Source: Planctomycetaceae bacterium (lineage in GTDB: Bacteria > Planctomycetota > UBA8742 > UBA2392 > JABWBM01). From it: a DNA stretch of 64,000 nt. A model generated the notes under the pieces. It was given only the letters and a program-made list of their open reading frames with translations, was not told the DNA's origin and ran no database searches. The DNA lies in assembly GCA_013360495.1 (NCBI GenBank), contig JABWBM010000011.1, positions 42-64,041 on the forward strand. Reading direction: 5' to 3'. Made by a program: the position numbers and the translations under genes. This document shows positions 1-64,000 of the stretch, piece by piece (within the stretch, counting starts at the first letter, position 1; each line of letters begins with the position of its first letter).

Positions 1-11
1 GGCCCTCGACA

Positions 12-1262
12 GTGATCCTTGCTCTGACCTTGCTGGCGTCGGGATCGTCGGCGCTCAGGCGGCTCGCCCTCAACGTGCTCGCCCGCTGCGAACGGGAGGA
101 TGACACCGCCCTGATGATCGAGGCTCTCCGCTACGCTGGGCCGGATGTCACGGGCCGCATCGTGCGTCGCATGAAGACGATTCCCTGGATGCGCGCGGTG
201 CAGGACTCCCTTGAACAAGTGGGTGAGGAGAGCGTCGTTGCCTGGGTTGAAGCTCTGGTGAGCTCATCCACCAACGGCGACATTGGCAAGAAGCTGCTCT
301 TGCTGCGCCGTTGCATCGCTATCAAGAGCGAACTCGTCGCCAAGACCGTGATCGGCGCGATGACGCAGCACTATTCGTCGCTTGTCCGCCCTGTGCTGAT
401 GGAACTGCGCGAGCACCCCTACGAGCCGGTGCGCTACTATGCGCTTGCTGCGCTGAGCCGCACGAGCTTCGATGGCAAGCATACGATCCTTAAGGAACAG
501 CTTGGCAGCGATTCCGCCCGTATCCGCGCGCTCGCCGCCAACGCCATCGTCACCAACCAGTTCGACGAACTTTTCGCCCGCTTCGACGCGATGAGCGAGG
601 AGCGCCGGCGCGAGAGCACAAGTCTGATCAAGCGCATCGACCCGATGCTCTTCGACAAGCTCTCCGAACGCCTCAACTCCCGCGACGTCGAGGAGCGCCT
701 GAAGGTTCTGCGCATCCTCACGTATACCGGCGTCGACGAAAAGATCGAAGAAGACCTGATCCGCGCCGCCGAGGATGCCAATAGCCGCGTGCGCGCGAGC
801 GTTCCTTATATCTTGGGGCGCGTGGCGTCGCCGGATGCGGCGCGTTCCGTCTTGATGCTGCTCAAAGATTTCGACATGCGCGTGCGCGCCAACGCCGTCG
901 AGGGAATCGAGCTGACCGGCAGGAGCGCATTCGCGAAGGTCCTCGTCCCCTTCCTCGGCAGCGGTATCGCCCGCGTACGCGCCAACGCCGCCAAGGCGAT
1001 GTTCACGCTGGGGAGCCAGCGCGCGCAGGCGATTCTCGACGCCATGGCCATTTCCCGTCAGGAAGACATGCGTCTTGCGGCCGTATGGGCGCTGACCCGC
1101 ATCGGCAGCGAGCAGACGGTGGAAAACGCGCTCGAAACCGCGTTGCGCGAACGCAACCAAATCTTGCAGCGCCGCATGATGGCCTTTATCGAGCTTGCGC
1201 AGGAATTGCGCCGCGAGCAAGAGAAACGCGCCGCTTCCCGTCGTCTCCGGGTCGTAGCATAG
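12..1262 (+). CDS. HEAT/PBS-lyase repeat protein (probably 5' truncated by the window edge)
   Basis: Repeated ~30-aa motifs (RVRANAVEGIELTG, RVRANAAKAM, RLAAVWALTRIG, ARIRALAANAI). The frame is open back to base 3 with no upstream stop. Confidence 0.55.
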   Translation: MILALTLLASGSSALRRLALNVLARCEREDDTALMIEALRYAGPDVTGRIVRRMKTIPWMRAVQDSLEQVGEESVVAWVEALVSSSTNGDIGKKLLLLRRCIAIKSELVAKTVIGAMTQHYSSLVRPVLMELREHPYEPVRYYALAALSRTSFDGKHTILKEQLGSDSARIRALAANAIVTNQFDELFARFDAMSEERRRESTSLIKRIDPMLFDKLSERLNSRDVEERLKVLRILTYTGVDEKIEEDLIRAAEDANSRVRASVPYILGRVASPDAARSVLMLLKDFDMRVRANAVEGIELTGRSAFAKVLVPFLGSGIARVRANAAKAMFTLGSQRAQAILDAMAISRQEDMRLAAVWALTRIGSEQTVENALETALRERNQILQRRMMAFIELAQELRREQEKRAASRRLRVVA

Positions 1263-1271
1263 CCGTATACA

Positions 1272-4049
1272 TTGTCATCGCGGATGGAGCCGCCCGCCAT
1301 GTCCGCATCCTTCCGCGTCAAACTTCTCTACCTCGCCGCCGGGTTCGGCATCGTGTTATTGCTTCTGCTTGGCCGGCTTTACACCATGCAGGTGGTGAAC
1401 GCCGCGAGCTACCGCAACAAGGCCGAGGGTACAACCTATCGTCATGAACTGCTCTTCCCGCCGCGCGCTCCGATTGTCGATCTTCATGGCCGCGTGATCG
1501 CCTCGAACGAATCGGTGTGGGATTGCTCCATCGATCTGTATGAAATGACGCGGCAGGAGGCGTTGCTGGCTCGCGCGCGCCGCTCGCCCGAGAGTTACCC
1601 GCCGCTTGAGGAGGTGCTTGCCTACTATCAAGCGGCGATGGCGATCAAGGAGTCGCAGGACGTCTCCACGCCTCGCAGCGCGCGCAGGTTCTTTGCCCGC
1701 TGGCAACTCCGGCAGCATCCCGTCGCGCAACACGATTTCGCGCAGATGACGGCGCAGCTTGCGGGCATTCTTGGCGTCGACGAGACGGCGTTACGCGCAC
1801 AGTTCGCGTTGGTGAATGACGAAGTTGACACCATAGCCGCCACGGTGGGGGACTGGCGTTCGGCGTCACGCGGTGCGATTCAAAACGCCTACAACGAAGC
1901 GCGCACAGCGTTGCGCGATCCCGAGTATTGGGAGCGGATTCGTCGGTTTCCAAAATCCATTATGCTCGAACCGCTGCTGGTGCGGCGGCTCGAACTCTCG
2001 AAGCAACGTTCGGACATCATCGAAGCCCTCGCCGACAACATCGACGACCACCCGGAGCTTGCTCTCGACCTCTTGATGAACGCTTCGACGGCATTTGAAA
2101 CGAAATACACGGAAGCCAAAGCAAAGTTTGAACAGTTCAACGAAAGCGACGAAGGGCTGGAGGCCCAGCTTCTCCGCGAGGATGAAACATTCTGGTCGGG
2201 CATGTGCCGCGACGCGGGTGTCTGGCTTGCCATGGCCGAGAAGCCAGATCAGCTCCACGAAGACCTTGAGCGGCGACTCGAGCAGGATGACGAACGATCC
2301 ACGATCGAAAATCGCTTGCTCCGTCTGCGCGAGAAGACGCTTGTTCCCTACATCGATGCTTACCAGTCCCGCTGGATTCACTACCTGACGCCGGGCGTGG
2401 ACGGACAGCCGCGCTTGAGCGGCAATCCATTGCGCCTTGCGCGCAAGGTTGACCGCATGGTTGTCGAGGCGCTCGCGTGCCACGACGAAGAACTGCCCGG
2501 CGTGCGTTGCGAGTCCCGCCCCGAACGCCTCTATGGTGAGTCGCATCTTTTTGCCCATGTGCTCGGCGGCTTGACCCAGCCTGACGAAGAGCGTCTACGG
2601 GAAATATTCGCCACGGGTCAGGCAGGCGTGAATCTTGGCGACATGATCGAACGCTGGTTCGACGGCGACCTCGAACATTTTCAGGACGCGTTTCGCGGCA
2701 GCCTTGCGCGGCAGATGGTGGGGGCCGCCGGTATCGAGCGTATGTACGACCTCGGCCTCGCGGGCAGTCCCGGCGCGCGCGTGGTCTATGCCGACGCACG
2801 AGGCGACGTGCGCGAAGTGACCTTCGAGCGCGATCCATTGGCCGCTGAGGCGTTGCGGCTCACGCTCGACATCGACTTGCAACGCTTTGCCATGGAGCGC
2901 ATTGCGGCGTGGGAGCCGAAGCTGAAGCAAGCAGCAGTGGACGGGCGGCCTCAGAAGGAAACATGGAAAACCGTCGGCAAAGACCAATGGAGTCTGCGCG
3001 GCGCGTTCGTGATGATCGATGTGAAGACCGGCGCGGTGCTGGCGCTCGTTAACTTCCCGAGCTACGACCCCGAACTGTTGCGCGCGCCGACGCCGGAAGG
3101 GGAGGCATACCGGCAGCGCGTCCTTCGCGGCGACGACGATTTACCGAAGAGCCAGTATTGGCTTAAACGCGCGCCGATGCTCAATCGTGCCGTCAGTGGC
3201 CGCTATGCACCGGGATCGACATTCAAGATTCTCACCGCCATCTCCATGCTCGAGCAGGGCGTGATCAATGCGACCAGTGAGTTCGACGAGGGGACAGGGG
3301 CGCAAGTTTTGGTGGGGGATAAGAAGACTTTTAAGTTGCGCACATCCCACGGCGCGGGCTTCGACCTCGACATCATCGACGCCATCGCCCGCAGCTCCAA
3401 CGGCTTCTTTTGGCACTTTTCCGAATACATGCCGGGCAACTCGCCCTATGAACGTTATGCCGGGACATTGCTGCCTTGGGCGCATGTCTTCGGTTTCGAT
3501 CATGCGCCGGGCATTGATCTTCCCTCGCAGACCTCCGGCCATCTTCCCGCGCCGACGCCGCGCGAGGTTCCGGGGGGCGGCGAACTTGCCCAGTTGTGCA
3601 TCGGCCAATACCGCAACCTTGCGAGTCCTTTGCAAGTAGCGCGCTTCATGGCCGCCGTGGCAAGCAAGGGGCGCCTAATGACGCCGCGCTTGGCCGCCGA
3701 TGGAAAGACTGATGGTGTGTACGTCAAGGTCAGCGACGAAACATGGCGGCTGGTGCACGAGGGTATGAGGCAATGCGTGTTCGATAGGGATGGAACGGCC
3801 CATAGCAGGGGGCCTCTTTGCCAAGAGCTCAAAGTTGCTGGAAAGACAGGAACCTCTCAAAACGGAAAGTTCATGGCCGCCGATGGGAATCTCCACGACA
3901 TTCCCGACCATGCATGGTTTGCGGGATTTGCGCCCTATGACAAGCCGGAGGTCGCGTTCGTGATGCTGGCGGAGTACAGTGGGTTGTGGGGCGGCGACGT
4001 GGCCGACCTCGCGGCGGAGATTGTGAAGTACCATCTGGAACGCAAGTGA
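1272..4049 (+). CDS. penicillin-binding protein 2-family transpeptidase, extended to 925 aa
   Basis: N-terminal TM helix and SxxK active-site motif (GSTFKILTA) with a C-terminal transpeptidase fold. A ~300-aa charged helical insertion sits between the TM anchor and the catalytic module. Confidence 0.8.
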   Translation: MSSRMEPPAMSASFRVKLLYLAAGFGIVLLLLLGRLYTMQVVNAASYRNKAEGTTYRHELLFPPRAPIVDLHGRVIASNESVWDCSIDLYEMTRQEALLARARRSPESYPPLEEVLAYYQAAMAIKESQDVSTPRSARRFFARWQLRQHPVAQHDFAQMTAQLAGILGVDETALRAQFALVNDEVDTIAATVGDWRSASRGAIQNAYNEARTALRDPEYWERIRRFPKSIMLEPLLVRRLELSKQRSDIIEALADNIDDHPELALDLLMNASTAFETKYTEAKAKFEQFNESDEGLEAQLLREDETFWSGMCRDAGVWLAMAEKPDQLHEDLERRLEQDDERSTIENRLLRLREKTLVPYIDAYQSRWIHYLTPGVDGQPRLSGNPLRLARKVDRMVVEALACHDEELPGVRCESRPERLYGESHLFAHVLGGLTQPDEERLREIFATGQAGVNLGDMIERWFDGDLEHFQDAFRGSLARQMVGAAGIERMYDLGLAGSPGARVVYADARGDVREVTFERDPLAAEALRLTLDIDLQRFAMERIAAWEPKLKQAAVDGRPQKETWKTVGKDQWSLRGAFVMIDVKTGAVLALVNFPSYDPELLRAPTPEGEAYRQRVLRGDDDLPKSQYWLKRAPMLNRAVSGRYAPGSTFKILTAISMLEQGVINATSEFDEGTGAQVLVGDKKTFKLRTSHGAGFDLDIIDAIARSSNGFFWHFSEYMPGNSPYERYAGTLLPWAHVFGFDHAPGIDLPSQTSGHLPAPTPREVPGGGELAQLCIGQYRNLASPLQVARFMAAVASKGRLMTPRLAADGKTDGVYVKVSDETWRLVHEGMRQCVFDRDGTAHSRGPLCQELKVAGKTGTSQNGKFMAADGNLHDIPDHAWFAGFAPYDKPEVAFVMLAEYSGLWGGDVADLAAEIVKYHLERK

Positions 4050-4111
4050 AGAAGATAGATAGCGTACCCGTGATGTCATGCCCGCGCAGGCGGGTAATGA
4101 CTTTGTTTCTT

Positions 4112-4197
4112 GACGTAGCGTCACGCCTATGGCGTGACGTCTTCGCCCCATTCTCAATATCGCTTACAAGACGTCACGGCATAGCCGTGACGCTACA
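4112..4197. repeat. MITE-like palindromic element, family C (TGTAGCGTCACG hairpin pair)
   Basis: gacgtagcgtcacgcctatggcgtgacgtcttc ... aagacgtcacggcatagccgtgacgctaca. The two hairpins lie in inverted orientation and the family recurs 8 times in the window. Confidence 0.8.
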
Positions 4198-4251
4198 AGA
4201 CTCCGTCCGCTTATCGTATGGTGTCACGCAACAAGGGATAGGTGACGCTGA

Positions 4252-5037
4252 ATGACTGAACTGCGGTTCACCAGTACGGACGGCCCGAAGCTCAAGAAGG
4301 CGCTCGCGCTCAAAGGCGTGACGCTTGCCGTTGATCTTCCGGAAGAACTAAGCGCCACACTTGGCATCAAGCGCGAGCACATTCTTGACCGCAACCAGTG
4401 GCGCGAATGGCTGCCGAAGTTCTCGAAGTCTAAGGCTCTCCTGATCTGGATCGGCGGCCGCCGCGATGATGACCAACAGTTTTTCGAGGCGCTGGCGGCA
4501 CACTTGCCCGTCGATGCGGCGCTCTGGAGTTTTCACGCTATGGGCGCGCTGATCACCGATCGCATGACGGGTGACGCGGTGCAGTTACTCCTGGTGAGCG
4601 CAGGTCTCCTTGACAAAGAATGTGTCAACATCGGTCACGGCTACTACGCGCGGCGATTTGTCCGGGCGCGGGGAAGTAAACCGCGTTCGACCGCCAAGGT
4701 TGAGCCGGAAACGGCCGCGCCGGATCCGAGCGCCGATGTCACCCGGCGCGACACGATCCGCATGCAGAAGGTGCGCGAAGCGCTGCAGTTCTCTCAAGCT
4801 TCCGCCACGGCATCATCCATGCAATCGGCCCTTGATGGCTTCGGCAAGCCGCGCAAGACGACGCGCGTGGTCAAGCCCGCGAAGGTCACGACCAAGCACA
4901 TCACCAAGCCAACGGCCAAACATCCCACCTCGAAAAAAACGGCTTCCGTGAAGAAAACTGCCTCTGTTTCAAAGAAGGCCGCCACTGCAAAGTCAAAGAA
5001 GTTCGGTCGCGCAACATCGGCCAGGCGCAAACGATAA
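4252..5037 (+). CDS. hypothetical protein with lysine/alanine-rich histone H1-like C-terminal tail
   Basis: The last ~60 aa read KPAKVTTKHITKPTAKHPTSKKTASVKKTASVSKKAATAKSKK. The N-terminal domain is unrecognised. Confidence 0.5.
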   Translation: MTELRFTSTDGPKLKKALALKGVTLAVDLPEELSATLGIKREHILDRNQWREWLPKFSKSKALLIWIGGRRDDDQQFFEALAAHLPVDAALWSFHAMGALITDRMTGDAVQLLLVSAGLLDKECVNIGHGYYARRFVRARGSKPRSTAKVEPETAAPDPSADVTRRDTIRMQKVREALQFSQASATASSMQSALDGFGKPRKTTRVVKPAKVTTKHITKPTAKHPTSKKTASVKKTASVSKKAATAKSKKFGRATSARRKR

Positions 5038-5088
5038 CGGGCCGCGTTGTCGCGGCCCGTTATTCGAGTTGAGCAGTGCTTTTTGTCG

Positions 5089-6996
5089 CTATTTCACGGT
5101 ATCGCCTGGTGTTCCGCCGATAGTCTTCAACAGATGCCACGCCTGTCTTTTCGCAATCGCTTCAGGTGAATCTCCCATGCCGATATTTCCGGTGCCTCCA
5201 ATGTTCATTTCGACGTGAATCGCTCGTTTGCTTCTCGGGAGCACGATCATGGCATAGGGTTCTCCCTTATCCAGCTCTTCATTAGGGTCGTTCCCCGACT
5301 GCCACGTCTTGATTGGGTCGAGACGCACGACCGTGGACGAATCGTTTTCAACCACCTCCTCTAGATTGAATCCGTAATAGTGCATGGATTCAAAGAGACC
5401 GTAGACAACGATCACATCGTGGGTGTCGAAGTTGAGACCACCCTTGATGAATTTGTCGCCATAAGGGTCGATGTTGTCCTCCTTGAGCGCCTCGCCCCAG
5501 TCGGTGTCGAACTGGCGCTTGACCTGATCTGTTCTGTCGCCTACGGTTTGCACGCGTTCATCGACGGAGTAATAACGAATAAGGTTTTTGACGACATTTC
5601 CGGATTGGTCTTTCACTTGTCCGTCGTAAGCGGCCCCTCCGTCGAGGAGTGAGGTATAAGCGGCGGTCTCCGGAAGATAATGCTCAACCTGAATGATATT
5701 TTCCTTGAACCATTTGGGGTTGCGTGCCACGCCGATGGAGAGGGTTCCAAGATATTTCCAGGAATCGAGAATGCCTTCTTTGGTGAGATCGATTCGTGAC
5801 TTTCCCGGAACTGCCATCGTGCGAAGCTGATATTCCACCCTCACCTTGCCCGGCTGCGGCGCATCGGCGGCAGGCACCACGAAGCATCCATAGAGGGTCC
5901 GTGACATGGCATCGTCAAATGGTCCTCGTTTCTTTGCGTCACCGGCGGTGACCGGGTCACGCCACAGAATCGTTTCGCCCTTGGACGTCACGGGCTTGCA
6001 GCGCAGGACGCAGGCTATATCGTCGGAAGTACGGACCTCACGATAGATCGCCTCGAGCTCGATGCCCGCGCCGGTGTCATCGCCGGCATCCGTCGGCTCC
6101 ATGTATTCTACGCGGTCGATGACCGCGATGACGGCATACTTGGTGAAGTCAATGTTTGGCGTTCCCAAGTCGGCTCTTTTTGAACGCTGCTTTTCAATCT
6201 CCCAGAGTTTGTCCCAAAAGGCCTCCCAAGCGTTCGCGTCAACAATGAGTTGTGCGGACGGAGCGAAAGTCTCCGTCATCGTCGTTCCCGACTGCTTGTC
6301 GAATACGTTTTCGATCACCTCGAACGATTCCGCCCAGGTCTTCGCGGCAACCCCATCGGACGGAACTTCACCCGCCACGCCGTCCTGCGCCGTATAAGTG
6401 ACGCCGTTGCATACGAACGACCCCGACAGCGCGATCAATGCCACGCTGCCTGTATTGATCCATCGCTTTGTATTGCCGAGCATTGTTCTTTCCTCCTGTG
6501 TCAGTGTTGTATCGAACCATTCTGCGGCCGCTTCGAGCGCCGCCCTGTCCGGAACGCCACCGGCTCTCGCCAACACCTTCCCGCGCACGGATTCGACGTG
6601 GCCATTGTCTGTCCGCAGCAAGGGAGAGGCGCTATCAATCAAAAGCCAGCCTTCCAAAAGCTTGATCTCATTGTTCTCGATCTCATACCGGGCTTCGAAC
6701 GAGACGGGTTTCTGATGACGCTCCGGCCCGAGAACGATCAACATAAGACCGATCACCACGCTCGCTGCCGCCGTGGCGATGCCGATCCAGCGGGGACGGG
6801 GGTGCGCGATAATCTTTCCCTTACCCCGCTCCTCTCCGTGAGAGGGAGAAAGGGATCGCGCCGTGACCGCAGCAACGATGCGACCGCTCAAATCCGGAGG
6901 CGATTCTTTGCCGTGGAAGTCGCGCAGCGCGAAGTCCAGCAGTGTATCGGTGTAGTGGTCGCGGTCTGTCATTGTTCCAGCCTCGCTTCGATGCAC
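5089..6996 (-). CDS. putative membrane-spanning anti-sigma factor with large extracytoplasmic domain
   Basis: Short cytoplasmic N-terminus and a single TM (WIGIATAAASVVIGLMLIVLG). It overlaps the upstream ECF sigma gene by 28 bp. GC content is lower than neighbouring genes. Confidence 0.45.
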   Translation of the reverse strand: MHRSEAGTMTDRDHYTDTLLDFALRDFHGKESPPDLSGRIVAAVTARSLSPSHGEERGKGKIIAHPRPRWIGIATAAASVVIGLMLIVLGPERHQKPVSFEARYEIENNEIKLLEGWLLIDSASPLLRTDNGHVESVRGKVLARAGGVPDRAALEAAAEWFDTTLTQEERTMLGNTKRWINTGSVALIALSGSFVCNGVTYTAQDGVAGEVPSDGVAAKTWAESFEVIENVFDKQSGTTMTETFAPSAQLIVDANAWEAFWDKLWEIEKQRSKRADLGTPNIDFTKYAVIAVIDRVEYMEPTDAGDDTGAGIELEAIYREVRTSDDIACVLRCKPVTSKGETILWRDPVTAGDAKKRGPFDDAMSRTLYGCFVVPAADAPQPGKVRVEYQLRTMAVPGKSRIDLTKEGILDSWKYLGTLSIGVARNPKWFKENIIQVEHYLPETAAYTSLLDGGAAYDGQVKDQSGNVVKNLIRYYSVDERVQTVGDRTDQVKRQFDTDWGEALKEDNIDPYGDKFIKGGLNFDTHDVIVVYGLFESMHYYGFNLEEVVENDSSTVVRLDPIKTWQSGNDPNEELDKGEPYAMIVLPRSKRAIHVEMNIGGTGNIGMGDSPEAIAKRQAWHLLKTIGGTPGDTVK

Positions 6997-7493
6997 TCGC
7001 GCAGTTTCTTGCGTAGCCGCGCGAAGTGGGTCTTAACGCTGTCCTCGGTCATATCGAGGGAACGGGCGACCTCTGCAAGTGACCGTTCATCGTTGTATTT
7101 GAGCCGCACTGCGTTCCTGTCGCGTGGTTCGAGCGTGTCGAGGCAGTGCTCAAGCGCGCCAAGATATTCGGTTCGTGCTGCTGCCTCGTAATAACGCGCC
7201 CAGACGTCATCGGCGATCTCGACGGCAGCTTCGTCGAGCGTGGTTCCCCGATTCTCGCGGCGCAGGCGATTGAGCCATGCGAAGCGAGCGGCTTTGCGCA
7301 GGTAGGCAGCGGTTTCCGGTTCGCTGCGCTGGACGAAGCCGCCTTCGATGACACTCACGAAGGCTTCTTGCGTCAGGTCGTCTGCCATTGCCGGTTCACA
7401 ACCCAAATAGCGCAGATAGCGCCAGACGCCGTGCTGGTGGTCGCGGATCAGGTGTTCGAGCGTTTCGTTGTTCACGGTGCTGACCATCATCAT
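6969..7493 (-). CDS. RNA polymerase ECF-type sigma-70 factor
   Basis: Region 2 (DDLTQEAFVSVIEG, ARFAWLNRLRRE) and region 4 HTH (SLAEVARSLDMTEDSVKTHFARLRKKLRE). Confidence 0.8.
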   Translation of the reverse strand: MMMVSTVNNETLEHLIRDHQHGVWRYLRYLGCEPAMADDLTQEAFVSVIEGGFVQRSEPETAAYLRKAARFAWLNRLRRENRGTTLDEAAVEIADDVWARYYEAAARTEYLGALEHCLDTLEPRDRNAVRLKYNDERSLAEVARSLDMTEDSVKTHFARLRKKLRECIEARLEQ

Positions 7494-7565
7494 CGCTTGA
7501 AAGCGCAGGAATCGCCAAGGTAAGCAGGAAAAATGAGAAAAATGTGGGGAAGAGCCACGTCGCGC

Positions 7566-7643
7566 GTCATGCCGACGAAAGTCGGCATCCAGCTACAATC
7601 AGATTTCTCGTCGCATCTGGATCCCCGCTTTCGCGGGGATGAC
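7566..7643. repeat. MITE-like element family A (forward hairpin, 24-nt spacer, reverse hairpin)
   Basis: gtcatgccgacgaaagtcggcatccag ... ctggatccccgctttcgcggggatgac. Confidence 0.85.
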
Positions 7644-7662
7644 GCCGCAGCAAGCTGCGGCG

Positions 7663-9039
7663 TCACTTACCGATGCAAAACTTGGCGAAGATGTGGTCGA
7701 GGACATCCGCCGAGGCTCCGTGGCCAAAGGCTTCGCGTATGGCGGAGAGCGCCGATCGGGCGAGGTCACTGACCACTTCGATGGGGGCGCCGCGATCCAA
7801 TTCCGAAACGGCTTCCTCCAGACGTGAGGCTGCCTCGGTAATCAGGGCTCCTTGGCGGGCGGATACAGCAGTAGTCTCCGGCGCGAGGGAGCGTTTGACG
7901 AGGGAAGTGATTCGGGACTTGAGCTCGGCGATGCCGTCGTTGGTGAGCGCGCTGACGGAGAGGGACGGATAGTCGCAGAATGGCTCTGGTAGGGGACTGG
8001 AGTTTGCGCACAGGTCGCGCTTGGTACGCACGATCAACGTACGATCATTTGTAAGATATGAGGCATTCCGGTGAAGGGGAGAATCAAAATGTAAGCAATC
8101 AAAGACTGGATTCCCGCCTTCGCGGGAATGACATGCCTTACTATCGATCACGAGTAACACAACATCGGCGCGATCCTGTTGTTCGTGGGTGGATTCAAGG
8201 GCGTGATTCTCGATCATATCGGCCGCCTGCTTCATGCCGGCGGTGTCCACGAGTTCCACGGCAATGCCGCCAAGATCGGCGGTTTCCAGCACGGCGTCGC
8301 GCGTGGTTCCGGCCTCATCGCTCACGATGGCACGCTCGCGCCCAAGGAGCGCATTGAAGAGCGTTGACTTTCCCGCGTTGGCCGGGCCGATGAGAACGAC
8401 CGACGGTTTCGCGTGGCCGGCGTGGCGCGGCGCTTCCGTGAACCGCCGCAGATGGTCAAGGGCCGCGCGCGCCATGTCCTTGAATCGGTCAAGCAATGCC
8501 TGTTCCGCCGCCTCCTCGTCAAAGTCAAAGCTCAGCTCGAACTGCGCGCACAGTGACTCAAGTTCGCTGACCAAGCGCTGGCCTTCTCGGGAGAGCGCCC
8601 CGTCCAGTACCGCGGAAAACCTGCGGGCATCTTCCTTGCCGCTGCTCGACACCAGTGCCATCACCGCTTCGGCTTGCGAGAGGTCGAGCACTCCGTTGAG
8701 ATAAGCGCGTTTACTGAACTCGCCCGGATCGGCCATGCGCGCACCGGCCTTGCACAGCTCACGCAGCACGGCGTCCACCAGCAATGGCGAGCCCGACAGG
8801 TGAATCTCCACGCAGTCTTCGCCGGTGGCGGAGTGCGGCGCTGGGGATATCCAGAGTTGTGCAGGACAAGCGCCTGCGGAAAGTTTGAGCCGTGTGCGAA
8901 CGATAGAACGCTTGGATTCAATAGATGCATCGGGGCAGAGCTTTCGCACGATCCCGATTGCCTCGTCGCCGCTCACGCGAATGGCCGCGCGGACTGCGGG
9001 AACAAGCGGCGTGGCTGGCGCGAAGATGGTTTCGGTCAC
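7663..9039 (-). CDS. mnmE: tRNA modification GTPase MnmE
   Basis: G1 motif GPANAGKSTLFNAL, G2/G3 DEAGTTRD..DTAG, and the C-terminal CIGK tetrapeptide. The gene overlaps yidC by 4 bp as in the classical arrangement. It carries an in-frame repeat insertion (next feature). Confidence 0.9.
   Translation of the reverse strand: MTETIFAPATPLVPAVRAAIRVSGDEAIGIVRKLCPDASIESKRSIVRTRLKLSAGACPAQLWISPAPHSATGEDCVEIHLSGSPLLVDAVLRELCKAGARMADPGEFSKRAYLNGVLDLSQAEAVMALVSSSGKEDARRFSAVLDGALSREGQRLVSELESLCAQFELSFDFDEEAAEQALLDRFKDMARAALDHLRRFTEAPRHAGHAKPSVVLIGPANAGKSTLFNALLGRERAIVSDEAGTTRDAVLETADLGGIAVELVDTAGMKQAADMIENHALESTHEQQDRADVVLLVIDSKACHSREGGNPVFDCLHFDSPLHRNASYLTNDRTLIVRTKRDLCANSSPLPEPFCDYPSLSVSALTNDGIAELKSRITSLVKRSLAPETTAVSARQGALITEAASRLEEAVSELDRGAPIEVVSDLARSALSAIREAFGHGASADVLDHIFAKFCIGK
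8062..8132. repeat. MITE family A copy embedded in-frame inside mnmE
   Basis: ggcattccggtgaaggggagaatc (degenerate unit) plus a 20-nt spacer plus ctggattcccgccttcgcgggaatgac. It is translated as CHSREGGNPVFDCLHFDSPLHRNASYLTND between the G3 and G4 (TKRD) motifs. Confidence 0.8.
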
Positions 9040-11138
9040 ATGGCGGTTCCCGGCATGGCGGACGCGCCGCGCGGGTCATCGATCAGCCCCTTGGCGTAGA
9101 GGTAACGGCGCACCAGCGTCGACTCAATCCACGAGAACATGATGCTGGCCACGAAGTAGAGCACGAAACCCGCCGGGAGCGCGTAGAAGAAGAGGATCAT
9201 CAAGGGGTTCATGATCCAGGTCATCATCACCTGCATCTGGCGCTGTTGGGGGTCGGTGGCCTTCGGCGTGCGGCTCTGCATGATGAACATCATCGCACCC
9301 CAGATCAGCGGGAGAATGTTGAGCGTGACATAGCCATGGAAGCTGATGCCGATGAAGGTGCTCTCGATCGCGCCGTAGATGGCGTCGGGGCGCGAGAGGT
9401 CGTTGATCCACAGGAACGATTCGTGATGCAAGAGGAATGAGTGGCGCAGCGAATTGTAGAGCGCGATGAAGATCGGGAATTGCAGGAGCAGCGGGAGGCA
9501 GCCGCCAAGCGGAAAGAAGCTCGCGCCCGCGGCTTTCATCGCGGCGCGGGTTTCCTGGAACATTAACATTTGCGCTTCGCGGCTCTTATCGTTCTTGTAC
9601 TTCTCCTTGATCTCGTCGATCTTGGGCTTGATCTTCTTCATTCTCGCGCCGTGAATCTGCATGGACATCTGGCCCTTGACCGAGAGCGGCGACATGCACA
9701 GACGCACGATGATGGTGAGCAGGATGATGGCGATGCCGACGCTGTTGGTGGTGTCTTTCAGCCAGCGCAGCAGCCACGTGATCGGCCCGGAAATCACCAG
9801 CGGCCAGCCGGTGGGGACGAGCTCGGTCCATGAAATCTTCTCGTCGTGTCCGGCAGGCCAGCCGGCGGCGAGCGCGGGTTCGATGTATTTCTCGCTGTTC
9901 GGGCCGACGTAGAGGGCGGCGCGGCGTTTCAGCGGCTCAGCGCCGGGGGCGATCTGGGTCTCGGGGAAGTTGAACGTGACACAGGTGTAGAATTCCTCGA
10001 GGGCTGCCTTCCGGGCGATGCGGTCCGGGCGCTCGACGACGTCCGCGCCCGCGCGCCCTTCAAACTCCGGAAGATAATCCATGCCGATGGCGGCGATGAA
10101 GTAACCGTTGGTCAGGCCGGCGAGGAGCAGCTCCCTTTCGGGATCTGGTTCAAACAGCTTGTGGAAGGGGACGGACGTCGTCCGGCCAGCCTTGCCCTGT
10201 TCGCGCAGTTCTTCGTCGATTTCGGCCATGGCGCCAGCGGCGTCGACGAACATGCGATGGTCGCCGGAGTAGGAGAGTCCTCCGCCGGATTGATAGAGGG
10301 CGACGATGCCAGTGTTGGTGTTCTCGAGCATGGATTCGCGGAACTCTTTGAAATTTTCGGCAATGCCGACCGGGCCATAGAGGAAGAGCTGCGGCGACGC
10401 TTGCTCCGCTCCGGAGTTGCGTACTTCGAGTTCGCAGACAACCTTGTGCGCGCCATAGATGAGGAAACGTTTGGCGATGCTGACGCCACGCGAGTCGGCT
10501 GGGGAGGTGAAGGTCAGCTCGGTATGGTCGCTATGGACGACGGGGCCGCTCGTCTCCCAGCGGACGGCGTTTCGCCATGCTTCGCTTCCGGCGAAGCCGA
10601 AGGTTGATGGTAGCGAATCGTCCCAATAGCCCGCGAACTCCGCGCTCGCCGGGTCGTACAGCTCGGGTTTGCGATCGGCGAACTCTTCTTTGAGGTGCTG
10701 GTGGCTCAGGAGTTGAAGCGGGTGATTAGGCGACTCCATCGGGTGGAGTGGCGTGCGCGCGAAGGTGATCTTCCCGTCCTTGTCGACGAAGCGCAGGATG
10801 GAGAGCACGGCGCCGCGGTCGCAGAAGACGGCGGTGTAGGACTCGTTCGCGACGGTGATGAAACGCGAGTCTTTGTAGGAAATGGTTGACGCATCCGCCG
10901 GAGGCGCCGGCGCAGGCTGTGTCTCTGTGATGGATGGGGGAGTGAGGTTTTCGAGTACCGGTGGAGTTTCGGACTTCGAGGCTGGAGGATTTTCGTTTGT
11001 GACAGGGGGCTGCGGCTTGTCAGCAGGCTTTTCGATCAACGATTCAAAATAGGAAAGGGAAGCGAAGAGCGCGCCCACGAGCAGAGCCGTCACCACCAGC
11101 GTGATCTTGGCGTACGAGCGTTTGATGTCCTGTGCCAT
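9036..11138 (-). CDS. yidC: membrane protein insertase YidC, extended to 700 aa
   Basis: Conserved C-terminal core (IILLTIIVRL...GGCLPLLLQFPIFIALYNSL...PAGFVLYFVASIMFSWIE). N-terminal TM plus a long periplasmic region. Confidence 0.9.
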   Translation of the reverse strand: MAQDIKRSYAKITLVVTALLVGALFASLSYFESLIEKPADKPQPPVTNENPPASKSETPPVLENLTPPSITETQPAPAPPADASTISYKDSRFITVANESYTAVFCDRGAVLSILRFVDKDGKITFARTPLHPMESPNHPLQLLSHQHLKEEFADRKPELYDPASAEFAGYWDDSLPSTFGFAGSEAWRNAVRWETSGPVVHSDHTELTFTSPADSRGVSIAKRFLIYGAHKVVCELEVRNSGAEQASPQLFLYGPVGIAENFKEFRESMLENTNTGIVALYQSGGGLSYSGDHRMFVDAAGAMAEIDEELREQGKAGRTTSVPFHKLFEPDPERELLLAGLTNGYFIAAIGMDYLPEFEGRAGADVVERPDRIARKAALEEFYTCVTFNFPETQIAPGAEPLKRRAALYVGPNSEKYIEPALAAGWPAGHDEKISWTELVPTGWPLVISGPITWLLRWLKDTTNSVGIAIILLTIIVRLCMSPLSVKGQMSMQIHGARMKKIKPKIDEIKEKYKNDKSREAQMLMFQETRAAMKAAGASFFPLGGCLPLLLQFPIFIALYNSLRHSFLLHHESFLWINDLSRPDAIYGAIESTFIGISFHGYVTLNILPLIWGAMMFIMQSRTPKATDPQQRQMQVMMTWIMNPLMILFFYALPAGFVLYFVASIMFSWIESTLVRRYLYAKGLIDDPRGASAMPGTAM

Positions 11139-11318
11139 GGGGCCTTTGCGGTAGAGACGTCACCAAAAGACAGGGCTGTATAGGCCAGCGCGTAGCCAAA
11201 ATCAAGCGTGGCGTGGGCGGTTTGTTTTTCCCGAAACCCGGCTATACTTTTCATGTGGCAGCGCCGTCACGCCGGGGCGCGGGGCTTCACGATCCATGAC
11301 GGGCAATGAGGCAGAAAG

Positions 11319-11531
11319 ATGAAGATTACCTGGACCGATACGGAGGAGATCGCGCTGCAATTGCTCGAGCGCTACCCCGACGTCGACCCGCTCAAGGTGC
11401 GCTTCACGGACTTGTACCTTTGGGTAACGCAACTCGACGGGTTCACGGGCGACACGACGCCCGGAGCGTCGAAAGAGAAAATCCTCGAAGCCATTCAGAT
11501 GGCTTGGTACGAGGAAAAGAACGATCATTAA
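11319..11531 (+). CDS. iscX: Fe-S cluster assembly protein IscX
   Basis: 70 aa. ITWTDTEEIALQLLERYPDVDPLKVRFTDLYLWV matches the IscX/YfhJ signature ([33 protein letters not shown]). Confidence 0.7.
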   Translation: MKITWTDTEEIALQLLERYPDVDPLKVRFTDLYLWVTQLDGFTGDTTPGASKEKILEAIQMAWYEEKNDH

Positions 11532-11554
11532 AACACGCCGCCGCCGGACGGTAA

Positions 11555-11977
11555 TTATTGCCCGGCGCCCTTCGAAAGATATGCGCGATAACGTTGGGAC
11601 GCTGTCGCGTTGAGGTTGAAGCGAACGTCAACATTATCTTTCACGGGATCGAGCAAGAGCTTGCGTGTTCCCGTAGGTTCGATCAACTCCCGCACAAGCC
11701 CTTGGGTAAGCTCGCTGGCGCTCTTGTTGTTTTGTAAGGAAGCCGCTTGAATACCCTGAACAACGGCGTCGGCGCCACGGAGCTGACTGGAAAGCACTGT
11801 GCTTTCCGCTTTGTTCTTTGAGGGAATCGTCTCGCGCATTTCACGAAGCTGGGCGGAAATCTCGATCGAACTGGTGGCAGCGTTTATGGCATTGACAGGC
11901 ATGGTGTTCCTCCGTGTTCGCAGTCCTGTGCCATCCGATGGCGGCGCAATTGTAATGTTTGAACACAGGGGAGACAA
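11555..11977 (-). CDS. hypothetical protein
   Basis: ORF only. The start is uncertain, possibly the internal MPVNAI. No recognisable motif. Confidence 0.3.
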   Translation of the reverse strand: MSPLCSNITIAPPSDGTGLRTRRNTMPVNAINAATSSIEISAQLREMRETIPSKNKAESTVLSSQLRGADAVVQGIQAASLQNNKSASELTQGLVRELIEPTGTRKLLLDPVKDNVDVRFNLNATASQRYRAYLSKGAGQ

Positions 11978-12044
11978 TAAAACCTATAAAAAAATCCTAA
12001 AAAACCCGCACGGTGTGGGTCGATTATGCGCCGAACTTCCTGTG

Positions 12045-12074
12045 TTGACCCCCTCCTTTCCCTTCGGGTATGAT
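12045..12074 (+). promoter_or_regulatory. candidate sigma-70 promoter (TTGACC-18 nt-TATGAT) upstream of the Rrf2 regulator gene
   Basis: ttgacc at 12045-12050 and tatgat at 12069-12074. This is a sequence match only. Confidence 0.25.
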
Positions 12075-12214
12075 GTTCTTTGCATTTAAGGCCGTTGAAA
12101 AGCGGCCTGATATCGGGACCATGGATGGTTCGGCGTTTCGCGAGGCGTGAGGCAAGCACGCAAAGCGTGCGTTGCGCCGGGCGCTACCGAGCAACACCCT
12201 GTTATGGCGTTTTT

Positions 12215-12682
12215 TTGCAATCGAAAGGGCTTCCCATCTTTTCCCGGAAAAGCGATTACGGCCTGCGCGCGCTGATCTATCTCGCCGAACATCGTGAGCA
12301 AGGCCCGATTACGCTCAATGAAATTGCCGAGGAACTGGACATTCCGAAGGCTTTTTTGTCCAAAATCCTCCAGCAGCTTTGCCATAACAGCATCGTCAAG
12401 AGCCTCAAGGGACCGAGCGGCGGCTTCGTCCTTGCCCGCGAGCCGCAGCAATTGACCATGGGCGAGATCGTCAAGGAAATCGACGGCCCGCTCAACGTCT
12501 TTGAATGTTTCTCCAGTTCCCACGACCCTTGTACCCACCACGGCAACTGCAAGATCCTTGCCGTCTTTGATAACGTCGGGCGCGAGGTGGAGCGCGTGCT
12601 CGGCAGCGTCAAGCTTTCCGATATGCTTTCGGAAGCCTGCGCGAAGCAGGGGTGCGCCGGCGCCGCGACCTGCAAGCCATAG
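12215..12682 (+). CDS. Rrf2-family transcriptional regulator with three-Cys Fe-S ligand cluster (IscR/NsrR-like)
   Basis: SRKSDYGLRALIYLAEH wHTH N-terminus and a C-x7-C-x5-C cluster (ECFSSSHDPCTHHGNCK). Likely TTG start at 12215, because there is no ATG or GTG upstream of the HTH. Confidence 0.65.
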   Translation: MQSKGLPIFSRKSDYGLRALIYLAEHREQGPITLNEIAEELDIPKAFLSKILQQLCHNSIVKSLKGPSGGFVLAREPQQLTMGEIVKEIDGPLNVFECFSSSHDPCTHHGNCKILAVFDNVGREVERVLGSVKLSDMLSEACAKQGCAGAATCKP

Positions 12683-12786
12683 GAAGAACAAGCCGTGCTA
12701 AGTGCAACGTGCAAAGTGCGGGGGAAGATATTTTCTTCGTCGTCGCACATTGCACTCTGCACCTTGCACTCTTTATAAGGCAACCC

Positions 12787-13269
12787 ATGAGCGACGCATC
12801 AGGCATCGACGTGCTCGGGCGCACGCCTTCGGGGCTTTTCATCGTTACCCATGCGGGAGAGCGCCAGAACCACGGCTTTCTCGCGAGCTGGGTGATGCAG
12901 TGCGGCTTTCATCCGCCGACGATCACCATCGCCATCAAGCAGGACAGACCCATCCTGCGCGACCTCAAGCCCGGTAAAATTCTCTGCGTGAATCTTCTTG
13001 GCAAAGACGACACGGGCAAGAAGCTCATGGGCGCATTCGCGCGCGGCTTCGGCATCGGGGAAGACGCCTTCGCGGGTCAGGCCATGGCCGAGTCGCCGAA
13101 CAAGGGCCGCTATCTCACCGATGCCCTTGGATATATGGAATGCAAGATGACGCGGCTTCTCGAGCCAAGCACCGAGCATAACCTCGTCGTTGCTCAAGTG
13201 ACTGGCGGGAATATGTTGGGCGACGGCGAGCCTTGGGTGCATATCCGCAAGTCCGGCGCGAACTATTGA
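12787..13269 (+). CDS. flavin reductase-like (FMN-binding split-barrel) protein
   Basis: LFIVTHAGERQNHGFLASWVMQCGFHPPTITIAIKQD is typical of HpaC/flavin reductase-like domains. Confidence 0.6.
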   Translation: MSDASGIDVLGRTPSGLFIVTHAGERQNHGFLASWVMQCGFHPPTITIAIKQDRPILRDLKPGKILCVNLLGKDDTGKKLMGAFARGFGIGEDAFAGQAMAESPNKGRYLTDALGYMECKMTRLLEPSTEHNLVVAQVTGGNMLGDGEPWVHIRKSGANY

Positions 13270-13308
13270 CCGGCTCCGCGTTCCCAATTCATCACGCATG
13301 AACGCGCT

Positions 13309-13782
13309 TTACCGGGCTTTGGCTTGACGGCGGGCATCGTAGCGCGCTTTTGCTTCCGCGTTGAGCGCACGGTCTTCGGCGGTTTCAAGTTCGACGGGAG
13401 GGACCGGGACCGATTGGTTGTCGCTATCGATGGCGACAAAGGTGAAGTAGGCGCGGCACACTTCCTTGAGGTCGCCCGACACATGATCCTCCCGCACGGC
13501 GGTGCAGAGCAACTCCATCGAACTGCGCGCCGTGAAGTGCAGCCGTGAACGCAGCGTGACGATGTTCCCCATACGCACCGGGGCGAGAAAGCTTACGTCG
13601 GATATGCTGACGGTGACGCAGCCGCGCTTTGAATGGCGCATGGCGGTGATGGCGGCGCAATTGTCCATCAGCGAGAGCATCTTCCCGCCGAAGAGGCTTC
13701 CGTGCATGTTGAGATCTTCCGAGCGGATGATGTGCGTGAGAATCGCTTCGGATGCGCTCGCCTTAACCGGTGTCATGTTCAT
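13309..13782 (-). CDS. acyl-CoA thioesterase (hotdog fold, YciA-like)
   Basis: MHGSLFGGKMLSLMDNCAAITAMRH...CVTVSISDVSFLAPVRMGNIV pattern. Confidence 0.65.
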   Translation of the reverse strand: MNMTPVKASASEAILTHIIRSEDLNMHGSLFGGKMLSLMDNCAAITAMRHSKRGCVTVSISDVSFLAPVRMGNIVTLRSRLHFTARSSMELLCTAVREDHVSGDLKEVCRAYFTFVAIDSDNQSVPVPPVELETAEDRALNAEAKARYDARRQAKAR

Positions 13783-13806
13783 AAGAGTGTTTCGCTTTTG
13801 TCTTCC

Positions 13807-13925
13807 GTAGCGTCACGGCTATGCCGTGACGTCTTGCTCTATTCGAAAGCCGCCACAGCAAGCCGTGGTGTCACGGAAAATGTCTATCAAACGTTTGTCC
13901 GTCACGCCATAGGCGTGACGCTACA
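13807..13925. repeat. MITE-like element family C
   Basis: gtagcgtcacggctatgccgtgacgtcttg ... gtcacgccataggcgtgacgctaca. The terminal gctaca overlaps the trmB stop codon. Confidence 0.8.
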
Positions 13926-14541
13926 TTCGCTTCGTTCGGCATACCATCTTATGGATCGTGCGCCCCTCTTGCCGGTACTTCACTTCGTAATTGGTGACGC
14001 CCTCGGGGGCTTCGCTGCCGGCATGGCGTTCGATCACCTCGATCTGTTTGTGCCCGTTCATCACCGCCTCCATCTGCGCGAAGTAATCCGCGTGGTCAGT
14101 GGCGAGGTGGATCAGGCTATCGTCTTTCAATGCTTTCACCGCCAGATCGACGAAGGCGGGCTGGATCAGGCGGCGTTTCCTCTGCCGGGTCTTGGGCCAA
14201 GGATCGGGGAAGTAGACGTGCAGGGCGCTCAAGGACTGCGGCGCCAGCGCGAGCTTGAACGTATGCAGCGCGTCATCGCGCAGGAAGCGGATATTGGTGA
14301 GTGCACGCTTTCCTGCGCGCTCCATGGCCATCAAATGATAGGCCCGCGCCCACTCGATCCCGACGAAATTCGTGCCGGGCCGGGTCTCGGCTGACTGGAT
14401 CAGAAAGCGTCCTTTGCCGATGCCCACTTCCAGCTCGACGGGATGAGTGTTTCCGAAGATCGCCCCGAAGTCGTAAGGCGTTTCTTGGATCGGCAATTCA
14501 AGCTGTGCGGCAGTCGCGCTCACTCTGTTACTCCAGCTCAA
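13921..14541 (-). CDS. trmB: tRNA (guanine46-N7)-methyltransferase TrmB
   Basis: SAM-MTase motifs with FPDPWPKTRQRKRR (compare FPDPWPKKRHHKRR). Confidence 0.85.
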   Translation of the reverse strand: MSWSNRVSATAAQLELPIQETPYDFGAIFGNTHPVELEVGIGKGRFLIQSAETRPGTNFVGIEWARAYHLMAMERAGKRALTNIRFLRDDALHTFKLALAPQSLSALHVYFPDPWPKTRQRKRRLIQPAFVDLAVKALKDDSLIHLATDHADYFAQMEAVMNGHKQIEVIERHAGSEAPEGVTNYEVKYRQEGRTIHKMVCRTKRM

Positions 14542-14543
14542 GA

Positions 14544-14693
14544 TTTTACCACGGGGGACGCGGGGATCACGGGGAACGAAATGGACTTGAATGTTCTGTC
14601 CATTCTGAAATTGTTCTATGGTTGTTGATCCGAAGAAGTCTTTTTATCGCTCGTGTTTCCCCCCGTGCTGCCCCGTGTTCCCCGTGGTGAGAA
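14544..14693. repeat. MITE-like element family B (TTCACCACGGGG... terminal inverted repeats)
   Basis: ttaccacgggggacgcggggatcacggggaacg ... ccccccgtgctgccccgtgttccccgtggtga. Confidence 0.7.
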
Positions 14694-14939
14694 CTCTTTC
14701 ATTCGGAGCGCTTGCTCGCGTTCGACGCGCTTGCGGATACTCGCCTCGCTCTCCGGCCAGTAGCGCATGAACACTCCGGCCACCACCAGCGCGAGGCCCG
14801 CGAAGCACCCCACCAACGCAAGGGCTTGGTGCGTGTCCGGGTCGTCCTGTTGCCCCGGAAGAAAGAGCACCAGCAAGCCAACCATCGAAAGAAAGTATCC
14901 CCCGATGCGCAGCAGATTGCCTATGGCTGGGCGTCCCAT
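14616..14939 (-). CDS. small membrane protein (hypothetical); its 3' end runs into the MITE-B copy
   Basis: Two predicted TM helices. The C-terminal ~25 codons are encoded by the repeat. Confidence 0.35.
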   Translation of the reverse strand: MGRPAIGNLLRIGGYFLSMVGLLVLFLPGQQDDPDTHQALALVGCFAGLALVVAGVFMRYWPESEASIRKRVEREQALRMKEFSPRGTRGSTGGNTSDKKTSSDQQP

Positions 14940-17900
14940 GATGCTCCCTCGACTTTACTCCCTGTACCCGCCGGGAAGAAGAGCGCCCGGCAGAATTCCC
15001 GCGCGCGCTCCGCGAGCACATAGAAGAGCGGCAACGCTATTAACGTCAAGAGCGTCGAAAGGATCATTCCGCCGAGGATCGCCCGCCCGAGCGGATAGTA
15101 GGGTCTCCCGACGAACTCCGCCGAACCAATCGCCATCGGCACGATCCCGAGCGCCGTGGTCAGGCTCGTCATCAGGATCGGGCGGATGCGCTGCTCGCCT
15201 GCTTCCTTCAATGCCTCGGCCATCGGTTTGCCCTCGGAGCGCAAGCGGTTCACGAGATCGACGAGCACGATCCCATTGTTCACCGACACGCCGATCAGGA
15301 TGATCAGGCCAAGGTAGCACATCTGGTCGAGCAGCGTGTCCGTCAATAGCAGCGACCACAGCGTCCCCGCGATCGCGCCCGGCACGCACGCGAGAATTAC
15401 CACCAGCGGCAGCACGAACGACTCGAACAGGAACCCCATCACGAACGCCAGCACCAGCACCGTCGCGGCTGCCGCCGTCACGCTCAAGGGTGACTCGTTG
15501 CCGAGCCGCATGCGGCTTCGTCCACCACCGCCGCTGAACCCTGACGACGCCACCTCGACGGCATAGCCTGCGGGAAGCTCCAGCCCGGCGAGGGTATCGC
15601 GCACGCGCTCGGTCACTTCGAAAATCGGGTCGTCGGTCTGGGCGTTGACGGTGAGCGTCGTCTGGCGGTCGAGCCTGCGGATCTCGCCGACGCCGCCCCG
15701 TTCGACGGGATCGGGGATGGTCACGGCGCTGACGGGTACCTGCGTTTCGCCCGCCGCCGGAACCATCACCTGCTGGGCATCCTCGATGATCGCGCGGCGC
15801 GTCTCCCCGCTGCGGCTCTGCGGGTCGTCAAGCACCACTTGAATCGGGCGCGTGATGCCGGGGGCGATATAGTCTTCGATGCGCGTGCCATTGATCTGGA
15901 AGCTCACCACGCGGGCGAGGTCGGCGGGACGAACGCCCATCGCCGCTGCGCGCTTCTCGTCAACCGCGAGGACGAGCTCCTGAAAGGGCGAGCTTTCCAT
16001 GTCCTCTTCGACGCTCTCGAGGCCGCGCAGGCGCGAGAGCGCGCGGATCACCTCGCCCGAAAGTTCTTTCAAGCGCGAGAATTCCTTGCCGCGAAGTTGC
16101 ACGCGGATGGTTGAGCGTCCGCTTGCGCCGCCCGAAAGCCGTAGTCCCGGCGTCTCGGGGAATGCCTCGCGAATGGCGTCTTCCAGCTCCTTGGCCTCGT
16201 CGATGCGCGACGAATCGAGCGTCAGCCACAGGCGAATCGATGACGACGACAGATTCAGCGTTCCGCGCTCGATGCCGAAGCGCTCCCACGCCGCTTGCTG
16301 TGCGCGTTGATCTGTCGAACCGTCGGGATCGATCCCGAGAAAGATGCGCCGTAGATCGAGAAAGTACGCCCATTCGCGCGGCATCCCGGTCTTGCCTTCG
16401 AAGCCCGTACCTTGCGGGTCGAGCTTGAGATCGATGGGCGTCGGGAAGTGAACTCTGAAAGAAAGACTCTTCTGATTGCCGGGATTCGACTCGGTGGTCT
16501 TGATCAGTGAGACGCCGGTAAAGACCAGCGCAGCCATGGCAAGCGCGACGATCATCGCGGCCCGCATGGGATGGACGCACGCCCGCGCGATCATCGCGCC
16601 ATAGATACGCTGAAGCCTTGATAGCAGGGGCGTCGCGCTCGATTGATCGTCGCGGCGTGGCAGCAGACGCACGACGAGTGGCGGGATCAGCAAAATTCCA
16701 GCGAATACGCCGAGCGCGATCAGTGCTGGGAACGGGTCGCCCTCATCATCGTCGCCCCCGCGGCCACGCCTCCAGTCACCCCGTCCTGCGCTGCCGCCGA
16801 ATCCCTTGACGATCCGCTTCCATACTTCGGAGATGCTTTCGTGGTCGCCACCTGCCGCGACGAAAGCCCACACGCCGGCGCCGATGCCGATAGCCGCGAG
16901 CGTGAGCCAGCAGAGTTGGCTGGCGCCGCGTCTCGCGAGAAAGCGGTCCACGGCGTCGCCCATCCCGTCGCGAGATGCCATGCCTTCCGGCCTGCCGAAG
17001 AAGACCGAGAGTAATGTTCCTGCAAAGCGCTTTGTCCCCGATGCCGAGAGCAAGCGGTGGCTCAGGCGTTCATATCGTTGACGGGATGCGCTCTCATGCC
17101 CTTTGGCGAAGAGCCGCGAGGTCGCGTGCGGCACCACGAGCAACGCCACGATCACCGAGAAGCCGAGCGAGAGCCAGATCGGCCACGCGAGCCGCGTCAT
17201 GAAGAAGGACATCTCCGGCGATTTGCTGAATACCACGAAGGAGAGCAGCACCGCCACCGTCGTCGATGTGGCGAGCGCGAGCGCCATGCCGACCTCGCCC
17301 GCGCCTCGCACCGAAGCGATGTATGGTTCGCGGTCGGCCGGTATGCGACGGAAGATGTTCTCGCTCACCACAATGGCGTTATCGAGCAGCATCCCGCCCG
17401 CAACCGTGAACCCCATGAGCGTGAGCAGGTTGATCGTCTCGCCCGCGAAGTACATCACCACCAGCGCCATCGTCATGGAGAGCGGGATCGCGAGCGCGAT
17501 CACCAGCGCCAGCCGGATGCTCTTGATGAACGCCAGCAGGCAGAGCACCGCGAGAACTCCGCCAAGCAGCAGCGACGTGAAGAGCGTGTTGAGCTGGGTG
17601 ACAACTTCCGTGCCGTCGTTGCGCCCCACGCGATAGGTAAAACCCGCGAGCGACGGATCCGCGCGAAGCTCCTCGAGCTTCGTCTCGAAGGCCTGGCCGG
17701 CTTCGACGATGTTGGCCGAGCTGGTCTTGTACACCTGCGTCCAGACGCTGCGCCCGCCGTCATAGACGCTTTCGCCCGTGCCACGCTGATAGGTGTAGGC
17801 GTAGCCGCCGACGTTGTAGGCTTCTGACACATCCGCGATGTCGCCGAGCGATATATTGTCGGTCACCGGGAACGCACGGATGTCATCGAGGGAGCGGAAG

Positions 17901-18676
17901 CGCGCGTCCGCGATGATCGACGTGTCCTGCTCGCCGGAATGAATCTTGCCCACGGCCGTCGTGGTGTTGTCGGCTTGCAGCGCATCCAGCAGGCGGTTGA
18001 GGTGAATCTGCGGGTGCGTGGCGATGGCGTCGCGCTTCAAAGCGATACGGTAATAGGGTTGCAGGTCGCCGTTCATCGTGACGTGCGATATGCCGCCTGC
18101 GGCTTCCAATGCCGGAACGATCTGCTGTGCGAGCTTGTCGAAGGGGTTCTCGACCTGCTCGTCCCACGAGATGCTGACGTTGGCGATCGACTCGCTGCCG
18201 TAGGTCCACTGGCGGTAGCGCACCGCGCCGATGTCTGCGCCGATCTTGGTGCGCGCGCGCTCGATCCGGTCGCGCACCTGATCGTAGGCGATGCCGAGGT
18301 CGGAATCCCCACGGAACGCGATCTCGAAGCGCGCTTCACTGCGCGTGCTGACGGAGATCAGCGACTCGATCCCCGGAATGGTGGACAACTCGCCTTCCGC
18401 GATCAGCGTGATGCGCTTCTCGATCTCCTGCGGCGAGAGCACCGTGCGCTGGGCGCGCAGGGGGATCGTCACCGAGAGGCCGCGAACGTCGAGCCCCGTT
18501 GGCATCATCTCGAGCCGGATGCGGCTCTGGGCGATCGCTCCGGTAAGCAGTGTCGCCAGGACCAGGACGGTGAGCGTCACCGGCCGGCGCGCGAAGGCGG
18601 CGACGATGGGATGCTTGCGCGTGACGTCTTGCGCGTCCATGGCGGGAGTGTACCCGGCGTGGGGTACGCCTGCCAC
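14921..18676 (-). CDS. RND (AcrB/HAE1-like) efflux transporter, 1251 aa with an internal ~200-aa insertion
   Basis: 12-TM RND architecture with conserved N-terminal periplasmic porter domain motifs. No adjacent membrane-fusion or outer-membrane partner gene. Confidence 0.8.
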   Translation of the reverse strand: MAGVPHAGYTPAMDAQDVTRKHPIVAAFARRPVTLTVLVLATLLTGAIAQSRIRLEMMPTGLDVRGLSVTIPLRAQRTVLSPQEIEKRITLIAEGELSTIPGIESLISVSTRSEARFEIAFRGDSDLGIAYDQVRDRIERARTKIGADIGAVRYRQWTYGSESIANVSISWDEQVENPFDKLAQQIVPALEAAGGISHVTMNGDLQPYYRIALKRDAIATHPQIHLNRLLDALQADNTTTAVGKIHSGEQDTSIIADARFRSLDDIRAFPVTDNISLGDIADVSEAYNVGGYAYTYQRGTGESVYDGGRSVWTQVYKTSSANIVEAGQAFETKLEELRADPSLAGFTYRVGRNDGTEVVTQLNTLFTSLLLGGVLAVLCLLAFIKSIRLALVIALAIPLSMTMALVVMYFAGETINLLTLMGFTVAGGMLLDNAIVVSENIFRRIPADREPYIASVRGAGEVGMALALATSTTVAVLLSFVVFSKSPEMSFFMTRLAWPIWLSLGFSVIVALLVVPHATSRLFAKGHESASRQRYERLSHRLLSASGTKRFAGTLLSVFFGRPEGMASRDGMGDAVDRFLARRGASQLCWLTLAAIGIGAGVWAFVAAGGDHESISEVWKRIVKGFGGSAGRGDWRRGRGGDDDEGDPFPALIALGVFAGILLIPPLVVRLLPRRDDQSSATPLLSRLQRIYGAMIARACVHPMRAAMIVALAMAALVFTGVSLIKTTESNPGNQKSLSFRVHFPTPIDLKLDPQGTGFEGKTGMPREWAYFLDLRRIFLGIDPDGSTDQRAQQAAWERFGIERGTLNLSSSSIRLWLTLDSSRIDEAKELEDAIREAFPETPGLRLSGGASGRSTIRVQLRGKEFSRLKELSGEVIRALSRLRGLESVEEDMESSPFQELVLAVDEKRAAAMGVRPADLARVVSFQINGTRIEDYIAPGITRPIQVVLDDPQSRSGETRRAIIEDAQQVMVPAAGETQVPVSAVTIPDPVERGGVGEIRRLDRQTTLTVNAQTDDPIFEVTERVRDTLAGLELPAGYAVEVASSGFSGGGGRSRMRLGNESPLSVTAAAATVLVLAFVMGFLFESFVLPLVVILACVPGAIAGTLWSLLLTDTLLDQMCYLGLIILIGVSVNNGIVLVDLVNRLRSEGKPMAEALKEAGEQRIRPILMTSLTTALGIVPMAIGSAEFVGRPYYPLGRAILGGMILSTLLTLIALPLFYVLAERAREFCRALFFPAGTGSKVEGASWDAQP

Positions 18677-18808
18677 GGCTTCAAACCCACGCTATGGACT
18701 GGACTTGGCCTCGTGCAATTCCAATCGAGCCTTTCGAGCCCTCGCCCGTTAATATGGCCGTCAGGATTCGCTGCCGGCGGGAACGAACCGCCGGCAAAGC
18801 AAGGAACC

Positions 18809-19351
18809 ATGGCCCATGACGATGCCAGCCTCGTAAAGCGCACCCTCGGGGGCGACACAGCGGCATACCGCGAGTTGGTGGAGCGTTACCAGCGCGCGGT
18901 GTTCTCCTGCGCGTATCAACTGCTCGGCTCCCGCCATGACGCCGAGGAGGCGGCCCAGGAAGCCTTTGTGCAGGCTTTCGAAAAGCTCGACCGGCTGCGC
19001 GAGCCGCGCTATTTCTTCTCGTGGGTATGGCGCATTACGAGCACGGTGGCGTTGAAGTGGCGGCTCAAGCAGCGCCGCTCAGAGCTTGGCCTCGAAGCGG
19101 ATATGTTCGCGCGCGAACGTGAACAAGCGCCCGTGGAGCGGGAAGAGCAAAGACTCACTCTCTTGCAAGCTTTGGCGCAGTTGCCCGAAGAGCAACGCGA
19201 AGCCATCACGTTGCGCTTTTGGGAGGAGATGGATTACGCGCAAATGGGCAAGCTGCTCGGTATCAGCCATGACGCGCTCTACCAGCGTGTGTCGCGGGGA
19301 TTGAAGCAGCTTCGGGAACTCCTTGGGCAGGATTTCGTTGTACGAGAGTGA
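18809..19351 (+). CDS. RNA polymerase ECF-type sigma factor
   Basis: AEEAAQEAFVQAFEKLDRL, WVWRITSTVALKWRLKQ and region-4 HTH (EMDYAQMGKLLGISHDALYQRVSRGLKQLRE). Confidence 0.8.
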   Translation: MAHDDASLVKRTLGGDTAAYRELVERYQRAVFSCAYQLLGSRHDAEEAAQEAFVQAFEKLDRLREPRYFFSWVWRITSTVALKWRLKQRRSELGLEADMFAREREQAPVEREEQRLTLLQALAQLPEEQREAITLRFWEEMDYAQMGKLLGISHDALYQRVSRGLKQLRELLGQDFVVRE

Positions 19352-19589
19352 AGATTCACCACAGAGGCACGGAGAACACGGAGGAATACATTTCACGCAA
19401 AGAGAAAAAGATGGGAGAAAAGTGCGATCACGAAAGCGCGAAAGCTCGAAACATGATGGGGATTTTCAAATCTTGAGTTCGTGATTTTTCCATTTCGTGT
19501 TTTCGTGATCTCTTCTCCCTTCCGACTTCGCGCCTTTGCGTGCCAATCCTATTCTTTCTCTGCGTTCTCCGTGCCTCTGTGGTGAATCT
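19352..19589. repeat. MITE-like element family B (~240 bp nested palindrome)
   Basis: Termini attcaccacagaggcacggagaacac ... gttctccgtgcctctgtggtgaat. It fills the whole sigma to downstream-gene intergenic gap. Confidence 0.75.
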
Positions 19590-19598
19590 TGCAAAACC

Positions 19599-20576
19599 AT
19601 GAAGAAGACGCCGCCATTCGAGAAGGAACACGCAACGCTCGTTGAAGCGCTGCGCCGCACGAGGCTGAAGGGCCCCGACGAGCGCTTCGCCGACGGCGTG
19701 ATTGACCGCATCGACGCCGAGCACGGCGTGCGGAGCGAGCTTGAGTCATCCCAGCCCGAAGGCGGCAACGTCGCCAGCCGCGTAATGGCGCGAATTCGCG
19801 GTGATGGCACAAGCCGCGCCCCTTCGCGCAAGCATGGACGCCGGGCGCCGCGGTGGTTCCTGCCCCTCGGTGGAGCTATCGCGGCTGGGCTCGCCATCGC
19901 CGTACTATTCACACCGATGCGGGACTGGTTGAGAGATAGTGGCGCTCAAGTCGTACCCAATGACCCGGCGCCGCCCTCAGCTTTGCAACCCGCTTCTCCG
20001 ATGCCGTCGGGACAGATCCGTTCCGTGCGCGACTTTGGCGGCGAGCGCTGCTATGTCATCGACGCCGGACTTGTCGAAGGACTGCGCGTGGGCGATGTGC
20101 TCGCATGGGAGCGCGACGGGCAGCGGGCGGGCCAGCTTCGTGTCATCGGTGTGAGCGCCTACGCCGCGATTACGAGGCAGGAAGGGCGCTCGGAACGTGA
20201 GCCTCAGCCTCGCGACCACGTTGAACCCCTCTTCCTGACGGATGTCATGCGCCGCGCCGCCAAGGAGATCGAATCTGGCAGTCAGGCCCGTGGCGCGTTC
20301 TACGGTCTCGGCATCATGCTCGCGCGGGGAACCGACGGTATCGTCGTCATGGACGTTGTGCGCGAGCTTTGGCGGCCAGAGGATTCCGCGCCCGAGCCGT
20401 CGCGGGCAAGCAGGCTTGGCCTCGAAGTGGGGGACGTGATCCGCGCGGCGCTTGGCGAGCGGGTCGCGAGCGAAGCGGATCTCGAACGGATTCTTCTGCG
20501 CGTCGATCCTGACGCGACGGTGCTGACGATGACCGTGCTTCGTGACGGGCATGAACTCGCGCTCACCGAACGGTAG
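19599..20576 (+). CDS. membrane protein with C-terminal PDZ-like domain (putative anti-sigma/regulatory partner of the upstream ECF sigma)
   Basis: Single TM (WFLPLGGAIAAGLAIAVLF) and a PDZ-like GLEVGDVIRAALGERV...VLTMTVLRDGHELALTE. Chosen over the arginine-rich antisense ORF 19977..20741. Confidence 0.45.
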   Translation: MKKTPPFEKEHATLVEALRRTRLKGPDERFADGVIDRIDAEHGVRSELESSQPEGGNVASRVMARIRGDGTSRAPSRKHGRRAPRWFLPLGGAIAAGLAIAVLFTPMRDWLRDSGAQVVPNDPAPPSALQPASPMPSGQIRSVRDFGGERCYVIDAGLVEGLRVGDVLAWERDGQRAGQLRVIGVSAYAAITRQEGRSEREPQPRDHVEPLFLTDVMRRAAKEIESGSQARGAFYGLGIMLARGTDGIVVMDVVRELWRPEDSAPEPSRASRLGLEVGDVIRAALGERVASEADLERILLRVDPDATVLTMTVLRDGHELALTER

Positions 20577-20612
20577 AGAGTCTTTCACCGCAGACGCGGG
20601 GAACGCAACGGG

Positions 20613-20667
20613 ATTCAAAAGCTGATTTCGAAGGCGATGAGCCAGCCGCGCATGGTGAAACCGAGGC
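20613..20667. repeat. 55-bp direct repeat copy 1 (duplicate of the 3' end of OMP gene 21347..22141)
   Basis: 51/55 identity with 21347..21401. It encodes ...GFTMRGWLIAFEISF* as a gene remnant. Confidence 0.8.
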
Positions 20668-20679
20668 GGCTTACTTTGA

Positions 20680-21036
20680 TCATCGCACGCGAATCCTTTG
20701 CGGTTCGACAATAACCAGCGAGCCGTCGAGCCGGCGGACAATGTCGCGGTGCTTCAACAGGTCTCGAAGCATTGCCAGCACTTTTGCTCGATTGGCATGA
20801 ACCGGGCATACGAGGATAACGATTCCTGCATACTTCTTCGGAGGATACTGGCGAATGTCGGCGAAATCCCAATCGCGCGTCACAAGACACAACGAATGCC
20901 GTTTGGCGTAAGCGGCGATCATCTCATCGGGTGCGGTTCCCAAACCAATGTCGCGCACGTCAGCAGTTTCATGTTTTGCTCGCTGAAGAACCTCAGCTAC
21001 AGACCGAGGCAGGCTGGCGTCGATCAGGAATTTCAT
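20680..21036 (-). CDS. DUF5615-type PIN-like putative toxin
   Basis: MKFLIDASLPRSVAEVLQRAKHETADVRDIGLGTAPDEMIAAYA...LVTRDWDFADI matches the DUF5615 pattern (LxDENL...RDxGLxxAxDxEI...LVTxDxDF). Confidence 0.65.
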   Translation of the reverse strand: MKFLIDASLPRSVAEVLQRAKHETADVRDIGLGTAPDEMIAAYAKRHSLCLVTRDWDFADIRQYPPKKYAGIVILVCPVHANRAKVLAMLRDLLKHRDIVRRLDGSLVIVEPQRIRVR

Positions 21037-21039
21037 GGG

Positions 21040-21285
21040 CTAACCGGTGGAGCGGCTGCCGGGGAAGTGCTGCTCACCGGAAACAAGCTCGCTGGCGTAT
21101 GCGACAGCAGCGCGAATGTCCGCTTCGGTAATGTCATAATCCTTGGCGATAGCCGCAATCGAGTCGCCGCCCGCGAGGGCGTCGAGAACGACATGCACAA
21201 GCACGCGCGTACCTTTGATCACCGGCTTGCCGTGGCAAACGGCGGGATCGATGCTGATGCGTTTGTGGAGGGTGCTGGTAGCCAT
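21040..21285 (-). CDS. DUF433-domain putative antitoxin
   Basis: ISIDPAVCHGKPVIKGTRVLVHVVLDALAGGDSIAAIAKDYDITEADIRAAVAYASELV matches the DUF433 consensus. 3-bp gap to the DUF5615 gene. Confidence 0.65.
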   Translation of the reverse strand: MATSTLHKRISIDPAVCHGKPVIKGTRVLVHVVLDALAGGDSIAAIAKDYDITEADIRAAVAYASELVSGEQHFPGSRSTG

Positions 21286-21346
21286 TGGCTTTCCTCGCCG
21301 TGCAGTATATCACGCTTGTGTACGTCCGGCCATTGGCGCAGCCAAT

Positions 21347-22141
21347 TCAAAAGCTGATTTCAAAGCCGATCAGCCAGCCGCGCATGGTGAATCCGAGGCC
21401 GTGTTGGTAGCGAAAGCCGACGGAGATGGCGACGGGCGAGATTGGCTTTGGGATATTGATCGAGGCGTCGAACTCGTCGAAACGGTCGCCATTGGAATAT
21501 ACCTCTTGCGCGGCGCACGCGGAAAGTTCCGCCAAGACCGCTCCAAATCTTCCGTGGGTTTCGATTCGAAAGCCTTCATCTCTATCGGCGTTGCCGACAT
21601 CGTGAACCTCTGTGAATCCTCCAGCAACGCCGAAATTGAAGAACAATACGGAAGCTCGCCTCAATACAGGCGTGAGTGTTCCGGAATGCAGTGCTACTCC
21701 CCAGTAGTCCAAACCGAAGGTCAGGACATGATGGTGGCCTTCTTTGCTGGACGACGCGTAGGAGAACCGGTCTTGGACATAGCGAAGCGTTGGCGATATT
21801 CCCTCGCCGCTCGCCCAATCAACGCCGGTCACGAATGGAAGTTGTAACGCGGCTGACCATGTGCGGTAGCGCGCATTGTTTTCGGCTTGGTTGTCTCCAC
21901 TTGCGTAGCGGAAATCGAATCCTGGAAAGAGAATATCGCCCGATGAAACGTAGGTTGTTTCAAAGAGAGAGGGAGTCTCGTCCGGGTTGGGCGTTTCCTC
22001 TGACACTGGCTGATCCGCTGACAGAGGCGACGCCGCAATTATCGCAATCAACGCGATGATCCACGCATGAAACGTGCTTTGCATAGGGACTCCTTGATGG
22101 CACCAAGCCCGCCAAGGGCTCGCCATCAATGAATCCCACAA
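21347..22141 (-). CDS. outer-membrane beta-barrel protein (hypothetical)
   Basis: Signal peptide (IIALIAIIAASPLSA), alternating amphipathic strands, and C-terminal GWLIGFEISF with terminal Phe. Confidence 0.5.
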   Translation of the reverse strand: MWDSLMASPWRAWCHQGVPMQSTFHAWIIALIAIIAASPLSADQPVSEETPNPDETPSLFETTYVSSGDILFPGFDFRYASGDNQAENNARYRTWSAALQLPFVTGVDWASGEGISPTLRYVQDRFSYASSSKEGHHHVLTFGLDYWGVALHSGTLTPVLRRASVLFFNFGVAGGFTEVHDVGNADRDEGFRIETHGRFGAVLAELSACAAQEVYSNGDRFDEFDASINIPKPISPVAISVGFRYQHGLGFTMRGWLIGFEISF

Positions 22142-22177
22142 GATTGAAAAAGGCGCCGGAGAAAAGGGGCTAATTAT

Positions 22178-22642
22178 TCATTTTGGCTCTAAGAGAATGA
22201 CATTTCCTGTACCTTCAGAAGTGGTCACAATCGAATCATATTTGACCGATGACCAAGGAATTTCGAATCCTGATGCGTGAGGTGGTCGGACGGACAACAC
22301 GCTTTCATCTACATGGATTGTGAGAAGAGCGATCTCAACGTCTATTTCGTCCAATGTTAAGCGCCCCTTCCATCCCTTCATGCCTTCGAACAAAATGGGC
22401 TTTCCTTTGAACGTTAACTCAGTTCCATTCTCTACGGTTCTTACCGAGTTTACGGCCTTGTCTTCATAGATCGACCAAGTGACCGCAGCGGCCTGTGTGG
22501 TGGTTTCGCGAACATCAACCATGGCACGCATACTATTGCACGCGCTGCACCAGACAGTGGCAGCAATTGCAAGCAGTGCTATTCGTGCATGAATACTCAT
22601 GATGTTGTTAGCGCTATCTCTCTTCGTGCCTTGGTGGTTCAA
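22178..22642 (-). CDS. small secreted/lipoprotein (hypothetical), low-GC (~45%)
   Basis: Signal peptide with Cys (IALLAIAATVWCSACNS). Composition is clearly AT-richer than the flanks. Confidence 0.4.
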   Translation of the reverse strand: MNHQGTKRDSANNIMSIHARIALLAIAATVWCSACNSMRAMVDVRETTTQAAAVTWSIYEDKAVNSVRTVENGTELTFKGKPILFEGMKGWKGRLTLDEIDVEIALLTIHVDESVLSVRPPHASGFEIPWSSVKYDSIVTTSEGTGNVILLEPK

Positions 22643-22645
22643 AAT

Positions 22646-22753
22646 TCTGGATTCCGGCTTTTACCGGAATGACACGTTGCATTGTTCTGTATTTCTCTGC
22701 GTCCTTTGCGCCTTTGCGGTGAAAAAACTGGATTCCCGCCTGCGCGGGAATGA
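22646..22753. repeat. composite repeat: two MITE-A hairpin units in direct orientation flanking a MITE-B arm fragment
   Basis: ctggattccggcttttaccggaatgac ... tttctctgcgtcctttgcgcctttgcggtgaaaaaa ... ctggattcccgcctgcgcgggaatgac. Confidence 0.75.
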
Positions 22754-22755
22754 CA

Positions 22756-24801
22756 TCAATACGCCAGCACCTTCTTCACCGCGTCGAAGACGATCTTTTC
22801 GTTTGGCTGCATGGCTGCTTCGAGGGTCTTGTTGAACGGGACGGGGATATATTTCTGGCCAACGCGTTCCACGGGCGCGTCGAGGTACTCGAAGCACTCG
22901 TGCATGATCTGCGCCACGATCTCACCGCCGAAGCCGGAGAACACCTTGTCTTCATGAACGACGAGCGCGCGGCTGGTCTTGCAGGCGGATTTGACGATGG
23001 CGCCGGTGTCGAGTGGGTTGAGGCTGCGCACGTCCAAAACCTCGACGGAAATGTTTTCCTTCTCCGCCATTTCGGCCGCCTTCATGGACCACATCACGCC
23101 GCTGCCGTAGGTGATGATGGAGATGTCGTTGCCTTCCTTGCGCAGGCGCGCCTTGCCGAAGGGAACGACGAAGTCTTCCGCGACTTTGCAGCGCGTGAAG
23201 GGATGGTTGTACATCGCCTTCGGTTCGAGATAGAGAATCGCGCCCTGAGAACGCATGGCCGTACGCATCAGTCCGGCTGCGTCGTCGGCGTAGCACGGCG
23301 TCACCACGCGCAGGCCGGGGATGCTGGTGAAAATCGCTTCGAGGTTCTGGCTATGGTAGAGGCCGCCGCCAATGTTACCGCCTGAAGCGAGGCGCAGGAT
23401 CACGTTGGGCGAGAATTGGCCATAGGTGCGCCAGTATTCGTGGGAAAGTTCGATGATCTGGTCCATAGCGGGCCAGACGTAATCGGCGAATTCCGCGGCT
23501 TCCACGACGACGCGAATCTTCTGGTCGAAGCGCGAGAAACCATTGGCGGTGCCGACGATATAGTTCTCGGCGATCGGGGCGTTGAACACGCGCTTGTTGC
23601 CGAACTCGTGCTGCATACCGTCGGAGACCTTGAAGATGCCTTCCTTCTCGCCGCTCGCCATGTCCTGCCCCCACATGAAGGTGTCGGGGTTGCGGCGGAA
23701 CTCGGTTTTGAGCGCCTGATTGATGCCTTGACGCAGCGTGCAGACCTCGCCGGTATCAGAGGCTGGAATGCCCTCCGGGTTTTCTGTGCATGGATAGGCC
23801 GGCGGCAGCAGGTGATCCTCGACGGTGGAGATGTCGGCGATGGGCGCCGCGCTGCCGTATTCGACTGCGGCGTTGAATTCCTTCTCAGCGTCGGCTTCGA
23901 TTTCCTTGAGTTGAGATTCGGTGGCCAGCTTTTCTTTGAGAAGGAAATTGCGGAAGATGGGGAGCGGGTCGCGCTTCTTGGCTTCCTCAAGCTCCTTTTC
24001 GCTGCGGTAGAGTGTGTGGTTATCGGAGTTCGAATGCGGGCCGATGCGCGCGCACATGGCGTAGACGATGGCGCAGCCTTCGCCTGCGCTGACGAAATCC
24101 ACGGCGGCCTGCATGGAACGGAAGCAGGCGAAGACGTCGCGCCCGTCGCAAATCTCGATGTGCAGGTTGCCGATGCCGCGGTAGTTCTCGGCGAGGATTT
24201 CGTTGGCGCTTTGTTCGCGCTTGGGCACGCCGATGCCGTAGCCATTGTCCTGCATGACGAAGACGACGGGGAGTTTCTCGCGCGAGCTGCCATTAATCGC
24301 CTCGAAGACGTAGCCCTCGGAACTTGAGGACTCGCCAAAGCTCGCGTAGGCGATGGCGTCGCTCTTGTAATACTTGGCGGCGCGGGCAACTCCGGCGGCG
24401 TGCTGCGCGTGGTTGGATACACAGCTCGATACGTTTTGGATATTGATCGCGGGTTTAGCGAAGTGGTTCGACATGTGGCGGCCCTTGCCGGCCACGTCTT
24501 CCTCGCGCGACAATCCGTTCAGGATGATTTCCTTCGCCGTGAGGCCCGCAGCCAACGACGTGACCAGGTCGCGGTAATATGGGAAGAGATAGTCCTTGCC
24601 TTGGCGGAAGGTGCAGCCGAGCGCCACCTGAATGGCGTCGTGGCCCGCGCATGGGGCGTGGTAGGACCAGCCCATGTTTTTGCGCAGGAAGTTCGGCGCC
24701 TCCTCGTCAAGCAGGCGGCCGAGGTACATCAGGCGGTAGACCTGCTCATGGCCGGGGTAACGTTCGCTGGGGACTTCAAGCGTCGCGGTTTTCTGTTTCA
24801 T
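22756..24801 (-). CDS. 2-oxoacid dehydrogenase E1 component, fused alpha (TPP-binding) and beta (transketolase-like) subunits
   Basis: TPP motif GESSSSEGYVFEAINGS...VFVMQDNGYGI in the N-terminal half and E1-beta pyrimidine/transketolase C-terminal domains in the second half. ATG at 24801, because the longer ORF runs into a repeat. Confidence 0.8.
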   Translation of the reverse strand: MKQKTATLEVPSERYPGHEQVYRLMYLGRLLDEEAPNFLRKNMGWSYHAPCAGHDAIQVALGCTFRQGKDYLFPYYRDLVTSLAAGLTAKEIILNGLSREEDVAGKGRHMSNHFAKPAINIQNVSSCVSNHAQHAAGVARAAKYYKSDAIAYASFGESSSSEGYVFEAINGSSREKLPVVFVMQDNGYGIGVPKREQSANEILAENYRGIGNLHIEICDGRDVFACFRSMQAAVDFVSAGEGCAIVYAMCARIGPHSNSDNHTLYRSEKELEEAKKRDPLPIFRNFLLKEKLATESQLKEIEADAEKEFNAAVEYGSAAPIADISTVEDHLLPPAYPCTENPEGIPASDTGEVCTLRQGINQALKTEFRRNPDTFMWGQDMASGEKEGIFKVSDGMQHEFGNKRVFNAPIAENYIVGTANGFSRFDQKIRVVVEAAEFADYVWPAMDQIIELSHEYWRTYGQFSPNVILRLASGGNIGGGLYHSQNLEAIFTSIPGLRVVTPCYADDAAGLMRTAMRSQGAILYLEPKAMYNHPFTRCKVAEDFVVPFGKARLRKEGNDISIITYGSGVMWSMKAAEMAEKENISVEVLDVRSLNPLDTGAIVKSACKTSRALVVHEDKVFSGFGGEIVAQIMHECFEYLDAPVERVGQKYIPVPFNKTLEAAMQPNEKIVFDAVKKVLAY

Positions 24802-24837
24802 AGTGTTGCACCGTAAACCGTGTTGCACCGTCAACCA

Positions 24838-24874
24838 AAGACGTAGCGTCACGCGCCCTCGCGTGACGGTCTTC
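24838..24874. repeat. MITE family C single hairpin unit
   Basis: aagacgtagcgtcacgcgccctcgcgtgacggtcttc. Confidence 0.7.
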
Positions 24875-25008
24875 TCCAGCACAGCTGTTTGCCACGACGC
24901 CATGCAGGGGCGCATGGCGCTACGGCGATATGCTGTGAGTCAGCCGAGCAGTTTACTTGCGCAGCGCGTTTTGGGGAATTGAAAACGGCGGGTATGAGAC
25001 GTGAAAAA

Positions 25009-25017
25009 TGCTATAAT
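25009..25017 (+). promoter_or_regulatory. extended -10 promoter element (TGcTATAAT) upstream of the NTase-fold gene
   Basis: atgctataat, then GGAGG RBS at 25027-25031, then ATG at 25038. Confidence 0.35.
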
Positions 25018-25037
25018 AGCTTGTTGGAGGCATTATC

Positions 25038-25628
25038 ATGGCCTTGCCCCATTTGGCTCTACCCAAGTCACGGCACGAGCGCGAAACCATGGCTGGAGAC
25101 ATCGCCGAGGACGTTGCGCGGCTTGCCGCCACGAGAGGCGTCAAGCTGGTGTTGATCGGCGCCCATGCCGCGAATCTGTATACGGGGAAGCCGCGCTCGA
25201 GCAAGGACGTGGATTTTATCGCAGACAAACCTGAGGCGCTCGGCGAACTTGAGGGCCTGAAACGCGAACTTCACGACGACGTCGTTCGCTACGTGGATGA
25301 AAACGGTCACGAAGTCATCGACTTACTCAGGCCTCATCCGCCATTGTTCAAGCATGTCCTGAGTACAACAACGCAACACGGACCATTTTTTGTTCCGAGT
25401 CTCGAGATGATGCTCGGCTTGAAATTCTTCGCCATGGTCAATCCGCGCAGAGAATGGGAAGACCGGAATCAGGACGCCCTCGATTTCACGCGCATCGTGC
25501 GTCATAACAAGACCAGCCTTGACCGGAAGGCGGTCGCTGCCATTGGCGAGCTGGTCTATGCGGGCGGCGCTGATGAAATGCTTGGCTATGTCGACGACGC
25601 CCTTGCCGGTCGGCAGATCATTCTCTAG
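25038..25628 (+). CDS. nucleotidyltransferase-fold protein (minimal NTase, AbiEii/MNT-like), orphan
   Basis: hG[GS]...DhD signature (LIGAHAANLYTGKPRSSKDVDFI). No adjacent HEPN or partner ORF. Confidence 0.4.
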   Translation: MALPHLALPKSRHERETMAGDIAEDVARLAATRGVKLVLIGAHAANLYTGKPRSSKDVDFIADKPEALGELEGLKRELHDDVVRYVDENGHEVIDLLRPHPPLFKHVLSTTTQHGPFFVPSLEMMLGLKFFAMVNPRREWEDRNQDALDFTRIVRHNKTSLDRKAVAAIGELVYAGGADEMLGYVDDALAGRQIIL

Positions 25629-25732
25629 AGCTGCCGAAACAGGGGCGCGGCCGCTCTCATTCCGAAATTCCGTTGCCACCCGCCCGCGCCAAACGAGAAT
25701 AGGCGCACAATTTCAAACGGGAGTGGGAACAT

Positions 25733-26764
25733 ATGAGCAGCAAGACCATCGAAGTCACGGAACTCATGGGCGACGGCATCGGGCCGGAGCTCTCGCAGGC
25801 GATCCATCAGGTGGCCGAGGCACTGCCCCTCAAGTTCAAGTTCGAGCAGATCGACTGGTCGGTGGAGAATCGCGAGGCCCACGGCGACAAGATCGTCGAG
25901 GAGGGCTGCCGCTCGATGCTGCGCACGAAACTCGCGCTCAAGTATCCCACCGAGACGCGAACCAAAAGCCCCAACGCGCTGCTGCGTCGCTTTTGTAATT
26001 TCAGTGTGATCTACCGCCCGGCGATTTCCATCAAGGGCATATCGTCGAACTTCAAGCCCGACGTGAACCTGCATATCGTACGCGTGGCGACGGGCGGCAC
26101 CTACGACGATCCAGGCCGTATGATCGGCGACGACGGCGCGGTCTCCCTGCGAATCGTCGAGCGCAAGCCCTGCGAGCACGCCGCGACCTTTGCCTTTGAA
26201 CTCGCGAAGAAGAAGGGCTGGAAGATGACCTCCAGTTCCAAGCACACCATCCAGCGCGGCACCGACGGCCTGTTCGAATCCATCGTCAACGAGACTCACA
26301 AGAAGTATGCGGACGTGCCTCACGACATCGAACTCTTTGATGCATTGCTGGCCAAGATCATCATCAAGCCGCAGAACTACCGCGTGGTGCTCGTGCTCAA
26401 CGAGTACGGCGACTTCCTTTCCGATATGGCGTCGGGCCTCGTGGGCAGCATCGGCACCGGGGCGAGCGGCAACTACGGCTTCGATAAGGAGCACAAGATC
26501 AACGTCGCCATGTTCGACCCGTCGGGCGGCACAGCCCCCGACATCGCGGGCAAAAATCTCGTCAACCCGGCAGCAATCTTCCTCGCGATGGGCATGTTGC
26601 TCGACCACATCGATCGCTATGACCTCGGCCATGCGCTGCGGCTTTCGCTGCTTGGCTGCATCGAGCGCGGCGAGTGTACCGGAGACATCGGCGGCAAGAT
26701 GAGTTGTACGCAGTTCACGGATGCGGTGATCAAACACCTGCCGGAGCATTTGCCGAAGAAGTAA
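25733..26764 (+). CDS. isocitrate/isopropylmalate dehydrogenase-family NAD(P)-dependent dehydrogenase
   Basis: NEYGDFLSDMASGLVGSIGTGASGNYG and GGTAPDIAGKNLVNPAAIFLAMGMLLDH motifs. Confidence 0.8.
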   Translation: MSSKTIEVTELMGDGIGPELSQAIHQVAEALPLKFKFEQIDWSVENREAHGDKIVEEGCRSMLRTKLALKYPTETRTKSPNALLRRFCNFSVIYRPAISIKGISSNFKPDVNLHIVRVATGGTYDDPGRMIGDDGAVSLRIVERKPCEHAATFAFELAKKKGWKMTSSSKHTIQRGTDGLFESIVNETHKKYADVPHDIELFDALLAKIIIKPQNYRVVLVLNEYGDFLSDMASGLVGSIGTGASGNYGFDKEHKINVAMFDPSGGTAPDIAGKNLVNPAAIFLAMGMLLDHIDRYDLGHALRLSLLGCIERGECTGDIGGKMSCTQFTDAVIKHLPEHLPKK

Positions 26765-26766
26765 GG

Positions 26767-27643
26767 TTACTTATAGCGGTCGTAGCCGAGAAAATCGGTG
26801 TGGTAGACGTACCACTTGTCAAGCCGCCCATTGAGGAAGCGGTACTCCACGACAACGTAGAGGTCGCTGTCGTCGCGCCATGGAATGACGTGGTACCAAT
26901 ATTCGGTCTCGGCCTCTTTTTTGACGTAGCTGCGTTCAAGATTGAGCACGGAGTAAAAATCCGCGTGCGCCTGCGCGCGAAGCCATTCGGCCTCGATACG
27001 GTAATCGCTCAAGCTCGGGGCTGAAAACCCGGCGTAATCTTCATTTGGGGTATCGCGGTGTGACGATGCCGCCGCGGTCTTGTAGCGTTCAAGTTCCGCC
27101 TGCGCCTTTTTGTAAACAGTCGTGATTTCCGATTGGGCCATGCCCATCCTCAGTACGAGGTTGAGGCGGTAGGACAGGACGGCTTCGAGACGGTTCAAGC
27201 CCTTCTCTTCATCGCGTTGCTGGTCGGTAAAGCTGCCCCAGTTGAGCAGCACAGGTTCCTCGGCTTCCGCTGCATCGCCGAAATAACAGTAGATGTGCGT
27301 ACGCGCGATGCCGTTGTAGCAGGAGCCATACAGGTGATAGGCGTCGGAGTCCGACGACCACGCTTCGATGACGGGGTCAAGCGCGTCACGCGCCACGTCG
27401 AGAGTCATGCCGGTGCGAAGACGATCTTCCATGGCGAAACGAACGTCAATGCCGCCGCGCTTGATGAAAAGGTCTTTTTGTTCGGCGTCGGTGATGGCGT
27501 GGAATGCCTTCTGTTCGCGGCCGGTCATGACCTGCAAATAATTGGCCCAGATGGACGTTCCGGGCTTGTGTCCCTTCGGTGGAAGTACACGCGCTCAAAA
27601 CAAGCGATGCAGCAACAGACGATGCAATGAGTGCTCGGTTCAT
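26767..27643 (-). pseudogene. lipoprotein gene with frameshift just after the lipobox (or single-base sequencing error)
   Basis: ORF 27446..27643 encodes a signal peptide with lipobox (MNRALIASSVAASLVLSAC) and then degenerates into an Arg-rich tail. The protein-like body (26767..27537) continues in a different frame and has only a TTG as first start. Confidence 0.4.
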
Positions 27644-27815
27644 GGTGAACGCAGCAGACCAGATTCACTCAAGGGGTGGTTAGTATAGCGGCTTTTCGCG
27701 CGGATCGGCAAGCGACGCGTTGGCTCTGTCTTGAATCTGTCACAGGCCGGTGTGAGTGTTTTCCATAACGGAGCCTAAGAGAGGCACTACACCGGGAAGA
27801 GAACAGAGAACCGCC

Positions 27816-28394
27816 TTACCGCGGCCTCGGTCTTCCCCACTCTGCGGGAACGCCGGAACCCTGACCAGCCGAACCCTGGCCCATAGCCGCCGTTGAAACT
27901 TTGAGCACGAGCGCCTCGCAGTTCTGAAAGATTTTCATGCGCGGATCATCAGGGGATGAAGGGCGCGTCAGGATGGTGTGCTGGCCGTCGTATTCCACGG
28001 CGATCCATTTATAAGGTTTCGCGCGCAGGCCATCCGCGTATCGTACCGGGTCAGTAGCGCCGATGTTCGTGCCGCCGTTGGTGGAGAACATGCCGTAAAT
28101 CTTGAAAGCGTCAAGACAACCCAACATGAGTTCGTTGTCCATCATGGACACGCCGGCGAACGCACCGTCCTTGAAATCCGAATGCGAGACATTGGCATAC
28201 ATCAGCCTGATTGGCAGCGCGCCCTCGCGCTCCGCTTCAGGGGCGACGCCGGGATCGACCACATACCATATTCTCGAATCACGCAGCTTTGCGGGATCAA
28301 GGTTGCTGCTATTCTCTGGCCCCGTAGTGCTGCACGCGCACGTGAGCACCGGCAGGATCCCGAATAGAAATAATGGAAGGATTGATCGCATCAT
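27816..28394 (-). CDS. lipoprotein (hypothetical)
   Basis: Signal peptide with lipobox (LPVLTCAC). Confidence 0.45.
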   Translation of the reverse strand: MMRSILPLFLFGILPVLTCACSTTGPENSSNLDPAKLRDSRIWYVVDPGVAPEAEREGALPIRLMYANVSHSDFKDGAFAGVSMMDNELMLGCLDAFKIYGMFSTNGGTNIGATDPVRYADGLRAKPYKWIAVEYDGQHTILTRPSSPDDPRMKIFQNCEALVLKVSTAAMGQGSAGQGSGVPAEWGRPRPR

Positions 28395-28425
28395 GAGTGA
28401 TTTCGCGGGGAACGTTCAGGGGCTC

Positions 28426-29334
28426 TTAGAATATACCAACTTCGCACAGATGATCCGCGCCAAATCGTAGTTTCGAACTCGAGGCGTCATCGTCGATGGT
28501 CAAGACGCGCGCCATGTTGGTGGCAAGGTAGGGCTTGATGCGCTTGAAGTTCACTTCACCGAGTCCGGGCGCCTGCTCGCCTTGCGCGCCGACAGAATCG
28601 CTCAAGTATACACCAAACATGCGCGGTCCAAACCGGTCGAGCCATTGCTCTTCATTGGCGACGCCAAGGTTTTCCAAACAGCGCGCTGCGCTTGTGGAAT
28701 GCCAGTACCCCACGGCCTTAGGCGGAGCGTCCGACAGCAGATGCTCCATTTCCGTCGGCAGGCATACCCCAAGCGGCGACAAGGGCGTAAGAATCCCGAA
28801 ACGCAACCCTTCACACGCCTTTGTCAACTCAAAGATCGAGCGGCACAGTGCTGGCAATGCCTTATCGATCAGCGCCGCGCGCAGTTCCAATGCCTGTTTG
28901 ACCAGTTTTGCCGTGTCATCGCCTCCCTCTTCAAGGCTTGCCTCTATCGCGGGCCAGATGGCGCCGGGCGCGTCAACCACGCCGCCGTCAAGAACAACCG
29001 TCGCGACGCCGGAGCGGGACAGCCCCTGACAGACCGAAGTTACAAGCGCGACGCTCGAACTCCGCACGCGATCGTTGGGGCTCGCAAGCCTGATGAACGA
29101 CGGTGTGGCTGTATCCTTCCAATCGTTGGGACTCGCGGCGAGCCTCAGGCTTTGCACCTTGCTTCCAGCCGCCTGAATCTCGCGCACAATGCCGGATACA
29201 TCGACCTTGAGGCTGATGGCGAGATCGATGTTGGTAAAGCCCAACTCCTGACTGGTGCGTACCTTGGACAACAGCGTGCCGAGTTCTTCAGGCTTGACCT
29301 TGACGGTGATGGCTTTCATGTGGTGCCCCCGCAC
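28426..29334 (-). CDS. hypothetical protein (possible TIM-barrel sugar-phosphate isomerase/epimerase-like)
   Basis: Weak pattern resemblance only. Confidence 0.3.
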   Translation of the reverse strand: MRGHHMKAITVKVKPEELGTLLSKVRTSQELGFTNIDLAISLKVDVSGIVREIQAAGSKVQSLRLAASPNDWKDTATPSFIRLASPNDRVRSSSVALVTSVCQGLSRSGVATVVLDGGVVDAPGAIWPAIEASLEEGGDDTAKLVKQALELRAALIDKALPALCRSIFELTKACEGLRFGILTPLSPLGVCLPTEMEHLLSDAPPKAVGYWHSTSAARCLENLGVANEEQWLDRFGPRMFGVYLSDSVGAQGEQAPGLGEVNFKRIKPYLATNMARVLTIDDDASSSKLRFGADHLCEVGIF

Positions 29335-29432
29335 AGGACGGGACGTTCGAGTTCGGCTGTATTATAGGCTCTTTCGGGGCGCAAGCTCAACGTATTGTGC
29401 TCAAGGAAGTGAGAAGTATTCTGGAAAGGGAG

Positions 29433-29501
29433 GTAGCGTCACGGCCATGCCGTGACGTCTTCCGGCCGATTAAGACGTCACGCTATAAGCGTGACGCTAC
29501 A
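29433..29501. repeat. MITE-like element family C
   Basis: gtagcgtcacggccatgccgtgacgtcttc ... aagacgtcacgctataagcgtgacgctaca. Confidence 0.8.
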
Positions 29502-29547
29502 AGACTGACAGACCAGTCCGCGCGTATTGCGACATTCAGGGGGCATT

Positions 29548-30534
29548 GTGCGCATTTTTGTCACCGGCGGCGCCGGATTCATCGGGTCCCACCTCTGCCG
29601 CGCTGCTGTGGCGGAAGGGCATGCCGTTGATGTCATGGATAACCTGTCCACAGGAAGCCGCGACAACGTCGCCGATCTCATTCCAAACCCGATCTTTCAA
29701 TTGATCATCGCCGACGGTTCCGATCAGTCGCTTGTCAATTCGCTGGTGTCGAAGGCCGACGCTGTGGTTCACCTCGCTGCCGCTGTGGGCGTGCAACTCG
29801 TGATTGACGACCCCGTGCGCACGCTCGAAACCAACATTGACGTGACACAGGGCGTTCTCAAAGCCTGCCGCGATCTGGGAAAACGTGTATTGATCGCCTC
29901 ATCGAGCGAGGTGTATGGCCGCGGCTCGCAGGAATGGTTTCGCGAGACCGACGACCTCGTGATCGGCCCTCCCACGTCGCGGCGCTGGGGATACGCCGCG
30001 AGCAAGCTTGTGGATGAGTTCCTCGCGCTCGCCTATCACTATGAACATGAATTGCCCGTCACTGTGCTGCGTCTTTTCAACACCGTCGGGCCGGGGCAGG
30101 TTGGACACTACGGCATGGTTATTCCGCGCTTTGTGAGACGCGCGCTGCTTGGCGAGGCGATCACTGTCTACGGCGACGGTGAACAGCGCCGGACATTTAC
30201 CGGCGTCGATCAGGTGGTGAAAGCGATATTGCAGTTGATCGAATGCCGCGAGTCGATCGGCAAGATCGTCAATGTCGGTGGCACGGCTGAAACATCCATC
30301 AACGATCTCGCCAGCGCCGTGATCCGCGCGACAAAAAGTAAAAGCGTTATCGAACACATCCCCTACGAGAAAGCCTACGGAGAATCCTTCGAGGACATGC
30401 GCCGACGCAATCCGGACACGAAAGCGCTTAAGGATTTGTTGGGCTGGGCGCCGCACAGCGATCTCAACGCCATCCTTGGCCCGGTGATCGAAGACATGCG
30501 CAAGAGGCTCAAAAAAGAAGGAGTGCTGTCATAG
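29548..30534 (+). CDS. NAD-dependent epimerase/dehydratase (SDR, UDP-sugar 4-epimerase/decarboxylase-like)
   Basis: Rossmann VRIFVTGGAGFIGSHL and catalytic YxxxK (YAASKLV). GTG start at 29548. Confidence 0.8.
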   Translation: MRIFVTGGAGFIGSHLCRAAVAEGHAVDVMDNLSTGSRDNVADLIPNPIFQLIIADGSDQSLVNSLVSKADAVVHLAAAVGVQLVIDDPVRTLETNIDVTQGVLKACRDLGKRVLIASSSEVYGRGSQEWFRETDDLVIGPPTSRRWGYAASKLVDEFLALAYHYEHELPVTVLRLFNTVGPGQVGHYGMVIPRFVRRALLGEAITVYGDGEQRRTFTGVDQVVKAILQLIECRESIGKIVNVGGTAETSINDLASAVIRATKSKSVIEHIPYEKAYGESFEDMRRRNPDTKALKDLLGWAPHSDLNAILGPVIEDMRKRLKKEGVLS

Positions 30535-30557
30535 GCGCTCAAAGCACCAAACGAGTA

Positions 30558-31448
30558 CTGGTCACTGGCGGTGCGGGTTTCATCGGCGGCCACCTGGTGA
30601 GCGCGCTCGTTGCATCCGGCCACAAGGTGCGCGTGCTTGACGATCTCTCGGGCGGTTCGAAAGAAAATCTCGCCGGCATCGAGCACGACTTTCATCTCGG
30701 CGATGCCTGCTGCAACGTCACGGCAGAGAAAGCCTGCACCGGTATGGACGCCGTTGTTCATCTCGCCGCTAATCCGAGCGTGGCTGTGAGTCTCGAAAAC
30801 CCGCTCGAATGTTTTCGCGTCAACGCGCAGGCGACGCTCGTCATGCACGAAGCTGCCAAACGTTGTGGTGCCAAGCGTTTCGTGTTTGCGTCGAGCTGCG
30901 CGCTCTACGGACACAGTAAGCCACCGTTGAAGGAAGATACGGTGCTTGAGCCGCTTTCGCCTTACGCGGCGGCGAAGCTGGCATCGGAATCGTTTTTGCG
31001 CACGGCCCCAAAGGGCGGCATGTCGTGCGTCATTCTGCGGCTCTTCAATGTCTATGGCCCGCGTCAGAACCCCAAGGGACCATACGCGGCGGTGATTCCG
31101 GCGTTCAAGGAAGCGATAAAGAATGGCCAGTCTCCGGTCATCTACGGCGACGGCAAACAGACGCGCGATTTCGTTCACGTCGATGACGTCACACGCGCGA
31201 TCTTGAACGCTATCGAGCTTGACGCTTCAAAAGTTGATGCAAGCCCCATCAACATCGGCACGGGTGTTGAGACGAGCCTGCTCGACCTTCTCCGTATTTT
31301 GAACGTAGCCATGGGCCGGGAAGTCAAGCCAACCTTCGCGCCCGCCCGCGATGGCGACGTGCGCCACTCCTGCGCCGATATCGGGCGCGCAAAGAGCGTT
31401 CTCAACTGGCAGCCGCAAGCGGCGCTCGATAGTGGTCTCCACAAGTAA
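30558..31448 (+). CDS. NAD-dependent epimerase/dehydratase (second SDR paralogue), start codon non-canonical or uncertain
   Basis: The Rossmann motif KRVLVTGGAGFIGGHL is encoded at 30549-30596, upstream of the first canonical start (GTG at 30597). The open frame back to a TAA contains no ATG, GTG or TTG. CTG at 30558 is a candidate start. YAAAKL catalytic motif. Confidence 0.65.
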   Translation: MVTGGAGFIGGHLVSALVASGHKVRVLDDLSGGSKENLAGIEHDFHLGDACCNVTAEKACTGMDAVVHLAANPSVAVSLENPLECFRVNAQATLVMHEAAKRCGAKRFVFASSCALYGHSKPPLKEDTVLEPLSPYAAAKLASESFLRTAPKGGMSCVILRLFNVYGPRQNPKGPYAAVIPAFKEAIKNGQSPVIYGDGKQTRDFVHVDDVTRAILNAIELDASKVDASPINIGTGVETSLLDLLRILNVAMGREVKPTFAPARDGDVRHSCADIGRAKSVLNWQPQAALDSGLHK

Positions 31449-31505
31449 GGCGCTTCCGCGACAGTTCCGCCGGGTCGTTCATGGTTAGGCCGGAGCAGAT
31501 TGGCT

Positions 31506-32771
31506 TTAACGGCCAGAAAGTTCCGGAACTTCTGTTGGCGTGCCTTGGGCGGAACGAGCATGACGAGCCAGCGCGTTCGCCGCGCGGTGAATTCCAAACC
31601 ACCAGCGCCATAAAAGCCCGAGAGAGAGCCATGTGACGGCAGGAAAAATTCGCTCGAACACCTCGGGAAGATCGATCAGGCCGAATCGCTCCCAGCGTGA
31701 TAGAAAAGTCGACGTAAACATCAAGACGAGCGAGATGTAGAGATTCCAGTATCCATGCTCGACCTTGGAAACTGAGAGATATTTGAGCGAGAGAAGATGA
31801 AACCGCTGGCTCAGACGAAAAGCCGTGACCGCATACCAAATATGCGATACGAGCAGAAAGCCATATCCGATTCCCCAATATGCCGCCGTGTTTTCATGGG
31901 GCGTGAACGGCTTGTTGGGCAGGGGAATGCCGCCGGCAAGCAATAATGCAACACCGATGAGCGCGGGAATAAGCGTTCCCCATACGACTTTCGCCGCCGA
32001 TGGGTCGATAGCTTTACGGCCTGGATGTTCGTTATGAATGTTCCAGAGCCAGACAAAGCTGTACACGCCGAAGGTCGATACAAGGAGCAATACCGAGAGC
32101 CAGCCATTGCGAACAATCGGCGGCTTTGTTGGTTGTAACCAATCGTACTCCCGCTCCTTCTTTTCCGTAACCGGGAATGAAGAAGCAGGAGACAAGAATT
32201 TCTCGGCGCTCAACCGGGACTGGCGTTTGGGAGCGGTCTCTGCGGATGGGCGGACTTCTTCGACTTGTGGCGATTGATCAGTGGCAGCAGTGACCTTCGG
32301 GGCAATCTTTGCCTGTTCGGCCTTTTCCCGCCGCCTGACTTTCCGGTGCCACAAGTAGAGAAACCCGAGAACGGCCGTTGGAGCAGCTGACCACCACAAT
32401 GAATGCTCATGCGGCTTCCAGATCGTCACGACCACGCCGAAGATCAACAGTGGAAAGAGAAGCAATCGATACAGAAACACACCAAACCCGGCGAAGAGTT
32501 CGTATTCCATTTTCAGGAGAAATACGGCCTGAAACTTTGAAGTACGTACGAATGCCCACAACAACCAAAACCCCATTCGTAATGGCGTAAAGGCAAAAAA
32601 AGCAACTGCGATTGTCCAAAACAGATTTGGGTCAGTTTGTGGCAATGCAAGAATGAGCAAAACGACCAACGCGGGTCCCAGGAGAAGCTGAGAAACGATA
32701 ACGATCAATATGAATCTCTCCGGCAGTCCATAAGAACGCGGAGACGATTGGCTGACTTCCTGAAGAACCAT
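31506..32771 (-). CDS. polytopic membrane protein (hypothetical), Trp-rich, two TM blocks joined by a hydrophilic linker
   Basis: Hydropathy only. GC is lower than average. Confidence 0.45.
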   Translation of the reverse strand: MVLQEVSQSSPRSYGLPERFILIVIVSQLLLGPALVVLLILALPQTDPNLFWTIAVAFFAFTPLRMGFWLLWAFVRTSKFQAVFLLKMEYELFAGFGVFLYRLLLFPLLIFGVVVTIWKPHEHSLWWSAAPTAVLGFLYLWHRKVRRREKAEQAKIAPKVTAATDQSPQVEEVRPSAETAPKRQSRLSAEKFLSPASSFPVTEKKEREYDWLQPTKPPIVRNGWLSVLLLVSTFGVYSFVWLWNIHNEHPGRKAIDPSAAKVVWGTLIPALIGVALLLAGGIPLPNKPFTPHENTAAYWGIGYGFLLVSHIWYAVTAFRLSQRFHLLSLKYLSVSKVEHGYWNLYISLVLMFTSTFLSRWERFGLIDLPEVFERIFPAVTWLSLGLLWRWWFGIHRAANALARHARSAQGTPTEVPELSGR

Positions 32772-32774
32772 CCC

Positions 32775-33215
32775 CTAGCACCCCTGCATATCCATGATTT
32801 TGCCGACGCGCTTTTCGTGTTTGCCGCCCGCAAAGCTGGCGGCGAGGAAGGCGTCAAGGCATTCGCGCACAAGCTCAGGTCCCAATACCCGTGCGCCGAA
32901 GCACACGACGTTGGCATTGTTGTGCTCTCGCGCCATACGCGCCGAGAATGTATCCGACAGCAGCGCCGCGCGGATACCCTTCGCCTTGTTCGCAGCCATT
33001 GCCATGCCCTGTCCTGTGCCGCACAACAACACGCCAACCTGAGCGGCGCCTGCCTGCACGTCCTTCACCACGAGTTTCGCGTAGTCCGGGTAATCGACGG
33101 AATCCAGCGTCTTCACGCCGTGGTCTTTCACATCATGGCCGACCTTCCTGAGGTGTTCGGCCATTTGGTTTTTCAGTTCGAGCGCCGCATGATCGCAAGC
33201 AATGGCAATGTTCAT
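32775..33215 (-). CDS. rpiB: ribose-5-phosphate isomerase B
   Basis: MNIAIACDHAALELK...GVLLCGTGQGMAMAANK...ANVVCFGARV. Confidence 0.85.
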   Translation of the reverse strand: MNIAIACDHAALELKNQMAEHLRKVGHDVKDHGVKTLDSVDYPDYAKLVVKDVQAGAAQVGVLLCGTGQGMAMAANKAKGIRAALLSDTFSARMAREHNNANVVCFGARVLGPELVRECLDAFLAASFAGGKHEKRVGKIMDMQGC

Positions 33216-34330
33216 TGTTCCTCCTTGAAGAGTCCACATCCTGACGATAACAGGTGTTTCGCTATCAACTGTTCAACATGCGCGGCCATAGCGACGTAGG
33301 CGTCGGGCGCGCCACCCATGGGGTCGGTCACGTCAACGCGCGTTCGGATGACGCGCGTGCGCTTGCCGATCATACGGCTTTCCACCGCCCGTGTCACATC
33401 GTCGGCAAGCGGGAAAATCAGATCCGCGTTCTGAGCGAGATCGTCGTTGAAAATCTTTGGTTTATGCTGAGCCATCGCTTCGGCGCAGCCATAGCGGCGC
33501 GCGGCTGCCAGCATGAAATCGGGAACGACGTAATCTTCGCTGGCGGAAACGCCGGCGGAGGTCGAATGGTACGCCGGAACGTAATCCCACCCGTGGGAGG
33601 CGACGAATGACCGCTCTTCGTTCGCTATGACGTCTAACCGTGCGCGGGCGAACGCGCTACGGTTGACGTTGCCGATGCAGACGAAGAGCACGCGTTTGGT
33701 AAGTGCCGGGGAGAGGCTTTCCAGGAGCTCATTGTTCGCCCCCTTGACAGCGAATCCCGCGCGTAACACCGCGATCTCGATTCCTCTATCCGCGCCGCTC
33801 AGTGCCCCGAAATCAAGAATATGCTCGGGGAAGGAGCGGTATGTCCGCGCCACATCGGCGGAGCGGATCAGCAATTGGCCCGCCCTGTCGCGCGCTTCGA
33901 CCGCAAGCACGGGACACTTCGCGGCGATAATCAGACGGCTGATGGCTTCATCGCCACTGAACTGCACACGCAAGCCGCTTGGGAATTGCTCATGAGGAAG
34001 ACGGAGAACGAAGCGGTCGCGATCCTCGAGCGCGCGAATGCGTTCCGCGATACGATCGAGTGTCGGGAACACCCGCAAAAAGTGCTCTTCTGATGGAAGC
34101 AGCACCAGTGGTTCATCTTTGGTTTGTTGCACGAGTTCGTCGTGGGCCTCACGGATATCGGCGTTCGTGGCGAGGAGGTAACGCCCGCCTACCGGAAAGG
34201 CAACAATGCTCCCCTTCGTGAGCGCCTTTGCCGGATCCGCGAGTTCGGCATCCGTTACATGGCGAAGGTAGCGGCGGATCGCGCTAAACATCGCGGTCTC
34301 CGCTGGTCTTGCGCCGCTGCGATACCGCAA
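33212..34330 (-). CDS. YrdC/Sua5-like domain fused to low-molecular-weight protein-tyrosine/arginine phosphatase
   Basis: N-terminal GSIVAFPVGGRYLLA (compare YrdC AFPTDTVYGLA). The C-terminal half carries the LMW-PTP P-loop VLFVCIGNVNRS (C-x5-R) and a DP general-acid region. 4-bp overlap with rpiB. Confidence 0.55.
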   Translation of the reverse strand: MRYRSGARPAETAMFSAIRRYLRHVTDAELADPAKALTKGSIVAFPVGGRYLLATNADIREAHDELVQQTKDEPLVLLPSEEHFLRVFPTLDRIAERIRALEDRDRFVLRLPHEQFPSGLRVQFSGDEAISRLIIAAKCPVLAVEARDRAGQLLIRSADVARTYRSFPEHILDFGALSGADRGIEIAVLRAGFAVKGANNELLESLSPALTKRVLFVCIGNVNRSAFARARLDVIANEERSFVASHGWDYVPAYHSTSAGVSASEDYVVPDFMLAAARRYGCAEAMAQHKPKIFNDDLAQNADLIFPLADDVTRAVESRMIGKRTRVIRTRVDVTDPMGGAPDAYVAMAAHVEQLIAKHLLSSGCGLFKEEQ

Positions 34331-35369
34331 AACGGCGGCTCAATCGTCTGCGGTTCCTGATGATCGACCAAGGCACGCGCACGGGACCAGACGCCACGTA
34401 GATGAGTAGCATGCCGCTGACGATCAATTCAAATATGTCCAACGCCGACACCCAGATTCCCCCGAGGATGGCGAGCGTGAGTACGAAAAACCCGACCGAT
34501 CGTTTACCTGAGAGCAAACGATTGAAGACGTGAACGTAACGGATGCGGCTCACCATCAAGAGCGCCAGCGCAACCCCGGTGGCAGGAATAGCAACAGCCA
34601 TGGCGTCCACGGCGCCGAGCTGTCCCGTCGCTGGATCGCGAAAATGCCAACTGATAAGAAAGAGGCACATGCATGTGGCCGCGGCGCCCGGAGTTGGCAA
34701 TCCGCGGAAGCTCATGTGATCGTCGTCTTCATCGGCCGATTCGACGTTGAAGCGCGCGAGACGGATCAACGCGCACATCAGGTAGAGCGCGGAAACGAAC
34801 CAGAGCAAGCGGACAGGTGGGGCGGGCTCCGTGCCGATACCACTGCCGAAAATTGCCTCGCCGAAAATGCGAAGAAAAACGGCGGGCGTGACACCGAAGG
34901 TAATGGCGTCGCACAGGCTATCGAGTTCCTTGCCGAAGGCGCCTTCAGTTCCGGTGATGCGTGCGAGCTTGCCGTCCATCATGTCCAGAAAGGCGCCGAT
35001 ACCGACGTAGAATGCGGCATATAACATCGCCTCTGACGCGTGAGCCCGGTGGTCCGCGCCGAGCTGGAGGTACGTGTAAGCCTTGGCGAGCATGACAAGC
35101 GCGGCGAACCCCATCACGCCGTTGCCGAGAGTGATCAACGATGGAAACGCGGCGAGGTTGAGCACGCGCCGAATCGCCGGTCGGTTGTCTTTTGAAAGTT
35201 GCCCAAACTGCGGCTCCATGAGTCCATCATAGGCGAGGAGCGCATGGAGATGAAAGCTCAATTGTTTCAGCGCCAGGGTGGGGAGGGGGCGAAATGGCTC
35301 AACCTTCCAAAACTCAGACGTATGGCCCGGTTGCGCCGTAGTATCGTCTCGCATCATCGTGGCGTTCAA
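34284..35369 (-). CDS. CDP-alcohol phosphatidyltransferase-family protein (phosphatidylserine synthase-like) with extra C-terminal TM region
   Basis: D-G-x2-A-R-x8-G-x3-D-x3-D motif (DGKLARITGTEGAFGKELDSLCD). Confidence 0.7.
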   Translation of the reverse strand: MNATMMRDDTTAQPGHTSEFWKVEPFRPLPTLALKQLSFHLHALLAYDGLMEPQFGQLSKDNRPAIRRVLNLAAFPSLITLGNGVMGFAALVMLAKAYTYLQLGADHRAHASEAMLYAAFYVGIGAFLDMMDGKLARITGTEGAFGKELDSLCDAITFGVTPAVFLRIFGEAIFGSGIGTEPAPPVRLLWFVSALYLMCALIRLARFNVESADEDDDHMSFRGLPTPGAAATCMCLFLISWHFRDPATGQLGAVDAMAVAIPATGVALALLMVSRIRYVHVFNRLLSGKRSVGFFVLTLAILGGIWVSALDIFELIVSGMLLIYVASGPVRVPWSIIRNRRRLSRRFAVSQRRKTSGDRDV

Positions 35370-35400
35370 CTTCGTTTCACGCTAAACTTCAAACGGAAAG

Positions 35401-35808
35401 ATGAAACGGCCAGACACATCCATCAGCGAACGCGAGCGGCGTAGGGAGGATCGCGTCGCCGCCCGCTTCCCATTGGAATACTTCTTCATTCATGCCTCGG
35501 AGCAGCGCCATACGAAGCAATTCCGGCGAGGTCATACCCATAACGTCAGCCCCCATGGCGTCTTTTTCGAGGCCGATGTGGTAGATCCGTCGATCATTCC
35601 CCTCGCCATGCAGGGGGAGATTCAGATCGCCGTGCGCGTCACGGCCCCGGACTTGCGTACGATCGAAGGCACCACGCGCCTCGCTTGGGCGGAGCCGGTC
35701 AAGGCCGACGGGAAACACCGCTTCTTCGTCGGGGTCGAGTACCTCGACGTATCCGAAGGCGACGCCAAGTATCTCTACGATGCGGCCTGCGATCAGGCCG
35801 ACAGGTAA
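35401..35808 (+). CDS. PilZ-domain protein (putative c-di-GMP receptor)
   Basis: RRxxxR (RRREDR) and N-x-S-x-x-G (NVSPHG) motifs. Confidence 0.55.
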   Translation: MKRPDTSISERERRREDRVAARFPLEYFFIHASEQRHTKQFRRGHTHNVSPHGVFFEADVVDPSIIPLAMQGEIQIAVRVTAPDLRTIEGTTRLAWAEPVKADGKHRFFVGVEYLDVSEGDAKYLYDAACDQADR

Positions 35809-35841
35809 ACCCGCCTCATTGCGTGCAAAGTCCTCCCGAGC

Positions 35842-35921
35842 CGTCACACCGGCGGAAGCCGGTGTCCAGGAGCTATCAGAAAACATTCGTCGTGTCTGGA
35901 TTCCGGCTTACGCCGGAATGA
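35842..35921. repeat. MITE-like element family A (paired hairpins)
   Basis: gtcacaccggcggaagccggtgtccag ... ctggattccggcttacgccggaatgac. Confidence 0.85.
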
Positions 35922-35968
35922 CGGCCGTATCGCATTTTCGAGCGAAGAGTTGGTATAAGCCGCTCCCG

Positions 35969-36913
35969 ATGAGAATCTTCCATAGCTTCGATGAGTTCAA
36001 GGCAGGCGGGGGCGAATGCCGCCGCTCGCGGCCCATCGTCACGGTGGGCAGTTTCGACGGCGTCCACATGGGACACCAGCGGCTGATCGCCGACATGCGA
36101 AGCTGGGCGGACGAGCAGCGCTGCGAAACGCTGATACTCACCTTCCATCTTCACCCGCGCACATTCATGACCGGCGTGCCGATCAAGCGGATCACGAGTG
36201 TCGAGCACAAGCTCGATCTGCTGGCGTCCTTGGGCGTGGACAACACCTTGCTCGTGCATTTCGATGAGGCGCTGCAAGCGACAAGCGCGCGGGACTTTTG
36301 CGCGAACTATCTGGTGCAGATGTTCAATTGCCGCGGCTTGTTGCTCGGCCATAACAACAGCATCGGTCGTGGCCGCGAGGGGACGCCCGAGCGTGTGAAG
36401 GAATACGGTAAGGAGCTTGGCTTCGAAGTGCGCGTCACGGACGCCGAAACTATCGGATCATTGCCGCTGTCGAGTTCCGCCATACGCACAGCGATTGAAA
36501 GCGGCGATTTCATGCAAGCAAAGACCATGCTCGGCCGGCCGTATTCCATCCAGGGCAAAGTGATCGAGGGCCGAAAACTCGGGCGCACCATCGGTGTACC
36601 TACCATGAATCTCTCGCTCGAAGGCATGGTGCATCCGCCCAATGGCGTCTATGGCGTGCGGGTGCGCCTTGATGGGAATGAATATGCAAGCGTCGCCAAC
36701 ATCGGCGTGCGTCCGACGGTCGAGCCGGGCAGGACTGAGCCATTGCTCGAAGTTCACGCCCTTGACTTGAGCGGCGACTGGTATGGTCGTAGCATCGACG
36801 TCGAATTCATATTTCGCGTGCGCGACGAGCGGCAATTCTCCGGCGTGGAGGAATTACGCGCGCAGTTGCAACGCGACATCGCGGAAGTGCGAAAGCGCTT
36901 TCAGACTACATAG
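35969..36913 (+). CDS. ribF: bifunctional riboflavin kinase / FMN adenylyltransferase
   Basis: VTVGSFDGVHMGHQRLI (FAD synthetase) and C-terminal riboflavin kinase (GRTIGVPTMNL...GVYGV). The longer ORF N-terminus is repeat-derived (WIPAYAGMT). Confidence 0.85.
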   Translation: MRIFHSFDEFKAGGGECRRSRPIVTVGSFDGVHMGHQRLIADMRSWADEQRCETLILTFHLHPRTFMTGVPIKRITSVEHKLDLLASLGVDNTLLVHFDEALQATSARDFCANYLVQMFNCRGLLLGHNNSIGRGREGTPERVKEYGKELGFEVRVTDAETIGSLPLSSSAIRTAIESGDFMQAKTMLGRPYSIQGKVIEGRKLGRTIGVPTMNLSLEGMVHPPNGVYGVRVRLDGNEYASVANIGVRPTVEPGRTEPLLEVHALDLSGDWYGRSIDVEFIFRVRDERQFSGVEELRAQLQRDIAEVRKRFQTT

Positions 36914-36929
36914 TGCAAGGAGATGACGG

Positions 36930-37487
36930 ATGACATTGACGATGATTGACGCGCGTAAGGAACTGCTCGGGATGTTGCGCTCGACGCTGGCGCAGGGGCC
37001 GGTGAAGCTCGCCTCGGGCAAGATGAGCGACTTCTATATCGATGGCCGCATCACCTCGCTTGACGGGCGCGGGCTGCTGCTGATCGGCGAGGCGTTTTAC
37101 AACCTCTATAAAGACCGTGGGCTCGACGCCGTCGGCGGCCCGACCCTCGGCGCCGACCCGATCGTGTCGGCGGTTGCGTACACCTTTGCGCTCAAGGGCA
37201 AGCCCATCAACGCGTTCATCATTCGCAAGGAACCGAAAGGATACGGCAAGCAGGCATGGGTGGAGGGTCCGGCGCTCAAGCCCGGCGCGAAGGTGGCGAT
37301 TCTCGAAGACGTTTGCACCACCGGCGGCTCGGCGTTGAAAGCCATCGAAGGCCTGCGCCAACAGTATGAGCCGGAGATCGTCTCGGTCTCCTGCCTCGTC
37401 GACCGGCAGGAGGGCGCAGCGGAAGCCTTCGCCAAGGCGGGCTTGAAGTTCGAGCCATTATTCACGCGCAAGGACTTCGGAAAATAG
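36930..37487 (+). CDS. pyrE: orotate phosphoribosyltransferase
   Basis: PRPP-binding VAILEDVCTTGGS. Confidence 0.85.
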   Translation: MTLTMIDARKELLGMLRSTLAQGPVKLASGKMSDFYIDGRITSLDGRGLLLIGEAFYNLYKDRGLDAVGGPTLGADPIVSAVAYTFALKGKPINAFIIRKEPKGYGKQAWVEGPALKPGAKVAILEDVCTTGGSALKAIEGLRQQYEPEIVSVSCLVDRQEGAAEAFAKAGLKFEPLFTRKDFGK

Positions 37488-37500
37488 TAGGGCAGAGGAA

Positions 37501-37735
37501 AAGATTGAACCACGGAGATCACGGAGACCACGGAGAGAGAAAGATTTCTCACCACGGGGGAAATCGGGGAAATCGGGGAAAGAAGTTCTCACGCAAAGGC
37601 GCGAAGCCGCAAAGAATTCGTGATTTTCCGTATGAATTCAATTCAATTATTCTTGCTTTCCTTTGCGCCTTGGCGGCTTTGCGTGAAAATCTTTGTTCTT
37701 CCCCGCGAATCCCGGTGTTCCCCGTGGTGAAAAAC
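37501..37735. repeat. MITE-like element family B
   Basis: Arms tctcaccacgggggaaatcggggaaatcgggg...cacgcaaaggcgcgaag // ctttgcgcc...cttccccgcgaatcccggtgttccccgtggtgaaaaa around an AT-rich core. Confidence 0.75.
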
Positions 37736-37789
37736 GTCTTTCTCCCCGGCGTTTGGGCGTTTCGGTCGTATCATCAACGTGGAGAATCG

Positions 37790-39016
37790 ATGCGACGATT
37801 GATCTTAGCCGGCATGTCCTGCCTTGCTGTCCTGTGCGTGGTGCGCGCGCAGGAAGGGCCATCGTCCGCTCCGGACACAAAAACGCCTGCCGCGCCTGCA
37901 CCAAAAAGCGAAGAGCCGCCCGCCGCGCCATCGCCACGCGCCGGAGAGCCGAAGCTCGACACACTTACGTTGCGCGAAACGCGCCCATGTGTGTTCTCCC
38001 CGCGCATCCCGGCGGAGTATCTTCGCGACCATCAAGCCAAGCAACTCGCCACGGCTCGTCTCTCCCTCGACCTTGACAAGGCAGGCGTGCTGGAGCTCGC
38101 CTACGGCGAAGAACGCACGCAGGCCCCTGTGATCGCGGCTTTTGTCGACGAAAAGGAGAGCGAGTCGAAGCTCGACACGGAACTCTATCGCTCGCGCGCT
38201 GACCGTTCGATGTTGCTCGTGTTCACCGTCAAGTCCGCGCCAAAAAATTTCGGCGCGTATACATTGCTGATCGAACATACGCAGGTGAACGAAGCCGGCG
38301 AGCAGGCGGTCAAAAGCATGCAATTTCACAACCTCGAAACCTTCACGCGGCAACGAGTCACGATTCCCGGCATGCTCCCCGGCGTGAACCGCCTTTGCCT
38401 CAAGGTGCGTTTCACGGATGACAACAAGGTCACCACCACCAGTGACGGCATAAGCCATTTCGTGACGGTGAATGAGGTTCCCGCCCTTGCGCTGAGCACA
38501 GAAACAAAGGCCGAAACGAACGTCAAGAAAGCGCAAGGGGTTGGAGTCTATGAGGCGTTGTTGACCACCACGCATACGTTCATACTCTCGCCCTCAGTTG
38601 ATCCCGCGTCGGTACGTCTGCGGGTGCTGAGACGCGGTTCGCGCGGCTTCGACCTAGACGGCGTCGATACGGATGTGCGCGATTTAATCGGCCAGCCTGT
38701 CTACCAAAAGAGCGCGCGGCTCTTGGCCGAAGTGAAACTCGCCAACGAGGCGGCGCCGGGTGTGCGCGTCGAGAATATGGGACAGCGCCGCTATCGAGTT
38801 ACGGTGGAGCATGCGTTGAGCGCTACGGAGAGTTTGATGCCGCTTACCGACGAGTGGGAATATCTCTTTGAGTTGCGGCACAAGGATCACAACGATGCCA
38901 TCGACAGTTTTTCCCATTCGGTTGGCGCGCTTCTCGACACCGATGTTGCCTATGTGACGTATAAGAATCGCGCCGGAGCCGATGTGGTGCGCGTGCCGTT
39001 CAAGCCTGCGGAATGA
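37790..39016 (+). CDS. secreted hypothetical protein
   Basis: Signal peptide MRRLILAGMSCLAVLCVVRAQEG. The upstream part of the longer ORF is repeat-derived. Confidence 0.5.
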   Translation: MRRLILAGMSCLAVLCVVRAQEGPSSAPDTKTPAAPAPKSEEPPAAPSPRAGEPKLDTLTLRETRPCVFSPRIPAEYLRDHQAKQLATARLSLDLDKAGVLELAYGEERTQAPVIAAFVDEKESESKLDTELYRSRADRSMLLVFTVKSAPKNFGAYTLLIEHTQVNEAGEQAVKSMQFHNLETFTRQRVTIPGMLPGVNRLCLKVRFTDDNKVTTTSDGISHFVTVNEVPALALSTETKAETNVKKAQGVGVYEALLTTTHTFILSPSVDPASVRLRVLRRGSRGFDLDGVDTDVRDLIGQPVYQKSARLLAEVKLANEAAPGVRVENMGQRRYRVTVEHALSATESLMPLTDEWEYLFELRHKDHNDAIDSFSHSVGALLDTDVAYVTYKNRAGADVVRVPFKPAE

Positions 39017-39035
39017 GAGCGTGACCGGAAGCCCC

Positions 39036-39119
39036 GTAGCGCCACGCTTCAGCGTGGCGTCTTCGACTGTTCGGAAATCTTCGGTTTCTTCAAGACGCCA
39101 TGCTAAAGCATGGCGCTAC
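39036..39119. repeat. MITE family C variant (GCCACGC stems)
   Basis: gtagcgccacgcttcagcgtggcgtcttc ... aagacgccatgctaaagcatggcgctac. Confidence 0.6.
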
Positions 39120-39699
39120 CGGAAGACGCCGCTCCATTGCCCTTCGCGACTTTCGGAACCGCGCGGCTGAGCCTGAAGGCCGCGAGCAAAATCAAGAGCG
39201 TCACCGCCGCCAGCGCCAACGGCGCCCATGACAAATGCCAACTCATGCTTCCATCAACAGGTAGGTCTGTGTCCAGCGGGGTTTCCGTGGTCTGTCGTAC
39301 AGACATGGCGCTATGTCCGGTGAGCAATGCCGCTGCCGGAACGACGATGCCAAGCGCGATAATAATCATTCCAAAAGCCCCAAGTATCGCTCCGTCTCGT
39401 GTCTTCAACTGTGTTCGTAGCCGCAGCAGCGGAATGCCGCACGAGGGAAGCAATATTAAGAGAAGATAGCCTCCATAGCGGTGGAGAATTTCGAGAGCAG
39501 GGGCAAGAGTATCGTAGAGGGCGCCGATGGTCTGGTCGCGCTCGGCAGGCGCGACGGCGTCCGCATAGTTGCTGAGCGAGCCGCTCAGAGCAAGCAGGAA
39601 GATCAAGGTCATCGCTAGACCCGCCCGCACGGTGAATCGCTTGCGCAGAAGAAGCGCATCGGGGGGCGGCAACATCTTTTGTGCCGGAGAGGATTCCAC
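39103..39699 (-). CDS. membrane protein (hypothetical), last gene of the ABC/GldG-like cluster
   Basis: 4-5 predicted TM helices. Confidence 0.4.
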   Translation of the reverse strand: MESSPAQKMLPPPDALLLRKRFTVRAGLAMTLIFLLALSGSLSNYADAVAPAERDQTIGALYDTLAPALEILHRYGGYLLLILLPSCGIPLLRLRTQLKTRDGAILGAFGMIIIALGIVVPAAALLTGHSAMSVRQTTETPLDTDLPVDGSMSWHLSWAPLALAAVTLLILLAAFRLSRAVPKVAKGNGAASSGSAML

Positions 39700-39702
39700 A
39701 GG

Positions 39703-41958
39703 CTATATCGTAGCTTGAACGTGGCGCTTGCGGCGGCGCAAAAACACGATTCCGCCGGCGACCAGCACCGCAGCCGGAGCAAGCCCGAGCACAAGGCCGC
39801 ACCATAGGCGGATTTCATCGAGTGTCCATTCGTCAAGACGGTGGGGGACGGGTGTCGTGCTGCCCCGAACCCGCACCAATTCCTCACCGAAGATGAAGGC
39901 GTCGAGCACGTTTGCGAGCAGCCTGCGTCGTGAAGACTCCTCTAGCTGATCCGAACCACCGACGAGCGGTGGCTCGCCTTGCCGCCAGCCGCGCACATCC
40001 GTGACCTCGAAGAGGTCCGGCGAGGAGATGACGACGAGCTTGCCGGGTTTTGGGGTGAATGCCGAACCCATGCCGGGGGAGTAGGGGATTCTTCCATCAG
40101 GAAGAGTCGGCGGCGGTTCGTTCGGATCAAAGGGGAACTGACCTTCGATAAGAACGCCGACGATGGCGTCGGGCGCTGAGACCAGTTCGACGCCCGTATC
40201 GTTGTCCCGCTTGGGCGCGAGAACGTCGAGCGGCGACATCGTTGTGGCGCGGTAATTGAGCGTGATACGGCCGGTGTCGTGAAGCGGGCGCAGAAGCTCC
40301 GCATCGCCTGGCGCCTTGAAGAGAACCTGCGCCGAGAGACCAAGGGTCTTGAGGCGCGTTTCATCAAGCTTGAGCGGCGATGCTCCGCGCAGAGGGAGCT
40401 TGTTCACATCGCTCGTCAGTAAATGCCCTGTCGGGGTCGCGTACGGAACGATGCCGAGCACTCCGTTCTGCCGGATGGGGTCGGGGTAGAGTTGTCCGGG
40501 CGTCGTTTGCCCCGGTCCATACACGCGATAAGGAACGCTCTGCCGCTGCGAGAGCAGGATGCCGGCTTCAGTCTCGACGCCGTAATCCTTGAGCAGCCCG
40601 CTCATGGTTTCTTTCATGCGCTGCGCACGCAGTGTGAACGATGGACCGGACTGGTTCGGAAGCCACACGTCAGCAAGCGACGTTGACGCGGGGTTGATGC
40701 CAAAGTAGCGGTCGATCAGCGGCGTATGCCACTCGCCGCCGATCAGCAGCACGTGGCCGCCGCGCGCAAGGAATGCGCGGATTTCATAAAGTTGGCGGGG
40801 ATTGAGCGCGCCCGGCCGGACGAGGACGAGCACGCCAAGTCCCTGCGGGATGGTGTGGTCAAAGTCGATCATGACGCCGGTGGTGATGTAATCGAGGGCG
40901 AGCGAGATGCTTGTCGCGCGGTCTTCTGGCATCGAGTTCCCATATCGCGGGCTATAGAGCACTTTTTGCTCCGGCTCGCTCAGTTCCGGGCGCTGCGATG
41001 GCGTGAAGAAGCCCACTTTCTCCCGGGCGGCGCCGAGAGCCCATGCTCCGCCGGCCAACAGCGTTGCAAGACCTTCGGTATTCTTGATCTGATCGAAGGA
41101 TGATTCTTCCCCGAACTGTCCAATCGCTACTACGGAAGAAAAATAGATGATGCTTTCTGGTGCGCTTCCAGATTCCCCAGACGTGATGTCCTGAACACGC
41201 TTGAGGCGCGGCGTAAAACGGCTCTTGCCGGCAAGCTCCTTGCTGACGCTGATGTATGCCGGGTTGAGTTGTTGGATACGTTCGAGCTCCGCCCAAACGC
41301 CGTCGCGGACATGGATTTTTGCTGAAGGCATCTCGTCGCCATTCATGTCGCCGTAGACATAGACGAAGCGAACGCCGGAACGCAGTCCGCGAAACGTGTC
41401 GTCCGGCGTTGCTGGCTGCACTTTGAGCATTGAAAGACGAAGCGCTTTTGAAATCAGATCGTATTGCATTGACGCCGCGCTCAGGATACGCGGTATCACT
41501 ACCGGCTCTCGCGCTGCGGCATGGGTAATTTTCAGCGCGGAATAGAAGTAGACCGTTTCGGCGCCTGAGGGGAGCGCCACCGGCGGGATTTTGAGGCTCT
41601 TCAATGTTTCGATAGTTTTTGCCGAATCGTCGAGCCGGACGACGTCCCGCGACGGTTCGAAGGCGAAGGCATCGGCCCCCGCCCCATCGGCAATGGCGGA
41701 GAGGCGGCGCACAACCTCCCGTTCAAGTCCGGCAAATGCGGGTGGCAGCGAAGCGCTGACATAATACTCGACGCGCATCGGGGTGTTGAAACGCTTGAAG
41801 AGCGCCGTCACATCGTCGCTCACGCTATGACGGTAATTGGGCGTCAGATCGATGCCCGCATCGACACGGAACGCGAGCGCGTTGAGCGCGACCAAGGTTG
41901 CGCCCAAGAGCAGGACGATCAGCGTTGCGCGCTGTTTGAATGCCCTTGAGCGTTTCAT
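39703..41958 (-). CDS. GldG-like ABC-transporter auxiliary protein (N- and C-terminal TM anchors, ~700-aa periplasmic domain)
   Basis: Topology plus position directly downstream of an ABC ATPase and ABC-2 permease in the same orientation. Confidence 0.45.
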   Translation of the reverse strand: MKRSRAFKQRATLIVLLLGATLVALNALAFRVDAGIDLTPNYRHSVSDDVTALFKRFNTPMRVEYYVSASLPPAFAGLEREVVRRLSAIADGAGADAFAFEPSRDVVRLDDSAKTIETLKSLKIPPVALPSGAETVYFYSALKITHAAAREPVVIPRILSAASMQYDLISKALRLSMLKVQPATPDDTFRGLRSGVRFVYVYGDMNGDEMPSAKIHVRDGVWAELERIQQLNPAYISVSKELAGKSRFTPRLKRVQDITSGESGSAPESIIYFSSVVAIGQFGEESSFDQIKNTEGLATLLAGGAWALGAAREKVGFFTPSQRPELSEPEQKVLYSPRYGNSMPEDRATSISLALDYITTGVMIDFDHTIPQGLGVLVLVRPGALNPRQLYEIRAFLARGGHVLLIGGEWHTPLIDRYFGINPASTSLADVWLPNQSGPSFTLRAQRMKETMSGLLKDYGVETEAGILLSQRQSVPYRVYGPGQTTPGQLYPDPIRQNGVLGIVPYATPTGHLLTSDVNKLPLRGASPLKLDETRLKTLGLSAQVLFKAPGDAELLRPLHDTGRITLNYRATTMSPLDVLAPKRDNDTGVELVSAPDAIVGVLIEGQFPFDPNEPPPTLPDGRIPYSPGMGSAFTPKPGKLVVISSPDLFEVTDVRGWRQGEPPLVGGSDQLEESSRRRLLANVLDAFIFGEELVRVRGSTTPVPHRLDEWTLDEIRLWCGLVLGLAPAAVLVAGGIVFLRRRKRHVQATI

Positions 41959-41990
41959 ACCAACCCTAAATGGGAAAGGTGATTTCGACC

Positions 41991-42070
41991 GTCATTCCGG
42001 CGAAAGCCGGAATCCAGATATAACGGGCGATTCTCGGTAGCCACTGGATGCCGACTTTCGTCGGCATGAC
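41991..42070. repeat. MITE-like element family A (paired hairpins)
   Basis: gtcattccggcgaaagccggaatccag ... ctggatgccgactttcgtcggcatgac. Confidence 0.85.
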
Positions 42071-42103
42071 GGACGCAATCCAACAACCAATTAAGACTTC
42101 GTT

Positions 42104-42862
42104 TCACCGGTAGCGCCTCCCTTCGACGCCGAGCGCCGTAAGCATCAGGAAGAACGCCGCCATTGAGATAAAGAACGTCACGGTCTCAAGCTTCAGGTAC
42201 CCGGCTGCCAGAAGATTGAAATGATCGCCGGCTGCCATGAAGCGGACCATCGACGACAACGCCCCGCTTGAACCCGCCAGCCCAGCGAACGAGCCGAGCG
42301 CCGTGAGCGTCCCGCAAGCCAGCAGCGCCGCCATATATGCGCCAAGCTGGTTCGATGTCAGGGAACTCGCGAACATGCCGATGGCGAGGTATCCGCTGCC
42401 AAGCAAGAGACAGCCTAGGTAGCCGCCAAAGATCGGCCCGCCTTCCCAGCCGCCATTGGCCGCGATCATCACCGGGAAAACGCCAGTCGTCAGTAACATC
42501 AGGCAGAGGACAGCCACGGACGCGAGATATTTCCCCGCGACGAGCCGCCACGAAGGGGCGGGCAGCGTCAACAATAATTGAAAGGTATTGCCGCGATATT
42601 CTTCGGCCCAGCTTCGCATGGCAATTGCAGGCATGACTGCTGCCGCTACCCACGGAAACGCGAGAAAGAACGAGCGCATGGTGAGTTCCTTGGTGTGGAA
42701 CCAGCTTGCGCCGCGCTCAAGCACAGCGGGGAACACAAAAAGTGCGAGCAACCCCATGGCAACGGGAAAGACCGCCATCAGCACGTATCCGGCTGCCGAG
42801 GTGAAGAAGGCCAACAGTTCCCGTCGCAGCACGGAGATCATGCGCGCTCTCCTATCGCCCAT
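42104..42862 (-). CDS. ABC-2 family transporter permease (GldF-like)
   Basis: Six TM helices. Adjacent to the ABC ATPase. Confidence 0.65.
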   Translation of the reverse strand: MGDRRARMISVLRRELLAFFTSAAGYVLMAVFPVAMGLLALFVFPAVLERGASWFHTKELTMRSFFLAFPWVAAAVMPAIAMRSWAEEYRGNTFQLLLTLPAPSWRLVAGKYLASVAVLCLMLLTTGVFPVMIAANGGWEGGPIFGGYLGCLLLGSGYLAIGMFASSLTSNQLGAYMAALLACGTLTALGSFAGLAGSSGALSSMVRFMAAGDHFNLLAAGYLKLETVTFFISMAAFFLMLTALGVEGRRYR

Positions 42863-42871
42863 CTAACGAAC

Positions 42872-42898
42872 GTCATTCCCGCGAAGACGGGAATCCAT
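42872..42898. repeat. MITE family A single hairpin unit
   Basis: gtcattcccgcgaagacgggaatccat, in the 49-bp gap between the ATPase and permease genes. Confidence 0.7.
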
Positions 42899-42911
42899 CT
42901 TTCATGCCTTG

Positions 42912-43640
42912 TCATGGATTCCTCTTCTTCACCAGTGAGATGAACAGATCGGTGAGGCCGCGCTCTTTCCCATCGGCGCCGAGCAGAGCGCTTCGCTCGC
43001 CGAACGCGAGGCACCGGCCATGGTTGATGATCAGGATATGGCTGGCGATCGCTTCGACCTCGGACAAAATGTGCGTCGAGAAGATGACGATTTTTCCCTG
43101 CGCCGCCAGCCCGCGCAGCAACTCGTGCATATCGAGGATCTGCGCGGGATCGAGGCCGGAGGTCGGCTCGTCGAGCACCAGCAAGTCGGGGTCATGCAGT
43201 AATGCCTGCGCGAGTCCGGCTCTCTGCCGGTAGCCCCGCGAGAGCGTCGAAATCGGCATATTGCGTCTCGCACTCAAACCGGTGTTCGCGAGGACGTTCT
43301 CAAGGCGTTCACCTAGTTGTTGCCTGTCCATTCCACGAGCCTCGCCGCAGAAGCGCAGATATTCGCTCACCTCCATGGCGGTGTAGAGAGGCGGGGTTTC
43401 GGGGAGAAACCCGATGCGCGACTTTACGAGCGACGGAGTTGCGTGGACTTCATCGTCCCCGAGGTGGACGGCCCCGCTGTCGGCAGCGAGCAGCCCGGTG
43501 ATGATGGACATGGCTGTGGTTTTCCCAGCACCGTTGGGGCCGACGAAACCGAGAATAGCCCCTTTCCCAATGGAGAAGGAGAGTCCGTTAAGGGCGAGGA
43601 AGCGCCCATAGCTGCGCGAGATAGCTTCGACGTTGAGCAT
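42912..43640 (-). CDS. ABC transporter ATP-binding protein (GldA-like)
   Basis: Walker A GPNGAGKTT, signature LSRGYRQRAGLA, Walker B LLVLDEPTSGLD. Confidence 0.85.
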   Translation of the reverse strand: MLNVEAISRSYGRFLALNGLSFSIGKGAILGFVGPNGAGKTTAMSIITGLLAADSGAVHLGDDEVHATPSLVKSRIGFLPETPPLYTAMEVSEYLRFCGEARGMDRQQLGERLENVLANTGLSARRNMPISTLSRGYRQRAGLAQALLHDPDLLVLDEPTSGLDPAQILDMHELLRGLAAQGKIVIFSTHILSEVEAIASHILIINHGRCLAFGERSALLGADGKERGLTDLFISLVKKRNP

Positions 43641-43996
43641 ACGTTACCGGCAGAGTGCAATAGCCATGCCAGTGAGGAAAGGGCCTTTTGGAGGGTTTTG
43701 TACGCAAATCGGGGGCGGCTGGCAACCAAGTTTCCAGCGTACATGACGAAATCCACGCGTCCCGCGACGAAAGTCAGGTCGCGGCCTACTCGGTACTACC
43801 GTGCAAAGACGTGCCCCTCCCTAAAAGGTTCAATGCCTAATTTACGCTATTTCATGGCCCTCCGGCAGGCCAATGCTTGTGGCGCTTGAAAAGTGTAACA
43901 GCGCCTCTGAAAAGGTCTGGCGTTCAATGCCAGCCAACTTTAAACCATGAATATACCGCTTTTCATGCAGGATTTTCATGGTATGATGCGCTTTCC

Positions 43997-45157
43997 ATGA
44001 TTGTCCGCAAAACCGTTATCAAGCGAATCAGGGAAGCGCTTCGTCGCGCTCCTGTCGTCGTGCTCGCTGGCCCACGCCAGTGCGGCAAAACGACGCTCGC
44101 GCGGGAGCTTCTTTCTGAAGATTCGCCGAACTATTTCGATCTGGAGGATCCGCAAAGTCTTGCCCGCCTCGATGAACCGAAGACCGCGCTTGCGCCTCTG
44201 CGTGACCTCGTCGTCATTGACGAGGTGCAGCGCCGCCCTGATCTTTTCCCCATCCTCCGCGTGCTGGCTGACCGCCGGGGGCATCCCGCCCGGTTTCTCG
44301 TTCTCGGCAGTTCATCGGGGGAACTGCTGCGGCAAAGTTCCGAGAGCCTGGCCGGCCGCATGGAGCGTATCGAGATCGGAGGGTTCACGCTTGCTGAGCT
44401 CGGGGTGGCATCGGCGGACAGGTTATGGCGCCGCGGCGGCTTCCCCCTTTCCCAGCTGGCGCGCTCGGAATCCGACAGTGTTGCATGGCGCAAGCAGTTC
44501 ATCCGGACGTTGCTCGAGCGCGATCTTCCCCAATGGGGTGTGCGCGTTCCGGCGACGGCGCTGCTTCGTTTCTGGGCCATGCTCGCCCACTATCACGGCC
44601 AGACCTGGAATGCGACGGCTCCGGCGCACGCTCTCGGCGTGAATCCGTCCACTACCGGCCGTTATCTGGACCTCCTGACCGATGCGCTGATGGTGCGCCA
44701 ACTTCAACCATGGCACGCGAATCTCGCCAAGCGGCAAGTCAAGGCTCCAAAGCTCTACTTTCGCGACAGCGGCCTTCTTCACCAGCTCCTGGGGATCGAG
44801 AGCGAAAAGGCGCTCCTTACCCATCCCAAGCAGGGCGCTTCGTGGGAGGGATTCGTCATCGAGCAGGTATTGGCCCTTGAGCCGCACGACGAAGCCTATT
44901 TCTGGGCGACGTATCAGGGCGCGGAAATTGACCTGATATTACAAAGAGGCGATCGCTTGTTCGGTGTGGAGTGTAAGCGCGCCGATGCGCCACGGATGAC
45001 GCAATCAATCGGCATTGCTCTTCACGATCTAGGTCTCGAGCGGGTCGCTGTCGTGTACCCGGGATCACAGCGCTATCCTCTGGACAAGCGCGTGGAAGCG
45101 GTGCCGCTCACGGCCCTTGCAAAGGCGGGGGCGCTCTTTCCGGCAAGCGGAACGTAA
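43997..45157 (+). CDS. AAA+ ATPase with DUF4143-type C-terminal domain
   Basis: Walker A GPRQCGKTT and Walker B VVIDEVQ. The architecture is typical of ATPase/DUF4143 proteins. Confidence 0.65.
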   Translation: MIVRKTVIKRIREALRRAPVVVLAGPRQCGKTTLARELLSEDSPNYFDLEDPQSLARLDEPKTALAPLRDLVVIDEVQRRPDLFPILRVLADRRGHPARFLVLGSSSGELLRQSSESLAGRMERIEIGGFTLAELGVASADRLWRRGGFPLSQLARSESDSVAWRKQFIRTLLERDLPQWGVRVPATALLRFWAMLAHYHGQTWNATAPAHALGVNPSTTGRYLDLLTDALMVRQLQPWHANLAKRQVKAPKLYFRDSGLLHQLLGIESEKALLTHPKQGASWEGFVIEQVLALEPHDEAYFWATYQGAEIDLILQRGDRLFGVECKRADAPRMTQSIGIALHDLGLERVAVVYPGSQRYPLDKRVEAVPLTALAKAGALFPASGT

Positions 45158-45365
45158 AGCGTGATTTTAGGGTACCGGGACGACCGGAGAATATCGCTCA
45201 CAACGCTCAAAAGGTCTTGGCGGATTGTTTGGCGGATTCGGGTGACAAATCGTCCTCGTTGGTGCCAAAGTGTGACACTTTAGTCCGGCAAGAATCACCC
45301 GATACCGATAGCCTTCAAACCCGCATAGATTCTGCTATTGAGGCTGTAGATGAGCCTGTAACGCT

Positions 45366-45442
45366 TGGTGGGCTCGGCCGGACTCGAACCGGCGACACAG
45401 GGATTATGAGTCCCCTGCTCTAACCAACTGAGCTACGAGCCC
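45366..45442 (-). tRNA. tRNA-Met (anticodon CAU), elongator or Ile2-type, CCA encoded
   Basis: Cloverleaf GGGCTCG/CGAGCCC acceptor, GCTC/GAGC D-stem, GGGGA-CTCATAA-TCCCT anticodon arm, GCCGG-TTCGAGT-CCGGC T-arm, ACCA end. G1:C72 is paired, so it is not an initiator. Confidence 0.85.
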
Positions 45443-45626
45443 CAAGATCGCTCGGCACATATGTCAGCGCAGAAGTGTGCGCTTCGGTTGGATTGTATGG
45501 CCGAAAGCCTGCCTCGCAAGCGGAAGTGCGAAGAGCGCACGTACAGTAACCAGTGGAAGCGCCTTGATTGCCCGTGAGGGTAACCCTACGCTACAGCGAC
45601 AAGGCCCCAAATACACGGAGACATCG

Positions 45627-46259
45627 ATGACGCAGCAATCCTATATGAAGGGTGTTCGAGAGTTTCTTGACGACCTCGCCTCGGCCAATCCTACGCCCGG
45701 TGGGGGAGCTGCCGCAGCCGTGCTCGGTGGAATCGGATGCGCGCTCGCATCCATGGTGGGCAACCTCACCGCCGGCAAGAAGAAGTACGCCGAAGTGGAA
45801 GGCCGGGCCAGGGAGATCGTGCAGGACGCCGACCGCTTGCGCGCGGAGCTGATCCAGCTCTACGACGAGGATATCGCGGCGTTCGACAAGGTATCGGCCG
45901 CCATGTCTTTGCCGAAGGAAACGGACCAACAAAAAGCAACCCGTACCGCCGCGCTGCAGGCAGCGCTTAAGGGGGCCACGCTTTCACCCCTCAGGTGCGC
46001 GCAAGCAGCGCTCAAGGGGCTCGATCTTTCGAAGGCGATTGCTGAAATTGGCAATACCAATGCAATCTCCGACGCAGGCGTAGCGTCGCTAGCGCTGCAC
46101 GCAGCCGTGAACGCCGCAACGCTCAACATGCGCATCAATCTGGCGTTGATCAAAGACGAGGGCTTTGTCGCCGAGCACACGAAACTCTACAAGGCGCTCG
46201 AAAGCCGTGCGGCTGAATTAGCGTCGGCAACGCGCGAGGTCGTCATCGCGAAATTGTAG
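45627..46259 (+). CDS. cyclodeaminase/cyclohydrolase-family protein (FTCD C-terminal-like, methenyl-THF cyclohydrolase-like)
   Basis: ANPTPGGGAAAAVLGGIGCALASMVG is the hallmark of the formiminotransferase-cyclodeaminase C-terminal domain. Confidence 0.6.
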   Translation: MTQQSYMKGVREFLDDLASANPTPGGGAAAAVLGGIGCALASMVGNLTAGKKKYAEVEGRAREIVQDADRLRAELIQLYDEDIAAFDKVSAAMSLPKETDQQKATRTAALQAALKGATLSPLRCAQAALKGLDLSKAIAEIGNTNAISDAGVASLALHAAVNAATLNMRINLALIKDEGFVAEHTKLYKALESRAAELASATREVVIAKL

Positions 46260-46279
46260 GGAGTCATTGTCCGTCGCAG

Positions 46280-47903
<1,624 letters not shown>

Positions 47904-47991
47904 TCAGGAGTTGAGAACGATCTAGCGGGCTTCTGCCCGCCACTCGCACTCTATGCCGACAAGAAGTAATTAACAAGGGGATGGATAATGG

Positions 47992-48285
47992 TTAGCCGCC
48001 CAATGACTTCTCGATTTCATCTACGGGGCCGTCAAATTCGTGATGGTTCCCACACATGCGATCTACCTGAACGAGTGGATAGAAGACGCGGTACTTGAAA
48101 AGCTCCGCATTGTAGCCGGGTGTACCTGGTCTCAATCCCCACACATTCATTCTATTGCCTTCGAATGTCCAATACCCGTGAGAATCTCGCTGGCCCATCC
48201 AAGCAAACATGAGGTACGAGCCAACGTAGATCACGCATAACGCGACAAACGTCCCGACCAATACGCGTTTTCGTGGAATACGCAT
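47992..48285 (-). CDS. small membrane protein (hypothetical), low-GC
   Basis: One TM helix and ~50% GC. Confidence 0.3.
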   Translation of the reverse strand: MRIPRKRVLVGTFVALCVIYVGSYLMFAWMGQRDSHGYWTFEGNRMNVWGLRPGTPGYNAELFKYRVFYPLVQVDRMCGNHHEFDGPVDEIEKSLGG

Positions 48286-48288
48286 AGC

Positions 48289-48531
48289 CTACAGTCGCTC
48301 GAACATCATGGTTTTGATCATGTCGAGCGCGCGGTTGGTGGACTGGACGATGGGTTCTTCGTCCTTGAAGCCTTCGAGGCGCTGCGAGATTTCCTTTTTG
48401 AAATCGTCCCAGCTTTCGCCGAACGCAATGTTGCAGAGTTCCTGCCACTGTTCCTCTTGCGACATCGACGCTGCCTGATTGGCCGCGACGACTTCCGCAC
48501 GCGCCGACTTCGCTTTTGACTTCGCCGCCAT
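48289..48531 (-). CDS. small hypothetical protein, low-GC
   Basis: ORF only. Start chosen at MAAKSKAKS. Confidence 0.25.
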   Translation of the reverse strand: MAAKSKAKSARAEVVAANQAASMSQEEQWQELCNIAFGESWDDFKKEISQRLEGFKDEEPIVQSTNRALDMIKTMMFERL

Positions 48532-48783
48532 GGCGATCCTTTCGTCCTTGGCGCGCCGATGGTTTCGACGCGCCAGAGCCTGGCCGTTTTGCGCGGCAGA
48601 CCCGAGTCCTGGGTGATGAAGCAACACAGCGCATCGTTTCCGACGCGCCCCGACTCTTTGATTATACTTTACACTTTATAAAATGCAAATATATAGGCGG
48701 ATAATAGAATGGGTACGTTTTGAGTTTGGCTCACGTCCTCGCCATGACGCATTGGGAAGCGCACGTCTTTTCGAGGATGGGTG

Positions 48784-49506
48784 TCACATCCCCGGCATGG
48801 CGGCGAGCAGAAGGTCTGGGAGATAACCGCCGTCGTCCAGCATTTCGCCCGCGCGGCGCACCAATCCAACATTGGGCCATTGCTTGCGTGCCTTGTCGAT
48901 GAGCGTGCGGGCATCATCCTCGCGCCGCGCAGCCTGATGACAGGCCGCGAGCATCACCCACAGGCGCGGCTCGCCGGGCGAGAGCGTCAGCCCTGCTTTG
49001 GTTAGGCGCGTGGCGCGTTCAGTCATACCCTGCGACAGGTGGATCAGCGCGCGCAGTTCGACGGCGGCCGCGTTCGCTCCTGCCTCTCGCAGCAGCCTAA
49101 GAGCCTCGCCAGAATCGCCGTCGAGCAACGCCGCGACACCAAGGCCGTACGTGATGCTCGAGGCGTCCATGCGGTATTCGAGAAAACCCGCGAGCGAGTG
49201 AAGCGCGAAGCGGGCGCGGGCGGTGTCGGCCGCATTGATGGCCAGCCTCGCTTCGGCGATCAAGCGCGCGATTTTTCGTTTGCGCAGGATCAGATAGAGC
49301 GCCAACCCGACTTCGAAGGCCAGCAGCGCCGCCACCAGCACCAGGTAGAGCACGCCTTCCGCGGTCGTGCCTTGGCGCAGCAAGACGACGCCCGCAAAGC
49401 TGAGCCCGCTCGCTGCAAGACCCACGACGGCGGCCTGTACCGCGTGCAGCAGGATGAGCGGGAGGATGAAGCGGCGATTGCGGGCTGGACGAGGGTTGAA
49501 GTGCAT
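48784..49506 (-). CDS. TPR-repeat membrane protein
   Basis: Two N-terminal TM helices and TPR-like helical repeats. The longer ORF N-terminus is repeat-derived (IPAQAGIQ...WMPAYAGMT). Confidence 0.55.
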   Translation of the reverse strand: MHFNPRPARNRRFILPLILLHAVQAAVVGLAASGLSFAGVVLLRQGTTAEGVLYLVLVAALLAFEVGLALYLILRKRKIARLIAEARLAINAADTARARFALHSLAGFLEYRMDASSITYGLGVAALLDGDSGEALRLLREAGANAAAVELRALIHLSQGMTERATRLTKAGLTLSPGEPRLWVMLAACHQAARREDDARTLIDKARKQWPNVGLVRRAGEMLDDGGYLPDLLLAAMPGM

Positions 49507-49558
49507 CCCGGATTCCCGCGAGTTATGCAAACCTTGGGTGCAAATTCGATGTTCAGCC

Positions 49559-49626
49559 GTCATGCCCGCGTAGGCGGGCATCCAGTCTTCTCTTTGTATC
49601 TGGATTCCGGCTTGCGCCGGAATGAC
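49559..49626. repeat. MITE-like element family A (paired hairpins, 14-nt spacer)
   Basis: gtcatgcccgcgtaggcgggcatccag ... ctggattccggcttgcgccggaatgac. Confidence 0.85.
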
Positions 49627-49705
49627 GATACCAATCATCCATGGTATCAAACGAGGCAGACGCGCGGACGTTCGATGAAAGATGCTTTGAGATCCCGCCG
49701 GTGGG

Positions 49706-50950
49706 TTACTTCTTTTTCTTTCCGCTATCGGCGGGTTGCTTCTTGGGTGGTAGCTTGAAGAACTTGGTACGCTCGGCGCCATTACGCTCGAAGACGACGG
49801 TGAATTCGGTCACTCCCTCGTTCCGTAAATTCATGACGAGATTCTTGGCTGCTTCGATAGTGGTTACCGGAGTTCCATTGACAGACTTGAGAATATCTCC
49901 GCCACGCGCACCTGCGCGGTAGGCGAGACTATCCGAAGGAAGGGAGTCATTGAATTTAAGGCCAACGTCGTTGCCTTCCATATCAGTTTGGCGGGAGACA
50001 TAACTGGTCATGGCTTCCAACACTCCCGCGTTCATGTCTTCCCAGCCGAGCTGGACGTTATCGCCGACAACCTTGGTCGTTCTGTTCTCTTCCGACATGT
50101 CCCACGGCGATTCGTCGGCGGCTGCATCGACAGGCGGTATCTGCTTGGAAGCGTCATCTATTTTCTTGTCAGGGCCGGTAAGCCTACTCGGGCTCGAGCC
50201 GCCTATTGTCTTTTTGACGCCGATAAACGCATCCTTGTAATCCTCATAAGGGACTTCGAGCGTGATCTCGTAGCGGCCATTGACGGGTTGCAGCTTCTTG
50301 TCGAGCTTCTCGATCTTCTCCGGTGGCGTTGTTTTGATCGCCTCCGTCAGTTCCTTGGTAGTGACGGCGAGGATGATGTAGTTGCCGTTAATTTCGGTGA
50401 TGATGGCGTCCATGGTGTTGCTGATCTGCGTGCCGTAGTCGGGGTTATCGTCCTTGGGAAATTTCGCCTGAATATTCGTTCCTTTTTCGACGGCCATCTC
50501 CATGCCGTCGAATCCCTTCCCCTTCAGTTCGAGCGCAACCCAACTCCTCAAGCCTTCGACCGACGCTAAAACGTCGGGCATCTTGACGACGCGGATGACG
50601 GAGAATTTGCTCGCGACTTCCTTCTCGATGTTGTCGCGGATTTTCTTGAAGTCGACGCCTTCGTCGATGGGTTTCGTGGTGCCGCCTCCGCTGATTACGG
50701 TTTCAATCTTTGACGCAGGTCCGGGCATGATGTTGACCGGCTTGAACGAGATCGACGTATTCTTGTTCTTGAGGCTTTCCCACGTTTCAGGTGGGTCGAT
50801 CTTCATGATGTTTTTGTCGCGAAGGCGGGCGTCGAGCGATTCGCGCTCGCTCTTCTGGTCGCTATAAAAATCGAATGCCAAGTAGCCGCCCCCCGCGAGC
50901 AGCGCGAGGTTCGTCACCCAAAGGACTGTTGGCAGCGGCGATTTTCTCAT
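49706..50950 (-). CDS. PDZ-domain membrane protein (GspC-like architecture), low-GC
   Basis: N-terminal TM and C-terminal PDZ (GARGGDILKSVNGTPVTTIEAAKNLV...EFTVVFERNG). ~48% GC. Confidence 0.45.
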   Translation of the reverse strand: MRKSPLPTVLWVTNLALLAGGGYLAFDFYSDQKSERESLDARLRDKNIMKIDPPETWESLKNKNTSISFKPVNIMPGPASKIETVISGGGTTKPIDEGVDFKKIRDNIEKEVASKFSVIRVVKMPDVLASVEGLRSWVALELKGKGFDGMEMAVEKGTNIQAKFPKDDNPDYGTQISNTMDAIITEINGNYIILAVTTKELTEAIKTTPPEKIEKLDKKLQPVNGRYEITLEVPYEDYKDAFIGVKKTIGGSSPSRLTGPDKKIDDASKQIPPVDAAADESPWDMSEENRTTKVVGDNVQLGWEDMNAGVLEAMTSYVSRQTDMEGNDVGLKFNDSLPSDSLAYRAGARGGDILKSVNGTPVTTIEAAKNLVMNLRNEGVTEFTVVFERNGAERTKFFKLPPKKQPADSGKKKK

Positions 50951-50974
50951 GCGACTATCCTAACTCTCCCCGTC

Positions 50975-51061
50975 GTCATGCCGGCGTAAGCCGGCATCCA
51001 GTCTTTTTTCTCTACGTCTCTTTCTTTTCAACGTCTGAATTCCGGCTTGCGCCGGAATGAC
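50975..51061. repeat. MITE-like element family A (paired hairpins)
   Basis: gtcatgccggcgtaagccggcatccag ... ctgaattccggcttgcgccggaatgac. Confidence 0.85.
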
Positions 51062-51108
51062 GCTCGTATCCCTTTAATACGCTCCAACGCTGTATTCGTT
51101 TGGAAAAT

Positions 51109-52113
51109 TCAATCTGTTTGTTCCACCTGCACCTGCCGGATCATTTCGAACAGGCGCCTTAACAGTTCCGGCAAGCTCTCTTTTGTAACTGCCGACAATG
51201 CAAAGACTTGCGCTCCGATGGCTTTGCCGAGCTCTTCCGCACGCGCGCGGGCTTCGGGGACGTCGATCTTGTTGCCGACCACGATTTCCTGCTTCCCCGC
51301 GAGGTTCGGCGAAAAACGTTCCAGCTCGCGCCGGATCGTGCGGTAGTTGGTGGCAAGTTCTTCCACGTCGCCGGCGTCCAGATCGATCAGGTGGACGATG
51401 GCGCGCGTGCGCTCGATGTGCCGAAGAAACTGATGGCCGAGGCCCTTGCCCTCGCTGGCGCCCTCGATCAGGCCGGGGATGTCGGCCATGGTGAAGGTAC
51501 CCTGTCCGACGGCGACAATGCCGAGCTGCGGGACGAGGGTGGTGAAAGGGTAATTGGCGATCTTCGGGCGCGCGGCTGAACAGACCGAGAGGAGCGTCGA
51601 CTTACCCGCGTTGGGCATGCCCACCAGCCCGACATCAGCGATCAGTTTCAGTTCGAGGCGCAGTTGCTTTTTCTGCTCGGGCTGGCCGCGTTCGAATTCC
51701 TGAGGCGCTTGGTGGGTTGCGGTGGCGAAGTGCTGGTTTCCGCGGCCGCCTCGTCCGCCGTAGACAGCAAGGTACTCCTGCCCTTCTTTGGAAAGATCGG
51801 CAAGCTGCTCACCCGACTCGCGGTCATAGAACATCGTGCCAACGGGGACAGGCACGCGCACATTGTCGGCGCTTTTGCCCGAGCAGTTCTTGCCCCGTCC
51901 ATGCTCGCCGGCTCGCGCCTTGATGGTGCGCAGGCGGACAAGTTCAAGGAGTGACGTGGTGTGCCGGTCGGCGACAAAGACCACGTCGCCGCCTCGCCCG
52001 CCGTCGCCGCCATCGGGACCGCCTCGCGGGGCGAAGGCTTCGTGCCGGAAACTCAAGCAGCCGTCGCCACCCTTGCCGGAAATGACGGTGATGTCAGCTT
52101 CGTCTTTGAACAT
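51109..52113 (-). CDS. obg: GTPase Obg
   Basis: Glycine-rich Obg fold (GGDGG..GGRGGDV) and G domain (GMPNAGKSTLL, DIPGLIEGA). Confidence 0.9.
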   Translation of the reverse strand: MFKDEADITVISGKGGDGCLSFRHEAFAPRGGPDGGDGGRGGDVVFVADRHTTSLLELVRLRTIKARAGEHGRGKNCSGKSADNVRVPVPVGTMFYDRESGEQLADLSKEGQEYLAVYGGRGGRGNQHFATATHQAPQEFERGQPEQKKQLRLELKLIADVGLVGMPNAGKSTLLSVCSAARPKIANYPFTTLVPQLGIVAVGQGTFTMADIPGLIEGASEGKGLGHQFLRHIERTRAIVHLIDLDAGDVEELATNYRTIRRELERFSPNLAGKQEIVVGNKIDVPEARARAEELGKAIGAQVFALSAVTKESLPELLRRLFEMIRQVQVEQTD

Positions 52114-52227
52114 GGGTGTGGGATTTCTGTGTTCGAAAAGTCGCTGTCGATTGTTCGCTCTAGCGCCACGGATGTGTTCTGCGTAACGCGCTTCGCACAA
52201 TAGAGTGCGATCAGGCCTTTGTCTTCT

Positions 52228-52353
52228 GTAGCGTCACGGCTACGCCGTGACGTCTTGTCCGAAAATCAAGCATTGGGTCGAAGACGTCACGCCATAGGCG
52301 TGACGCTACATTCTTATTCGCACTGCATTCCGCGGGGGCGCGTGACGCTACGA
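52228..52353. repeat. MITE-like element family C (pair plus an extra half-unit)
   Basis: tgtagcgtcacggctacgccgtgacgtcttg ... gaagacgtcacgccataggcgtgacgctaca ... gcgcgtgacgctacg. Confidence 0.8.
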
Positions 52354-52374
52354 CGCAAATCAACCATGGAACGC

Positions 52375-53319
52375 CTATCGCCGTCCCGCCACAGCTGCCG
52401 GTTCGACCACAGTGCGCCAGCCCCACTTGTCGGCGATGCGGCCCTGCACGACGTCGAGATATTTCTTCTGCAGCTTCGCCGTGACCGGCCCGCGCTTGCC
52501 TGAGCCGATCTTGATCTTGTCAAGCGAGCGGATTGGGGTGACCTCCGCGGCTGTTCCGACGCCGAAGATTTCGTCCGCGATATACAGGAACTCGCGCGGC
52601 ATAGCGGTCTCGCGCACCTCGATCCCCTCCTCGCGGGCGAGGGTGATAATCGAATCGCGCGTGATGCCGCCGAGGATGGAATTACCGATGGGCGGCGTGT
52701 GGATCACGCCGTCGCGGATGACGAAGAGGTTTTCGCCCGAACCTTCGGCGACGAGGCCGTTGACGTCGAGCGCGATGCCTTCCGAGTAGCCGTTGGCGAT
52801 GGCGTCCATTTTGATCAATGCGCCGCTGGCGTAGTTGGCCGAGCACTTGGCGAAGGCGGGCGTGGTGTTCGGCGCGTTGCGTGTCCAGCTTGAGATGGCC
52901 ATATCGACGCCCTGCTCGAGCGCCTCGGGCCCGAGGTATTTGCCCCACTTCCAGACCATGATGAACATGCTGACCGGGTTCTTGGCCGGGTAAACGCCCA
53001 TGGGGCCCGCGTTACGGAAGACCACGGGGCGGATATAGCATTCGTCGAATTCGTTGACACGAATGGTCTCGATCATCGCCTCGCGCGTTTCATCGATGCT
53101 GAAGGGAATGTCCATGCGATAGATCTTGGCGGAGTCATGCAGACGGCGGTTATGCTCGTCGAGGCGGAAGACGTTGGCCTTGCCATCGACGTTGTATGCG
53201 CGGATGCCTTCGAACACGCCCGAGCCGTAGTGAATCACGTGGGCGCTGACATGAATCGTCGCGTCGTCCCAATCCACGAACTGCCCGTCGAACCAAACCT
53301 TCTCGCACAACTTGTCCAT
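52375..53319 (-). CDS. ilvE: branched-chain amino acid aminotransferase
   Basis: Class IV aminotransferase motifs (FDGQFVDWDDATIHV, EGSGENLF, PxTRD). Confidence 0.85.
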   Translation of the reverse strand: MDKLCEKVWFDGQFVDWDDATIHVSAHVIHYGSGVFEGIRAYNVDGKANVFRLDEHNRRLHDSAKIYRMDIPFSIDETREAMIETIRVNEFDECYIRPVVFRNAGPMGVYPAKNPVSMFIMVWKWGKYLGPEALEQGVDMAISSWTRNAPNTTPAFAKCSANYASGALIKMDAIANGYSEGIALDVNGLVAEGSGENLFVIRDGVIHTPPIGNSILGGITRDSIITLAREEGIEVRETAMPREFLYIADEIFGVGTAAEVTPIRSLDKIKIGSGKRGPVTAKLQKKYLDVVQGRIADKWGWRTVVEPAAVAGRR

Positions 53320-53450
53320 CGTTCCTCCATGCATTCAAGCGGCCATTGACCGCGGTAGTGAGCGCCAAAGCCTCATTGTAGCGGCGCCTCGCGGCAGGCG
53401 CAAATAAAGCCCGGGAATTCACCACGTCACGCGTAAACACAGGTTTCTTA

Positions 53451-53479
53451 TGTAGCGTCACGCGCCCTCGCGTGACGGG
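53451..53479. repeat. MITE family C single hairpin
   Basis: tgtagcgtcacgcgccctcgcgtgacggg. Confidence 0.7.
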
Positions 53480-53547
53480 CCTACCATTGGTAGTGCAAAG
53501 ACGCCCTTTATCCCGATCGGTCGAAAAATCTTCCTCTTGCCGCAGAG

Positions 53548-54438
53548 ATGCCGATCGCTAGGCTATCAACCGCAATGCTCACCCGTGAACCGCTGCTGCA
53601 TTCCGCCACCGTCACGCGCCAGATCGACTACGGCCACGGCTACTACGTTCTCGAGTTTGACTGCCCCGACCTCGCTGCCTCCATCGGCGTAGGGCAGTTC
53701 GTCAATCTGCGCGTGAGGAACGACTACTCGCCGCTCCTGCGCCGCCCCTTCAGTGTGTTCGATGTGCTCATTGATCGCGCCAACAATCCATCGGGCATCA
53801 GCCTGCTCTACCACATCGTCGGCGCCGGCACAGGCCTGATGGCGAAGATGAAGGAAGGCGAAAAGGTCTCGCTCAACGGTCCGCTCGGCAAGCCCTTCCC
53901 CTGGCCAACCGACGACAAAGCCGCCATCTACATGGTGGGCGGCGGTATCGGCACCGCGCCTTTTTTACTGCAAGCGAAGCGCTGGATGAAGGAAGCGCCC
54001 GGCAGAGAGTACGTCTTCATCGCGGGCGGGCGCAGCGACCACGACTTGAAATATATGACGCACTTCTCGCCACTCACGAAGCAGGGCCTCAACCTCATGC
54101 TCACCACCGAGGATGGCTCGGTGGGCTTCCGTGGGCGCGTGACCGACCCACTGCGTGGCGAATTGCAAGCGCGCGCGAAGAAGAAGCTCACGTCCGCGGT
54201 TTATTGCTGCGGGCCGACGCCGATGATGGCCGCGGTCTCGGCGCTCTGCGAGGAATTCGACGTGACCTGCATGGCCAGCCTCGAATCCGTGATGGCGTGC
54301 GGCTACGGCGTGTGCAACGGCTGCGTGTGCGCGATCGACGACGCGACGAAGGAGAAGGGCTGGCGCTACGCCAAGACCTGCATCGAAGGCACCTGCTTCG
54401 ACGCGCGCAAGATCCAATGGAAGAAGATCAGCGTGTAG
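53548..54438 (+). CDS. PyrK-like FAD/NAD(P)-binding oxidoreductase with C-terminal [2Fe-2S] cysteine cluster
   Basis: RRPFSVFDV (FAD), GGGIGTAPF (NAD) and CGYGVCNGCVC. No pyrD nearby. Confidence 0.65.
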   Translation: MPIARLSTAMLTREPLLHSATVTRQIDYGHGYYVLEFDCPDLAASIGVGQFVNLRVRNDYSPLLRRPFSVFDVLIDRANNPSGISLLYHIVGAGTGLMAKMKEGEKVSLNGPLGKPFPWPTDDKAAIYMVGGGIGTAPFLLQAKRWMKEAPGREYVFIAGGRSDHDLKYMTHFSPLTKQGLNLMLTTEDGSVGFRGRVTDPLRGELQARAKKKLTSAVYCCGPTPMMAAVSALCEEFDVTCMASLESVMACGYGVCNGCVCAIDDATKEKGWRYAKTCIEGTCFDARKIQWKKISV

Positions 54439-54473
54439 AGCTTATCCTCGAAAAAAGATGCGTTTTTGCGTGC

Positions 54474-54553
54474 GTCATGCCGACGAAAGTCGGCATCCAG
54501 GACCCATGAAAAGACAAAAAGTTAAGATGGATTCCGGCTTTCGCCGGAATGAC
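54474..54553. repeat. MITE-like element family A (paired hairpins)
   Basis: gtcatgccgacgaaagtcggcatccag ... atggattccggctttcgccggaatgac. Confidence 0.85.
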
Positions 54554-54597
54554 GTTATAAACGCCAACCATTCATGGGGGCAGTAAGAGCCCTCGTA

Positions 54598-57500
54598 TCA
54601 CTCCGGGATCAGCACCAGCGCGCGGCGCTCGGCATCGGCTGCTGTCTTGACGTGGGTGCGGAAGCTCGCGTAATTCTCGACGTCGATACGCGCCGCCATG
54701 GTGCGTAGCGAGCGTTTGACGGTCAAAGTCCCGCCGTCGAGCGAATACGTTAAGGAATAGAGGAAGGGGTGCGCCGGGATCGCCACATCCTCGGGCATAC
54801 GCTCGAGGCGGTAGCCCTCTGGCAGCTCATAGCGCAGGGTTTCCTCGAAGACGATGCTGTCGGAAATCACGAGGTCGAAGGCCCGGTGTTCCTCGCTGAT
54901 GTAGCGTCCGAAAACGTCGCCCGTGTTTGTCAGGTGTGGCGTGAAGCGCAGGCCATCGCCTTCGGTCTTTTGCGCCGCGGACGCCATGGAAGCGTCGAAA
55001 GTTCTCAGGAAGGGTACGCCAAGCTCTTCGACCTTGACCAACTCGAATGCTCCGATCGAAATGCCCGGCATGAATGAGCCGACCGTCTGCTCGAGCGCGC
55101 GTTTGTTGTCGTTCGGCGTTGCCGTGCGGGCTTGTTCGCGATCGTCGTATCCATAGGCGCCGAAGTCCGTGACGTTTCCGGTCACCGTTGCCGAACCGTC
55201 AGCGGCGAGTTTCAGAGTTAAGGCTACGCCGCGCCGATCGCGGCTCTCGTCGCCCCCCGGGAGGCGAAGGAATGTCCACGCGCCGCTCGCGGGATCGATG
55301 GCCATGGCGGGCGCTTCGAACATGGCGCTCTCCAGTTCACCGAAAGGGGCGAGACGATAGGTCATGTCGATGAATACCTGTTCGCCCTCGTCTTCTATGA
55401 GGAGAAGGCGACTGCGAAGCATATCTGCGTAGTCGAGATAGCGCGGTTTGCGCGTCTCGATATCGGGGTCGTTGCCCGCAAACACATGCTTGTACTCCAC
55501 TCCTGCCGCATCCAGCATCGCGGCCATCAGCGCGAAGCGGTCGCCGGACTTTTGTTCGACGGTGGTGTGCGGATTGGTGCCGCCGCCGGTGGTTCGAATC
55601 GTTGAATTTACCCAGGCGTAGAGGGCGACGGCCTTTTGGATGTCGCCGGCGTCGCGGTCGAGCACGGACAACGCTTGCATGGCAGCCTCGCGCACACGCC
55701 ACGTTACCTCCGTGGCGCGCAGGGAGGAGCGCAGACGCCGCGCCGCACCTGTCCACGGATTTTCGCCCGGACGGTAAAAAGTCACCTTCGGCATGGTTTC
55801 GTCGCGTGTTGGCATGGCGGGTTCGGCCTTGCGGCTTCTCGGGCGGCGCATCTCCCAACTCAAGAGGACGCGGCCATCGTCGAGCTCGCGGCGAGTGAAC
55901 GTAGCGCCCTCCATATTTTCTTCGCGGTAGTGAACGACGAAGTCCTTGGGCGTGACGACCACGAGGCGCGCGAGCGCGGTGGGGGTGCGAACGTCGCGAT
56001 CCTCGAACTGGAACGAGACATCGTCGAGCACGCCCGGAGTGCTCGCGCGAGTGTACCGGCGGTAGGCCGTGTCGATCACTGCGCCCGGCTCGACGCCCGG
56101 GAACTCGAAGTTCGCGCCGGTCACCGTCACCGGTTCAAGCTCGGCGCCATCGCCCTTGATCGTGCGCGCGCGCAGCACTTCGCCGTCGATGCGCTGCCGC
56201 CCGTGGGTGTCGACGGCGTCTTGCAGCAAAATCTTCGTCACAGTCTGCCCATAGGCGACGAAGCTGCCGTCCTTCTCCACGTGCCAGACTTCTTCATCAA
56301 GCAGCCATCCGGCGGAAGCGAGCGGATAGTCTTGCGCTTTCAGCCAGTCGCGCGCCTGTAAGGGATCGAGGGCCGTCGAAAACTCGCTCAACATCTGCGG
56401 TGCTTTGCCGTCAAGCCGCGCGAGGTAGCGCCGGGCGTTGTCGTGGCCGGGGTTGCGCTCGACGGTTTTGAGCAGCGCTTCGCGCGCTTCTTTCTCCAAG
56501 CCATTGCGGTATGCGAGCATGGCCGCGTCGTAATAGCGGTTGGCCCTGCCGCGCTCCGGGCGCTCAGCAAGCGCCATGAGAATGGCGAAGGCTTCGGCAA
56601 TCTTCCCCGACGCCGCGAGAATCGCTGCCCGTTCGCGTTGCGTAGTGGTCGTAGCGCCACCGAGGATTCGTTCCTTGGCCTCTATATATTCGAGGGCCGT
56701 GTCGAAGTCGCCGCCGTTGAGCGCGAGACGTTTGAGTGCGTCGAGAATGTTGGTGTTATTCTTCGCCGGGCCGTCTGCCAGTTGCTCATAGAGCTCCTGC
56801 GCCAGTTCAAGATCGCCGTCCGCTTCCGCCATTTCCGCGCGCATAAGCACCAATTGCGCAGGCCGCGACGAGGTCTCGGTGAAAGCTAGCATACGCTGAT
56901 TGCGCGCCTCGGCCTGCCACTTACGCCGGTCGAAGAAAGCAGCGTAATGGGTCCGGTGAGCCCAGTGCGGCTGGATCGCCAGCGTTTCATCGTAGAGTTT
57001 GCGGGCGTCGCCATCGCGGTCTTCGCCCACGCGGATATTGGCGAGCTTCAAGCGCGACACCACTGCGCCGGGTTGGTTCGCGTTGAGCCACGTGTAACGC
57101 TCGGCGAGGATGCGGCGCTGCTCGGCAGCCGTGGCGACGCTTGTCCGCTCGTAATACATGGCGTCGAGGCAGGCTTCCATTAAAGGATGAGACTTGCGGT
57201 AGCCCTCCGCTTCGTGCCAGAGATCTTCGGCTTGTTCCGGGCTTTGCGCTCCAAGCAATTCCAACGCGAGTAAACAGCGGGCTTGCATTTGTACCTTCGG
57301 GTCTTTGGCGCTATCGATGAGTGACGCCAGCCGTTGGTAGCGATAGGGGATGGGCTGCGACGCGGGCGGGACAGAACCGCGTGGCGCGAAGGGCTTCATG
57401 TCCGTCGGATATTGCGAACGGACGGATTCGAGAGAGAGGCGAGTCTTCGGGTCGCAGATGCGGACGGTGGCGGCGCTCAGCGATCCGAGCTTGACCAGCA

Positions 57501-58281
57501 GCGTGCTCGTGCCTTTGGGTATCTGAACGAGCGCCGAGTCGTCGCGGGAATAATCGGCCTCGGGCCTGCGGTTGAAAACCATATTGCCGTTGAGCCAAAC
57601 CTTCACGCCGCCATCGTTGACCTCGATGTCCAGCAGCGCTTCGAATGCGTCGCCATCGTTTACTACTTGTGTTAAGAGGAACCAGCCTGTGCCGTCGTGT
57701 TCGAACACGTCTTGTGGGTTGACGGTGGAACGCGAGGGGAGTTCGGGCGTCCACTTTGTCCAGCTTACCGGGCCGAAGGCGCCGCTCATGGTTTGCTTCG
57801 TGTCCACCCACAGTTCGGGCTGGAGCACGTCGTAATGCCTGTCCCCGTCGTTGGCGCCGAACGGCCCGGCGACAAGCCATTGCTGCAGGCCAAGGGTGGC
57901 GTTCTCGATGCGCCGCGCAGTGTCGAGGTCGTCGTCGACGAGAGCAGCCTCGTGCATCACCCCGAGAAAAGCGCGGGCGCTGAGGCCGAGCACGCCGAGG
58001 CGCTTGGCGTTGCCGGAGATGGCGAGTAGCGTTTTGCCCAGCGCGTCGGGGTTATCGGTATAGAAAAGAGTATGACCGAAATGATTGATATAGGTAAGCG
58101 TGGCAATGTCGTCGGGGGAATTCTGCACGGCGTCGAACATGCGCGCGGCGATCACGTTGTAATCGTTCTTCACCCACGGCTCGAAGTCAAAACACTGGTC
58201 GAGGATTTTCGTGTTGACGGCGGTTTGTGCGTGGAGCAGGCCAGAGAAGGCGAAGAGCATGACAAGTATCAATCGGGTCAT
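54598..58281 (-). CDS. large secreted protein (1227 aa) with TPR-like repeats (hypothetical)
   Basis: Signal peptide MTRLILVMLFAFSGLLHAQTA and helical repeat blocks in the middle third. Confidence 0.45.
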   Translation of the reverse strand: MTRLILVMLFAFSGLLHAQTAVNTKILDQCFDFEPWVKNDYNVIAARMFDAVQNSPDDIATLTYINHFGHTLFYTDNPDALGKTLLAISGNAKRLGVLGLSARAFLGVMHEAALVDDDLDTARRIENATLGLQQWLVAGPFGANDGDRHYDVLQPELWVDTKQTMSGAFGPVSWTKWTPELPSRSTVNPQDVFEHDGTGWFLLTQVVNDGDAFEALLDIEVNDGGVKVWLNGNMVFNRRPEADYSRDDSALVQIPKGTSTLLVKLGSLSAATVRICDPKTRLSLESVRSQYPTDMKPFAPRGSVPPASQPIPYRYQRLASLIDSAKDPKVQMQARCLLALELLGAQSPEQAEDLWHEAEGYRKSHPLMEACLDAMYYERTSVATAAEQRRILAERYTWLNANQPGAVVSRLKLANIRVGEDRDGDARKLYDETLAIQPHWAHRTHYAAFFDRRKWQAEARNQRMLAFTETSSRPAQLVLMRAEMAEADGDLELAQELYEQLADGPAKNNTNILDALKRLALNGGDFDTALEYIEAKERILGGATTTTQRERAAILAASGKIAEAFAILMALAERPERGRANRYYDAAMLAYRNGLEKEAREALLKTVERNPGHDNARRYLARLDGKAPQMLSEFSTALDPLQARDWLKAQDYPLASAGWLLDEEVWHVEKDGSFVAYGQTVTKILLQDAVDTHGRQRIDGEVLRARTIKGDGAELEPVTVTGANFEFPGVEPGAVIDTAYRRYTRASTPGVLDDVSFQFEDRDVRTPTALARLVVVTPKDFVVHYREENMEGATFTRRELDDGRVLLSWEMRRPRSRKAEPAMPTRDETMPKVTFYRPGENPWTGAARRLRSSLRATEVTWRVREAAMQALSVLDRDAGDIQKAVALYAWVNSTIRTTGGGTNPHTTVEQKSGDRFALMAAMLDAAGVEYKHVFAGNDPDIETRKPRYLDYADMLRSRLLLIEDEGEQVFIDMTYRLAPFGELESAMFEAPAMAIDPASGAWTFLRLPGGDESRDRRGVALTLKLAADGSATVTGNVTDFGAYGYDDREQARTATPNDNKRALEQTVGSFMPGISIGAFELVKVEELGVPFLRTFDASMASAAQKTEGDGLRFTPHLTNTGDVFGRYISEEHRAFDLVISDSIVFEETLRYELPEGYRLERMPEDVAIPAHPFLYSLTYSLDGGTLTVKRSLRTMAARIDVENYASFRTHVKTAADAERRALVLIPE

Positions 58282-58331
58282 ATGATCTTCCTTCAGATAG
58301 GTCTGTTATTCGGGAAGAATACAACCACGCC

Positions 58332-58410
58332 GTCATTCCGGCGAAAGCCGGAATCCAGTCTTATGGACATTTTTTGGTCGCTTCTGGATACCGGCTTTCG
58401 CCGGTATGAC
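58332..58410. repeat. MITE-like element family A (paired hairpins)
   Basis: gtcattccggcgaaagccggaatccag ... ctggataccggctttcgccggtatgac. Confidence 0.85.
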
Positions 58411-58494
58411 GCCCTGTGGCGCGTGGGGTTCTTGGGAATGCAATACAACATAGGCCTTCGATCTTACGTTTGTCCGACCTTTGGCAAGCGGAAA

Positions 58495-59199
58495 TCAGGC
58501 GCTCAAGCGCAGGAAATTGCGGAGCAGGTCGTGGCCGTGCTCGGTCAGGATCGCCTCGGGGTGGAACTGCACGCCCCAGATCGGGAGCTCGCGGTGTTCG
58601 ATCGCCATCACCACACCGTCGTCGCTTCGTGCAGTGACGCGCAATGATGGCGGCAGCGTGTCCTCCTTCACCGCAAGCGAATGATAGCGGCACACGCGCA
58701 GTGGATTCGGTAGCCCGGCGAGGAGGCCGCTGCCATTGTGGGTGACGAGTGATGTCTTGCCGTGCACAGGTTCGGGAGCGTGGGTGACGCTTGCGCCGAA
58801 GTGTTGCGCGATTGCCTGATGGCCTAAACATACCCCAAGGATCGGCACGTGGCCCGCGAACGCCTTGATCACGTCGAGCGTCTTTCCGGCGCACTCCGGC
58901 GTCCCCGGCCCGGGAGAGATGCAGACGCGTTTTGGTTGCAATTGTTCAGGAAACCGTAGTCTCGAGTAGGTCGTCCTGAGCTTGTCGAAGGGCGGCCGTA
59001 TCGAGAGACGGTCCTTCTCGTGTCCCGTATCTCGATACGCGCCTCCGGCGCTACTCGATATGACGGATTTTGAATGTGGCTCATCCAAAAGATCTACAAC
59101 AAATGCGTCATTGCGCAGCACGGTCACGTCCTCGCCCAGCTCGTGGAAATACTGCACGAGGTTAAACGTGAACGAATCGTAGTTATCGATCAAGAGCAT
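58495..59199 (-). CDS. glutamine amidotransferase (anthranilate/aminodeoxychorismate synthase component II)
   Basis: [18 protein letters not shown]...ISPGPGTPE...[13 protein letters not shown]...HSL...FHPE catalytic triad. It contains a 46-aa in-frame insertion (next feature). Confidence 0.8.
58942..59079. repeat. 138-bp palindromic element inserted in-frame in the amidotransferase gene
   Basis: ccgtatcgagagacgg / cccgtatctcgatacg and ctcgagtagg / ctactcgata inverted pairs. Translated as [46 protein letters not shown] at a position where homologues have ~8 aa. Confidence 0.7.
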
Positions 59200-59264
59200 G
59201 GGGGAATTATGCTGATCTACTGGGCGATACGCCACGTTGTAAAGCCCCATATGATGGATAAAAT

Positions 59265-60035
59265 ATGGCAATGCTCCTGACCATAACGCCCAGCATGCTG
59301 ATCTCGGCGCTGGTCATCTTCATCGCTCTCGCATTCTTCATCATGGAGCGCGTTCGTCCGGGGCGTGGTTTACCCAATTCTCGCGGTTGGTATGTGCGCG
59401 CCCTCTTCCTCAATCTCGCCCAATACGGTGTCGTGACACTGGCCGGGGTAACATGGGAAGACTGGCTCCACGGTTCTTCATGGCTCGATATCGCCTCCGT
59501 CATGCCATCGCCAGTTCAGGGAGTGTTGGCATGGTTCATCGGCACGTTTATTTTCTATTGGTGGCATCGCATACGTCACGATTCTGATTTTCTGTGGCGG
59601 AGTTTACACCAGATTCATCACAGCGCATCACGCATAGAAGCCTTGACGGCGTTCTACAAACATCCAGCGGAGATGATCGTCAACTCGGTGATCATCAGCC
59701 TGGTCTTGTTTACGATGCTGGGCGCTGACCTCGAGGCGGCTGCATGGTTCAATCTCTTCGCTGTTTCAGGGGAATTTTTCTACCACAGCAATATCAAGAC
59801 TCCTCACTGGGTGGGTTATTTCATGCAGCGTCCGGAGCACCATTCGATTCATCATCAGTACGATGTCCACAAATTCAATTTTGGCGACATTACGTTGTGG
59901 GACAGGCTCTTTGGGACATTCAAGGATACACGAGAATTCGCGCCGCGATGCGGTTTTGACGAGGGCAAGGAAGAACAGATTGGGAAGATGCTCGTATGGG
60001 TGGACGTCAATCGAGCACAGGCTGCAAGAAGCTGA
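59265..60035 (+). CDS. fatty acid hydroxylase / sterol desaturase-family membrane protein
   Basis: Histidine boxes [17 protein letters not shown] and HHSIHHQ. Confidence 0.75.
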
Positions 60036-60220
60036 TAAGGCGTCTTCAATCCCCCCGAATGACGTAAATCATTGCCTAGAACCCCTTAAGCGCACAATCA
60101 CGCCACAAATTTTTCCTAAAAAGTTCAAGTCGCACCTGCGCTTTTCCCGATAAACATAGCAGAGGTGTTCTACCGAAGTCTTGGGTAACGGCAACGCACG
60201 GCGAGAGCCTCAAACGTGCG

Positions 60221-60496
60221 ATGTCGTCGAACTCGGAGGATTCTCCTCTCCCCGCCCTGAGGCTCAGGGCCCGAAGCCACGGATGGCGACGGCAGAAGAT
60301 GAAAGGATTCATCATGCGGACCGGTCGTGCCGCACGTCGGGACCGGATCCTGATGTCGCTCCCGGAGTCACGGCAGCAGAGAGTTCTGAGTCTCAAGTCA
60401 TTGATCGACTCGGAACACTATGCGCCTGACATTGATGGGAAGCTTGAACTGGTGGTCGACGATCTGATCGACGAAGCCATCAAACTTCGAGCCTAG
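60221..60496 (+). CDS. small protein with FlgM-like C-terminus (possible anti-sigma-28 factor)
   Basis: RVLSLKSLIDSEHYAPDIDGKLELVVDDLIDEAI compared with the FlgM C-terminal consensus RVAALKAAIAAGTYKVDAEKIADKLL. Weak. Confidence 0.3.
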   Translation: MSSNSEDSPLPALRLRARSHGWRRQKMKGFIMRTGRAARRDRILMSLPESRQQRVLSLKSLIDSEHYAPDIDGKLELVVDDLIDEAIKLRA

Positions 60497-60588
60497 ACAT
60501 TCAGTATTCGGTCTGGCACACCCAGACGAGGCAACACGCGGGGTAACTCGCGTGTTGCCACTTTAGGCGAACGTCAGGTTGATTTTCA

Positions 60589-60661
60589 TGTAGCGTCACG
60601 CGCACCCGCGTGACGGACTAGTTCAAAGACAAGACGCCATGCGAGGGCGCATAGCGCTACA
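60589..60661. repeat. MITE-like element family C
   Basis: tgtagcgtcacgcgcacccgcgtgacgg ... aagacgccatgcgagggcgcatagcgctaca. Confidence 0.75.
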
Positions 60662-60669
60662 AAAATGTC

Positions 60670-63318
60670 CTACCGCTTCTCTCGCGCCCGGATCACCGCT
60701 TGCGCAGCCGCAAGCCGGGCGATCGGAACGCGGTAGGGCGAGCAACTCACATAGTCAAGGCCTGTATCGTGGCAGAAGCCGATCGACGACGGGTCGCCGC
60801 CGTGCTCGCCACAGATGCCGAGCTTTAACTTGGGGTTGACTTTGCGGCCAAGCTTGCAAGCCATGTCGATCAATTGCCCCACACCCTCGCGGTCGATGGT
60901 GGCGAAAGGGTCGGTGGGGTAGATGCCCCGCGCCACATACTCGCGCAGGAAACTCTTCTCCGCGTCGTCGCGCGACACAGCAAGCGTCATCTGCGTGAGA
61001 TCATTTGTCCCAAAGCTGAAAAAGTCGGCGTGGCTTGCAATCTTGTCGGCGATCAGAGCTGCGCGCGGCACCTCGATCATCGTGCCGATCATCATGGGCG
61101 GGCAATCTTTATAGCCCGCGATCAGGGTTTCAGCGCGGCGGCGCAGGCGGCGCAATTCCTCCTCGGTGCCGACGAGGGGAATCATCACCTCGCAATGGAC
61201 CTTCACACCCGCCTTGCTCGCTTCGATGGCGGCTTCCGCGATGGCGCACACCTGCATGTCGTAGATTTCGGGCAGCACGATGCCGAGGCGGCAGCCGCGA
61301 AAGCCGAGCATGGGGTTCATCTCGTGCAGGCGTTCGGTGGCTGCTGTGATCATCTCCACCGAGACGCCGATGGTGCGCGCGACGTCCTTCTGCAAGATTC
61401 GCCCTTGTGGCAAAAACTCATGGAGCGGCGGGTCGAGCAGGCGGATGGTGACGGGCAAGCCGTCCATGGCCTTGAAGATGTCGACGAAATCGCCCTTTTG
61501 CATGGGCTTGAGCTTGTCGAGCGCTTTGCGTCTGCCCTGATCGTCGGCGGCGAGGATCATCTCGCGCATGGCGTTGATGCGATCCTCGGCGAAGAACATG
61601 TGTTCGGTGCGGCACAGCCCGATGCCTTGAGCGCCGAATTCGCGGGCTTTCGCTGCGTCCGGGCCGGTGTCGGCGTTGGTGCGGACCTTCAGCGTTCGCA
61701 GCTCGTCGGACCAGCGCATGATCGTGGCGAAATCATCATCAAGGCGCGCAGGTATCGTGCCTACCGAGCCGAGCATCACGTCGCCGCTGGTGCCGTCGAG
61801 GCTAATGACATCTTCTTCGCGTACTCTCGTACTGCCGATTTCGAAATACTTTTCTTCTTCATTAATCGTGATGTCCGAGCAGCCGGTCACGCAGCACTTG
61901 CCCATTTGGCGCGCCACCACGGCAGCGTGGGACGTGCGTCCGCCCCGCGCCGTGAGGATGCCGACGCTCGCCGCCATGCCCTTGATGTCCTCGGGGCTGG
62001 TTTCAAGGCGCACGAGAATGGTGGACATGCCGCGCCCGGCCAGTTCCACGGCCTTGTCGGGTGTGAAGGCAACCTTGCCGACGGCGGCGCCGGGGGACGC
62101 GGGCAGCCCCGTGGTGAGGACGGTTCGCTTGGCGTTGTGATCGAAGGATGGGTGCAGCAGTTGGTTGAGGCTCGATGCATCGATGCGCATCAGCGCTTCG
62201 TCCTTCGTCGTGATGCCCTCGCGCGTCATGTCGAGGGCGATGCGGATGGCTGCCCGGCCCGTGCGCTTGCCGTTGCGGGTTTGCAGCAGGAAGAGCTTGC
62301 TCGACTGGATGGTGAACTCGATGTCCTGCATATCCTTGTAGTGGCGTTCGAGCTTTTGGCGCACGTCGAGAAGTTGTTGATAGGTTTTCGGCTGGCGGAG
62401 TTTGAGCGCGCCGATGTCTTCGGGCGTGCGGATGCCGGCGACGACGTCCTCGCCTTGAGCGTTGAAAAGCACATCGCAGAAGAAGGCGTTCTCGCCGTTG
62501 GACGGGTCGCGGGTAAAGCCGACGCCCGTGCCTGAGTCGTCGTTGAGGTTGCCGAAGACCATGGCCTGCACGTTGACGCCTGTGCCGTAAAGGCCCGCGA
62601 TGTGATTCAGTCTGCGGTACTCGATGGCTCGCTCGTTGTTCCACGAGCGGAAGACCGCTTCAATCGCCGTGAGAAGCTGCTTCCATGGGTCGGTGGGAAA
62701 GTCTTGTCCGGTGCGGTCGCGGTAAAGGGACATGAGCTGGCCGCAGAGTTCTTTGAGCGCCGGGCCGGGGACGTCAGAGTCCTTCGTGATGTTCAAGCGC
62801 TGCTTGAGATCATCGAACATATGCTCAAAGGCCTTGCGCGACACGCCCATCACCACGTCGGAATACATCGTGATGAAGCGGCGAAAGCTGTCATAGGCAA
62901 AGCGCGGGTTGTTGGTCTCTGCTGCGAGCGCCTCCGCCGTGTTGGGATTGAGGCCAAGGTTGAGGATCGTGTCCATCATGCCGGGCATGGAGGCTGCTGC
63001 GCCGGAGCGCACGGAGAAAAGCAGCGGTTTTGCGCCGCCGAAGCTGCGGCCAAGCTCGGCTTCCACCGTTGCGACGGATTTCCGCACATCGGCTTCGAGG
63101 CCGTCGGGGAGTTTATTGTCGGTGTTGAGATAGTCAGCGCAGGTCTGCGTGGTGATGGTAAAGCCGGGCGGAACAGGCAGGCCGATGGCCGTCATCTCGG
63201 CGAGGTTCGCGCCCTTGCCACCGAGCAAGTGCTTCATCGTCGCATTGCCCTCAGCGCCCTTCGCACCGAAGGCGTAAACATGTTTGGTTGGTGGGGGAGT
63301 TGGCATGGAAGGCTCCAT
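60670..63318 (-). CDS. ppdK: pyruvate, phosphate dikinase
   Basis: Phosphohistidine domain GGRTSHAAVVAR, ATP-grasp N-terminus and PEP-utilising C-terminus. 882 aa. Confidence 0.95.
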   Translation of the reverse strand: MEPSMPTPPPTKHVYAFGAKGAEGNATMKHLLGGKGANLAEMTAIGLPVPPGFTITTQTCADYLNTDNKLPDGLEADVRKSVATVEAELGRSFGGAKPLLFSVRSGAAASMPGMMDTILNLGLNPNTAEALAAETNNPRFAYDSFRRFITMYSDVVMGVSRKAFEHMFDDLKQRLNITKDSDVPGPALKELCGQLMSLYRDRTGQDFPTDPWKQLLTAIEAVFRSWNNERAIEYRRLNHIAGLYGTGVNVQAMVFGNLNDDSGTGVGFTRDPSNGENAFFCDVLFNAQGEDVVAGIRTPEDIGALKLRQPKTYQQLLDVRQKLERHYKDMQDIEFTIQSSKLFLLQTRNGKRTGRAAIRIALDMTREGITTKDEALMRIDASSLNQLLHPSFDHNAKRTVLTTGLPASPGAAVGKVAFTPDKAVELAGRGMSTILVRLETSPEDIKGMAASVGILTARGGRTSHAAVVARQMGKCCVTGCSDITINEEEKYFEIGSTRVREEDVISLDGTSGDVMLGSVGTIPARLDDDFATIMRWSDELRTLKVRTNADTGPDAAKAREFGAQGIGLCRTEHMFFAEDRINAMREMILAADDQGRRKALDKLKPMQKGDFVDIFKAMDGLPVTIRLLDPPLHEFLPQGRILQKDVARTIGVSVEMITAATERLHEMNPMLGFRGCRLGIVLPEIYDMQVCAIAEAAIEASKAGVKVHCEVMIPLVGTEEELRRLRRRAETLIAGYKDCPPMMIGTMIEVPRAALIADKIASHADFFSFGTNDLTQMTLAVSRDDAEKSFLREYVARGIYPTDPFATIDREGVGQLIDMACKLGRKVNPKLKLGICGEHGGDPSSIGFCHDTGLDYVSCSPYRVPIARLAAAQAVIRAREKR

Positions 63319-63385
63319 CTTGAGAGTCCGGAGTCCGGCGTGCGGAGTCCGGTGTCGAACCCATAGAAAGCGGGTTCACTTATAT

Positions 63386-63412
63386 GTCATTCCCGCGGAG
63401 GCGGGAATCCAT
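63386..63412. repeat. MITE family A single hairpin unit
   Basis: gtcattcccgcggaggcgggaatccat. Confidence 0.7.
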
Positions 63413-63427
63413 GTTTTCTGGAGATTG

Positions 63428-63898
63428 CTACCCCCGCATCCTATGCAAATGACACAGCGCTACCGCCAGCGCGTCCGAAGCGTCCAAACTCGGCGTTTTT
63501 CGCAGGCTCAAGAGCGTCGTCACCATCGTTTGAACCTGTTCCTTGGTCGCGCCGCCGCGTCCTGTGACGGAACGTTTAATCGTAGTGGGCGCGTATTGAT
63601 GAACAGGCAAGCCCGCGAGGTGGAGCGTTAGGAGCAGCGCGCCGCGTCCCTCGGCGGCTTTGATGGCCGTGCGCACATTGCGGCCTGCAAAGACTTCTTC
63701 GATGGAAGCTGCGACTGGCGTCCACTCTTTGATGATGGCGTTGAGTTCGCTGTGGATGGTGGCAAGTCGCGTGGGGAAATCGTCCACATTGTTGACGTCG
63801 ATCACGCCATAGCCGAGCGCCGCCATGCGGCTGCCCTTGCGTTCGATGACGCCAAAGCCAAGGCGGCGAGTGCCGGGGTCTATGCCGATGACGCGCAT
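63428..63898 (-). CDS. ruvC: crossover junction endodeoxyribonuclease RuvC
   Basis: MRVIGIDPGTRRLGFGV with catalytic D/E residues. 156 aa. Confidence 0.9.
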   Translation of the reverse strand: MRVIGIDPGTRRLGFGVIERKGSRMAALGYGVIDVNNVDDFPTRLATIHSELNAIIKEWTPVAASIEEVFAGRNVRTAIKAAEGRGALLLTLHLAGLPVHQYAPTTIKRSVTGRGGATKEQVQTMVTTLLSLRKTPSLDASDALAVALCHLHRMRG

Positions 63899-64000
63899 GA
63901 AGCGAGAATGCCAAGGTCAATTCGGGGAACCAACACGTTTTCATTTTTGGGTGGACAGGAAAACATGAGCGACCAAAATCGATCTCTCATCGAAGAGCGA

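Follow-up and report, generated by a model that had tools for sequence, protein, structure and literature searches.

We consider it quite probable that the palindromic repeats of family C, found in a 64,000-nt stretch of DNA from an uncultured planctomycete (the window), are GTAG-tagged REPs arranged as oriented head-to-head (HH) dimers and that these dimers are non-autonomous and RAYT-mobilised. Few non-coding repeats of bacteria are as abundant as REPs and REPINs and, to our knowledge, nearly all mechanistic work on REPs has come from a few Proteobacteria. Family C leaves the current understanding of REP biology unchanged; it offers a clean, high-density planctomycete example in which the stems are perfect, GTAGCG is invariant and compensatory changes join the three stem subfamilies.

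The window contained 15 intact units and one degenerate unit, organized as seven inverted pairs with GTAG outside and two singlet remnants. Each unit runs from GTAGCG through a hairpin with a 7–9 bp stem and a 3–6 nt loop to CG(G)TCTT, the hairpin being CG-TCACGss / ssCGTGA-CG (with a loop such as TAT) or a compensatory variant of this stem, and most units terminate in TCTT. The loci were as follows.

4115–4196, C1 head-to-head REP dimer: arms 4115–4143 (plus strand, GCC-TAT-GGC type) and 4168–4196 (minus strand, GGC-TAT-GCC type), spacer 24 nt; TCTT at 4108–4111 and AAGAC at 4197–4201 (GTCTT on the minus strand); between tandem genes (PBP gene end 4049, ORF start 4252); one long hairpin (−31.1 kcal/mol, z −8.8).
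13807–13924, C1 dimer: arms 13807–13835 (plus) and 13896–13924 (minus); GTCTT at 13800–13804; the TAG of the right-hand GTAG is the trmB stop codon (13921–13923); thioesterase start 25 nt downstream of the dimer.
24843–24923, C2 heterodimer: plus-strand arm TCACGCG-CCCT-CGCGTGA with a CGGTCTT tail, minus-strand arm CCATGC...GCATGG; two separate hairpins; divergent region between an E1-dehydrogenase gene (probable start 24802) and an ORF at 25038.
29433–29500, C1 dimer: spacer 10 nt; AAGAC at 29501–29505 (GTCTT immediately 5' of the minus-strand GTAG); intergenic region separating two divergent genes, one with its start at 29334 (minus) and the other, an epimerase gene, at ~29548 (plus).
39036–39119, C3 dimer: stems CCACGC/GCGTGG (plus) and CCATGC/GCATGG (minus), CGTCTT tail on both arms; GTCTT 3 nt 5' of the minus-strand GTAG; long hairpin (z −7.2); between convergent ORFs, with ORF 39103–39699 ending in the right-arm loop.
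52228–52309, C1 dimer: spacer 24 nt; GTCTT 2 nt 5' of the left GTAG; located between obg (start at 52200 or earlier) and an ilvE-like gene whose stop is at 52375; Logan unitigs stop at 52283, within the right arm.
52320–52351, minus strand, degenerate, truncated C2-type unit adjoining the C1 dimer: GTAGCGTCACGCGCCCCCGCG, after which the 3' stem half is missing; 10.6 bits.
53452–53505, plus strand, C2-type singlet arm (53452–53482) with a AAGACGCC remnant at 53498–53505; TCTT 2 nt 5' of GTAG; divergent region between ilvE and an oxidoreductase gene.
60590–60660, C2 heterodimer, 9 nt downstream of the ppdK stop (60670): minus-strand arm (60657–60634) followed by CTTGTCTTTG, the sole family C unit in 50000–64000 that passed a terminator-like scan.

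A preliminary description had listed eight positions, and a real element was present at each, 0–5 nt from the start given; its count of nine copies is probably explained by the degenerate unit at 52320–52351. It was right that family C is distinct from family A, with which it has no sequence in common, and that the copy at 13807 overlaps the trmB stop codon. Its outer termini, TGTAGCG/CGCTACA, needed trimming: GTAGCG/CGCTAC was invariant (all 16 units of the window and all 4 found beyond it), but the leading T preceded it in only 9 of the 16. Similarly, the inner AAGACG/CGTCTT pair was carried by 11 of 16 units and missing from the other arms. Two hairpin-bearing arms do form a composite element, but their stems, described as one TCACGcc type, fall into three subfamilies: TCACGsC (C1), TCACGCG paired with CCATGCG (C2) and CCACGC paired with CCATGC (C3). 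Across the stems, 98.4% of cells were paired, and double (compensatory) changes occurred at 3 of 8 stem pairs (11 cells), a value equalled in 0 of 500 shuffles. The copy at position 3797 of L047, outside the window, carried an additional A-T to C-G compensatory variant, CCCTGCG/CGCAGGG. As single-stranded DNA, the elements folded with z-scores from −3.5 to −8.8.

The family C repeats are real. Apart from the window's G+C content of 59.5%, nothing spoke for GC-rich palindromes of independent origin, and we give no credence to such a chance or compositional artefact. About 0.1 units would be expected by chance; the pattern GTAGCGTCACG-N7-CGTGACG matched 8 times in the window against 0.15 expected, and a hairpin pattern search 8 times against 0.06. 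A covariance model built from the units found exactly 15 full units in the window (38–49 bits, E <= 1e-10), and the next matches (<=16.6 bits) were opposite-strand re-matches of these palindromic hairpins, covering model positions 7–27 only. Besides, identical 29-mers were present at unlinked loci. A search of the window with Rfam 15 returned only a tRNA-Met at the gathering threshold and no family C match; at an E-value threshold a family C dimer matched generic miRNA-precursor hairpin models only, far below their gathering score.

HH dimers accounted for 7 of the 9 window loci, with GTAG outermost and spacers of 10–60 nt. Counting the dimers outside the window as well, arm pairing was non-random, with 8 of 8 heterodimers: each of the five C1 dimers joined one GCC/GGC-type arm to one GGC/GCC arm, and each of the three C2 dimers a TCACGCG arm to a CC(A/C/T)TGCG arm. 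Each C1 or C3 dimer folds as a single long hairpin and each C2 dimer as two separate hairpins. The unit of homology was the arm of ~29 nt, ~90% identical between unlinked loci, whereas spacer identity between copies was at the shuffle level (0.354 vs 0.354), which points to dispersal of a common sequence and not to local evolution. Both window singlets look like decayed dimers; at 53452–53505 the AAGACGCC remnant lies where the partner arm would be expected to start, so this locus was taken as a decayed dimer. The overall density was about one dimer per 8 kb.

Several of these features resemble classical MITEs, that is, deletion derivatives of DDE-transposase IS elements with ~29-bp terminal inverted repeats, which move in trans and make target-site duplications. 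The elements are 68–118 bp long and lie in intergenic DNA, and the inverted termini of the pairs are 25–31 nt long and 83–93% complementary. The preliminary description likewise implied an element bounded by its termini and flanked by target-site duplications, but no direct repeats were found beside the pairs in aligned flanks; the only recurring flank motif was TCTT, located 5' of GTAG and inverted, not direct, between the two sides. Each supposed terminal repeat folds back on itself as a hairpin whose stem shows compensatory changes, singlet arms exist, and the internal sequence (10 to 60 nt) is unrelated between copies. The invariant unpaired GTAG is a hallmark of REPs, and no IS with these ends was present in ~80 kb of the organism. 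We therefore regard a MITE origin as highly improbable. The "termini" are independent GTAG-tagged REP hairpins whose spacers are unrelated in sequence, and the correct frame for family C is REP / REPIN / BIME. Nor do the copies appear to be fragments of a larger known IS, as neither a transposase nor a RAYT was found in the window.

Family C was also present elsewhere in the genome, a point on which the preliminary description had made its proposal depend: L047 carried a copy at 3797–3866, ~6 kb past the right edge of the window, and another was found on a 592-bp contig (L015). In total, 10 loci (20 units) were identified in ~80 kb of the organism; they lie between genes or reach no further into an ORF than its last codons. 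"Strictly intergenic", as the distribution had been called, is thus essentially correct, except for the overlap with the trmB stop codon and ORF 39103–39699 ending in an arm loop. K-mer (Logan) unitigs from many samples break inside family C arms which, together with the copies outside the window, suggests that the elements are repeated genome-wide. In all available assemblies of the host (GCA_026647195.1 / GCA_023150505.1) the two loci compared were 100% identical and no empty sites were seen. Relatives at 75–78% protein identity shared no synteny and had no family C in 38 kb, and the family C motif was not found in multiple copies in JGI metagenomes or in any of 185,579 species genomes, the latter result also speaking against a MITE. 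By these searches, family C is lineage-restricted.

Six of the 10 loci directly followed a stop codon (trmB, the ilvE-like gene, ppdK, ORF 39103, the PBP gene, and Peripla_BP_2 in L047). This location would suit a host function of repeats that are no longer mobile, such as bidirectional terminators, mRNA 3'-end stabilisers or nucleoid-protein sites, maintained by selection and made uniform by gene conversion; REPs have been credited with such roles (PMC3733652). In the same direction point the pyrimidine-rich TCTT at unit ends, the one unit that passed the terminator scan, and two other Planctomycetota MAGs in which a dynamin-like GTPase gene has one orthologous GTAGCGTCACGGCCATGCCGTGACG hairpin placed exactly at its stop codon. 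However, 3 of the 9 window loci occupy divergent promoter regions, in which transcripts do not end, a position less typical of REPs as well (PMC3733652). An RNA role would also leave unexplained the invariant, outer, unpaired GTAG on both arms, the TCTT 5' of it, and the decayed or truncated copies (52320–52351 and 53452). Rho-independent terminators were rejected: the tails consist of CGTCTT and variable sequence with no U-tract, just one unit in 50000–64000 passed the scan, and the total of terminator-like sites equalled the shuffle expectation. Because the relatives have no family C in 38 kb, the host does not need the repeats. We consider a purely host-functional role unlikely. TAG stop donation and 3' mRNA hairpins (trmB, ppdK) are likely secondary effects and not the family's raison d'etre. 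The repeats have consequences for annotation and assembly: they provide stop codons (trmB), extend predicted ORFs (e.g., the 22756–24915 ORF and the ORF ending at 39103) and break short-read unitigs.

We think that family C is probably spread by a domesticated tyrosine transposase. A conserved RAYT-like family of planctomycetes is made up of homologues of rba11751, a RAYT of Rhodopirellula baltica (863 matches, ~60% identity); the family matches the NCBIfam model NF047646 "REP-associated tyrosine transposase" below its threshold (E 1e-7 to 1e-12). At all four loci inspected, which belonged to other lineages, GTAG hairpins lay on both sides of the homologue gene, and in two of the four the RAYT stop codon was inside GTAG. 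This gene family is widespread, conserved and poorly annotated, mostly as "hypothetical protein". Neither a motif scan nor tblastn revealed a RAYT in the window or the 15.6 kb next to it, and the cognate RAYT of the host was not found among the 120 homologues listed of the 863; four candidates were rejected as the host's since they belong to other organisms. With the cognate RAYT not found and no empty sites, the mobility of family C is a property that we infer.

Seven of the 16 window units had TCTT 0–3 nt 5' of GTAG, compared with a background of 1.8% (P ~6e-9 in a post hoc comparison), and the motif recurred in both independent new dimers (L047 and L015). TCTT includes the C|T dinucleotide at which characterised RAYTs cleave, and may represent a CT cleavage or target site; its variable spacing from GTAG (0–3 nt) makes it a poor fit to a precise insertion site. 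By analogy with the enzymes of E. coli, S. maltophilia and Marinomonas (PMC3333891, PMC8266576), the dimers would be non-autonomous elements. A REP-associated tyrosine (HUH/Y1) transposase, with its gene at another site of the genome, would bind their hairpin and GTAG on single-stranded DNA, and GTAG would serve as the guide choosing the C|T cleavage site. (G)TCTT, which lies 3' of most units and 0–3 nt 5' of GTAG in about half, would be the likely cleavage/target site, and the elements would be copied or relocated through cleavage and strand transfer. The TCTT flank provides a testable candidate for that site. Co-resident CGTC-tagged REPs (family B, ...GGAATCCAGTCTT) have the same TCTT tail as family C; such REPs are "orphan", with no known transposase (PMC3733652). 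It is conceivable, but in our view quite doubtful, that TCTT is a shared cleavage and target site and that a single planctomycete RAYT moves REPs of the GTAG and CGTC superfamilies alike. If true, this would supply a mobilising enzyme for the "orphan" CGTC REPs, and there would be a naturally occurring REP system whose insertion site is defined.

Family C can be compared with several known systems. Subterminal hairpins of IS200/IS605 elements likewise consist of a hairpin with a 5' guide tetranucleotide, and share a possible tetranucleotide target (here TCTT) 5' of the element, a possible site for cleavage on the hairpin's 3' side and the lack of target-site duplication (in part PMC8266576). 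They differ in that no transposase gene lies between family C hairpins, whose arms are inverted copies of the same sequence and not distinct left and right ends. Bertels and Rainey reportedly described in 2011, for Pseudomonas fluorescens REPINs and RAYTs, two inverted REPs that form one long hairpin, as C1 and C3 dimers do. As in those REPINs, the family C dimer is apparently inherited as an oriented unit, and singlets look like its decayed remains. In contrast to classical Pseudomonas REPINs, family C spacers differ between copies, which counts against our REP/RAYT reading, as does the two-hairpin fold of C2 dimers; C2 arms are also non-complementary. With E. coli REP/BIME elements and the TnpA-REP (RayT) REPtron (PMC3333891, PMC8266576), family C shares GTAG plus hairpin as a recognition module, pairs of REP and inverted REP with variable linkers, and a C|T dinucleotide on each side of the hairpin, 5' and 3', where cleavage could take place. 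A mismatch or bulge in the stem is required of E. coli REPs, whereas family C stems are perfect, like those of the "second group" in PMC8266576, and family C lacks the tandem arrays of BIMEs.

The closest likeness is to the superfamily of GTAG-tagged REPs, which form HH dimers and have already been reported in Planctomycetes; Di Nocera et al. 2013 (PMC3733652) has 24 published families and includes PVC families from Rhodopirellula baltica and Opitutus terrae. There, units are 20–40 bp with a 5–13 bp stem (typically 6–9 bp) and a 2–20 nt loop, more than 90% of members have an unpaired GTAG at one hairpin end, and HH or TT dimers, predominantly heterodimers, have their units 1–100 bp apart (20–100 bp for HH dimers) with spacers that may differ. 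What the accessible descriptions do not include is a CG-TCACGss-TAT-ssCGTGA-CG stem/loop, or a conserved TCTT on both sides of the unit (PMC3733652); a further difference is that the family C stem itself starts with CGTC. Judged by such text descriptions, family C is a new family within this published kind, with which (PMC3733652) it shares the unpaired GTAG at one end, the G+C-rich stem of 6–9 bp with a short loop, subfamilies related by complementary stem changes, mostly hetero HH dimers at 10–100 bp spacing, extragenic location, donation of TAG stops and lineage-specific sequence.

We found that the palindromes set apart in the preliminary description as family C are real, with corrections to how they had been described. 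When the listed positions were read and every GTAGCG in the window was listed, 16 units of one design were obtained, far above chance. Read on the strand on which GTAG leads, a unit consists of GTAGCG, a stem (TCACGss, or the variants CCACGC, CCATGC and CTATGCG), a loop of 3-6 nt, the complementary stem and CG, with TCTT following this terminal CG in 11 of 16 cases. Because the CG 3' of GTAG pairs with the CG 5' of TCTT, the hairpin has 8-9 bp and GTAG is its sole unpaired part. Fourteen units form seven inverted pairs (dimers) with GTAG outermost, and the other two are remnants, both C2 left arms.

Family C loci in the window, with subfamily.
4115-4196: inverted pair, GTAG outside, C1
13807-13924: inverted pair, GTAG outside, C1
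24843-24923: inverted pair, GTAG outside, C2
29433-29500: inverted pair, GTAG outside, C1
39036-39119: inverted pair, GTAG outside, C3
52228-52309: inverted pair, GTAG outside, C1
52320-52351: remnant, 3' half of the stem lost
53452-53482: remnant, single arm; 15 nt on, AAGACGCC, the first 8 nt of the lost partner arm
60590-60660: inverted pair, GTAG outside, C2

Within the window, the motif GTAGCGTCACG-N7-CGTGACG was observed 8 times versus 0.15 expected, and the hairpin core 8 times versus 0.06. A covariance model (R1, from alignment A2 of 17 units), with which the whole window was scanned with filters off, recovered all 15 intact units at 38-49 bits. The matches ranking next scored 16.6 bits or less and were reverse-strand echoes of the same palindromes, spanning model positions 7-27 only; the degenerate unit at 52320-52351 scored 10.6 bits. 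These results show that the census of the window is complete and confirm the original observation. A chance origin of the palindromes is excluded.

DNA identical to the window was present in GCA_023150505.1, GCA_026647195.1 and Logan unitigs of more than 20 runs, and the IlvE-like protein was 100% identical to one from a MAG named 'Planctomycetes bacterium'. No empty sites for family C were seen, since all the organism's other assemblies and unitigs match the window identically. Logan k-mer unitigs stop within the REP arms, at 52283 and 13827-13830, the effect expected of a genome-wide repeat on k-mer assemblies. One contig, JAPKHD010000089.1 of GCA_026647195.1, is 100% identical to window positions 7131-16777 over 9,647 nt; its positions 1-112 have no match to the window, perhaps because the contig end is chimeric or because the 1251-aa ORF here contains a structural variant. 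Also, the public 97-kb contig JAPKHD010000005.1 starts at about 34961 and extends about 68 kb beyond the right edge of the window, the left half of which is spread over other contigs of the same MAG; the assembly behind the window is thus more contiguous than any of the public ones compared with it. The adjoining sequence examined came to 15.6 kb, 9.9 kb on the right and 5.7 kb on the left. One more dimer was found on the right side (L047, 3797-3866), where it overlaps a Peripla_BP_2 gene at the stop, and no family C dimers were seen in the 5.7 kb on the left. A complete C1 dimer is also present at 476-560 of the 592-bp contig JAKLJY010000397.1 (L015), deposited in the bin 'Myxococcota bacterium MAG.78'. 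Its arm pairing and TCTTCC-GTAG flank are those of the planctomycete, and because one study produced both L015 and GCA_023150505.1, this contig is probably a mis-binned piece of the planctomycete.

Family C is essentially absent outside its source organism. In 185,579 species genomes (596 Gb; the source genome of the window is evidently not among them), GTAGCGTCACG-N7-CGTGACG gave 15 single matches, about the hand estimate for an 18-base pattern in 596 Gb, and exact and degenerate scans of JGI metagenomes gave 0. Relatives at 75-78% IlvE identity showed neither synteny nor, over 38 kb, any GTAG hairpins. Three of the 15 matches were meaningful: L015 and one each in the Planctomycetota MAGs FR_29 (L013, a 2.45-Mb contig, 4495-4519) and Bin_90R (L007, 2937-2961). 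These two MAGs carry one hairpin each, at orthologous sites, GTAGCGTCACGGCC(A/G)(T/C)GCCGTGACG, with one exact match per genome, and a gene for a 649-aa dynamin-like GTPase uses its TAG as stop codon. Over these 25 nt, the FR_29 copy and the 29433 arm do not differ. The two matches are not due to chance; they could represent a relic of family C, a seed of it or a copy that has been domesticated.

The stem of family C is under structural constraint. Standard pairs occupied 98.4% of 126 stem cells, and both-sided changes were found at three of eight stem pairs (T-A to C-G, C-G to T-A and C-G to G-C; 11 cells). The observed percentage paired and covariation score were reached by 0 of 500 shuffles, and pairing dropped to 10-53% when the partner was shifted by 1-3 columns. 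In subfamily C1 (4115, 13807, 29433, 52228 and L015) both arms are of the TCACGsC type, and a GCC-TAT-GGC-type arm is paired with a GGC-TAT-GCC arm in all five dimers. Subfamily C2 (24843, 60590 and L047 3797-3866) has two unlike arms, TCACGCG-CCCT-CGCGTGA (tail CGG) and CC(A/C/T)TGCG (tail CGTCTT), in three of three dimers, and C3 (39036) joins a CCACGC arm to a CCATGC arm. When folded as single-stranded DNA, a C1 or C3 dimer gives one long hairpin (-30 to -36 kcal/mol, z -7 to -9) and a C2 dimer gives two separate ones. Arms are about 90% identical across unlinked loci. The C1 spacers (10, 24, 24, 27 and 60 nt) have an identity of 0.354, versus 0.354 for shuffled sequence; two pairs look higher in a post hoc comparison, 4115/52228 (0.62) and 52228/L015 (0.56).

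The termini had been proposed as a place to look for target-site duplications. No direct repeats flanking the pairs were seen in the aligned flanks, and the pairs are thus without such duplications. An origin of family C as a MITE derived from an insertion sequence fails on this point, and also because the supposed terminal inverted repeats are self-folding, the interiors are unrelated between copies and no parent IS was seen in about 80 kb. What recurs at the flanks is TCTT, mostly as GTCTT. In 7 of 16 units it lies 5' of GTAG, with 0-3 nt between the two; the frequency is 1.8% for random 7-mers and 2.5% for the window's remaining 236 GTAG sites (binomial P ~6e-9, for a pattern spotted post hoc). 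Since this pattern was noticed after the data had been viewed, copies found later matter as a check, and both later-found dimers outside the window carry TCTT on one arm (TCTT-GTAG at L047 3797 and TCTTCC-GTAG in L015).

Family C shares the window with two other palindromic families.

Co-resident palindromic families.
58331-58363 (+), with inverted partner 58384-58416: CGTC-tagged
50974-51006 (+): CGTC-tagged
35891-35923 (-): CGTC-tagged
4078-4104: CGTC-tagged family, TGTC variant
63389-63408: CGTC-tagged family, further copy
Fetched sequence L054, about 3590-3625 and 4815-4925: CGTC-tagged family, further copies
14541-14695: family A, long inverted repeat
19351-19590: family A, long inverted repeat
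37531-37748 (and 37586-37689): family A, long inverted repeat

A CGTC unit runs from CGTC through an 8-bp stem that opens with AT (ATTCCGGC), a 4-nt loop and the complementary stem to a CCA tail. These copies fit the published design of CGTC-tagged REPs, and GTAG and CGTC REPs thus coexist in this planctomycete. About half of them continue as CCAG-TCTT, with TCTT as at the ends of family C units, and in one L054 copy the tag is preceded by GTCTT. It is conceivable, though unlikely, that a single REP-associated tyrosine transposase (RAYT) serves both superfamilies and that TCTT marks the cleavage or target site they share. Family A has arms of 25-50 nt lying 105-170 nt apart and rich in CACCACGGGG and GGGGAA motifs; family C is distinct from it, as originally proposed, their sequences being unrelated. 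The start of ORF 37505-39016 is probably over-extended, since the family A copy at 37531-37748 lies inside its 5' end.

According to Pfam assignments and gene calls on identical public contigs, the neighbours of family C loci are ordinary housekeeping genes. Tandem genes flank three loci (PBP/ORF, trmB/thioesterase and ilvE/obg) and convergent ORFs flank one (39036); one (60590-60660) lies 9 nt past ppdK, and three (24843, 29433 and 53452) lie in divergent promoter regions. The reported overlap with the trmB stop codon is confirmed: this codon (13921-13923) is the TAG of GTAG in the 13807-13924 dimer. Immobile hairpins serving only the host, as terminators or stabilisers, would account for the six loci directly 3' of stop codons and for the one copy conserved in two other MAGs. 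They would leave unexplained the three promoter-region copies, the decayed copies, the invariant unpaired outer GTAG, the 5' TCTT and the lack of copies in relatives, and roles of this kind are probably secondary. The units have no U-tract, one alone of those in 50000-64000 passes a terminator-like scan whose overall yield equals the shuffle expectation, and no Rfam family matches family C. Mechanical ORF calls are distorted by the arms. For example, the E1-dehydrogenase ORF 22756-24915 (-) runs 113 nt upstream through the 24843-24923 dimer (its real start is probably the ATG at 24802), and ORF 39103-39699 (-) enters the 39119 arm by 14 nt, its stop being in the loop. Adjoining the 24843 dimer, ORF 25038-25628 (+) has a weak match (E 1.3e-5, 25.7 bits) to the AbiEii nucleotidyltransferase toxin domain, which comes from type IV toxin-antitoxin systems.

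A protein collection search with the R. baltica RAYT rba11751, taken from Additional file 5 of PMC3733652, gave 863 homologue clusters across Planctomycetia, in a star-like family at about 60% identity. Most members are named 'hypothetical protein'; no Pfam hits are recorded for them, and their matches to NCBIfam NF047646 (REP-associated tyrosine transposase) fall short of its cutoff. GTAG hairpins bracket the RAYT gene in all four loci inspected, from different lineages.

GTAG REPs bracketing RAYT genes.
L025: 2915-2975 and 3567-3658
L029: 2909-2984 and 3558-3627
L041: 1448
L044: 1425 and 2138

Their stems are lineage-specific (GTAGT-GGATCTT-gtta-AAGATCC; GTAGT-GGRNTTC-gcca-GAANYCC; GTAG-CTGAATTC-gcca-GAATTCAG), and in two loci (L025 and L029) GTAG supplies the stop codon, TAG, of the RAYT gene. 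Thus, REPtron architecture, a RAYT gene bracketed by REPs, is normal in the phylum. Neither a scan for HUH...YxxxNP motifs nor tblastn with eight published RAYT/TIRYT sequences found a RAYT gene in the window, its flanks or any other locus scanned with them. Four homologues (P0155, P0141, P0140 and P0160) were considered as the organism's RAYT for their best resemblance in source and contig pattern, and all are from other organisms; ranking the homologues by GC-related amino-acid composition gave no discrimination, and no REP-encoded peptides were seen in them.

Characterised RAYTs bind the folded single-stranded hairpin, require GTAG and cut between C and T on the 5' or the 3' side of the hairpin, guided by GTAG as in IS200/IS605 (PMC3333891, PMC8266576). 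By analogy with these systems, and given the REPtron architecture normal in the phylum, a RAYT of the rba11751 type would maintain family C, and the C-T step within (G)TCTT may be its cleavage or target site. As the organism's own RAYT was not found in the window, its flanks or the homologues listed, and no empty-site polymorphism was seen, we only infer that family C belongs to a working REPIN-RAYT system.

Its membership in the class of GTAG-tagged REPs is well supported. A literature search for the exact family C sequence gave unrelated primer matches alone, and the sequence is absent from the searchable text. As set out in the text of Di Nocera et al. 2013 (PMC3733652), which covers 24 GTAG REP families, the unpaired GTAG is present in >90% of members, stems are mostly 6-9 bp, loops are short, and subfamilies differ by complementary stem changes. 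Head-to-head dimers with GTAG outside, mostly heterodimers, are the commonest arrangement there, with spacers of 20-100 bp whose sequences can vary, and the class is known from Verrucomicrobia as well as from Planctomycetes (several families in R. baltica). The features of family C other than TCTT are described in that text for this superfamily. Family C is a real, well-defined but ordinary feature: a lineage-restricted family of head-to-head GTAG REP dimers, of a known kind and, by the searchable text, previously undescribed.

Follow-up and report, generated by a model that had tools for sequence, protein, structure and literature searches.

Repetitive elements in the window

In the window, the whole 64,000-nt stretch of DNA that was analysed, we found 19 canonical 27-nt units, one decayed arm (at 8062) and one collapsed copy (at 4075), which together make up 12 loci. 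Most units are paired in head-outside (HH) dimers:

4075..4101, +: collapsed CGTC-1 copy GTCATGCCCGCGCAGGCGGGTAATGAC, a single hairpin flanked by GTCAT heads, then TTTGTTTCTT; 25 nt past the stop of the PBP gene (1272-4049, +)
7566..7643: HH dimer, arms 7566-7592 (+, stem ATGCCGAC) and 7617-7643 (-, stem ATCCCCGC), 24-nt spacer; between two genes on -, with mnmE stopping 19 nt upstream and the ECF sigma factor starting 72 nt downstream
8062..8132: intragenic HH dimer, left arm 8062-8088 decayed, right arm 8106-8132 perfect
22647..22754, -: head-tail pair, units 22647-22673 and 22728-22754, 54 nt apart; the latter, which ends 1 nt past the E1 dehydrogenase stop codon (gene 22756-24915, -), is followed on the - strand by the terminator-like CCAGTTTTTT
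35843..35922: HH dimer, arms 35843-35869 (stem ACACCGGC) and 35896-35922 (stem ATTCCGGC), 26-nt spacer; 34 nt past the stop of the PilZ-domain gene (35401-35808, +), upstream of ribF
41991..42070: HH dimer, arms 41991-42017 and 42044-42070, 26-nt spacer; within an operon, where the ABC-2 permease gene (42104-42862, -) precedes it and the ABC_transp_aux gene (39703-41958, -) follows
42872..42898, +: solo unit filling the 49-bp gap which separates the ABC ATPase gene (42912-43640, -) from the permease gene (42104-42862, -); its one mismatch is C.A on the + strand and G.U on the mRNA strand
49559..49626: HH dimer, arms 49559-49585 (stem ATGCCCGC) and 49600-49626 (stem ATTCCGGC), 14-nt spacer starting with TCTT; located where the TPR gene has its annotated 5' end, with the PDZ gene stop (49706) 79 nt upstream
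50975..51061: HH dimer, arms 50975-51001 and 51035-51061 (tail TCA, not CCA), 33-nt spacer starting with TCTT; in the gap that separates obg (stop 51109) from the PDZ gene (start 50950), both on -
54474..54553: HH dimer, arms 54474-54500 and 54527-54553, 26-nt spacer; in the only occupied convergent gap, 53548-54438 (+) / 54598-58281 (-)
58332..58410: HH dimer, arms 58332-58358 (identical to the consensus) and 58384-58410 (stem ATACCGGC), 25-nt spacer starting with TCTT; the flanking genes, both on -, are GATase (stop 58495) and the 1227-aa gene (start 58281)
63386..63412, +: solo unit whose core, ATTCCC-N8-GGGAAT, is exactly of the dRS3 type; between two genes on -, ruvC, which stops 15 nt upstream of the unit (63428), and the pyruvate phosphate dikinase gene, which starts 67 nt downstream

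The original prediction had listed at least 11 copies, and all eleven coordinates were correct within 1 nt, as was the 49-bp ATPase-permease gap at 42872; the collapsed copy at 4075 was missing from that list. It had also described each copy as two inverted 27-nt hairpins. This holds for the eight HH dimers, while the units at 22647 and 22728 are in tandem and those at 42872 and 63386 stand alone. The predicted spacer range of 14-33 nt in the inverted pairs was correct; five of the eight spacers measure 24-26 nt, and their sequences are not conserved.

Allowing up to three mismatches, the consensus GTCATTCCGGCGAAAGCCGGAATCCAG has 10 matches, compared to 0.00 in 100 dinucleotide shuffles, and allowing up to seven it has 19, each of them a perfect or near-perfect hairpin; the number of window units expected by chance is 0. 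The pattern ATTCC-N10-GGAAT occurs 15 times versus 2.3 expected. The enrichment extends beyond the window: sister assemblies of this organism, whose overlapping parts match the window at 100% identity, contain 7 further units in 12.2 kb of flanking DNA, at the same density as in the window. Two short-read contigs terminate within REP arms, which means that the units are repeated, and nothing more.

Assignment to the CGTC-1 family

Judged by sequence, the repeats are CGTC-1 REP units, which belong to the CGTC-tagged superfamily and to a family already described and very widespread. The assignment relies on the definition by Di Nocera, De Gregorio and Rocco (2013, BMC Genomics 14:522, PMC3733652), each published feature of which was found in the window units. 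The canonical 27-nt unit has the layout (C/T)GTC-A-stem-loop-stem-CCAG, with unpaired head and tail. All 19 heads contain GTC, with C before it in 15 units and T in 4. The 8-bp stem begins with A-T in all 19 units and continues with T-A in 18, the loop of the type G-N-A-R measures 4 nt throughout, and the tail is CCA in 18/19, the exception being the TCA arm at 51035-51061. Eight HH dimers, one head-tail pair and no tail-tail pairs are present, and there are no adjacent transposases and the units are placed downstream of ORFs, both as in the definition. Neisseria dRS3 and R. conorii RPE-6 were equated with CGTC-1 (PMC3733652). BLAST searches with a window dimer as query gave matches in N. gonorrhoeae and Azospirillum.

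Conservation of stem pairing

The original prediction had proposed structured palindromic, REP/RPE-like repeats with stems drifting in a coordinated manner, and the variants it named (CCGGCG, CCCGCG, CCGACG and CACCGG) were all found. In the 19 aligned units, 99.3% of the stem cells are paired, compared to 85% in shuffles and 14-45% when the partners were slid against each other. Both sides have changed at four of the eight stem pairs (18 cells), with TA, GC, AT and CG at pair 3, GC and CG at pair 6, GC and AT at pair 7, and TA and CG at pair 2. Since several stem variants recur, for example ATGCCGAC three times, the independent compensatory events are fewer than the changed cells. The covariation supports maintained pairing, and the proposal can be sharpened to CGTC-1.

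In other organisms, approximately 450 units have nearly invariant pairs 1, 2, 4, 5 and 8 as well as head and tail, and covarying pairs 3, 6 and 7. Judging from these units, recognition of the unit is sequence-specific as well as structural.

Location relative to genes and a possible role in RNA

Each of the 11 intergenic loci follows a stop codon at a distance of no more than 85 nt, three units are within the ABC-transporter operon, and none of the eight divergent gaps in the window is occupied. This is what one would expect if the repeats were RNA elements kept by the host, hairpins at 3'-ends or between cistrons which block 3'-5' exonucleases or terminate transcription, with the RNA stem driving the conservation of pairing. 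The dimers have strong predicted RNA folds (z-scores -4.3 to -8.6), the loops that read GAAA, GCAA, GUAA and GGAA in the sense orientation are GNRA tetraloops, the two one-sided stem changes in the window give G.U pairs on the mRNA strand, and a stabilising effect on upstream mRNA is known from E. coli REPs (PMC3733652). However, the lack of loci in divergent gaps (0 of 11) fails to reach significance (P about 0.13, calculated by hand from the gap lengths), and in the cross-phylum sample about one fifth of the intergenic units are in divergent gaps.

A role as terminators, cautiously suggested in the original prediction, has little support. A T-run follows on the transcribed strand in only 2 of the 21 units, 22728 (-) and 4075 (+), and terminator-like sites in the window are in no excess over shuffles. 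Further, the orientation of the units relative to transcription is even in the cross-phylum sample (83 sense, 75 antisense), and one-sided stem changes read in the mRNA sense show no G.U bias there (7 G.U versus 16 A.C), although these strand tests in other phyla rest on crude gene calls. Read in the orientation of the unit itself, the loop is G-N-A-R regardless of the direction of transcription, and half of the units have G-N-A-G loops, which fall outside GNRA. The independence of the loop from transcription and the lack of a G.U bias argue for a constraint at the level of DNA rather than RNA. Moreover, a simple protective hairpin needs neither an invariant head and tail nor five fixed pair identities across phyla, and it accounts poorly for a copy within a coding sequence and for close relatives devoid of units. 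We regard host-kept RNA elements as an unlikely explanation; protection of mRNA 3' ends by the hairpins is possible.

Insertion in mnmE and occurrence in other organisms

The original prediction placed the copies precisely in gaps between genes. This is correct for the intergenic loci and not for the element at 8062..8132, which is wholly inside the mnmE reading frame (7663-9039, -) and is translated as MnmE residues 303-326, CHSREGGNPVFDCLHFDSPLHRNA. Its left arm has mismatches at 7 of 27 positions and has lost stem pairing. The copy falls in a low-confidence loop of the protein; the loop of orthologues is shorter there and has no similarity to the insert. The same 27-mer recurs in phage contigs and in genomes named for at least 10 other phyla. 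The 33 kb sampled from the nearest relatives contain no unit, although the density of the window would predict about 11. The in-frame copy, the absence in the nearest relatives and the units in phage contigs together suggest insertion behaviour. We detected no insertion polymorphism, other assemblies and read-derived contigs of this organism being 100% identical to the window. Neither target-site duplications nor empty sites were found, so that any mobility of the units is putative.

The cognate transposase considered in the original prediction was not found among the window's genes, nor was another mobilising enzyme, and for the CGTC superfamily such an enzyme was never identified (PMC3733652). 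At approximately 240 loci in other organisms, the only recurrent non-structural family beside CGTC-1 units is an IS110-type transposase, encoded at five loci, each 200-350 nt from a unit. The units could on this basis be sites for proteins acting on duplex DNA: recombination targets of IS110-family (bridge-RNA) recombinases and of filamentous phages, or sites of nucleoid or topology proteins as proposed for E. coli BIMEs. Neisserial filamentous prophages integrate into dRS3 via a phage-encoded transposase (PMC1797815), REPs are known targets of IS110 elements, and the nearly invariant five base pairs, head and tail would suit such sites. However, this explanation predicts conserved bases, not compensatory double changes which preserve intrastrand pairing; the window has no IS110 gene or prophage; and the use of units as targets explains landing in them, not the origin of hundreds of them. 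We consider it quite improbable. Chance matches or an assembly artefact are practically out of the question, with zero matches by chance, identical units at the same places in three independent assemblies and several read-derived contigs, and the motif in complete long-read chromosomes of other phyla.

Proposed explanation

Overall, a population of CGTC-1 REP units explains the data best, with a probability of about 0.7. At slightly better than even odds, the units would be non-autonomous elements which spread, now or formerly, via an enzyme acting in trans, and this enzyme would recognise the folded single-stranded hairpin together with the invariant head, tail and pairs 1, 2, 4, 5 and 8. Pairs 3, 6 and 7 would be required only to pair, which would account for the compensatory subfamilies. 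Copies may survive at the least harmful sites, namely past stop codons, between cistrons and in a protein surface loop, and any protection of mRNA 3'-ends would be a secondary effect. The two arms are unlike each other in every dimer, so that the dimer avoids forming a long perfect palindrome. The lack of conservation in the spacers is unlike recent copy-and-paste of whole dimers; it fits old copies in which the arms alone were maintained, and equally host selection on the arms.

Comparison with known repetitive elements

The original prediction had likened the repeats to REP/BIME, Correia and RPE elements. The likeness to the RPE/REP type stands, Correia elements are different, and the E. coli REP/BIME elements belong to the GTAG superfamily. 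With GTAG REPs and REPINs (E. coli BIME, Pseudomonas REPIN) the window units share the small hairpin, an unpaired 4-nt tag, similar niches, and inverted doublets which can fold as one long hairpin, and their single-strand biology is probably similar. The GTAG REPs differ in the tag (GTAG instead of CGTC) and are mobilised by RAYT tyrosine transposases, whose genes lie between GTAG units or long TIRs and in no case between CGTC units (PMC3733652). The only RAYT-like ORF seen (L235) has GTAG-type hairpins on its flanks. A GTAG-tagged REP family occurs alongside the CGTC-1 units in the window, and a TCTT tail is common to both families.

Correia elements (CREE) of Neisseria are also small, abundant and intergenic, with inverted ends able to form RNA hairpins. 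They measure 105-156 bp and have a conserved core and terminal inverted repeats of 26-51 bp. They carry a TA target duplication. In contrast, the repeats described here have non-conserved spacers and self-pairing 27-nt arms, and are without duplication.

Rickettsia RPE-6 shares the unit type and the in-frame location in conserved genes, where it encodes a short loop peptide, as in mnmE here; only one of the 12 window loci is intragenic, and the classical RPE-1 is a longer, unrelated palindrome. The Neisseria dRS3/NIME elements contain, within GTCATTCCCGCG..GGGAATCCAG, ATTCCC-N8-GGGAAT, a pattern which four window units fit exactly, and a window dimer aligns with N. gonorrhoeae at 91-94% over 33 nt. 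In Neisseria, dRS3 units flank RS elements of 50-150 bp in long mosaic arrays beside surface-antigen genes, whereas the window has isolated dimers and singles only, no arrays, and housekeeping neighbours.

The closest match is CGTC-1 as published (PMC3733652), with the same unpaired CGTC/TGTC head, 8-bp stem starting with A-T and T-A, 4-nt loop and CCA tail, with complementary stem subfamilies, mostly HH dimers and also heterodimers, dimer spacers of 20-100 nt or fewer, sites downstream of ORFs in co-directional and convergent gaps, occasional in-frame intragenic copies, and no flanking transposase. The window differs in that all dimers are heterodimers and in a TCT(T) extension after one tail, which is present in 8 of 11 dimers here and rare elsewhere. 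CGTC-1 REPs are present here at high density, and their host is a Planctomycete.

The repeats of the window belong to the CGTC-1 family

The repeats in the window can securely be assigned to the CGTC-1 family of REP elements, since they show every one of its sequence features. In the classification of Di Nocera, De Gregorio and Rocco (2013, PMC3733652), one superfamily of REPs carries the tag GTAG and the other the tag CGTC, and CGTC-1 was defined by the tag CGTC, which is often TGTC and may be CCTC, a loop of 4 nt (5 nt in CGTC families 2-4) and an unpaired tail fitting CCA (PMC3733652). The consensus of the original prediction matched ten sites in the window and none in shuffles when up to three mismatches were allowed, and 19 sites, each a clean hairpin, with up to seven. 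Aligned, these 19 units read (C/T)GTC-A-T-N-C-C-S-R-C / G-N-A-R / G-Y-S-G-G-N-A-T-CCA-G. The head GTC is present in all of them, preceded by C in 15 and by T in 4, and in the structure of the aligned units the tag stays unpaired. Equally constant is the loop length of 4 nt (GAAA, GAAG, GTAA, GCAA, GGAA, GCAG, GTAG, GGAG or AAAA), while the tail is CCA in 18 units and TCA in one, with G as the next base in 16 of the 19.

The first stem pair is A-T in all 19 units and the second T-A in 18. Over the whole stem, ((((((((....)))))))), standard pairs occupy 99.3% of the 152 stem cells, compared to 85% after shuffling of columns and 14-45% when the 3’ partners were slid by 1-3 columns. Two-sided changes are found at four of the eight pairs, and with these values the coordinated stem changes described in the original prediction were borne out. 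Some stem variants occur repeatedly, ATGCCGAC three times and ATTCCCGC four times, and because such variants are recurring subfamilies, the independent compensatory events are fewer than the cells.

Eight of the 12 loci in the window are head-outside inverted dimers (HH), one is a head-tail tandem (HT), none is a tail-tail dimer (TT) and three are single; a locus contains two units at most. It had been proposed that all copies are inverted pairs, and this holds for the eight dimers but not for the tandem at 22647/22728 and the single units at 42872 and 63386, and a twelfth locus had been missed:

Loci of the CGTC-1 family other than inverted pairs
22647 and 22728: tandem pair, both units oriented alike and 54 nt apart
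42872: single unit
63386: single unit
4075-4101: collapsed copy GTCATGCCCGCGCAGGCGGGTAATGAC, one hairpin with a head on each side

This distribution can be set beside the published one, in which HH dimers predominate, few dimers are TT, the HT kind is negligible and heterodimers occur in some species (PMC3733652). The two arms of every dimer differ in their stems. Between the arms of the inverted pairs lie spacers of 14-33 nt (24-26 nt in five of the eight), and the spacers in the window (14-54 nt) did not align among themselves in either orientation. Since their pairwise scores are low, the view of the 80-bp element as a conserved MITE was rejected. In the flanks the palindrome is extended by C...G, and they are not direct repeats. 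As RNA, the dimers are predicted to fold into one long imperfect hairpin or into two small hairpins on a common stem.

Position relative to genes

Genes were mapped by ORF length and codon-position GC, and the map agrees with the Pfam assignments and the recorded gene calls. Eleven loci follow a stop codon at a distance of 1-84 nt; one of them occupies a convergent gap and the other ten co-directional gaps. An ABC-transporter operon (ATPase, permease, auxiliary protein) contains three units. None lies in the eight divergent gaps of the window, although this absence is not significant (approximately 0.13 by intergenic length, hand-computed). CGTC-1 elements were described at the same kinds of sites, 3’ of ORFs in co-directional and convergent gaps, with some being intragenic (PMC3733652). 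The claim that the copies sit in gaps applies to the eleven intergenic loci, while the dimer at 8062-8132 lies inside mnmE.

At two loci the longest ORF runs across a REP dimer at its 5’ end, namely ribF (35780-36913, +) and the gene for a TPR protein (48784-49782, -). The FAD-synthetase domain of the former begins only at residue 85, while the recorded start of the latter is still upstream of the dimer. The true starts of both are probably downstream of the repeats. In a search of the window at the gathering score, no Rfam family matched the repeat units, and the sole match was the following:

45369-45442, -: tRNA gene

The copy inside mnmE

The dimer 8062-8132 is translated in frame: it contributes residues 303-326 (CHSREGGNPVFDCLHFDSPLHRNA) to the protein encoded by mnmE (7663-9039, -), in the part of the GTPase domain that separates motifs G3 and G4. 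The corresponding loop varies among nine MnmE homologues (34-51% identical) and is mostly shorter, and none resembles the insert; beyond the identical protein, the next-best homologue is 50% identical. The AlphaFold model (mean pLDDT 83) presents the insert as a low-confidence coil, which connects strand 293-299 with helix 321-328 and closely precedes the G4 motif TKRD. Pairing is lost in the arm closer to the 3’ end of the gene.

The neighbouring gene (9036-11138, -) encodes a YidC homologue of 700 aa, in which the 60KD_IMP domain is found only at residues 468-677, with the 163-position profile spread across 210 residues. A YidC homologue from another genome (contig L252) is likewise long, with 754 aa.

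Flanking DNA, sister assemblies and relatives

The family is not confined to the window: the 12.2 kb outside it contain three HH dimers and one single unit, which are seven units. Enrichment beyond the window, which the original prediction had made a condition, is seen there at the density of the window itself, approximately one unit per 3 kb (64 kb with 21 units; about 76 kb read).

The DNA of the window recurs at 100% identity in the assemblies GCA_023150505.1 and GCA_026647195.1 as well as in several read-derived contigs, which together supply the 12.2 kb outside it. Because of this identity no empty sites indicating insertion polymorphism were found among the sister MAGs and Logan contigs. 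Two short-read Logan contigs with a gene for 1227 aa (L244 and L245, window 54525-58357) start or stop inside arms of the flanking REP dimers, and thus the units break the assemblies of this organism. Together with the over-extended or spurious ORFs and the peptides to which CGTC-1 units give rise in real proteins, such short-read assembly breaks make their recognition useful, mainly for annotation.

The contigs around the closest MnmE homologues, 33 kb in total, contain no CGTC-1 unit: neither the 11.8 kb around a 49%-identical homologue (L250) nor the 21.3 kb around a 46%-identical one, in which the order yidC-mnmE is kept (L252). The family is not common to the nearest sampled relatives.

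Spread across phyla and phages

A degenerate unit pattern gave at least 120 matches in IMG/VR, on contigs of 32-72% G+C, and a 27-mer degenerate at four positions gave at least 120 matches in GTDB species representatives. The matches listed, 240 loci, served as our sample of other organisms. Those from GTDB include Chloroflexota/Dehalococcoidia, Thermodesulfobacteriota and other delta-proteobacteria, Gamma-, Beta- and Alphaproteobacteria, Bacteroidota, Ignavibacteria, Verrucomicrobiia, Acidobacteriota, Binatia, Elusimicrobia, Gemmatimonadetes and Bipolaricaulota. Judged by record names, the 27-mer is thus present in genomes of at least ten other phyla, in addition to phage contigs, and several of the GTDB records are complete long-read chromosomes. 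Earlier, CGTC repeats were reported in five phyla, and Planctomycetes with GTAG repeats only (PMC3733652); the range of CGTC-1 looks wider than in that paper. Among the matches listed, dimers of other genomes are 57 HH, 10 HT and 3 TT; Dyella nitratireducens DHG59 shows several dimers.

CGTC-1 units reside in phage genomes too. Five related IMG/VR phage contigs of 61-72% G+C (L009, L040, L052, L058, L065) have a unit or a dimer at one and the same site, where the large terminase gene is separated by a gap from the portal gene, with differing stem variants. In BLAST searches, one dimer of the window aligned to DNA of N. gonorrhoeae and Azospirillum. It had no match in the phage collection and matched only three records in the plasmid collection (two N. 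gonorrhoeae records of 2.17 Mb and one Azospirillum replicon), the small number being due to the shortness of the query.

A proposed DNA-level element and its alternatives

We favour the interpretation that CGTC-1 units are non-autonomous elements acting at the DNA level, which would be recognised as a folded single strand. First, conservation across phyla points in this direction: in approximately 430 foreign units from the matches listed, hardly any variation is seen in head and tail and at pairs 1, 2, 4, 5 and 8, whereas pairs 3, 6 and 7 covary and need only pair. Second, the loop is G-N-A-R in the unit’s own frame whichever way transcription runs; among the matches listed, 83 foreign units in co-directional gaps are sense and 75 antisense, as counted with crude gene calls that placed about 130 units inside genes, mostly via spurious ORFs. 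Third, one-sided stem changes show no G.U bias on the mRNA strand (7 are G.U and 16 A.C among the matches listed). Finally, the family has a patchy distribution among relatives, is also present in phage contigs and is found in frame in a conserved GTPase. What speaks against a DNA-level element is that neither a polymorphism nor an empty site nor a duplication was seen, that the spacers are unconserved and that no enzyme is known. The genes of the window yielded no transposase domain.

Some weight has to be given to the alternative that the hairpins guard the 3’ ends of mRNAs, because all intergenic copies come after stop codons and the predicted folds are strong. However, a T-run on the correct strand is present in two units only, and terminator-like sites are not enriched. 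In the window both one-sided stem changes (2/2) are G.U on the mRNA strand, as would suit selection at the level of RNA, but the larger sample disagrees and this argument was not upheld. The original prediction had also considered the copies as possible terminators. This may be retained for 22728(-), the only copy flagged on the transcribed strand, and for 4075(+), which by eye has a T-rich 3’ tail; the flagged site 50978(+) is on the wrong strand, and Rho-independent termination was rejected for most copies.

Less can be explained by the assumption that the units are recombination or binding sites, which rests on the known link between dRS3 and prophages. We recovered this link independently through an IS110-family transposase beside the units. 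Apart from phage structural genes, it is the only recurrent neighbour in the 240 foreign loci of the matches listed, and its gene (DEDD_Tnp_IS110 and Transposase_20) is located 200-350 nt from dRS3-type units in five IMG/VR contigs of 42-50% G+C that resemble Nf prophages (L004, L028, L102, L111, L116). One of them, L028, has 12 units in 13.5 kb and resembles a Neisseria NIME array beside a filamentous prophage. Such a site would account for the use of the units, but not for their origin. A tRNA-minihelix-like role of the hairpin with its CCA tail, as a substrate of RNase P or the CCA enzyme, was considered and found no supporting evidence.

A second REP family and a possible common enzyme

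The window harbours a second REP family, GTAG-CGTCACGSC-TAT-GSCGTGACG-TCTT, with compensatory stem variants of its own. This GTAG-tagged type normally goes with RAYT transposases. Four HH dimers, with units approximately 24-60 nt apart, and four singles were found:

GTAG-tagged repeats in the window
4115-4143/4168-4196: dimer
13807-13835/13896-13924: dimer
29433-29461/29472-29500: dimer
52228-52256/52281-52309: dimer
24843-24876: single
39036-39066: single
53452-53485: single
60590-60623: single

Unlike the CGTC-1 loci, the GTAG loci apparently include three in divergent gaps. One GTAG dimer is only 13 nt away from the collapsed CGTC copy at 4075.

Both families have TCTT directly after the hairpin tail. 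In the CGTC-1 dimers examined here, exactly one arm carries TCT(T) after the CCAG tail in 8 of 11 cases, and in no case do both arms; this gives the dimer a polarity. In other organisms, TCT only rarely follows the tail of a CGTC-1 unit (9 of 227 among the matches listed). The common TCTT may be only a slightly longer repeated unit in this subfamily. Alternatively, it could mark where the enzyme moving the GTAG repeats acts, in which case the orphan CGTC-1 units would be handled by the same enzyme as their GTAG neighbours. We regard such sharing as unlikely. If TCTT were a common cleavage or joining site, the long-missing enzyme that mobilises a CGTC family would be this genome’s RAYT. The window itself contains no RAYT. 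A screen of the 240 foreign loci (matches listed) for HUH/Y1 motifs revealed one weak RAYT-like ORF, on contig L235, with a Y1_Tnp score of 19.5 bits, below the cut-off of 23 bits, and this ORF is flanked by GTAG-type hairpins, not by CGTC units. With approximately one unit per 3 kb, a GTAG family and REP-free sampled relatives, this genome is a reasonable one in which to hunt for the enzyme.

Two further kinds of repeats were observed in the window. The first consists of units of approximately 220-240 bp with bounding inverted repeats of 36-50 nt containing TTCCCCGTGGTGAGAA or TCTCCGTGCCTCTGTGGTGAATC, and looks MITE-like; its internal motif CTTTGCGCCTTTGCG recurs in the 54-nt spacer of 22647/22728. 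The second is a direct repeat of 55 nt whose copies share 93% identity. They are 732 nt apart and lie at the edges of the ORFs 20698-21357 (+) and 21347-22141 (-), both without a Pfam match.

Further repeats in the window
19351-19590: third repeat type
37531-37748: third repeat type
14654-14700: third repeat type
20613-20667 and 21345-21399: 55-nt direct repeat

Comparison with known repeat systems

Our analysis supports, with corrections, the overall interpretation of the original prediction, which had likened the repeats to REP/BIME, Correia and RPE elements. The comparison with REP and RPE was right, because the features of the repeats match CGTC-1, which corresponds to dRS3 in Neisseria and RPE-6 in R. 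conorii and was described without an associated transposase (PMC3733652), while Correia elements and the BIMEs of E. coli are different families. Correia elements and classical MITEs have a conserved interior and a target-site duplication, in contrast to the unalignable spacers and the flanks devoid of direct repeats found here, and REPIN/RAYT systems have the tag GTAG instead of (C/T)GTC, together with a RAYT gene (Y1 HUH transposase) that their units flank. The Neisseria dRS3 is a 20-bp unit with the pattern ATTCCC-N8-GGGAAT (PMC1797815). This pattern is exact in four units of the window (8110, 22732, 42875, 63389), whereas the others have ATTCCGG..CCGGAAT or variants thereof. In the NIMEs of Neisseria, units flank RS elements of 50-150 bp and form long arrays, whereas in the window there are unrelated spacers of 14-54 nt and at most two units per locus. 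The repeats thus represent a well-described family in a new host, the Planctomycete being new relative to the 2013 paper (PMC3733652).

Follow-up and report, generated by a model that had tools for sequence, protein, structure and literature searches.

The CGTC-1 family of REP sequences was defined by Di Nocera, De Gregorio & Rocco (2013) and equals dRS3 of Neisseria and RPE-6 of Rickettsia conorii (PMC3733652). Its units carry a CGTC tag, for which TGTC and CCTC variants are permitted, and have A-T at stem positions 1 and 2. No dedicated transposase has been reported for CGTC REPs (PMC3733652). Dimers of this family that lie in frame within genes and code for 20-30 aa, among them dimers translated into 22-24 aa, were published in 2013 for other genes and bacteria, an example being SIPAKAGIQTGPSMDSRLRGNA in the DNA polymerase I of Micavibrio (PMC3733652).

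We analysed a 64-kb stretch of DNA (termed the window) from a planctomycete MAG with a GC content of 60%. An earlier note on this DNA had placed a dimer of the dominant intergenic repeat in frame inside mnmE, between the G3 (DTAG) and G4 (TKRD) motifs. This is confirmed by the sequence itself, by scoring with a position weight matrix (PWM) and by a profile search. The note had also supposed that such insertions were not described for this repeat family, which is at odds with the in-frame dimers published in 2013. Thus, since in-frame CGTC-1 dimers are already listed in PMC3733652, only the host gene and the lineage are new; our literature search did not turn up a REP or RPE in mnmE, trmE or thdF.

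The repeat family of the window

A profile search of the window recovers approximately 20 repeat units, compared to 0 expected. Outside of genes they are arranged as seven head-to-head (HH) dimers, with the tags facing outward, one direct pair, two singles and one partial unit (Table 1), and CGTC-1-type REPs are the commonest intergenic palindromic repeat of this genome. Most copies follow a stop codon at a distance of less than about 100 nt, whereas the dimer at 35842-35923 sits between divergent ORFs. The tag is CGTC in 15 of the 19 full units, including all 14 units of the seven intergenic dimers, and TGTC in the intact unit of mnmE and in three others. Similarly, the tail is CCAG in 15 full units, CCAT in three and TCAG in one. 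The stems covary: 97% of the cells are paired across units, and four of the eight pairs have changed on both sides, as expected for compensatory changes. Those intergenic dimers that were folded reach -39 to -57 kcal/mol, and the two inverted REPs are thus predicted to be able to form one long hairpin. Every feature that we tested, namely a CGTC or TGTC tag, an 8-bp stem starting with AT, a 4-nt loop, a CCA tail and HH dimers 3' of ORFs, agrees with the family definition, and judged by these sequence features the repeat in mnmE and its relatives in the window are CGTC-1 REPs.

Table 1. Coordinates of mnmE, of the repeat pair inside it and of the intergenic repeat copies in the window.
Feature	Position	Strand	Description
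mnmE (tRNA U34 carboxymethylaminomethyl-modification GTPase)	7663-9039	(-)	458 aa, GTG start to C-terminal CIGK, ORF intact
G3 motif DTAG	8236-8247	(-)	residues 265-268; D265, A267 and G268 are invariant alignment columns
Intact REP unit	8106-8133	(-)	gene sense TGTC-ATTCCCGC-GAAG-GCGGGAAT-CCAG; translated (C)HSREGGNP(V), residues 303-312
Spacer between the mnmE units	8089-8105	(-)	translated FDCLHF; 17 nt with the CCAG tail counted in the unit
Decayed partner REP unit	8061-8088	(+)	inverted relative to the intact unit, tag outward; translated DSPLHRNA, residues 319-326
AT-rich flank encoding SYLTND	8044-8060	(-)	not repeat-like; co-inserted DNA or alpha3 remnant; GC3 0/6 codons
G4 motif TKRD	8014-8025	(-)	residues 339-342; K340 and D342 invariant
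Intergenic HH REP dimer	7565-7644		19 nt downstream of the mnmE stop codon; reference copy; folds at -50.8 kcal/mol
Intergenic HH REP dimer	58331-58411		among the best-scoring reference copies
Other intergenic HH REP dimers	35842-35923, 41990-42071, 49558-49627, 50974-51062, 54473-54554		
Other REP arrangements	22647-22755 (direct pair); 42871-42898 and 63385-63412 (singles); 4074-4101 (partial unit)		

The earlier note had termed the repeat a MITE, a label that does not fit the data. Target-site duplications were sought at the repeat copies, but direct repeats in the flanks are at most 2-5 nt long (with a slack of +/-4 nt) and inconsistent between copies. A Pfam scan of the approximately 50 largest ORFs in the window, three of which were left out, detected no Y1_Tnp, RAYT, IS or other transposase. 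Moreover, the units are classical REP hairpins. No two of the eight dimers in the window share a spacer (14-33 nt), and their stems come in several variants, so that within these 64 kb they show neither the conserved spacer nor the single master sequence of REPINs, although a master sequence may exist across the genome. Searches of Rfam gave no match at the gathering score; FtrB, RsmY and DUF1874 scored 14-23 bits, compared to thresholds of 42-66. Finally, 16 of the 42 reading frames of the intergenic dimers (~40%) are free of stop codons, and frame-compatible insertions are therefore not rare.

Besides the CGTC-1 copies, the window holds a separate GTAG-tagged repeat family that is distinct from the repeat in mnmE. 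Logan contigs end at positions 58333 and 58384, indicating that short-read assemblies of this organism break at REP units. Samples in which the organism occurs include SRR8490538 and SRR25608314-341.

The mnmE gene is otherwise intact

All three MnmE domains are detected by Pfam in the product of the host gene (TrmE_N, 6.5e-27; MMR_HSR1, 8.4e-22; MnmE_helical, 7e-29). Solved MnmE structures in the PDB match it at E=3e-53, and MnmE structures are also its best Foldseek matches. It follows the MnmE domain plan, consisting of an N-terminal domain and a helical domain with an inserted Ras-like G domain (G1-G5), and ends in CIGK. Upstream of mnmE lies yidC, as is the case in relatives. The 458 codons contain neither stops nor frameshifts, and G1-G5, the N-terminal domain and CIGK are all conserved, as the earlier note had stated for the gene from its start to CIGK. 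The G4 motif TKRD is a T-for-N variant of NKxD that is common to most of the eight nearest homologues (TKxD is also present in P0002-P0005 and P0007-P0008). Thus, the locus consists of repeat-family DNA in a stop-free frame of a gene that is otherwise intact.

This arrangement is not an assembly artefact. A repeat-mediated mis-join could have put the repeat inside mnmE, and the Logan contigs mentioned above do end at REP units. However, the two flanks are colinear and in frame and together make up a single mnmE, and a second assembly record carries the identical sequence: JAPKHD010000089.1 (GCA_026647195.1) is 100% identical to the mnmE locus over 4909 nt, and the identical protein is found under two NCBI accessions, MCK6438665.1 and NUQ33626.1, and on three contigs. 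A mis-join is therefore extremely improbable.

Anatomy of the repeat pair inside mnmE

The best boundaries of the repeat pair in mnmE are 8061-8133 (73 nt). It consists of an intact unit, a 17-nt spacer and a decayed unit in HH orientation, reads CHSREGGNPVFDCLHFDSPLHRNA in frame and contributes 24 repeat-derived codons (C303-A326). Of the earlier description, which had the pair at 8062-8132 with a 20-nt spacer, the pair itself stands, whereas the boundaries and the spacer, with CCAG counted in the unit, had to be corrected. Likewise, the peptide of about 30 aa proposed there includes the 24 repeat-derived residues, but its last six, SYLTND (8044-8060), are encoded by AT-rich DNA that does not resemble the repeat.

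The identity of the intact unit is clear. With up to three mismatches, its 27-mer at 8106-8132 has eight copies in the window, compared to 0 in 100 shuffles. It scores 40.3 bits with a PWM built from 18 intergenic units, which is inside the range of these units, and it folds as they do, into an 8-bp stem (ATTCCCGC/GCGGGAAT) with the 4-nt loop GAAG (-13.7 kcal/mol). The spacer starts with CCAG|TCTT, and the same AAGACTGG / CCAGTCTT tail extension is also found in the intergenic dimers at 49558, 50974 and 58331. Its 17 nt lie within the 14-33 nt of the family.

The second unit is more difficult to assess. Of its 27 positions, 19 agree with the consensus, and at -1.8 kcal/mol it no longer forms a hairpin more stable than those of shuffled sequences. 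The entire dimer folds at -33 kcal/mol (z=-4.4). When searched alone, the decayed unit reaches an nhmmer E-value of 3.3 across the window. With the PWM it scores 11.4 bits and ranks 22nd among approximately 128,000 positions; of the positions above it, 19 are true units, one is a partial unit and one is a chance match. The latter is a 13.1-bit REP-like site at 58879-58906 in a GATase gene, which we consider a chance match because it encodes the conserved SPGPGTP motif, and which served as the null example. Given its orientation and its position within a few tens of nucleotides of the intact unit, we estimate the probability of a match such as the decayed unit at ~5e-4 to 1e-3.

Base composition points in the same direction as the pair but is suggestive at most. 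GC3 has its minimum in mnmE, 0.27 compared to a gene mean of 0.69, at codons 316-330, which cover the spacer, the decayed unit and the flank, and GC is 0.43-0.47 over 8020-8170. However, low GC3 also reaches flanks that are clearly ancestral (0.47 at codons 281-300). Folding had hinted at a longer element with complementary flanks beyond the dimers, but a register-exact comparison of these flanks gave chance-level matches (1-7/14). The mnmE copy is flanked by a GTAAG/CTTAC pair, which is not in register and probably arose by chance.

The site of the repeat in the G domain

To place the repeat in the protein, we compared the D299-K340 interval, which is 40 aa long in the query, to that of 53 homologues, where the median is 29 aa (range 16-53). 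In the four nearest relatives the interval comprises 29-32 aa that are unrelated to the repeat peptide. These residues already include helix alpha3, and the net gain relative to the nearest relatives is just 8-11 aa and not 24. P0007 has 16 aa and P0008 has 53 aa at this site, which therefore tolerates large changes. A short ancestor resembling P0007 would account for the length exactly (16 + 24 = 40 aa), but the NJ tree puts P0007 in the other subclade and the query beside P0002-P0005 (29-32 aa), which makes a P0007-like ancestor the less parsimonious choice.

Within the G domain the repeat lies between strands beta4 and beta5, where relatives have helix alpha3. The model of P0002, the nearest relative, has an alpha3 of 13 residues (306-318). 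The AF2 model of the query (mean pLDDT 81.7) shows a low-confidence coil at 304-320, in which residues 305-312 have a pLDDT below 50, and a helix at 321-328 before beta5 that overlaps the decayed unit and may be imposed by the alignment. These models suggest that the repeat overlies alpha3 rather than a loop, and that the insert would form a peripheral coil and a short helix, expected at the protein surface. The earlier note had pictured a shorter acidic linker in homologues, an insertion exactly at the repeat boundaries and a surface loop. None of this agrees with a median of 29 aa that includes helix alpha3, compared to 40 aa here, with a net gain of 8-11 aa or with a repeat that appears to cover alpha3.

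No close relative is available for comparison. Apart from the identical protein, a search of 5.8 billion proteins returned no match of more than 51% identity, and a scan of species-representative genomes returned only loci of up to 36% identity. Since the databases searched contain no relative closer than ~50% identity, they offer no orthologue with an empty site, and we infer the insertion from the similarity at the DNA level. Using the unit profile, nhmmer found nothing in seven loci of the nearest MnmE relatives and a single marginal match in 80 distant loci. Two findings that would contradict the earlier note, a shared segment in relatives or a split mnmE, were both sought: the relatives lack the segment and mnmE is in one piece.

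The position of the repeat could also mean that the G domain is crippled and that mnmE is functionally dead or dying, with its frame merely still open. In line with this, the element appears to overlie a secondary-structure element and not a loop. Moreover, mnmE is dispensable in most E. coli backgrounds and in many bacteria, so that the earlier designation as an essential gene was too strong. However, a frame without lesions that retains all conserved motifs, a rest of the model that is predicted with confidence and the tolerance of the site seen in P0007 and P0008 all argue against this, and we regard a dying mnmE as improbable.

One or two repeat units

The net gain of 8-11 aa is closer to the length of one REP unit than to the 24 aa of a dimer, and an inserted dimer therefore requires that ancestral sequence was lost. 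This raises the question of whether only a single unit with a few spacer bases was inserted (~30-33 nt, 10-11 aa, CHSREGGNPVF), with the remainder, DCLHFDSPLHRNASYLTND, being ancestral alpha3 that matches the consensus at 19/27 positions by chance. Such an event would leave 40 minus 11, that is 29 aa, the same as the median of the homologues and in agreement with the 29-32 aa of the nearest relatives, and the modelled helix 321-328 sits at the place of alpha3 in P0002. Furthermore, the partner unit by itself is not significant across the window, and the coding sequence of the GATase gene provides a chance match that scores even higher. On the other hand, the partner is oriented and spaced exactly as in the seven intergenic dimers, among 128,000 positions no more than about 1-2 unrelated ones score as high, and the conditional probability given above is low. 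In addition, the spacer is T-rich like those of the family and has the CCAGTCTT start, GC3 of the partner region is below that of the rest of the gene, and DSPLHRNA resembles the family translations LDSRLRGND and LDSGFRRND. We therefore think it unlikely that a single unit was inserted.

Probably, then, 8061-8133 is an HH dimer of CGTC-1-type REP units that has become mnmE coding sequence and is carried along as a tolerated selfish passenger. Among the points that weigh against this interpretation, the partner is weak alone (E=3.3), one unrelated coding site scores more (13.1 bits), and the ORFs scanned in the window include no mobilising enzyme.

A possible route into mnmE

The dimer may have entered mnmE, perhaps together with some neighbouring AT-rich bases, by the same process that spreads the repeats; candidates are a RAYT-type single-strand transposase, or recombination or template switching. 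We propose two reasons for its retention: an insert of this length left the reading frame unchanged, and the affected part of the GTPase domain is peripheral, naturally variable in length and tolerant of change. The dimer would have displaced or overwritten approximately 13-15 ancestral residues, resulting in the net gain of 8-11 aa. The intact unit would now code for a disordered surface loop, HSREGGNP, whereas the decayed unit, whose hairpin is lost, would together with the flank supply a short helix at the position of alpha3. The dimer probably does nothing useful, and its only likely side effect would be a hairpin of -14 kcal/mol within the mRNA.

That hairpin, or the extra loop, might instead have been co-opted, the former as a processing, stability or pausing signal in the yidC-mnmE transcript and the latter as a lineage-specific interaction surface of MnmE. 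The 8-bp stem of the first unit is perfect although the encoded peptide looks unconstrained, and the position of most REPs of the family just downstream of stop codons suggests RNA-level roles, as has also been argued in PMC3733652. A recent insertion explains the perfect stem equally well, however. The element is known from a single lineage, the second hairpin has decayed, leaving the dimer fold at -33 kcal/mol compared to the -39 to -57 kcal/mol of most intergenic copies folded, and Rfam gives no match at its gathering score. Co-option is thus very improbable.

In-frame palindromic inserts in the window

A second, cleaner in-frame palindromic insertion of 46 aa is found in a pabA/trpG-like gene (58948-59085). 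Two of the approximately 50 largest ORFs of the window, mnmE and pabA/trpG, thus contain in-frame palindromic inserts, and with two such insertions in a single 64-kb window this genome may be a useful study system outside of Rickettsia. A bolder reading would make this lineage the GC-rich, free-living equivalent of Rickettsia, with palindromic repeats of several unrelated families fixed time and again within the frames of housekeeping genes and, in mnmE, replacing part of helix alpha3, a core element of a universally conserved GTPase fold. This appears doubtful to us at present. The mnmE case adds this gene and a new phylum-level host to the known conversion of palindromic selfish DNA into coding sequence. 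If confirmed, the overlay of a helix instead of a loop bears on how much of a conserved fold non-coding DNA can rebuild. There is also a warning for annotation, as the REP dimers of this genome inflate N-terminal ORF extensions and break short-read contigs.

Comparison with known palindromic repeats

Like the repeats described here, the REP/BIME elements of E. coli have alternating hairpin units, variable short linkers, positions downstream of genes and compensatory stem changes. E. coli REPs are, however, GTAG-tagged, RAYT-associated and strictly extragenic, and the repeat in mnmE belongs to another family. Correia elements (CREE) of Neisseria are likewise small non-autonomous repeats in or beside genes. 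They are 100-155 bp long, are bounded by terminal inverted repeats of 26 bp and duplicate a TA target. In sequence they are unrelated to the present repeat, for which no target duplication was found and which is therefore not a member of this group.

The core of the Neisseria dRS3/REPINs, in contrast, is nearly identical (ATTCCCGCGCAGGCGGGAATC in Neisseria compared to ATTCCCGCGAAGGCGGGAATC here), and inverted pairs are present in both (Bertels & Rainey; 10.1101/2021.07.10.451892). In Neisseria, REPINs are a population centred on a single master sequence and are tied to a Group 2 RAYT (10.1101/2021.07.10.451892), whereas here the spacers and stems vary and the window contains no RAYT. Most Neisseria units are moreover in large clusters (PMC3733652), which is not the case here.

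The published CGTC-1 repeats are linked to the present ones by the published peptides VIPAKAGIQ and LDSRLRGND (PMC3733652), which are also found as translations of repeats in the window. The spacers of 14-33 nt lie at the short end of the 20-100 nt given for CGTC-1 (PMC3733652). The host differs, being an uncultured planctomycete, while for Planctomycetes the intragenic table of the paper contains only the GTAG type (R. baltica), and mnmE is absent from its listed host genes (PMC3733652). Unlike those cases, the mnmE dimer is predicted to overlie a helix, with an apparent loss of ancestral residues.

The earlier note had likened the locus to the Rickettsia RPEs in coding genes, and this parallel is supported. 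As in mnmE, RPEs (RPE-1; RPE-6, which is CGTC-1) are selfish palindromes that have become fixed within the frame of housekeeping genes, which remain open, and their products are expected to carry the insert at the surface (Ogata et al. 2000/2002, as summarized in PMC3733652). According to the same summary, RPE-1 is longer (~100-150 bp) than the present repeat and, unlike it, has many intragenic copies (Ogata et al. via PMC3733652). The Rickettsia genome is reduced and intracellular, in contrast to the GC-rich planctomycete MAG studied here. Finally, published RPE inserts are clean additions relative to orthologues, whereas the repeat in mnmE appears as a net gain of 8-11 aa that overlies helix alpha3.

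A CGTC-tagged repeat dimer is translated within mnmE

The mnmE gene contains DNA of the dominant CGTC-tagged REP repeat of the window, which is translated in frame at the place of helix alpha3 in the G domain; the host gene is intact. The earlier note had claimed a dimer of this repeat in an otherwise intact mnmE, and this is confirmed: the reading frame is open, the Pfam domains are present and the G1, G2, G3, G4 and G5 motifs as well as the C-terminal CIGK are all retained. A search of solved structures with the product finds MnmE at E=3e-53, and MnmE structures are also the top structural matches of its AlphaFold model (mean pLDDT 81.7). The locus is canonical, since yidC lies directly upstream, as it does in relatives. 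The identical protein is found under two NCBI accessions (MAG proteins of 'Planctomycetes/Planctomycetota bacterium') and on three contigs, and over 4909 nt the window and a 9.8-kb contig of GCA_026647195.1 share 100% identity, which makes an assembly artefact unlikely. In most of this MnmE clade G4 is TKxD rather than the canonical NKxD; in the homologue P0006 it aligns as SKSD. Moreover, a perfect hairpin with a 12-bp stem (TGACGCCGCAGC AA GCTGCGGCGTCA, 7640-7665) overlaps the TGA that ends mnmE as well as the outer end of the downstream REP dimer 7565-7644. This hairpin could serve as a terminator or represent a third module of the REP-like kind.

Coordinates of genes, motifs and GTAG-tagged dimers in the window
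Feature	Position	Strand	Remark
mnmE	7663..9039	minus	458-aa ORF with three MnmE Pfam domains: TrmE_N, MMR_HSR1 G domain, MnmE_helical
G3 DTAG	8236-8247	minus	in mnmE
G4 TKRD	8014-8025	minus	in mnmE
pabA/trpG-like glutamine amidotransferase (GATase) gene	58495..59202	minus	carries 46-aa insert
Second REP family, GTAG-tagged (GTAGCGTCACGGCTATGCCGTGACGTCTT)	4115-4196, 13807-13924, 29433-29500, 39033-39122, 52227-52310		five tags-outside dimers, all intergenic

The previously reported location of the copy holds, but its extent is corrected to 73 nt (8061-8133). The six residues SYLTND, encoded by 8044-8060, are AT-rich and not repeat-like. The intact unit (8106-8133) scores 40 bits with a matrix built from intergenic units and folds into the same 8-bp/4-nt hairpin as these (-13.7 kcal/mol). 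Its partner (8061-8088), located 17 nt to the left and inverted as expected for a dimer, agrees with the consensus at 19/27 positions. By itself the partner is weak (window-wide nhmmer E=3.3), ranking 22nd of about 128,000 positions; those ahead of it are 19 true units, a partial one and a chance match in coding sequence. Given that a few dozen positions are eligible as a partner, its p is estimated at ~5e-4 to 1e-3. Furthermore, the start of the spacer (CCAG|TCTT) is common to three intergenic dimers. The partner hairpin is lost (-1.8 kcal/mol), and the fold of the whole dimer (-33 kcal/mol) is weaker than those of the four intergenic dimers folded (-39 to -57 kcal/mol).

In the mnmE frame the 73 nt read CHSREGGNP-VFDCLHF-DSPLHRNA. 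The outer parts are usual repeat translations (compare RHSGESRNP and LDSGFRRND from intergenic copies), and LDSRLRGND is a published translation comparable with the DSPLHRNA part (Di Nocera et al. 2013, PMC3733652). GC3 has its minimum of 0.27 (gene mean 0.69) over spacer, partner and flank. Base composition is only suggestive, since a GC3 of 0.47 reaches into clearly ancestral flanks.

The repeat belongs to a known REP family

Allowing <=3 mismatches, the 27-mer of 8106-8132 occurs 8 times in the window, compared to 0 in 100 shuffles, and a profile search recovers about 20 units. On one strand the unit reads CGTC-AT-stem-GNAA-stem-AT-CCAG, and its 8-bp stem is compensatory across units (97% of cells paired, both sides changed in 4/8 pairs). 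Seven loci consist of two inverted units with the CGTC tags outside, separated by T-rich, non-conserved spacers of 14-33 nt; the other arrangements are one direct pair, two singles and one partial unit. Among 12 loci the mnmE copy is the only one that lies unambiguously within a conserved gene, all others being intergenic and mostly <100 nt downstream of a stop codon. The dimers 49558-49627 and 35842-35923 lie in stop-free frames where the maximal ORFs 48784..49782 (TPR protein) and 35780..36913 (ribF), respectively, are extended at the 5' end. Both are almost certainly intergenic, with the true starts downstream, because the Pfam domains begin far downstream; such dimers are an annotation hazard. 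The direct pair (22647-22674 and 22728-22755) is head-to-tail, an arrangement that is rare according to the literature, and its second unit ends right where the E1 dehydrogenase ORF 22756..24915 has its stop codon.

In its anatomy, the repeat agrees in every feature with the CGTC-1 REP family. The definition of this family comprises a tag of CGTC or TGTC, a stem of 8 bp that starts with AT, a loop of 4 nt, the tail CCA and a predominance of 'HH' dimers (tags outside); its authors equated it with dRS3 of Neisseria and RPE-6 of R. conorii (Di Nocera et al. 2013, PMC3733652). Two loop bases distinguish the window unit from the Neisseria REPIN core ATTCCCGCGCAGGCGGGAATC. The label MITE finds no support: the copies have no target-site duplications, their spacers are unlike, and a scan of about 50 ORFs of the window gave neither a transposase nor a RAYT. 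For CGTC REPs no dedicated transposase is known (Di Nocera et al. 2013, PMC3733652).

REPs of both superfamilies have been found entirely within ORFs in several species, and dimers coding for 20-30 aa make up more than half of these inserts (Di Nocera et al. 2013, PMC3733652). In-frame CGTC-1 dimers include those in the Micavibrio DNA polymerase I (SIPAKAGIQTGPSMDSRLRGNA) and in a DNA methyltransferase (Additional file 3 of PMC3733652). That list contains no mnmE, trmE or GTPase, and our literature search found no other report of a REP in mnmE/trmE. Thus, this is a new instance of a phenomenon already described for the family, the novelty being the host gene and the uncultured planctomycete host.

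The mnmE copy does not appear to be a clean insertion

No MnmE relative closer than 51% identity was found among 5.8 billion proteins or in species-representative genomes. In the alignment, the segment between D299 (end of beta4) and K340 (G4) comprises 40 residues, compared to a median of 29 (range 16-53) in 53 homologues. In a neighbour-joining tree the protein's nearest neighbour is the homologue P0002, followed by P0003-P0005; in these the segment has 29-32 residues. By alignment, the net gain is 8-11 aa, as opposed to the 24 aa that are repeat-derived, and the copy does not appear to be a clean insertion. Insertion at the exact repeat boundaries into a shorter linker, as proposed earlier, is not borne out; from that interpretation the in-frame repeat in mnmE stands, whereas the MITE, its novelty for the family and the clean insertion do not. 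The length data fit very well with the insertion of a single unit, the likeness of the partner to the repeat then being due to chance. However, the DNA evidence for a partner unit and a spacer favours a dimer, and we regard a single-unit insertion as quite improbable. For the same reason we prefer the insertion of a dimer, which would have displaced about 13-15 ancestral residues.

The P0002 model has a 13-residue helix alpha3 (306-318) between beta4 and beta5. In the model of the window protein there is a low-confidence coil (304-320; pLDDT <50 at 305-312), followed by an 8-residue helix (321-328) before beta5. The intact unit may thus encode a disordered loop, and the decayed unit and its flank may supply a short alpha3-like helix. 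The beta4-beta5 (alpha3) segment has 16 aa in the homologue P0007 (locus L087) but 53 aa, rich in proline and serine, in P0008 (locus L086), and no REP-like repeat was found in L086. The stretch aligned to residues 299-340 is thus a hot spot for indels in this clade of MnmE.

The element presumably reached mnmE via the process that spreads REPs. It may have been kept since the frame stayed open, which 16/42 stop-free reading frames of intergenic dimers make plausible, and since this part of the G domain probably bears large length changes, as in P0007 and P0008. A functional role, whether through a hairpin signal in the RNA or through a new surface on the protein, is conceivable but improbable, and nothing supports it.

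Other palindromes in the window

The pabA/trpG-like gene contains a clean in-frame insertion of 46 aa (at about 58948-59085), which neither nine aligned homologues (60-65% identical) nor the solved structures of PabA/TrpG possess. The best 119 non-identical homologues all have only 185-224 aa. The insert is encoded by a nested palindrome (-52 kcal/mol) with outer arms 58951-58969/59051-59069 and inner arms 58997-59011/59025-59039, and the window contains no further copy of it. Six independent run-level assemblies contain its DNA with 100% identity. The Logan contigs (L089-L094), from the same strain, are 100% identical to the window at 58333-61250 and mostly end inside REP units at 58333 or 58384, indicating that REPs fragment short-read assemblies of this organism.

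With its GTAG-tagged dimers, the genome has REPs of both superfamilies, GTAG and CGTC. Two of the GTAG tags supply the stop codon of the adjoining minus-strand ORF: their CTA, at 13921 and 39103, is read as TAG. A third kind of inverted repeat (37586-37689; TTCTCACGCAAAGGCGCGAAGCCGCAAAG...), with 29-nt arms that are 86% complementary and 46 nt apart, falls within codons 1-60 of the maximal ORF 37505..39016, for which there is no Pfam match.

The pabA/trpG-like insert and the GTAG-tagged family suggest a REP-rich genome tolerant of palindromes in coding sequence. The mnmE copy, the pabA/trpG-like insert and the two REP families would also be the grounds for a broader, in our view unlikely, reading, in which this planctomycete lineage resembles a free-living Rickettsia with palindromes repeatedly fixed in frame in genes. 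The pabA/trpG-like insert is a cleaner RPE-like case than mnmE, and its element differs from the CGTC REP.
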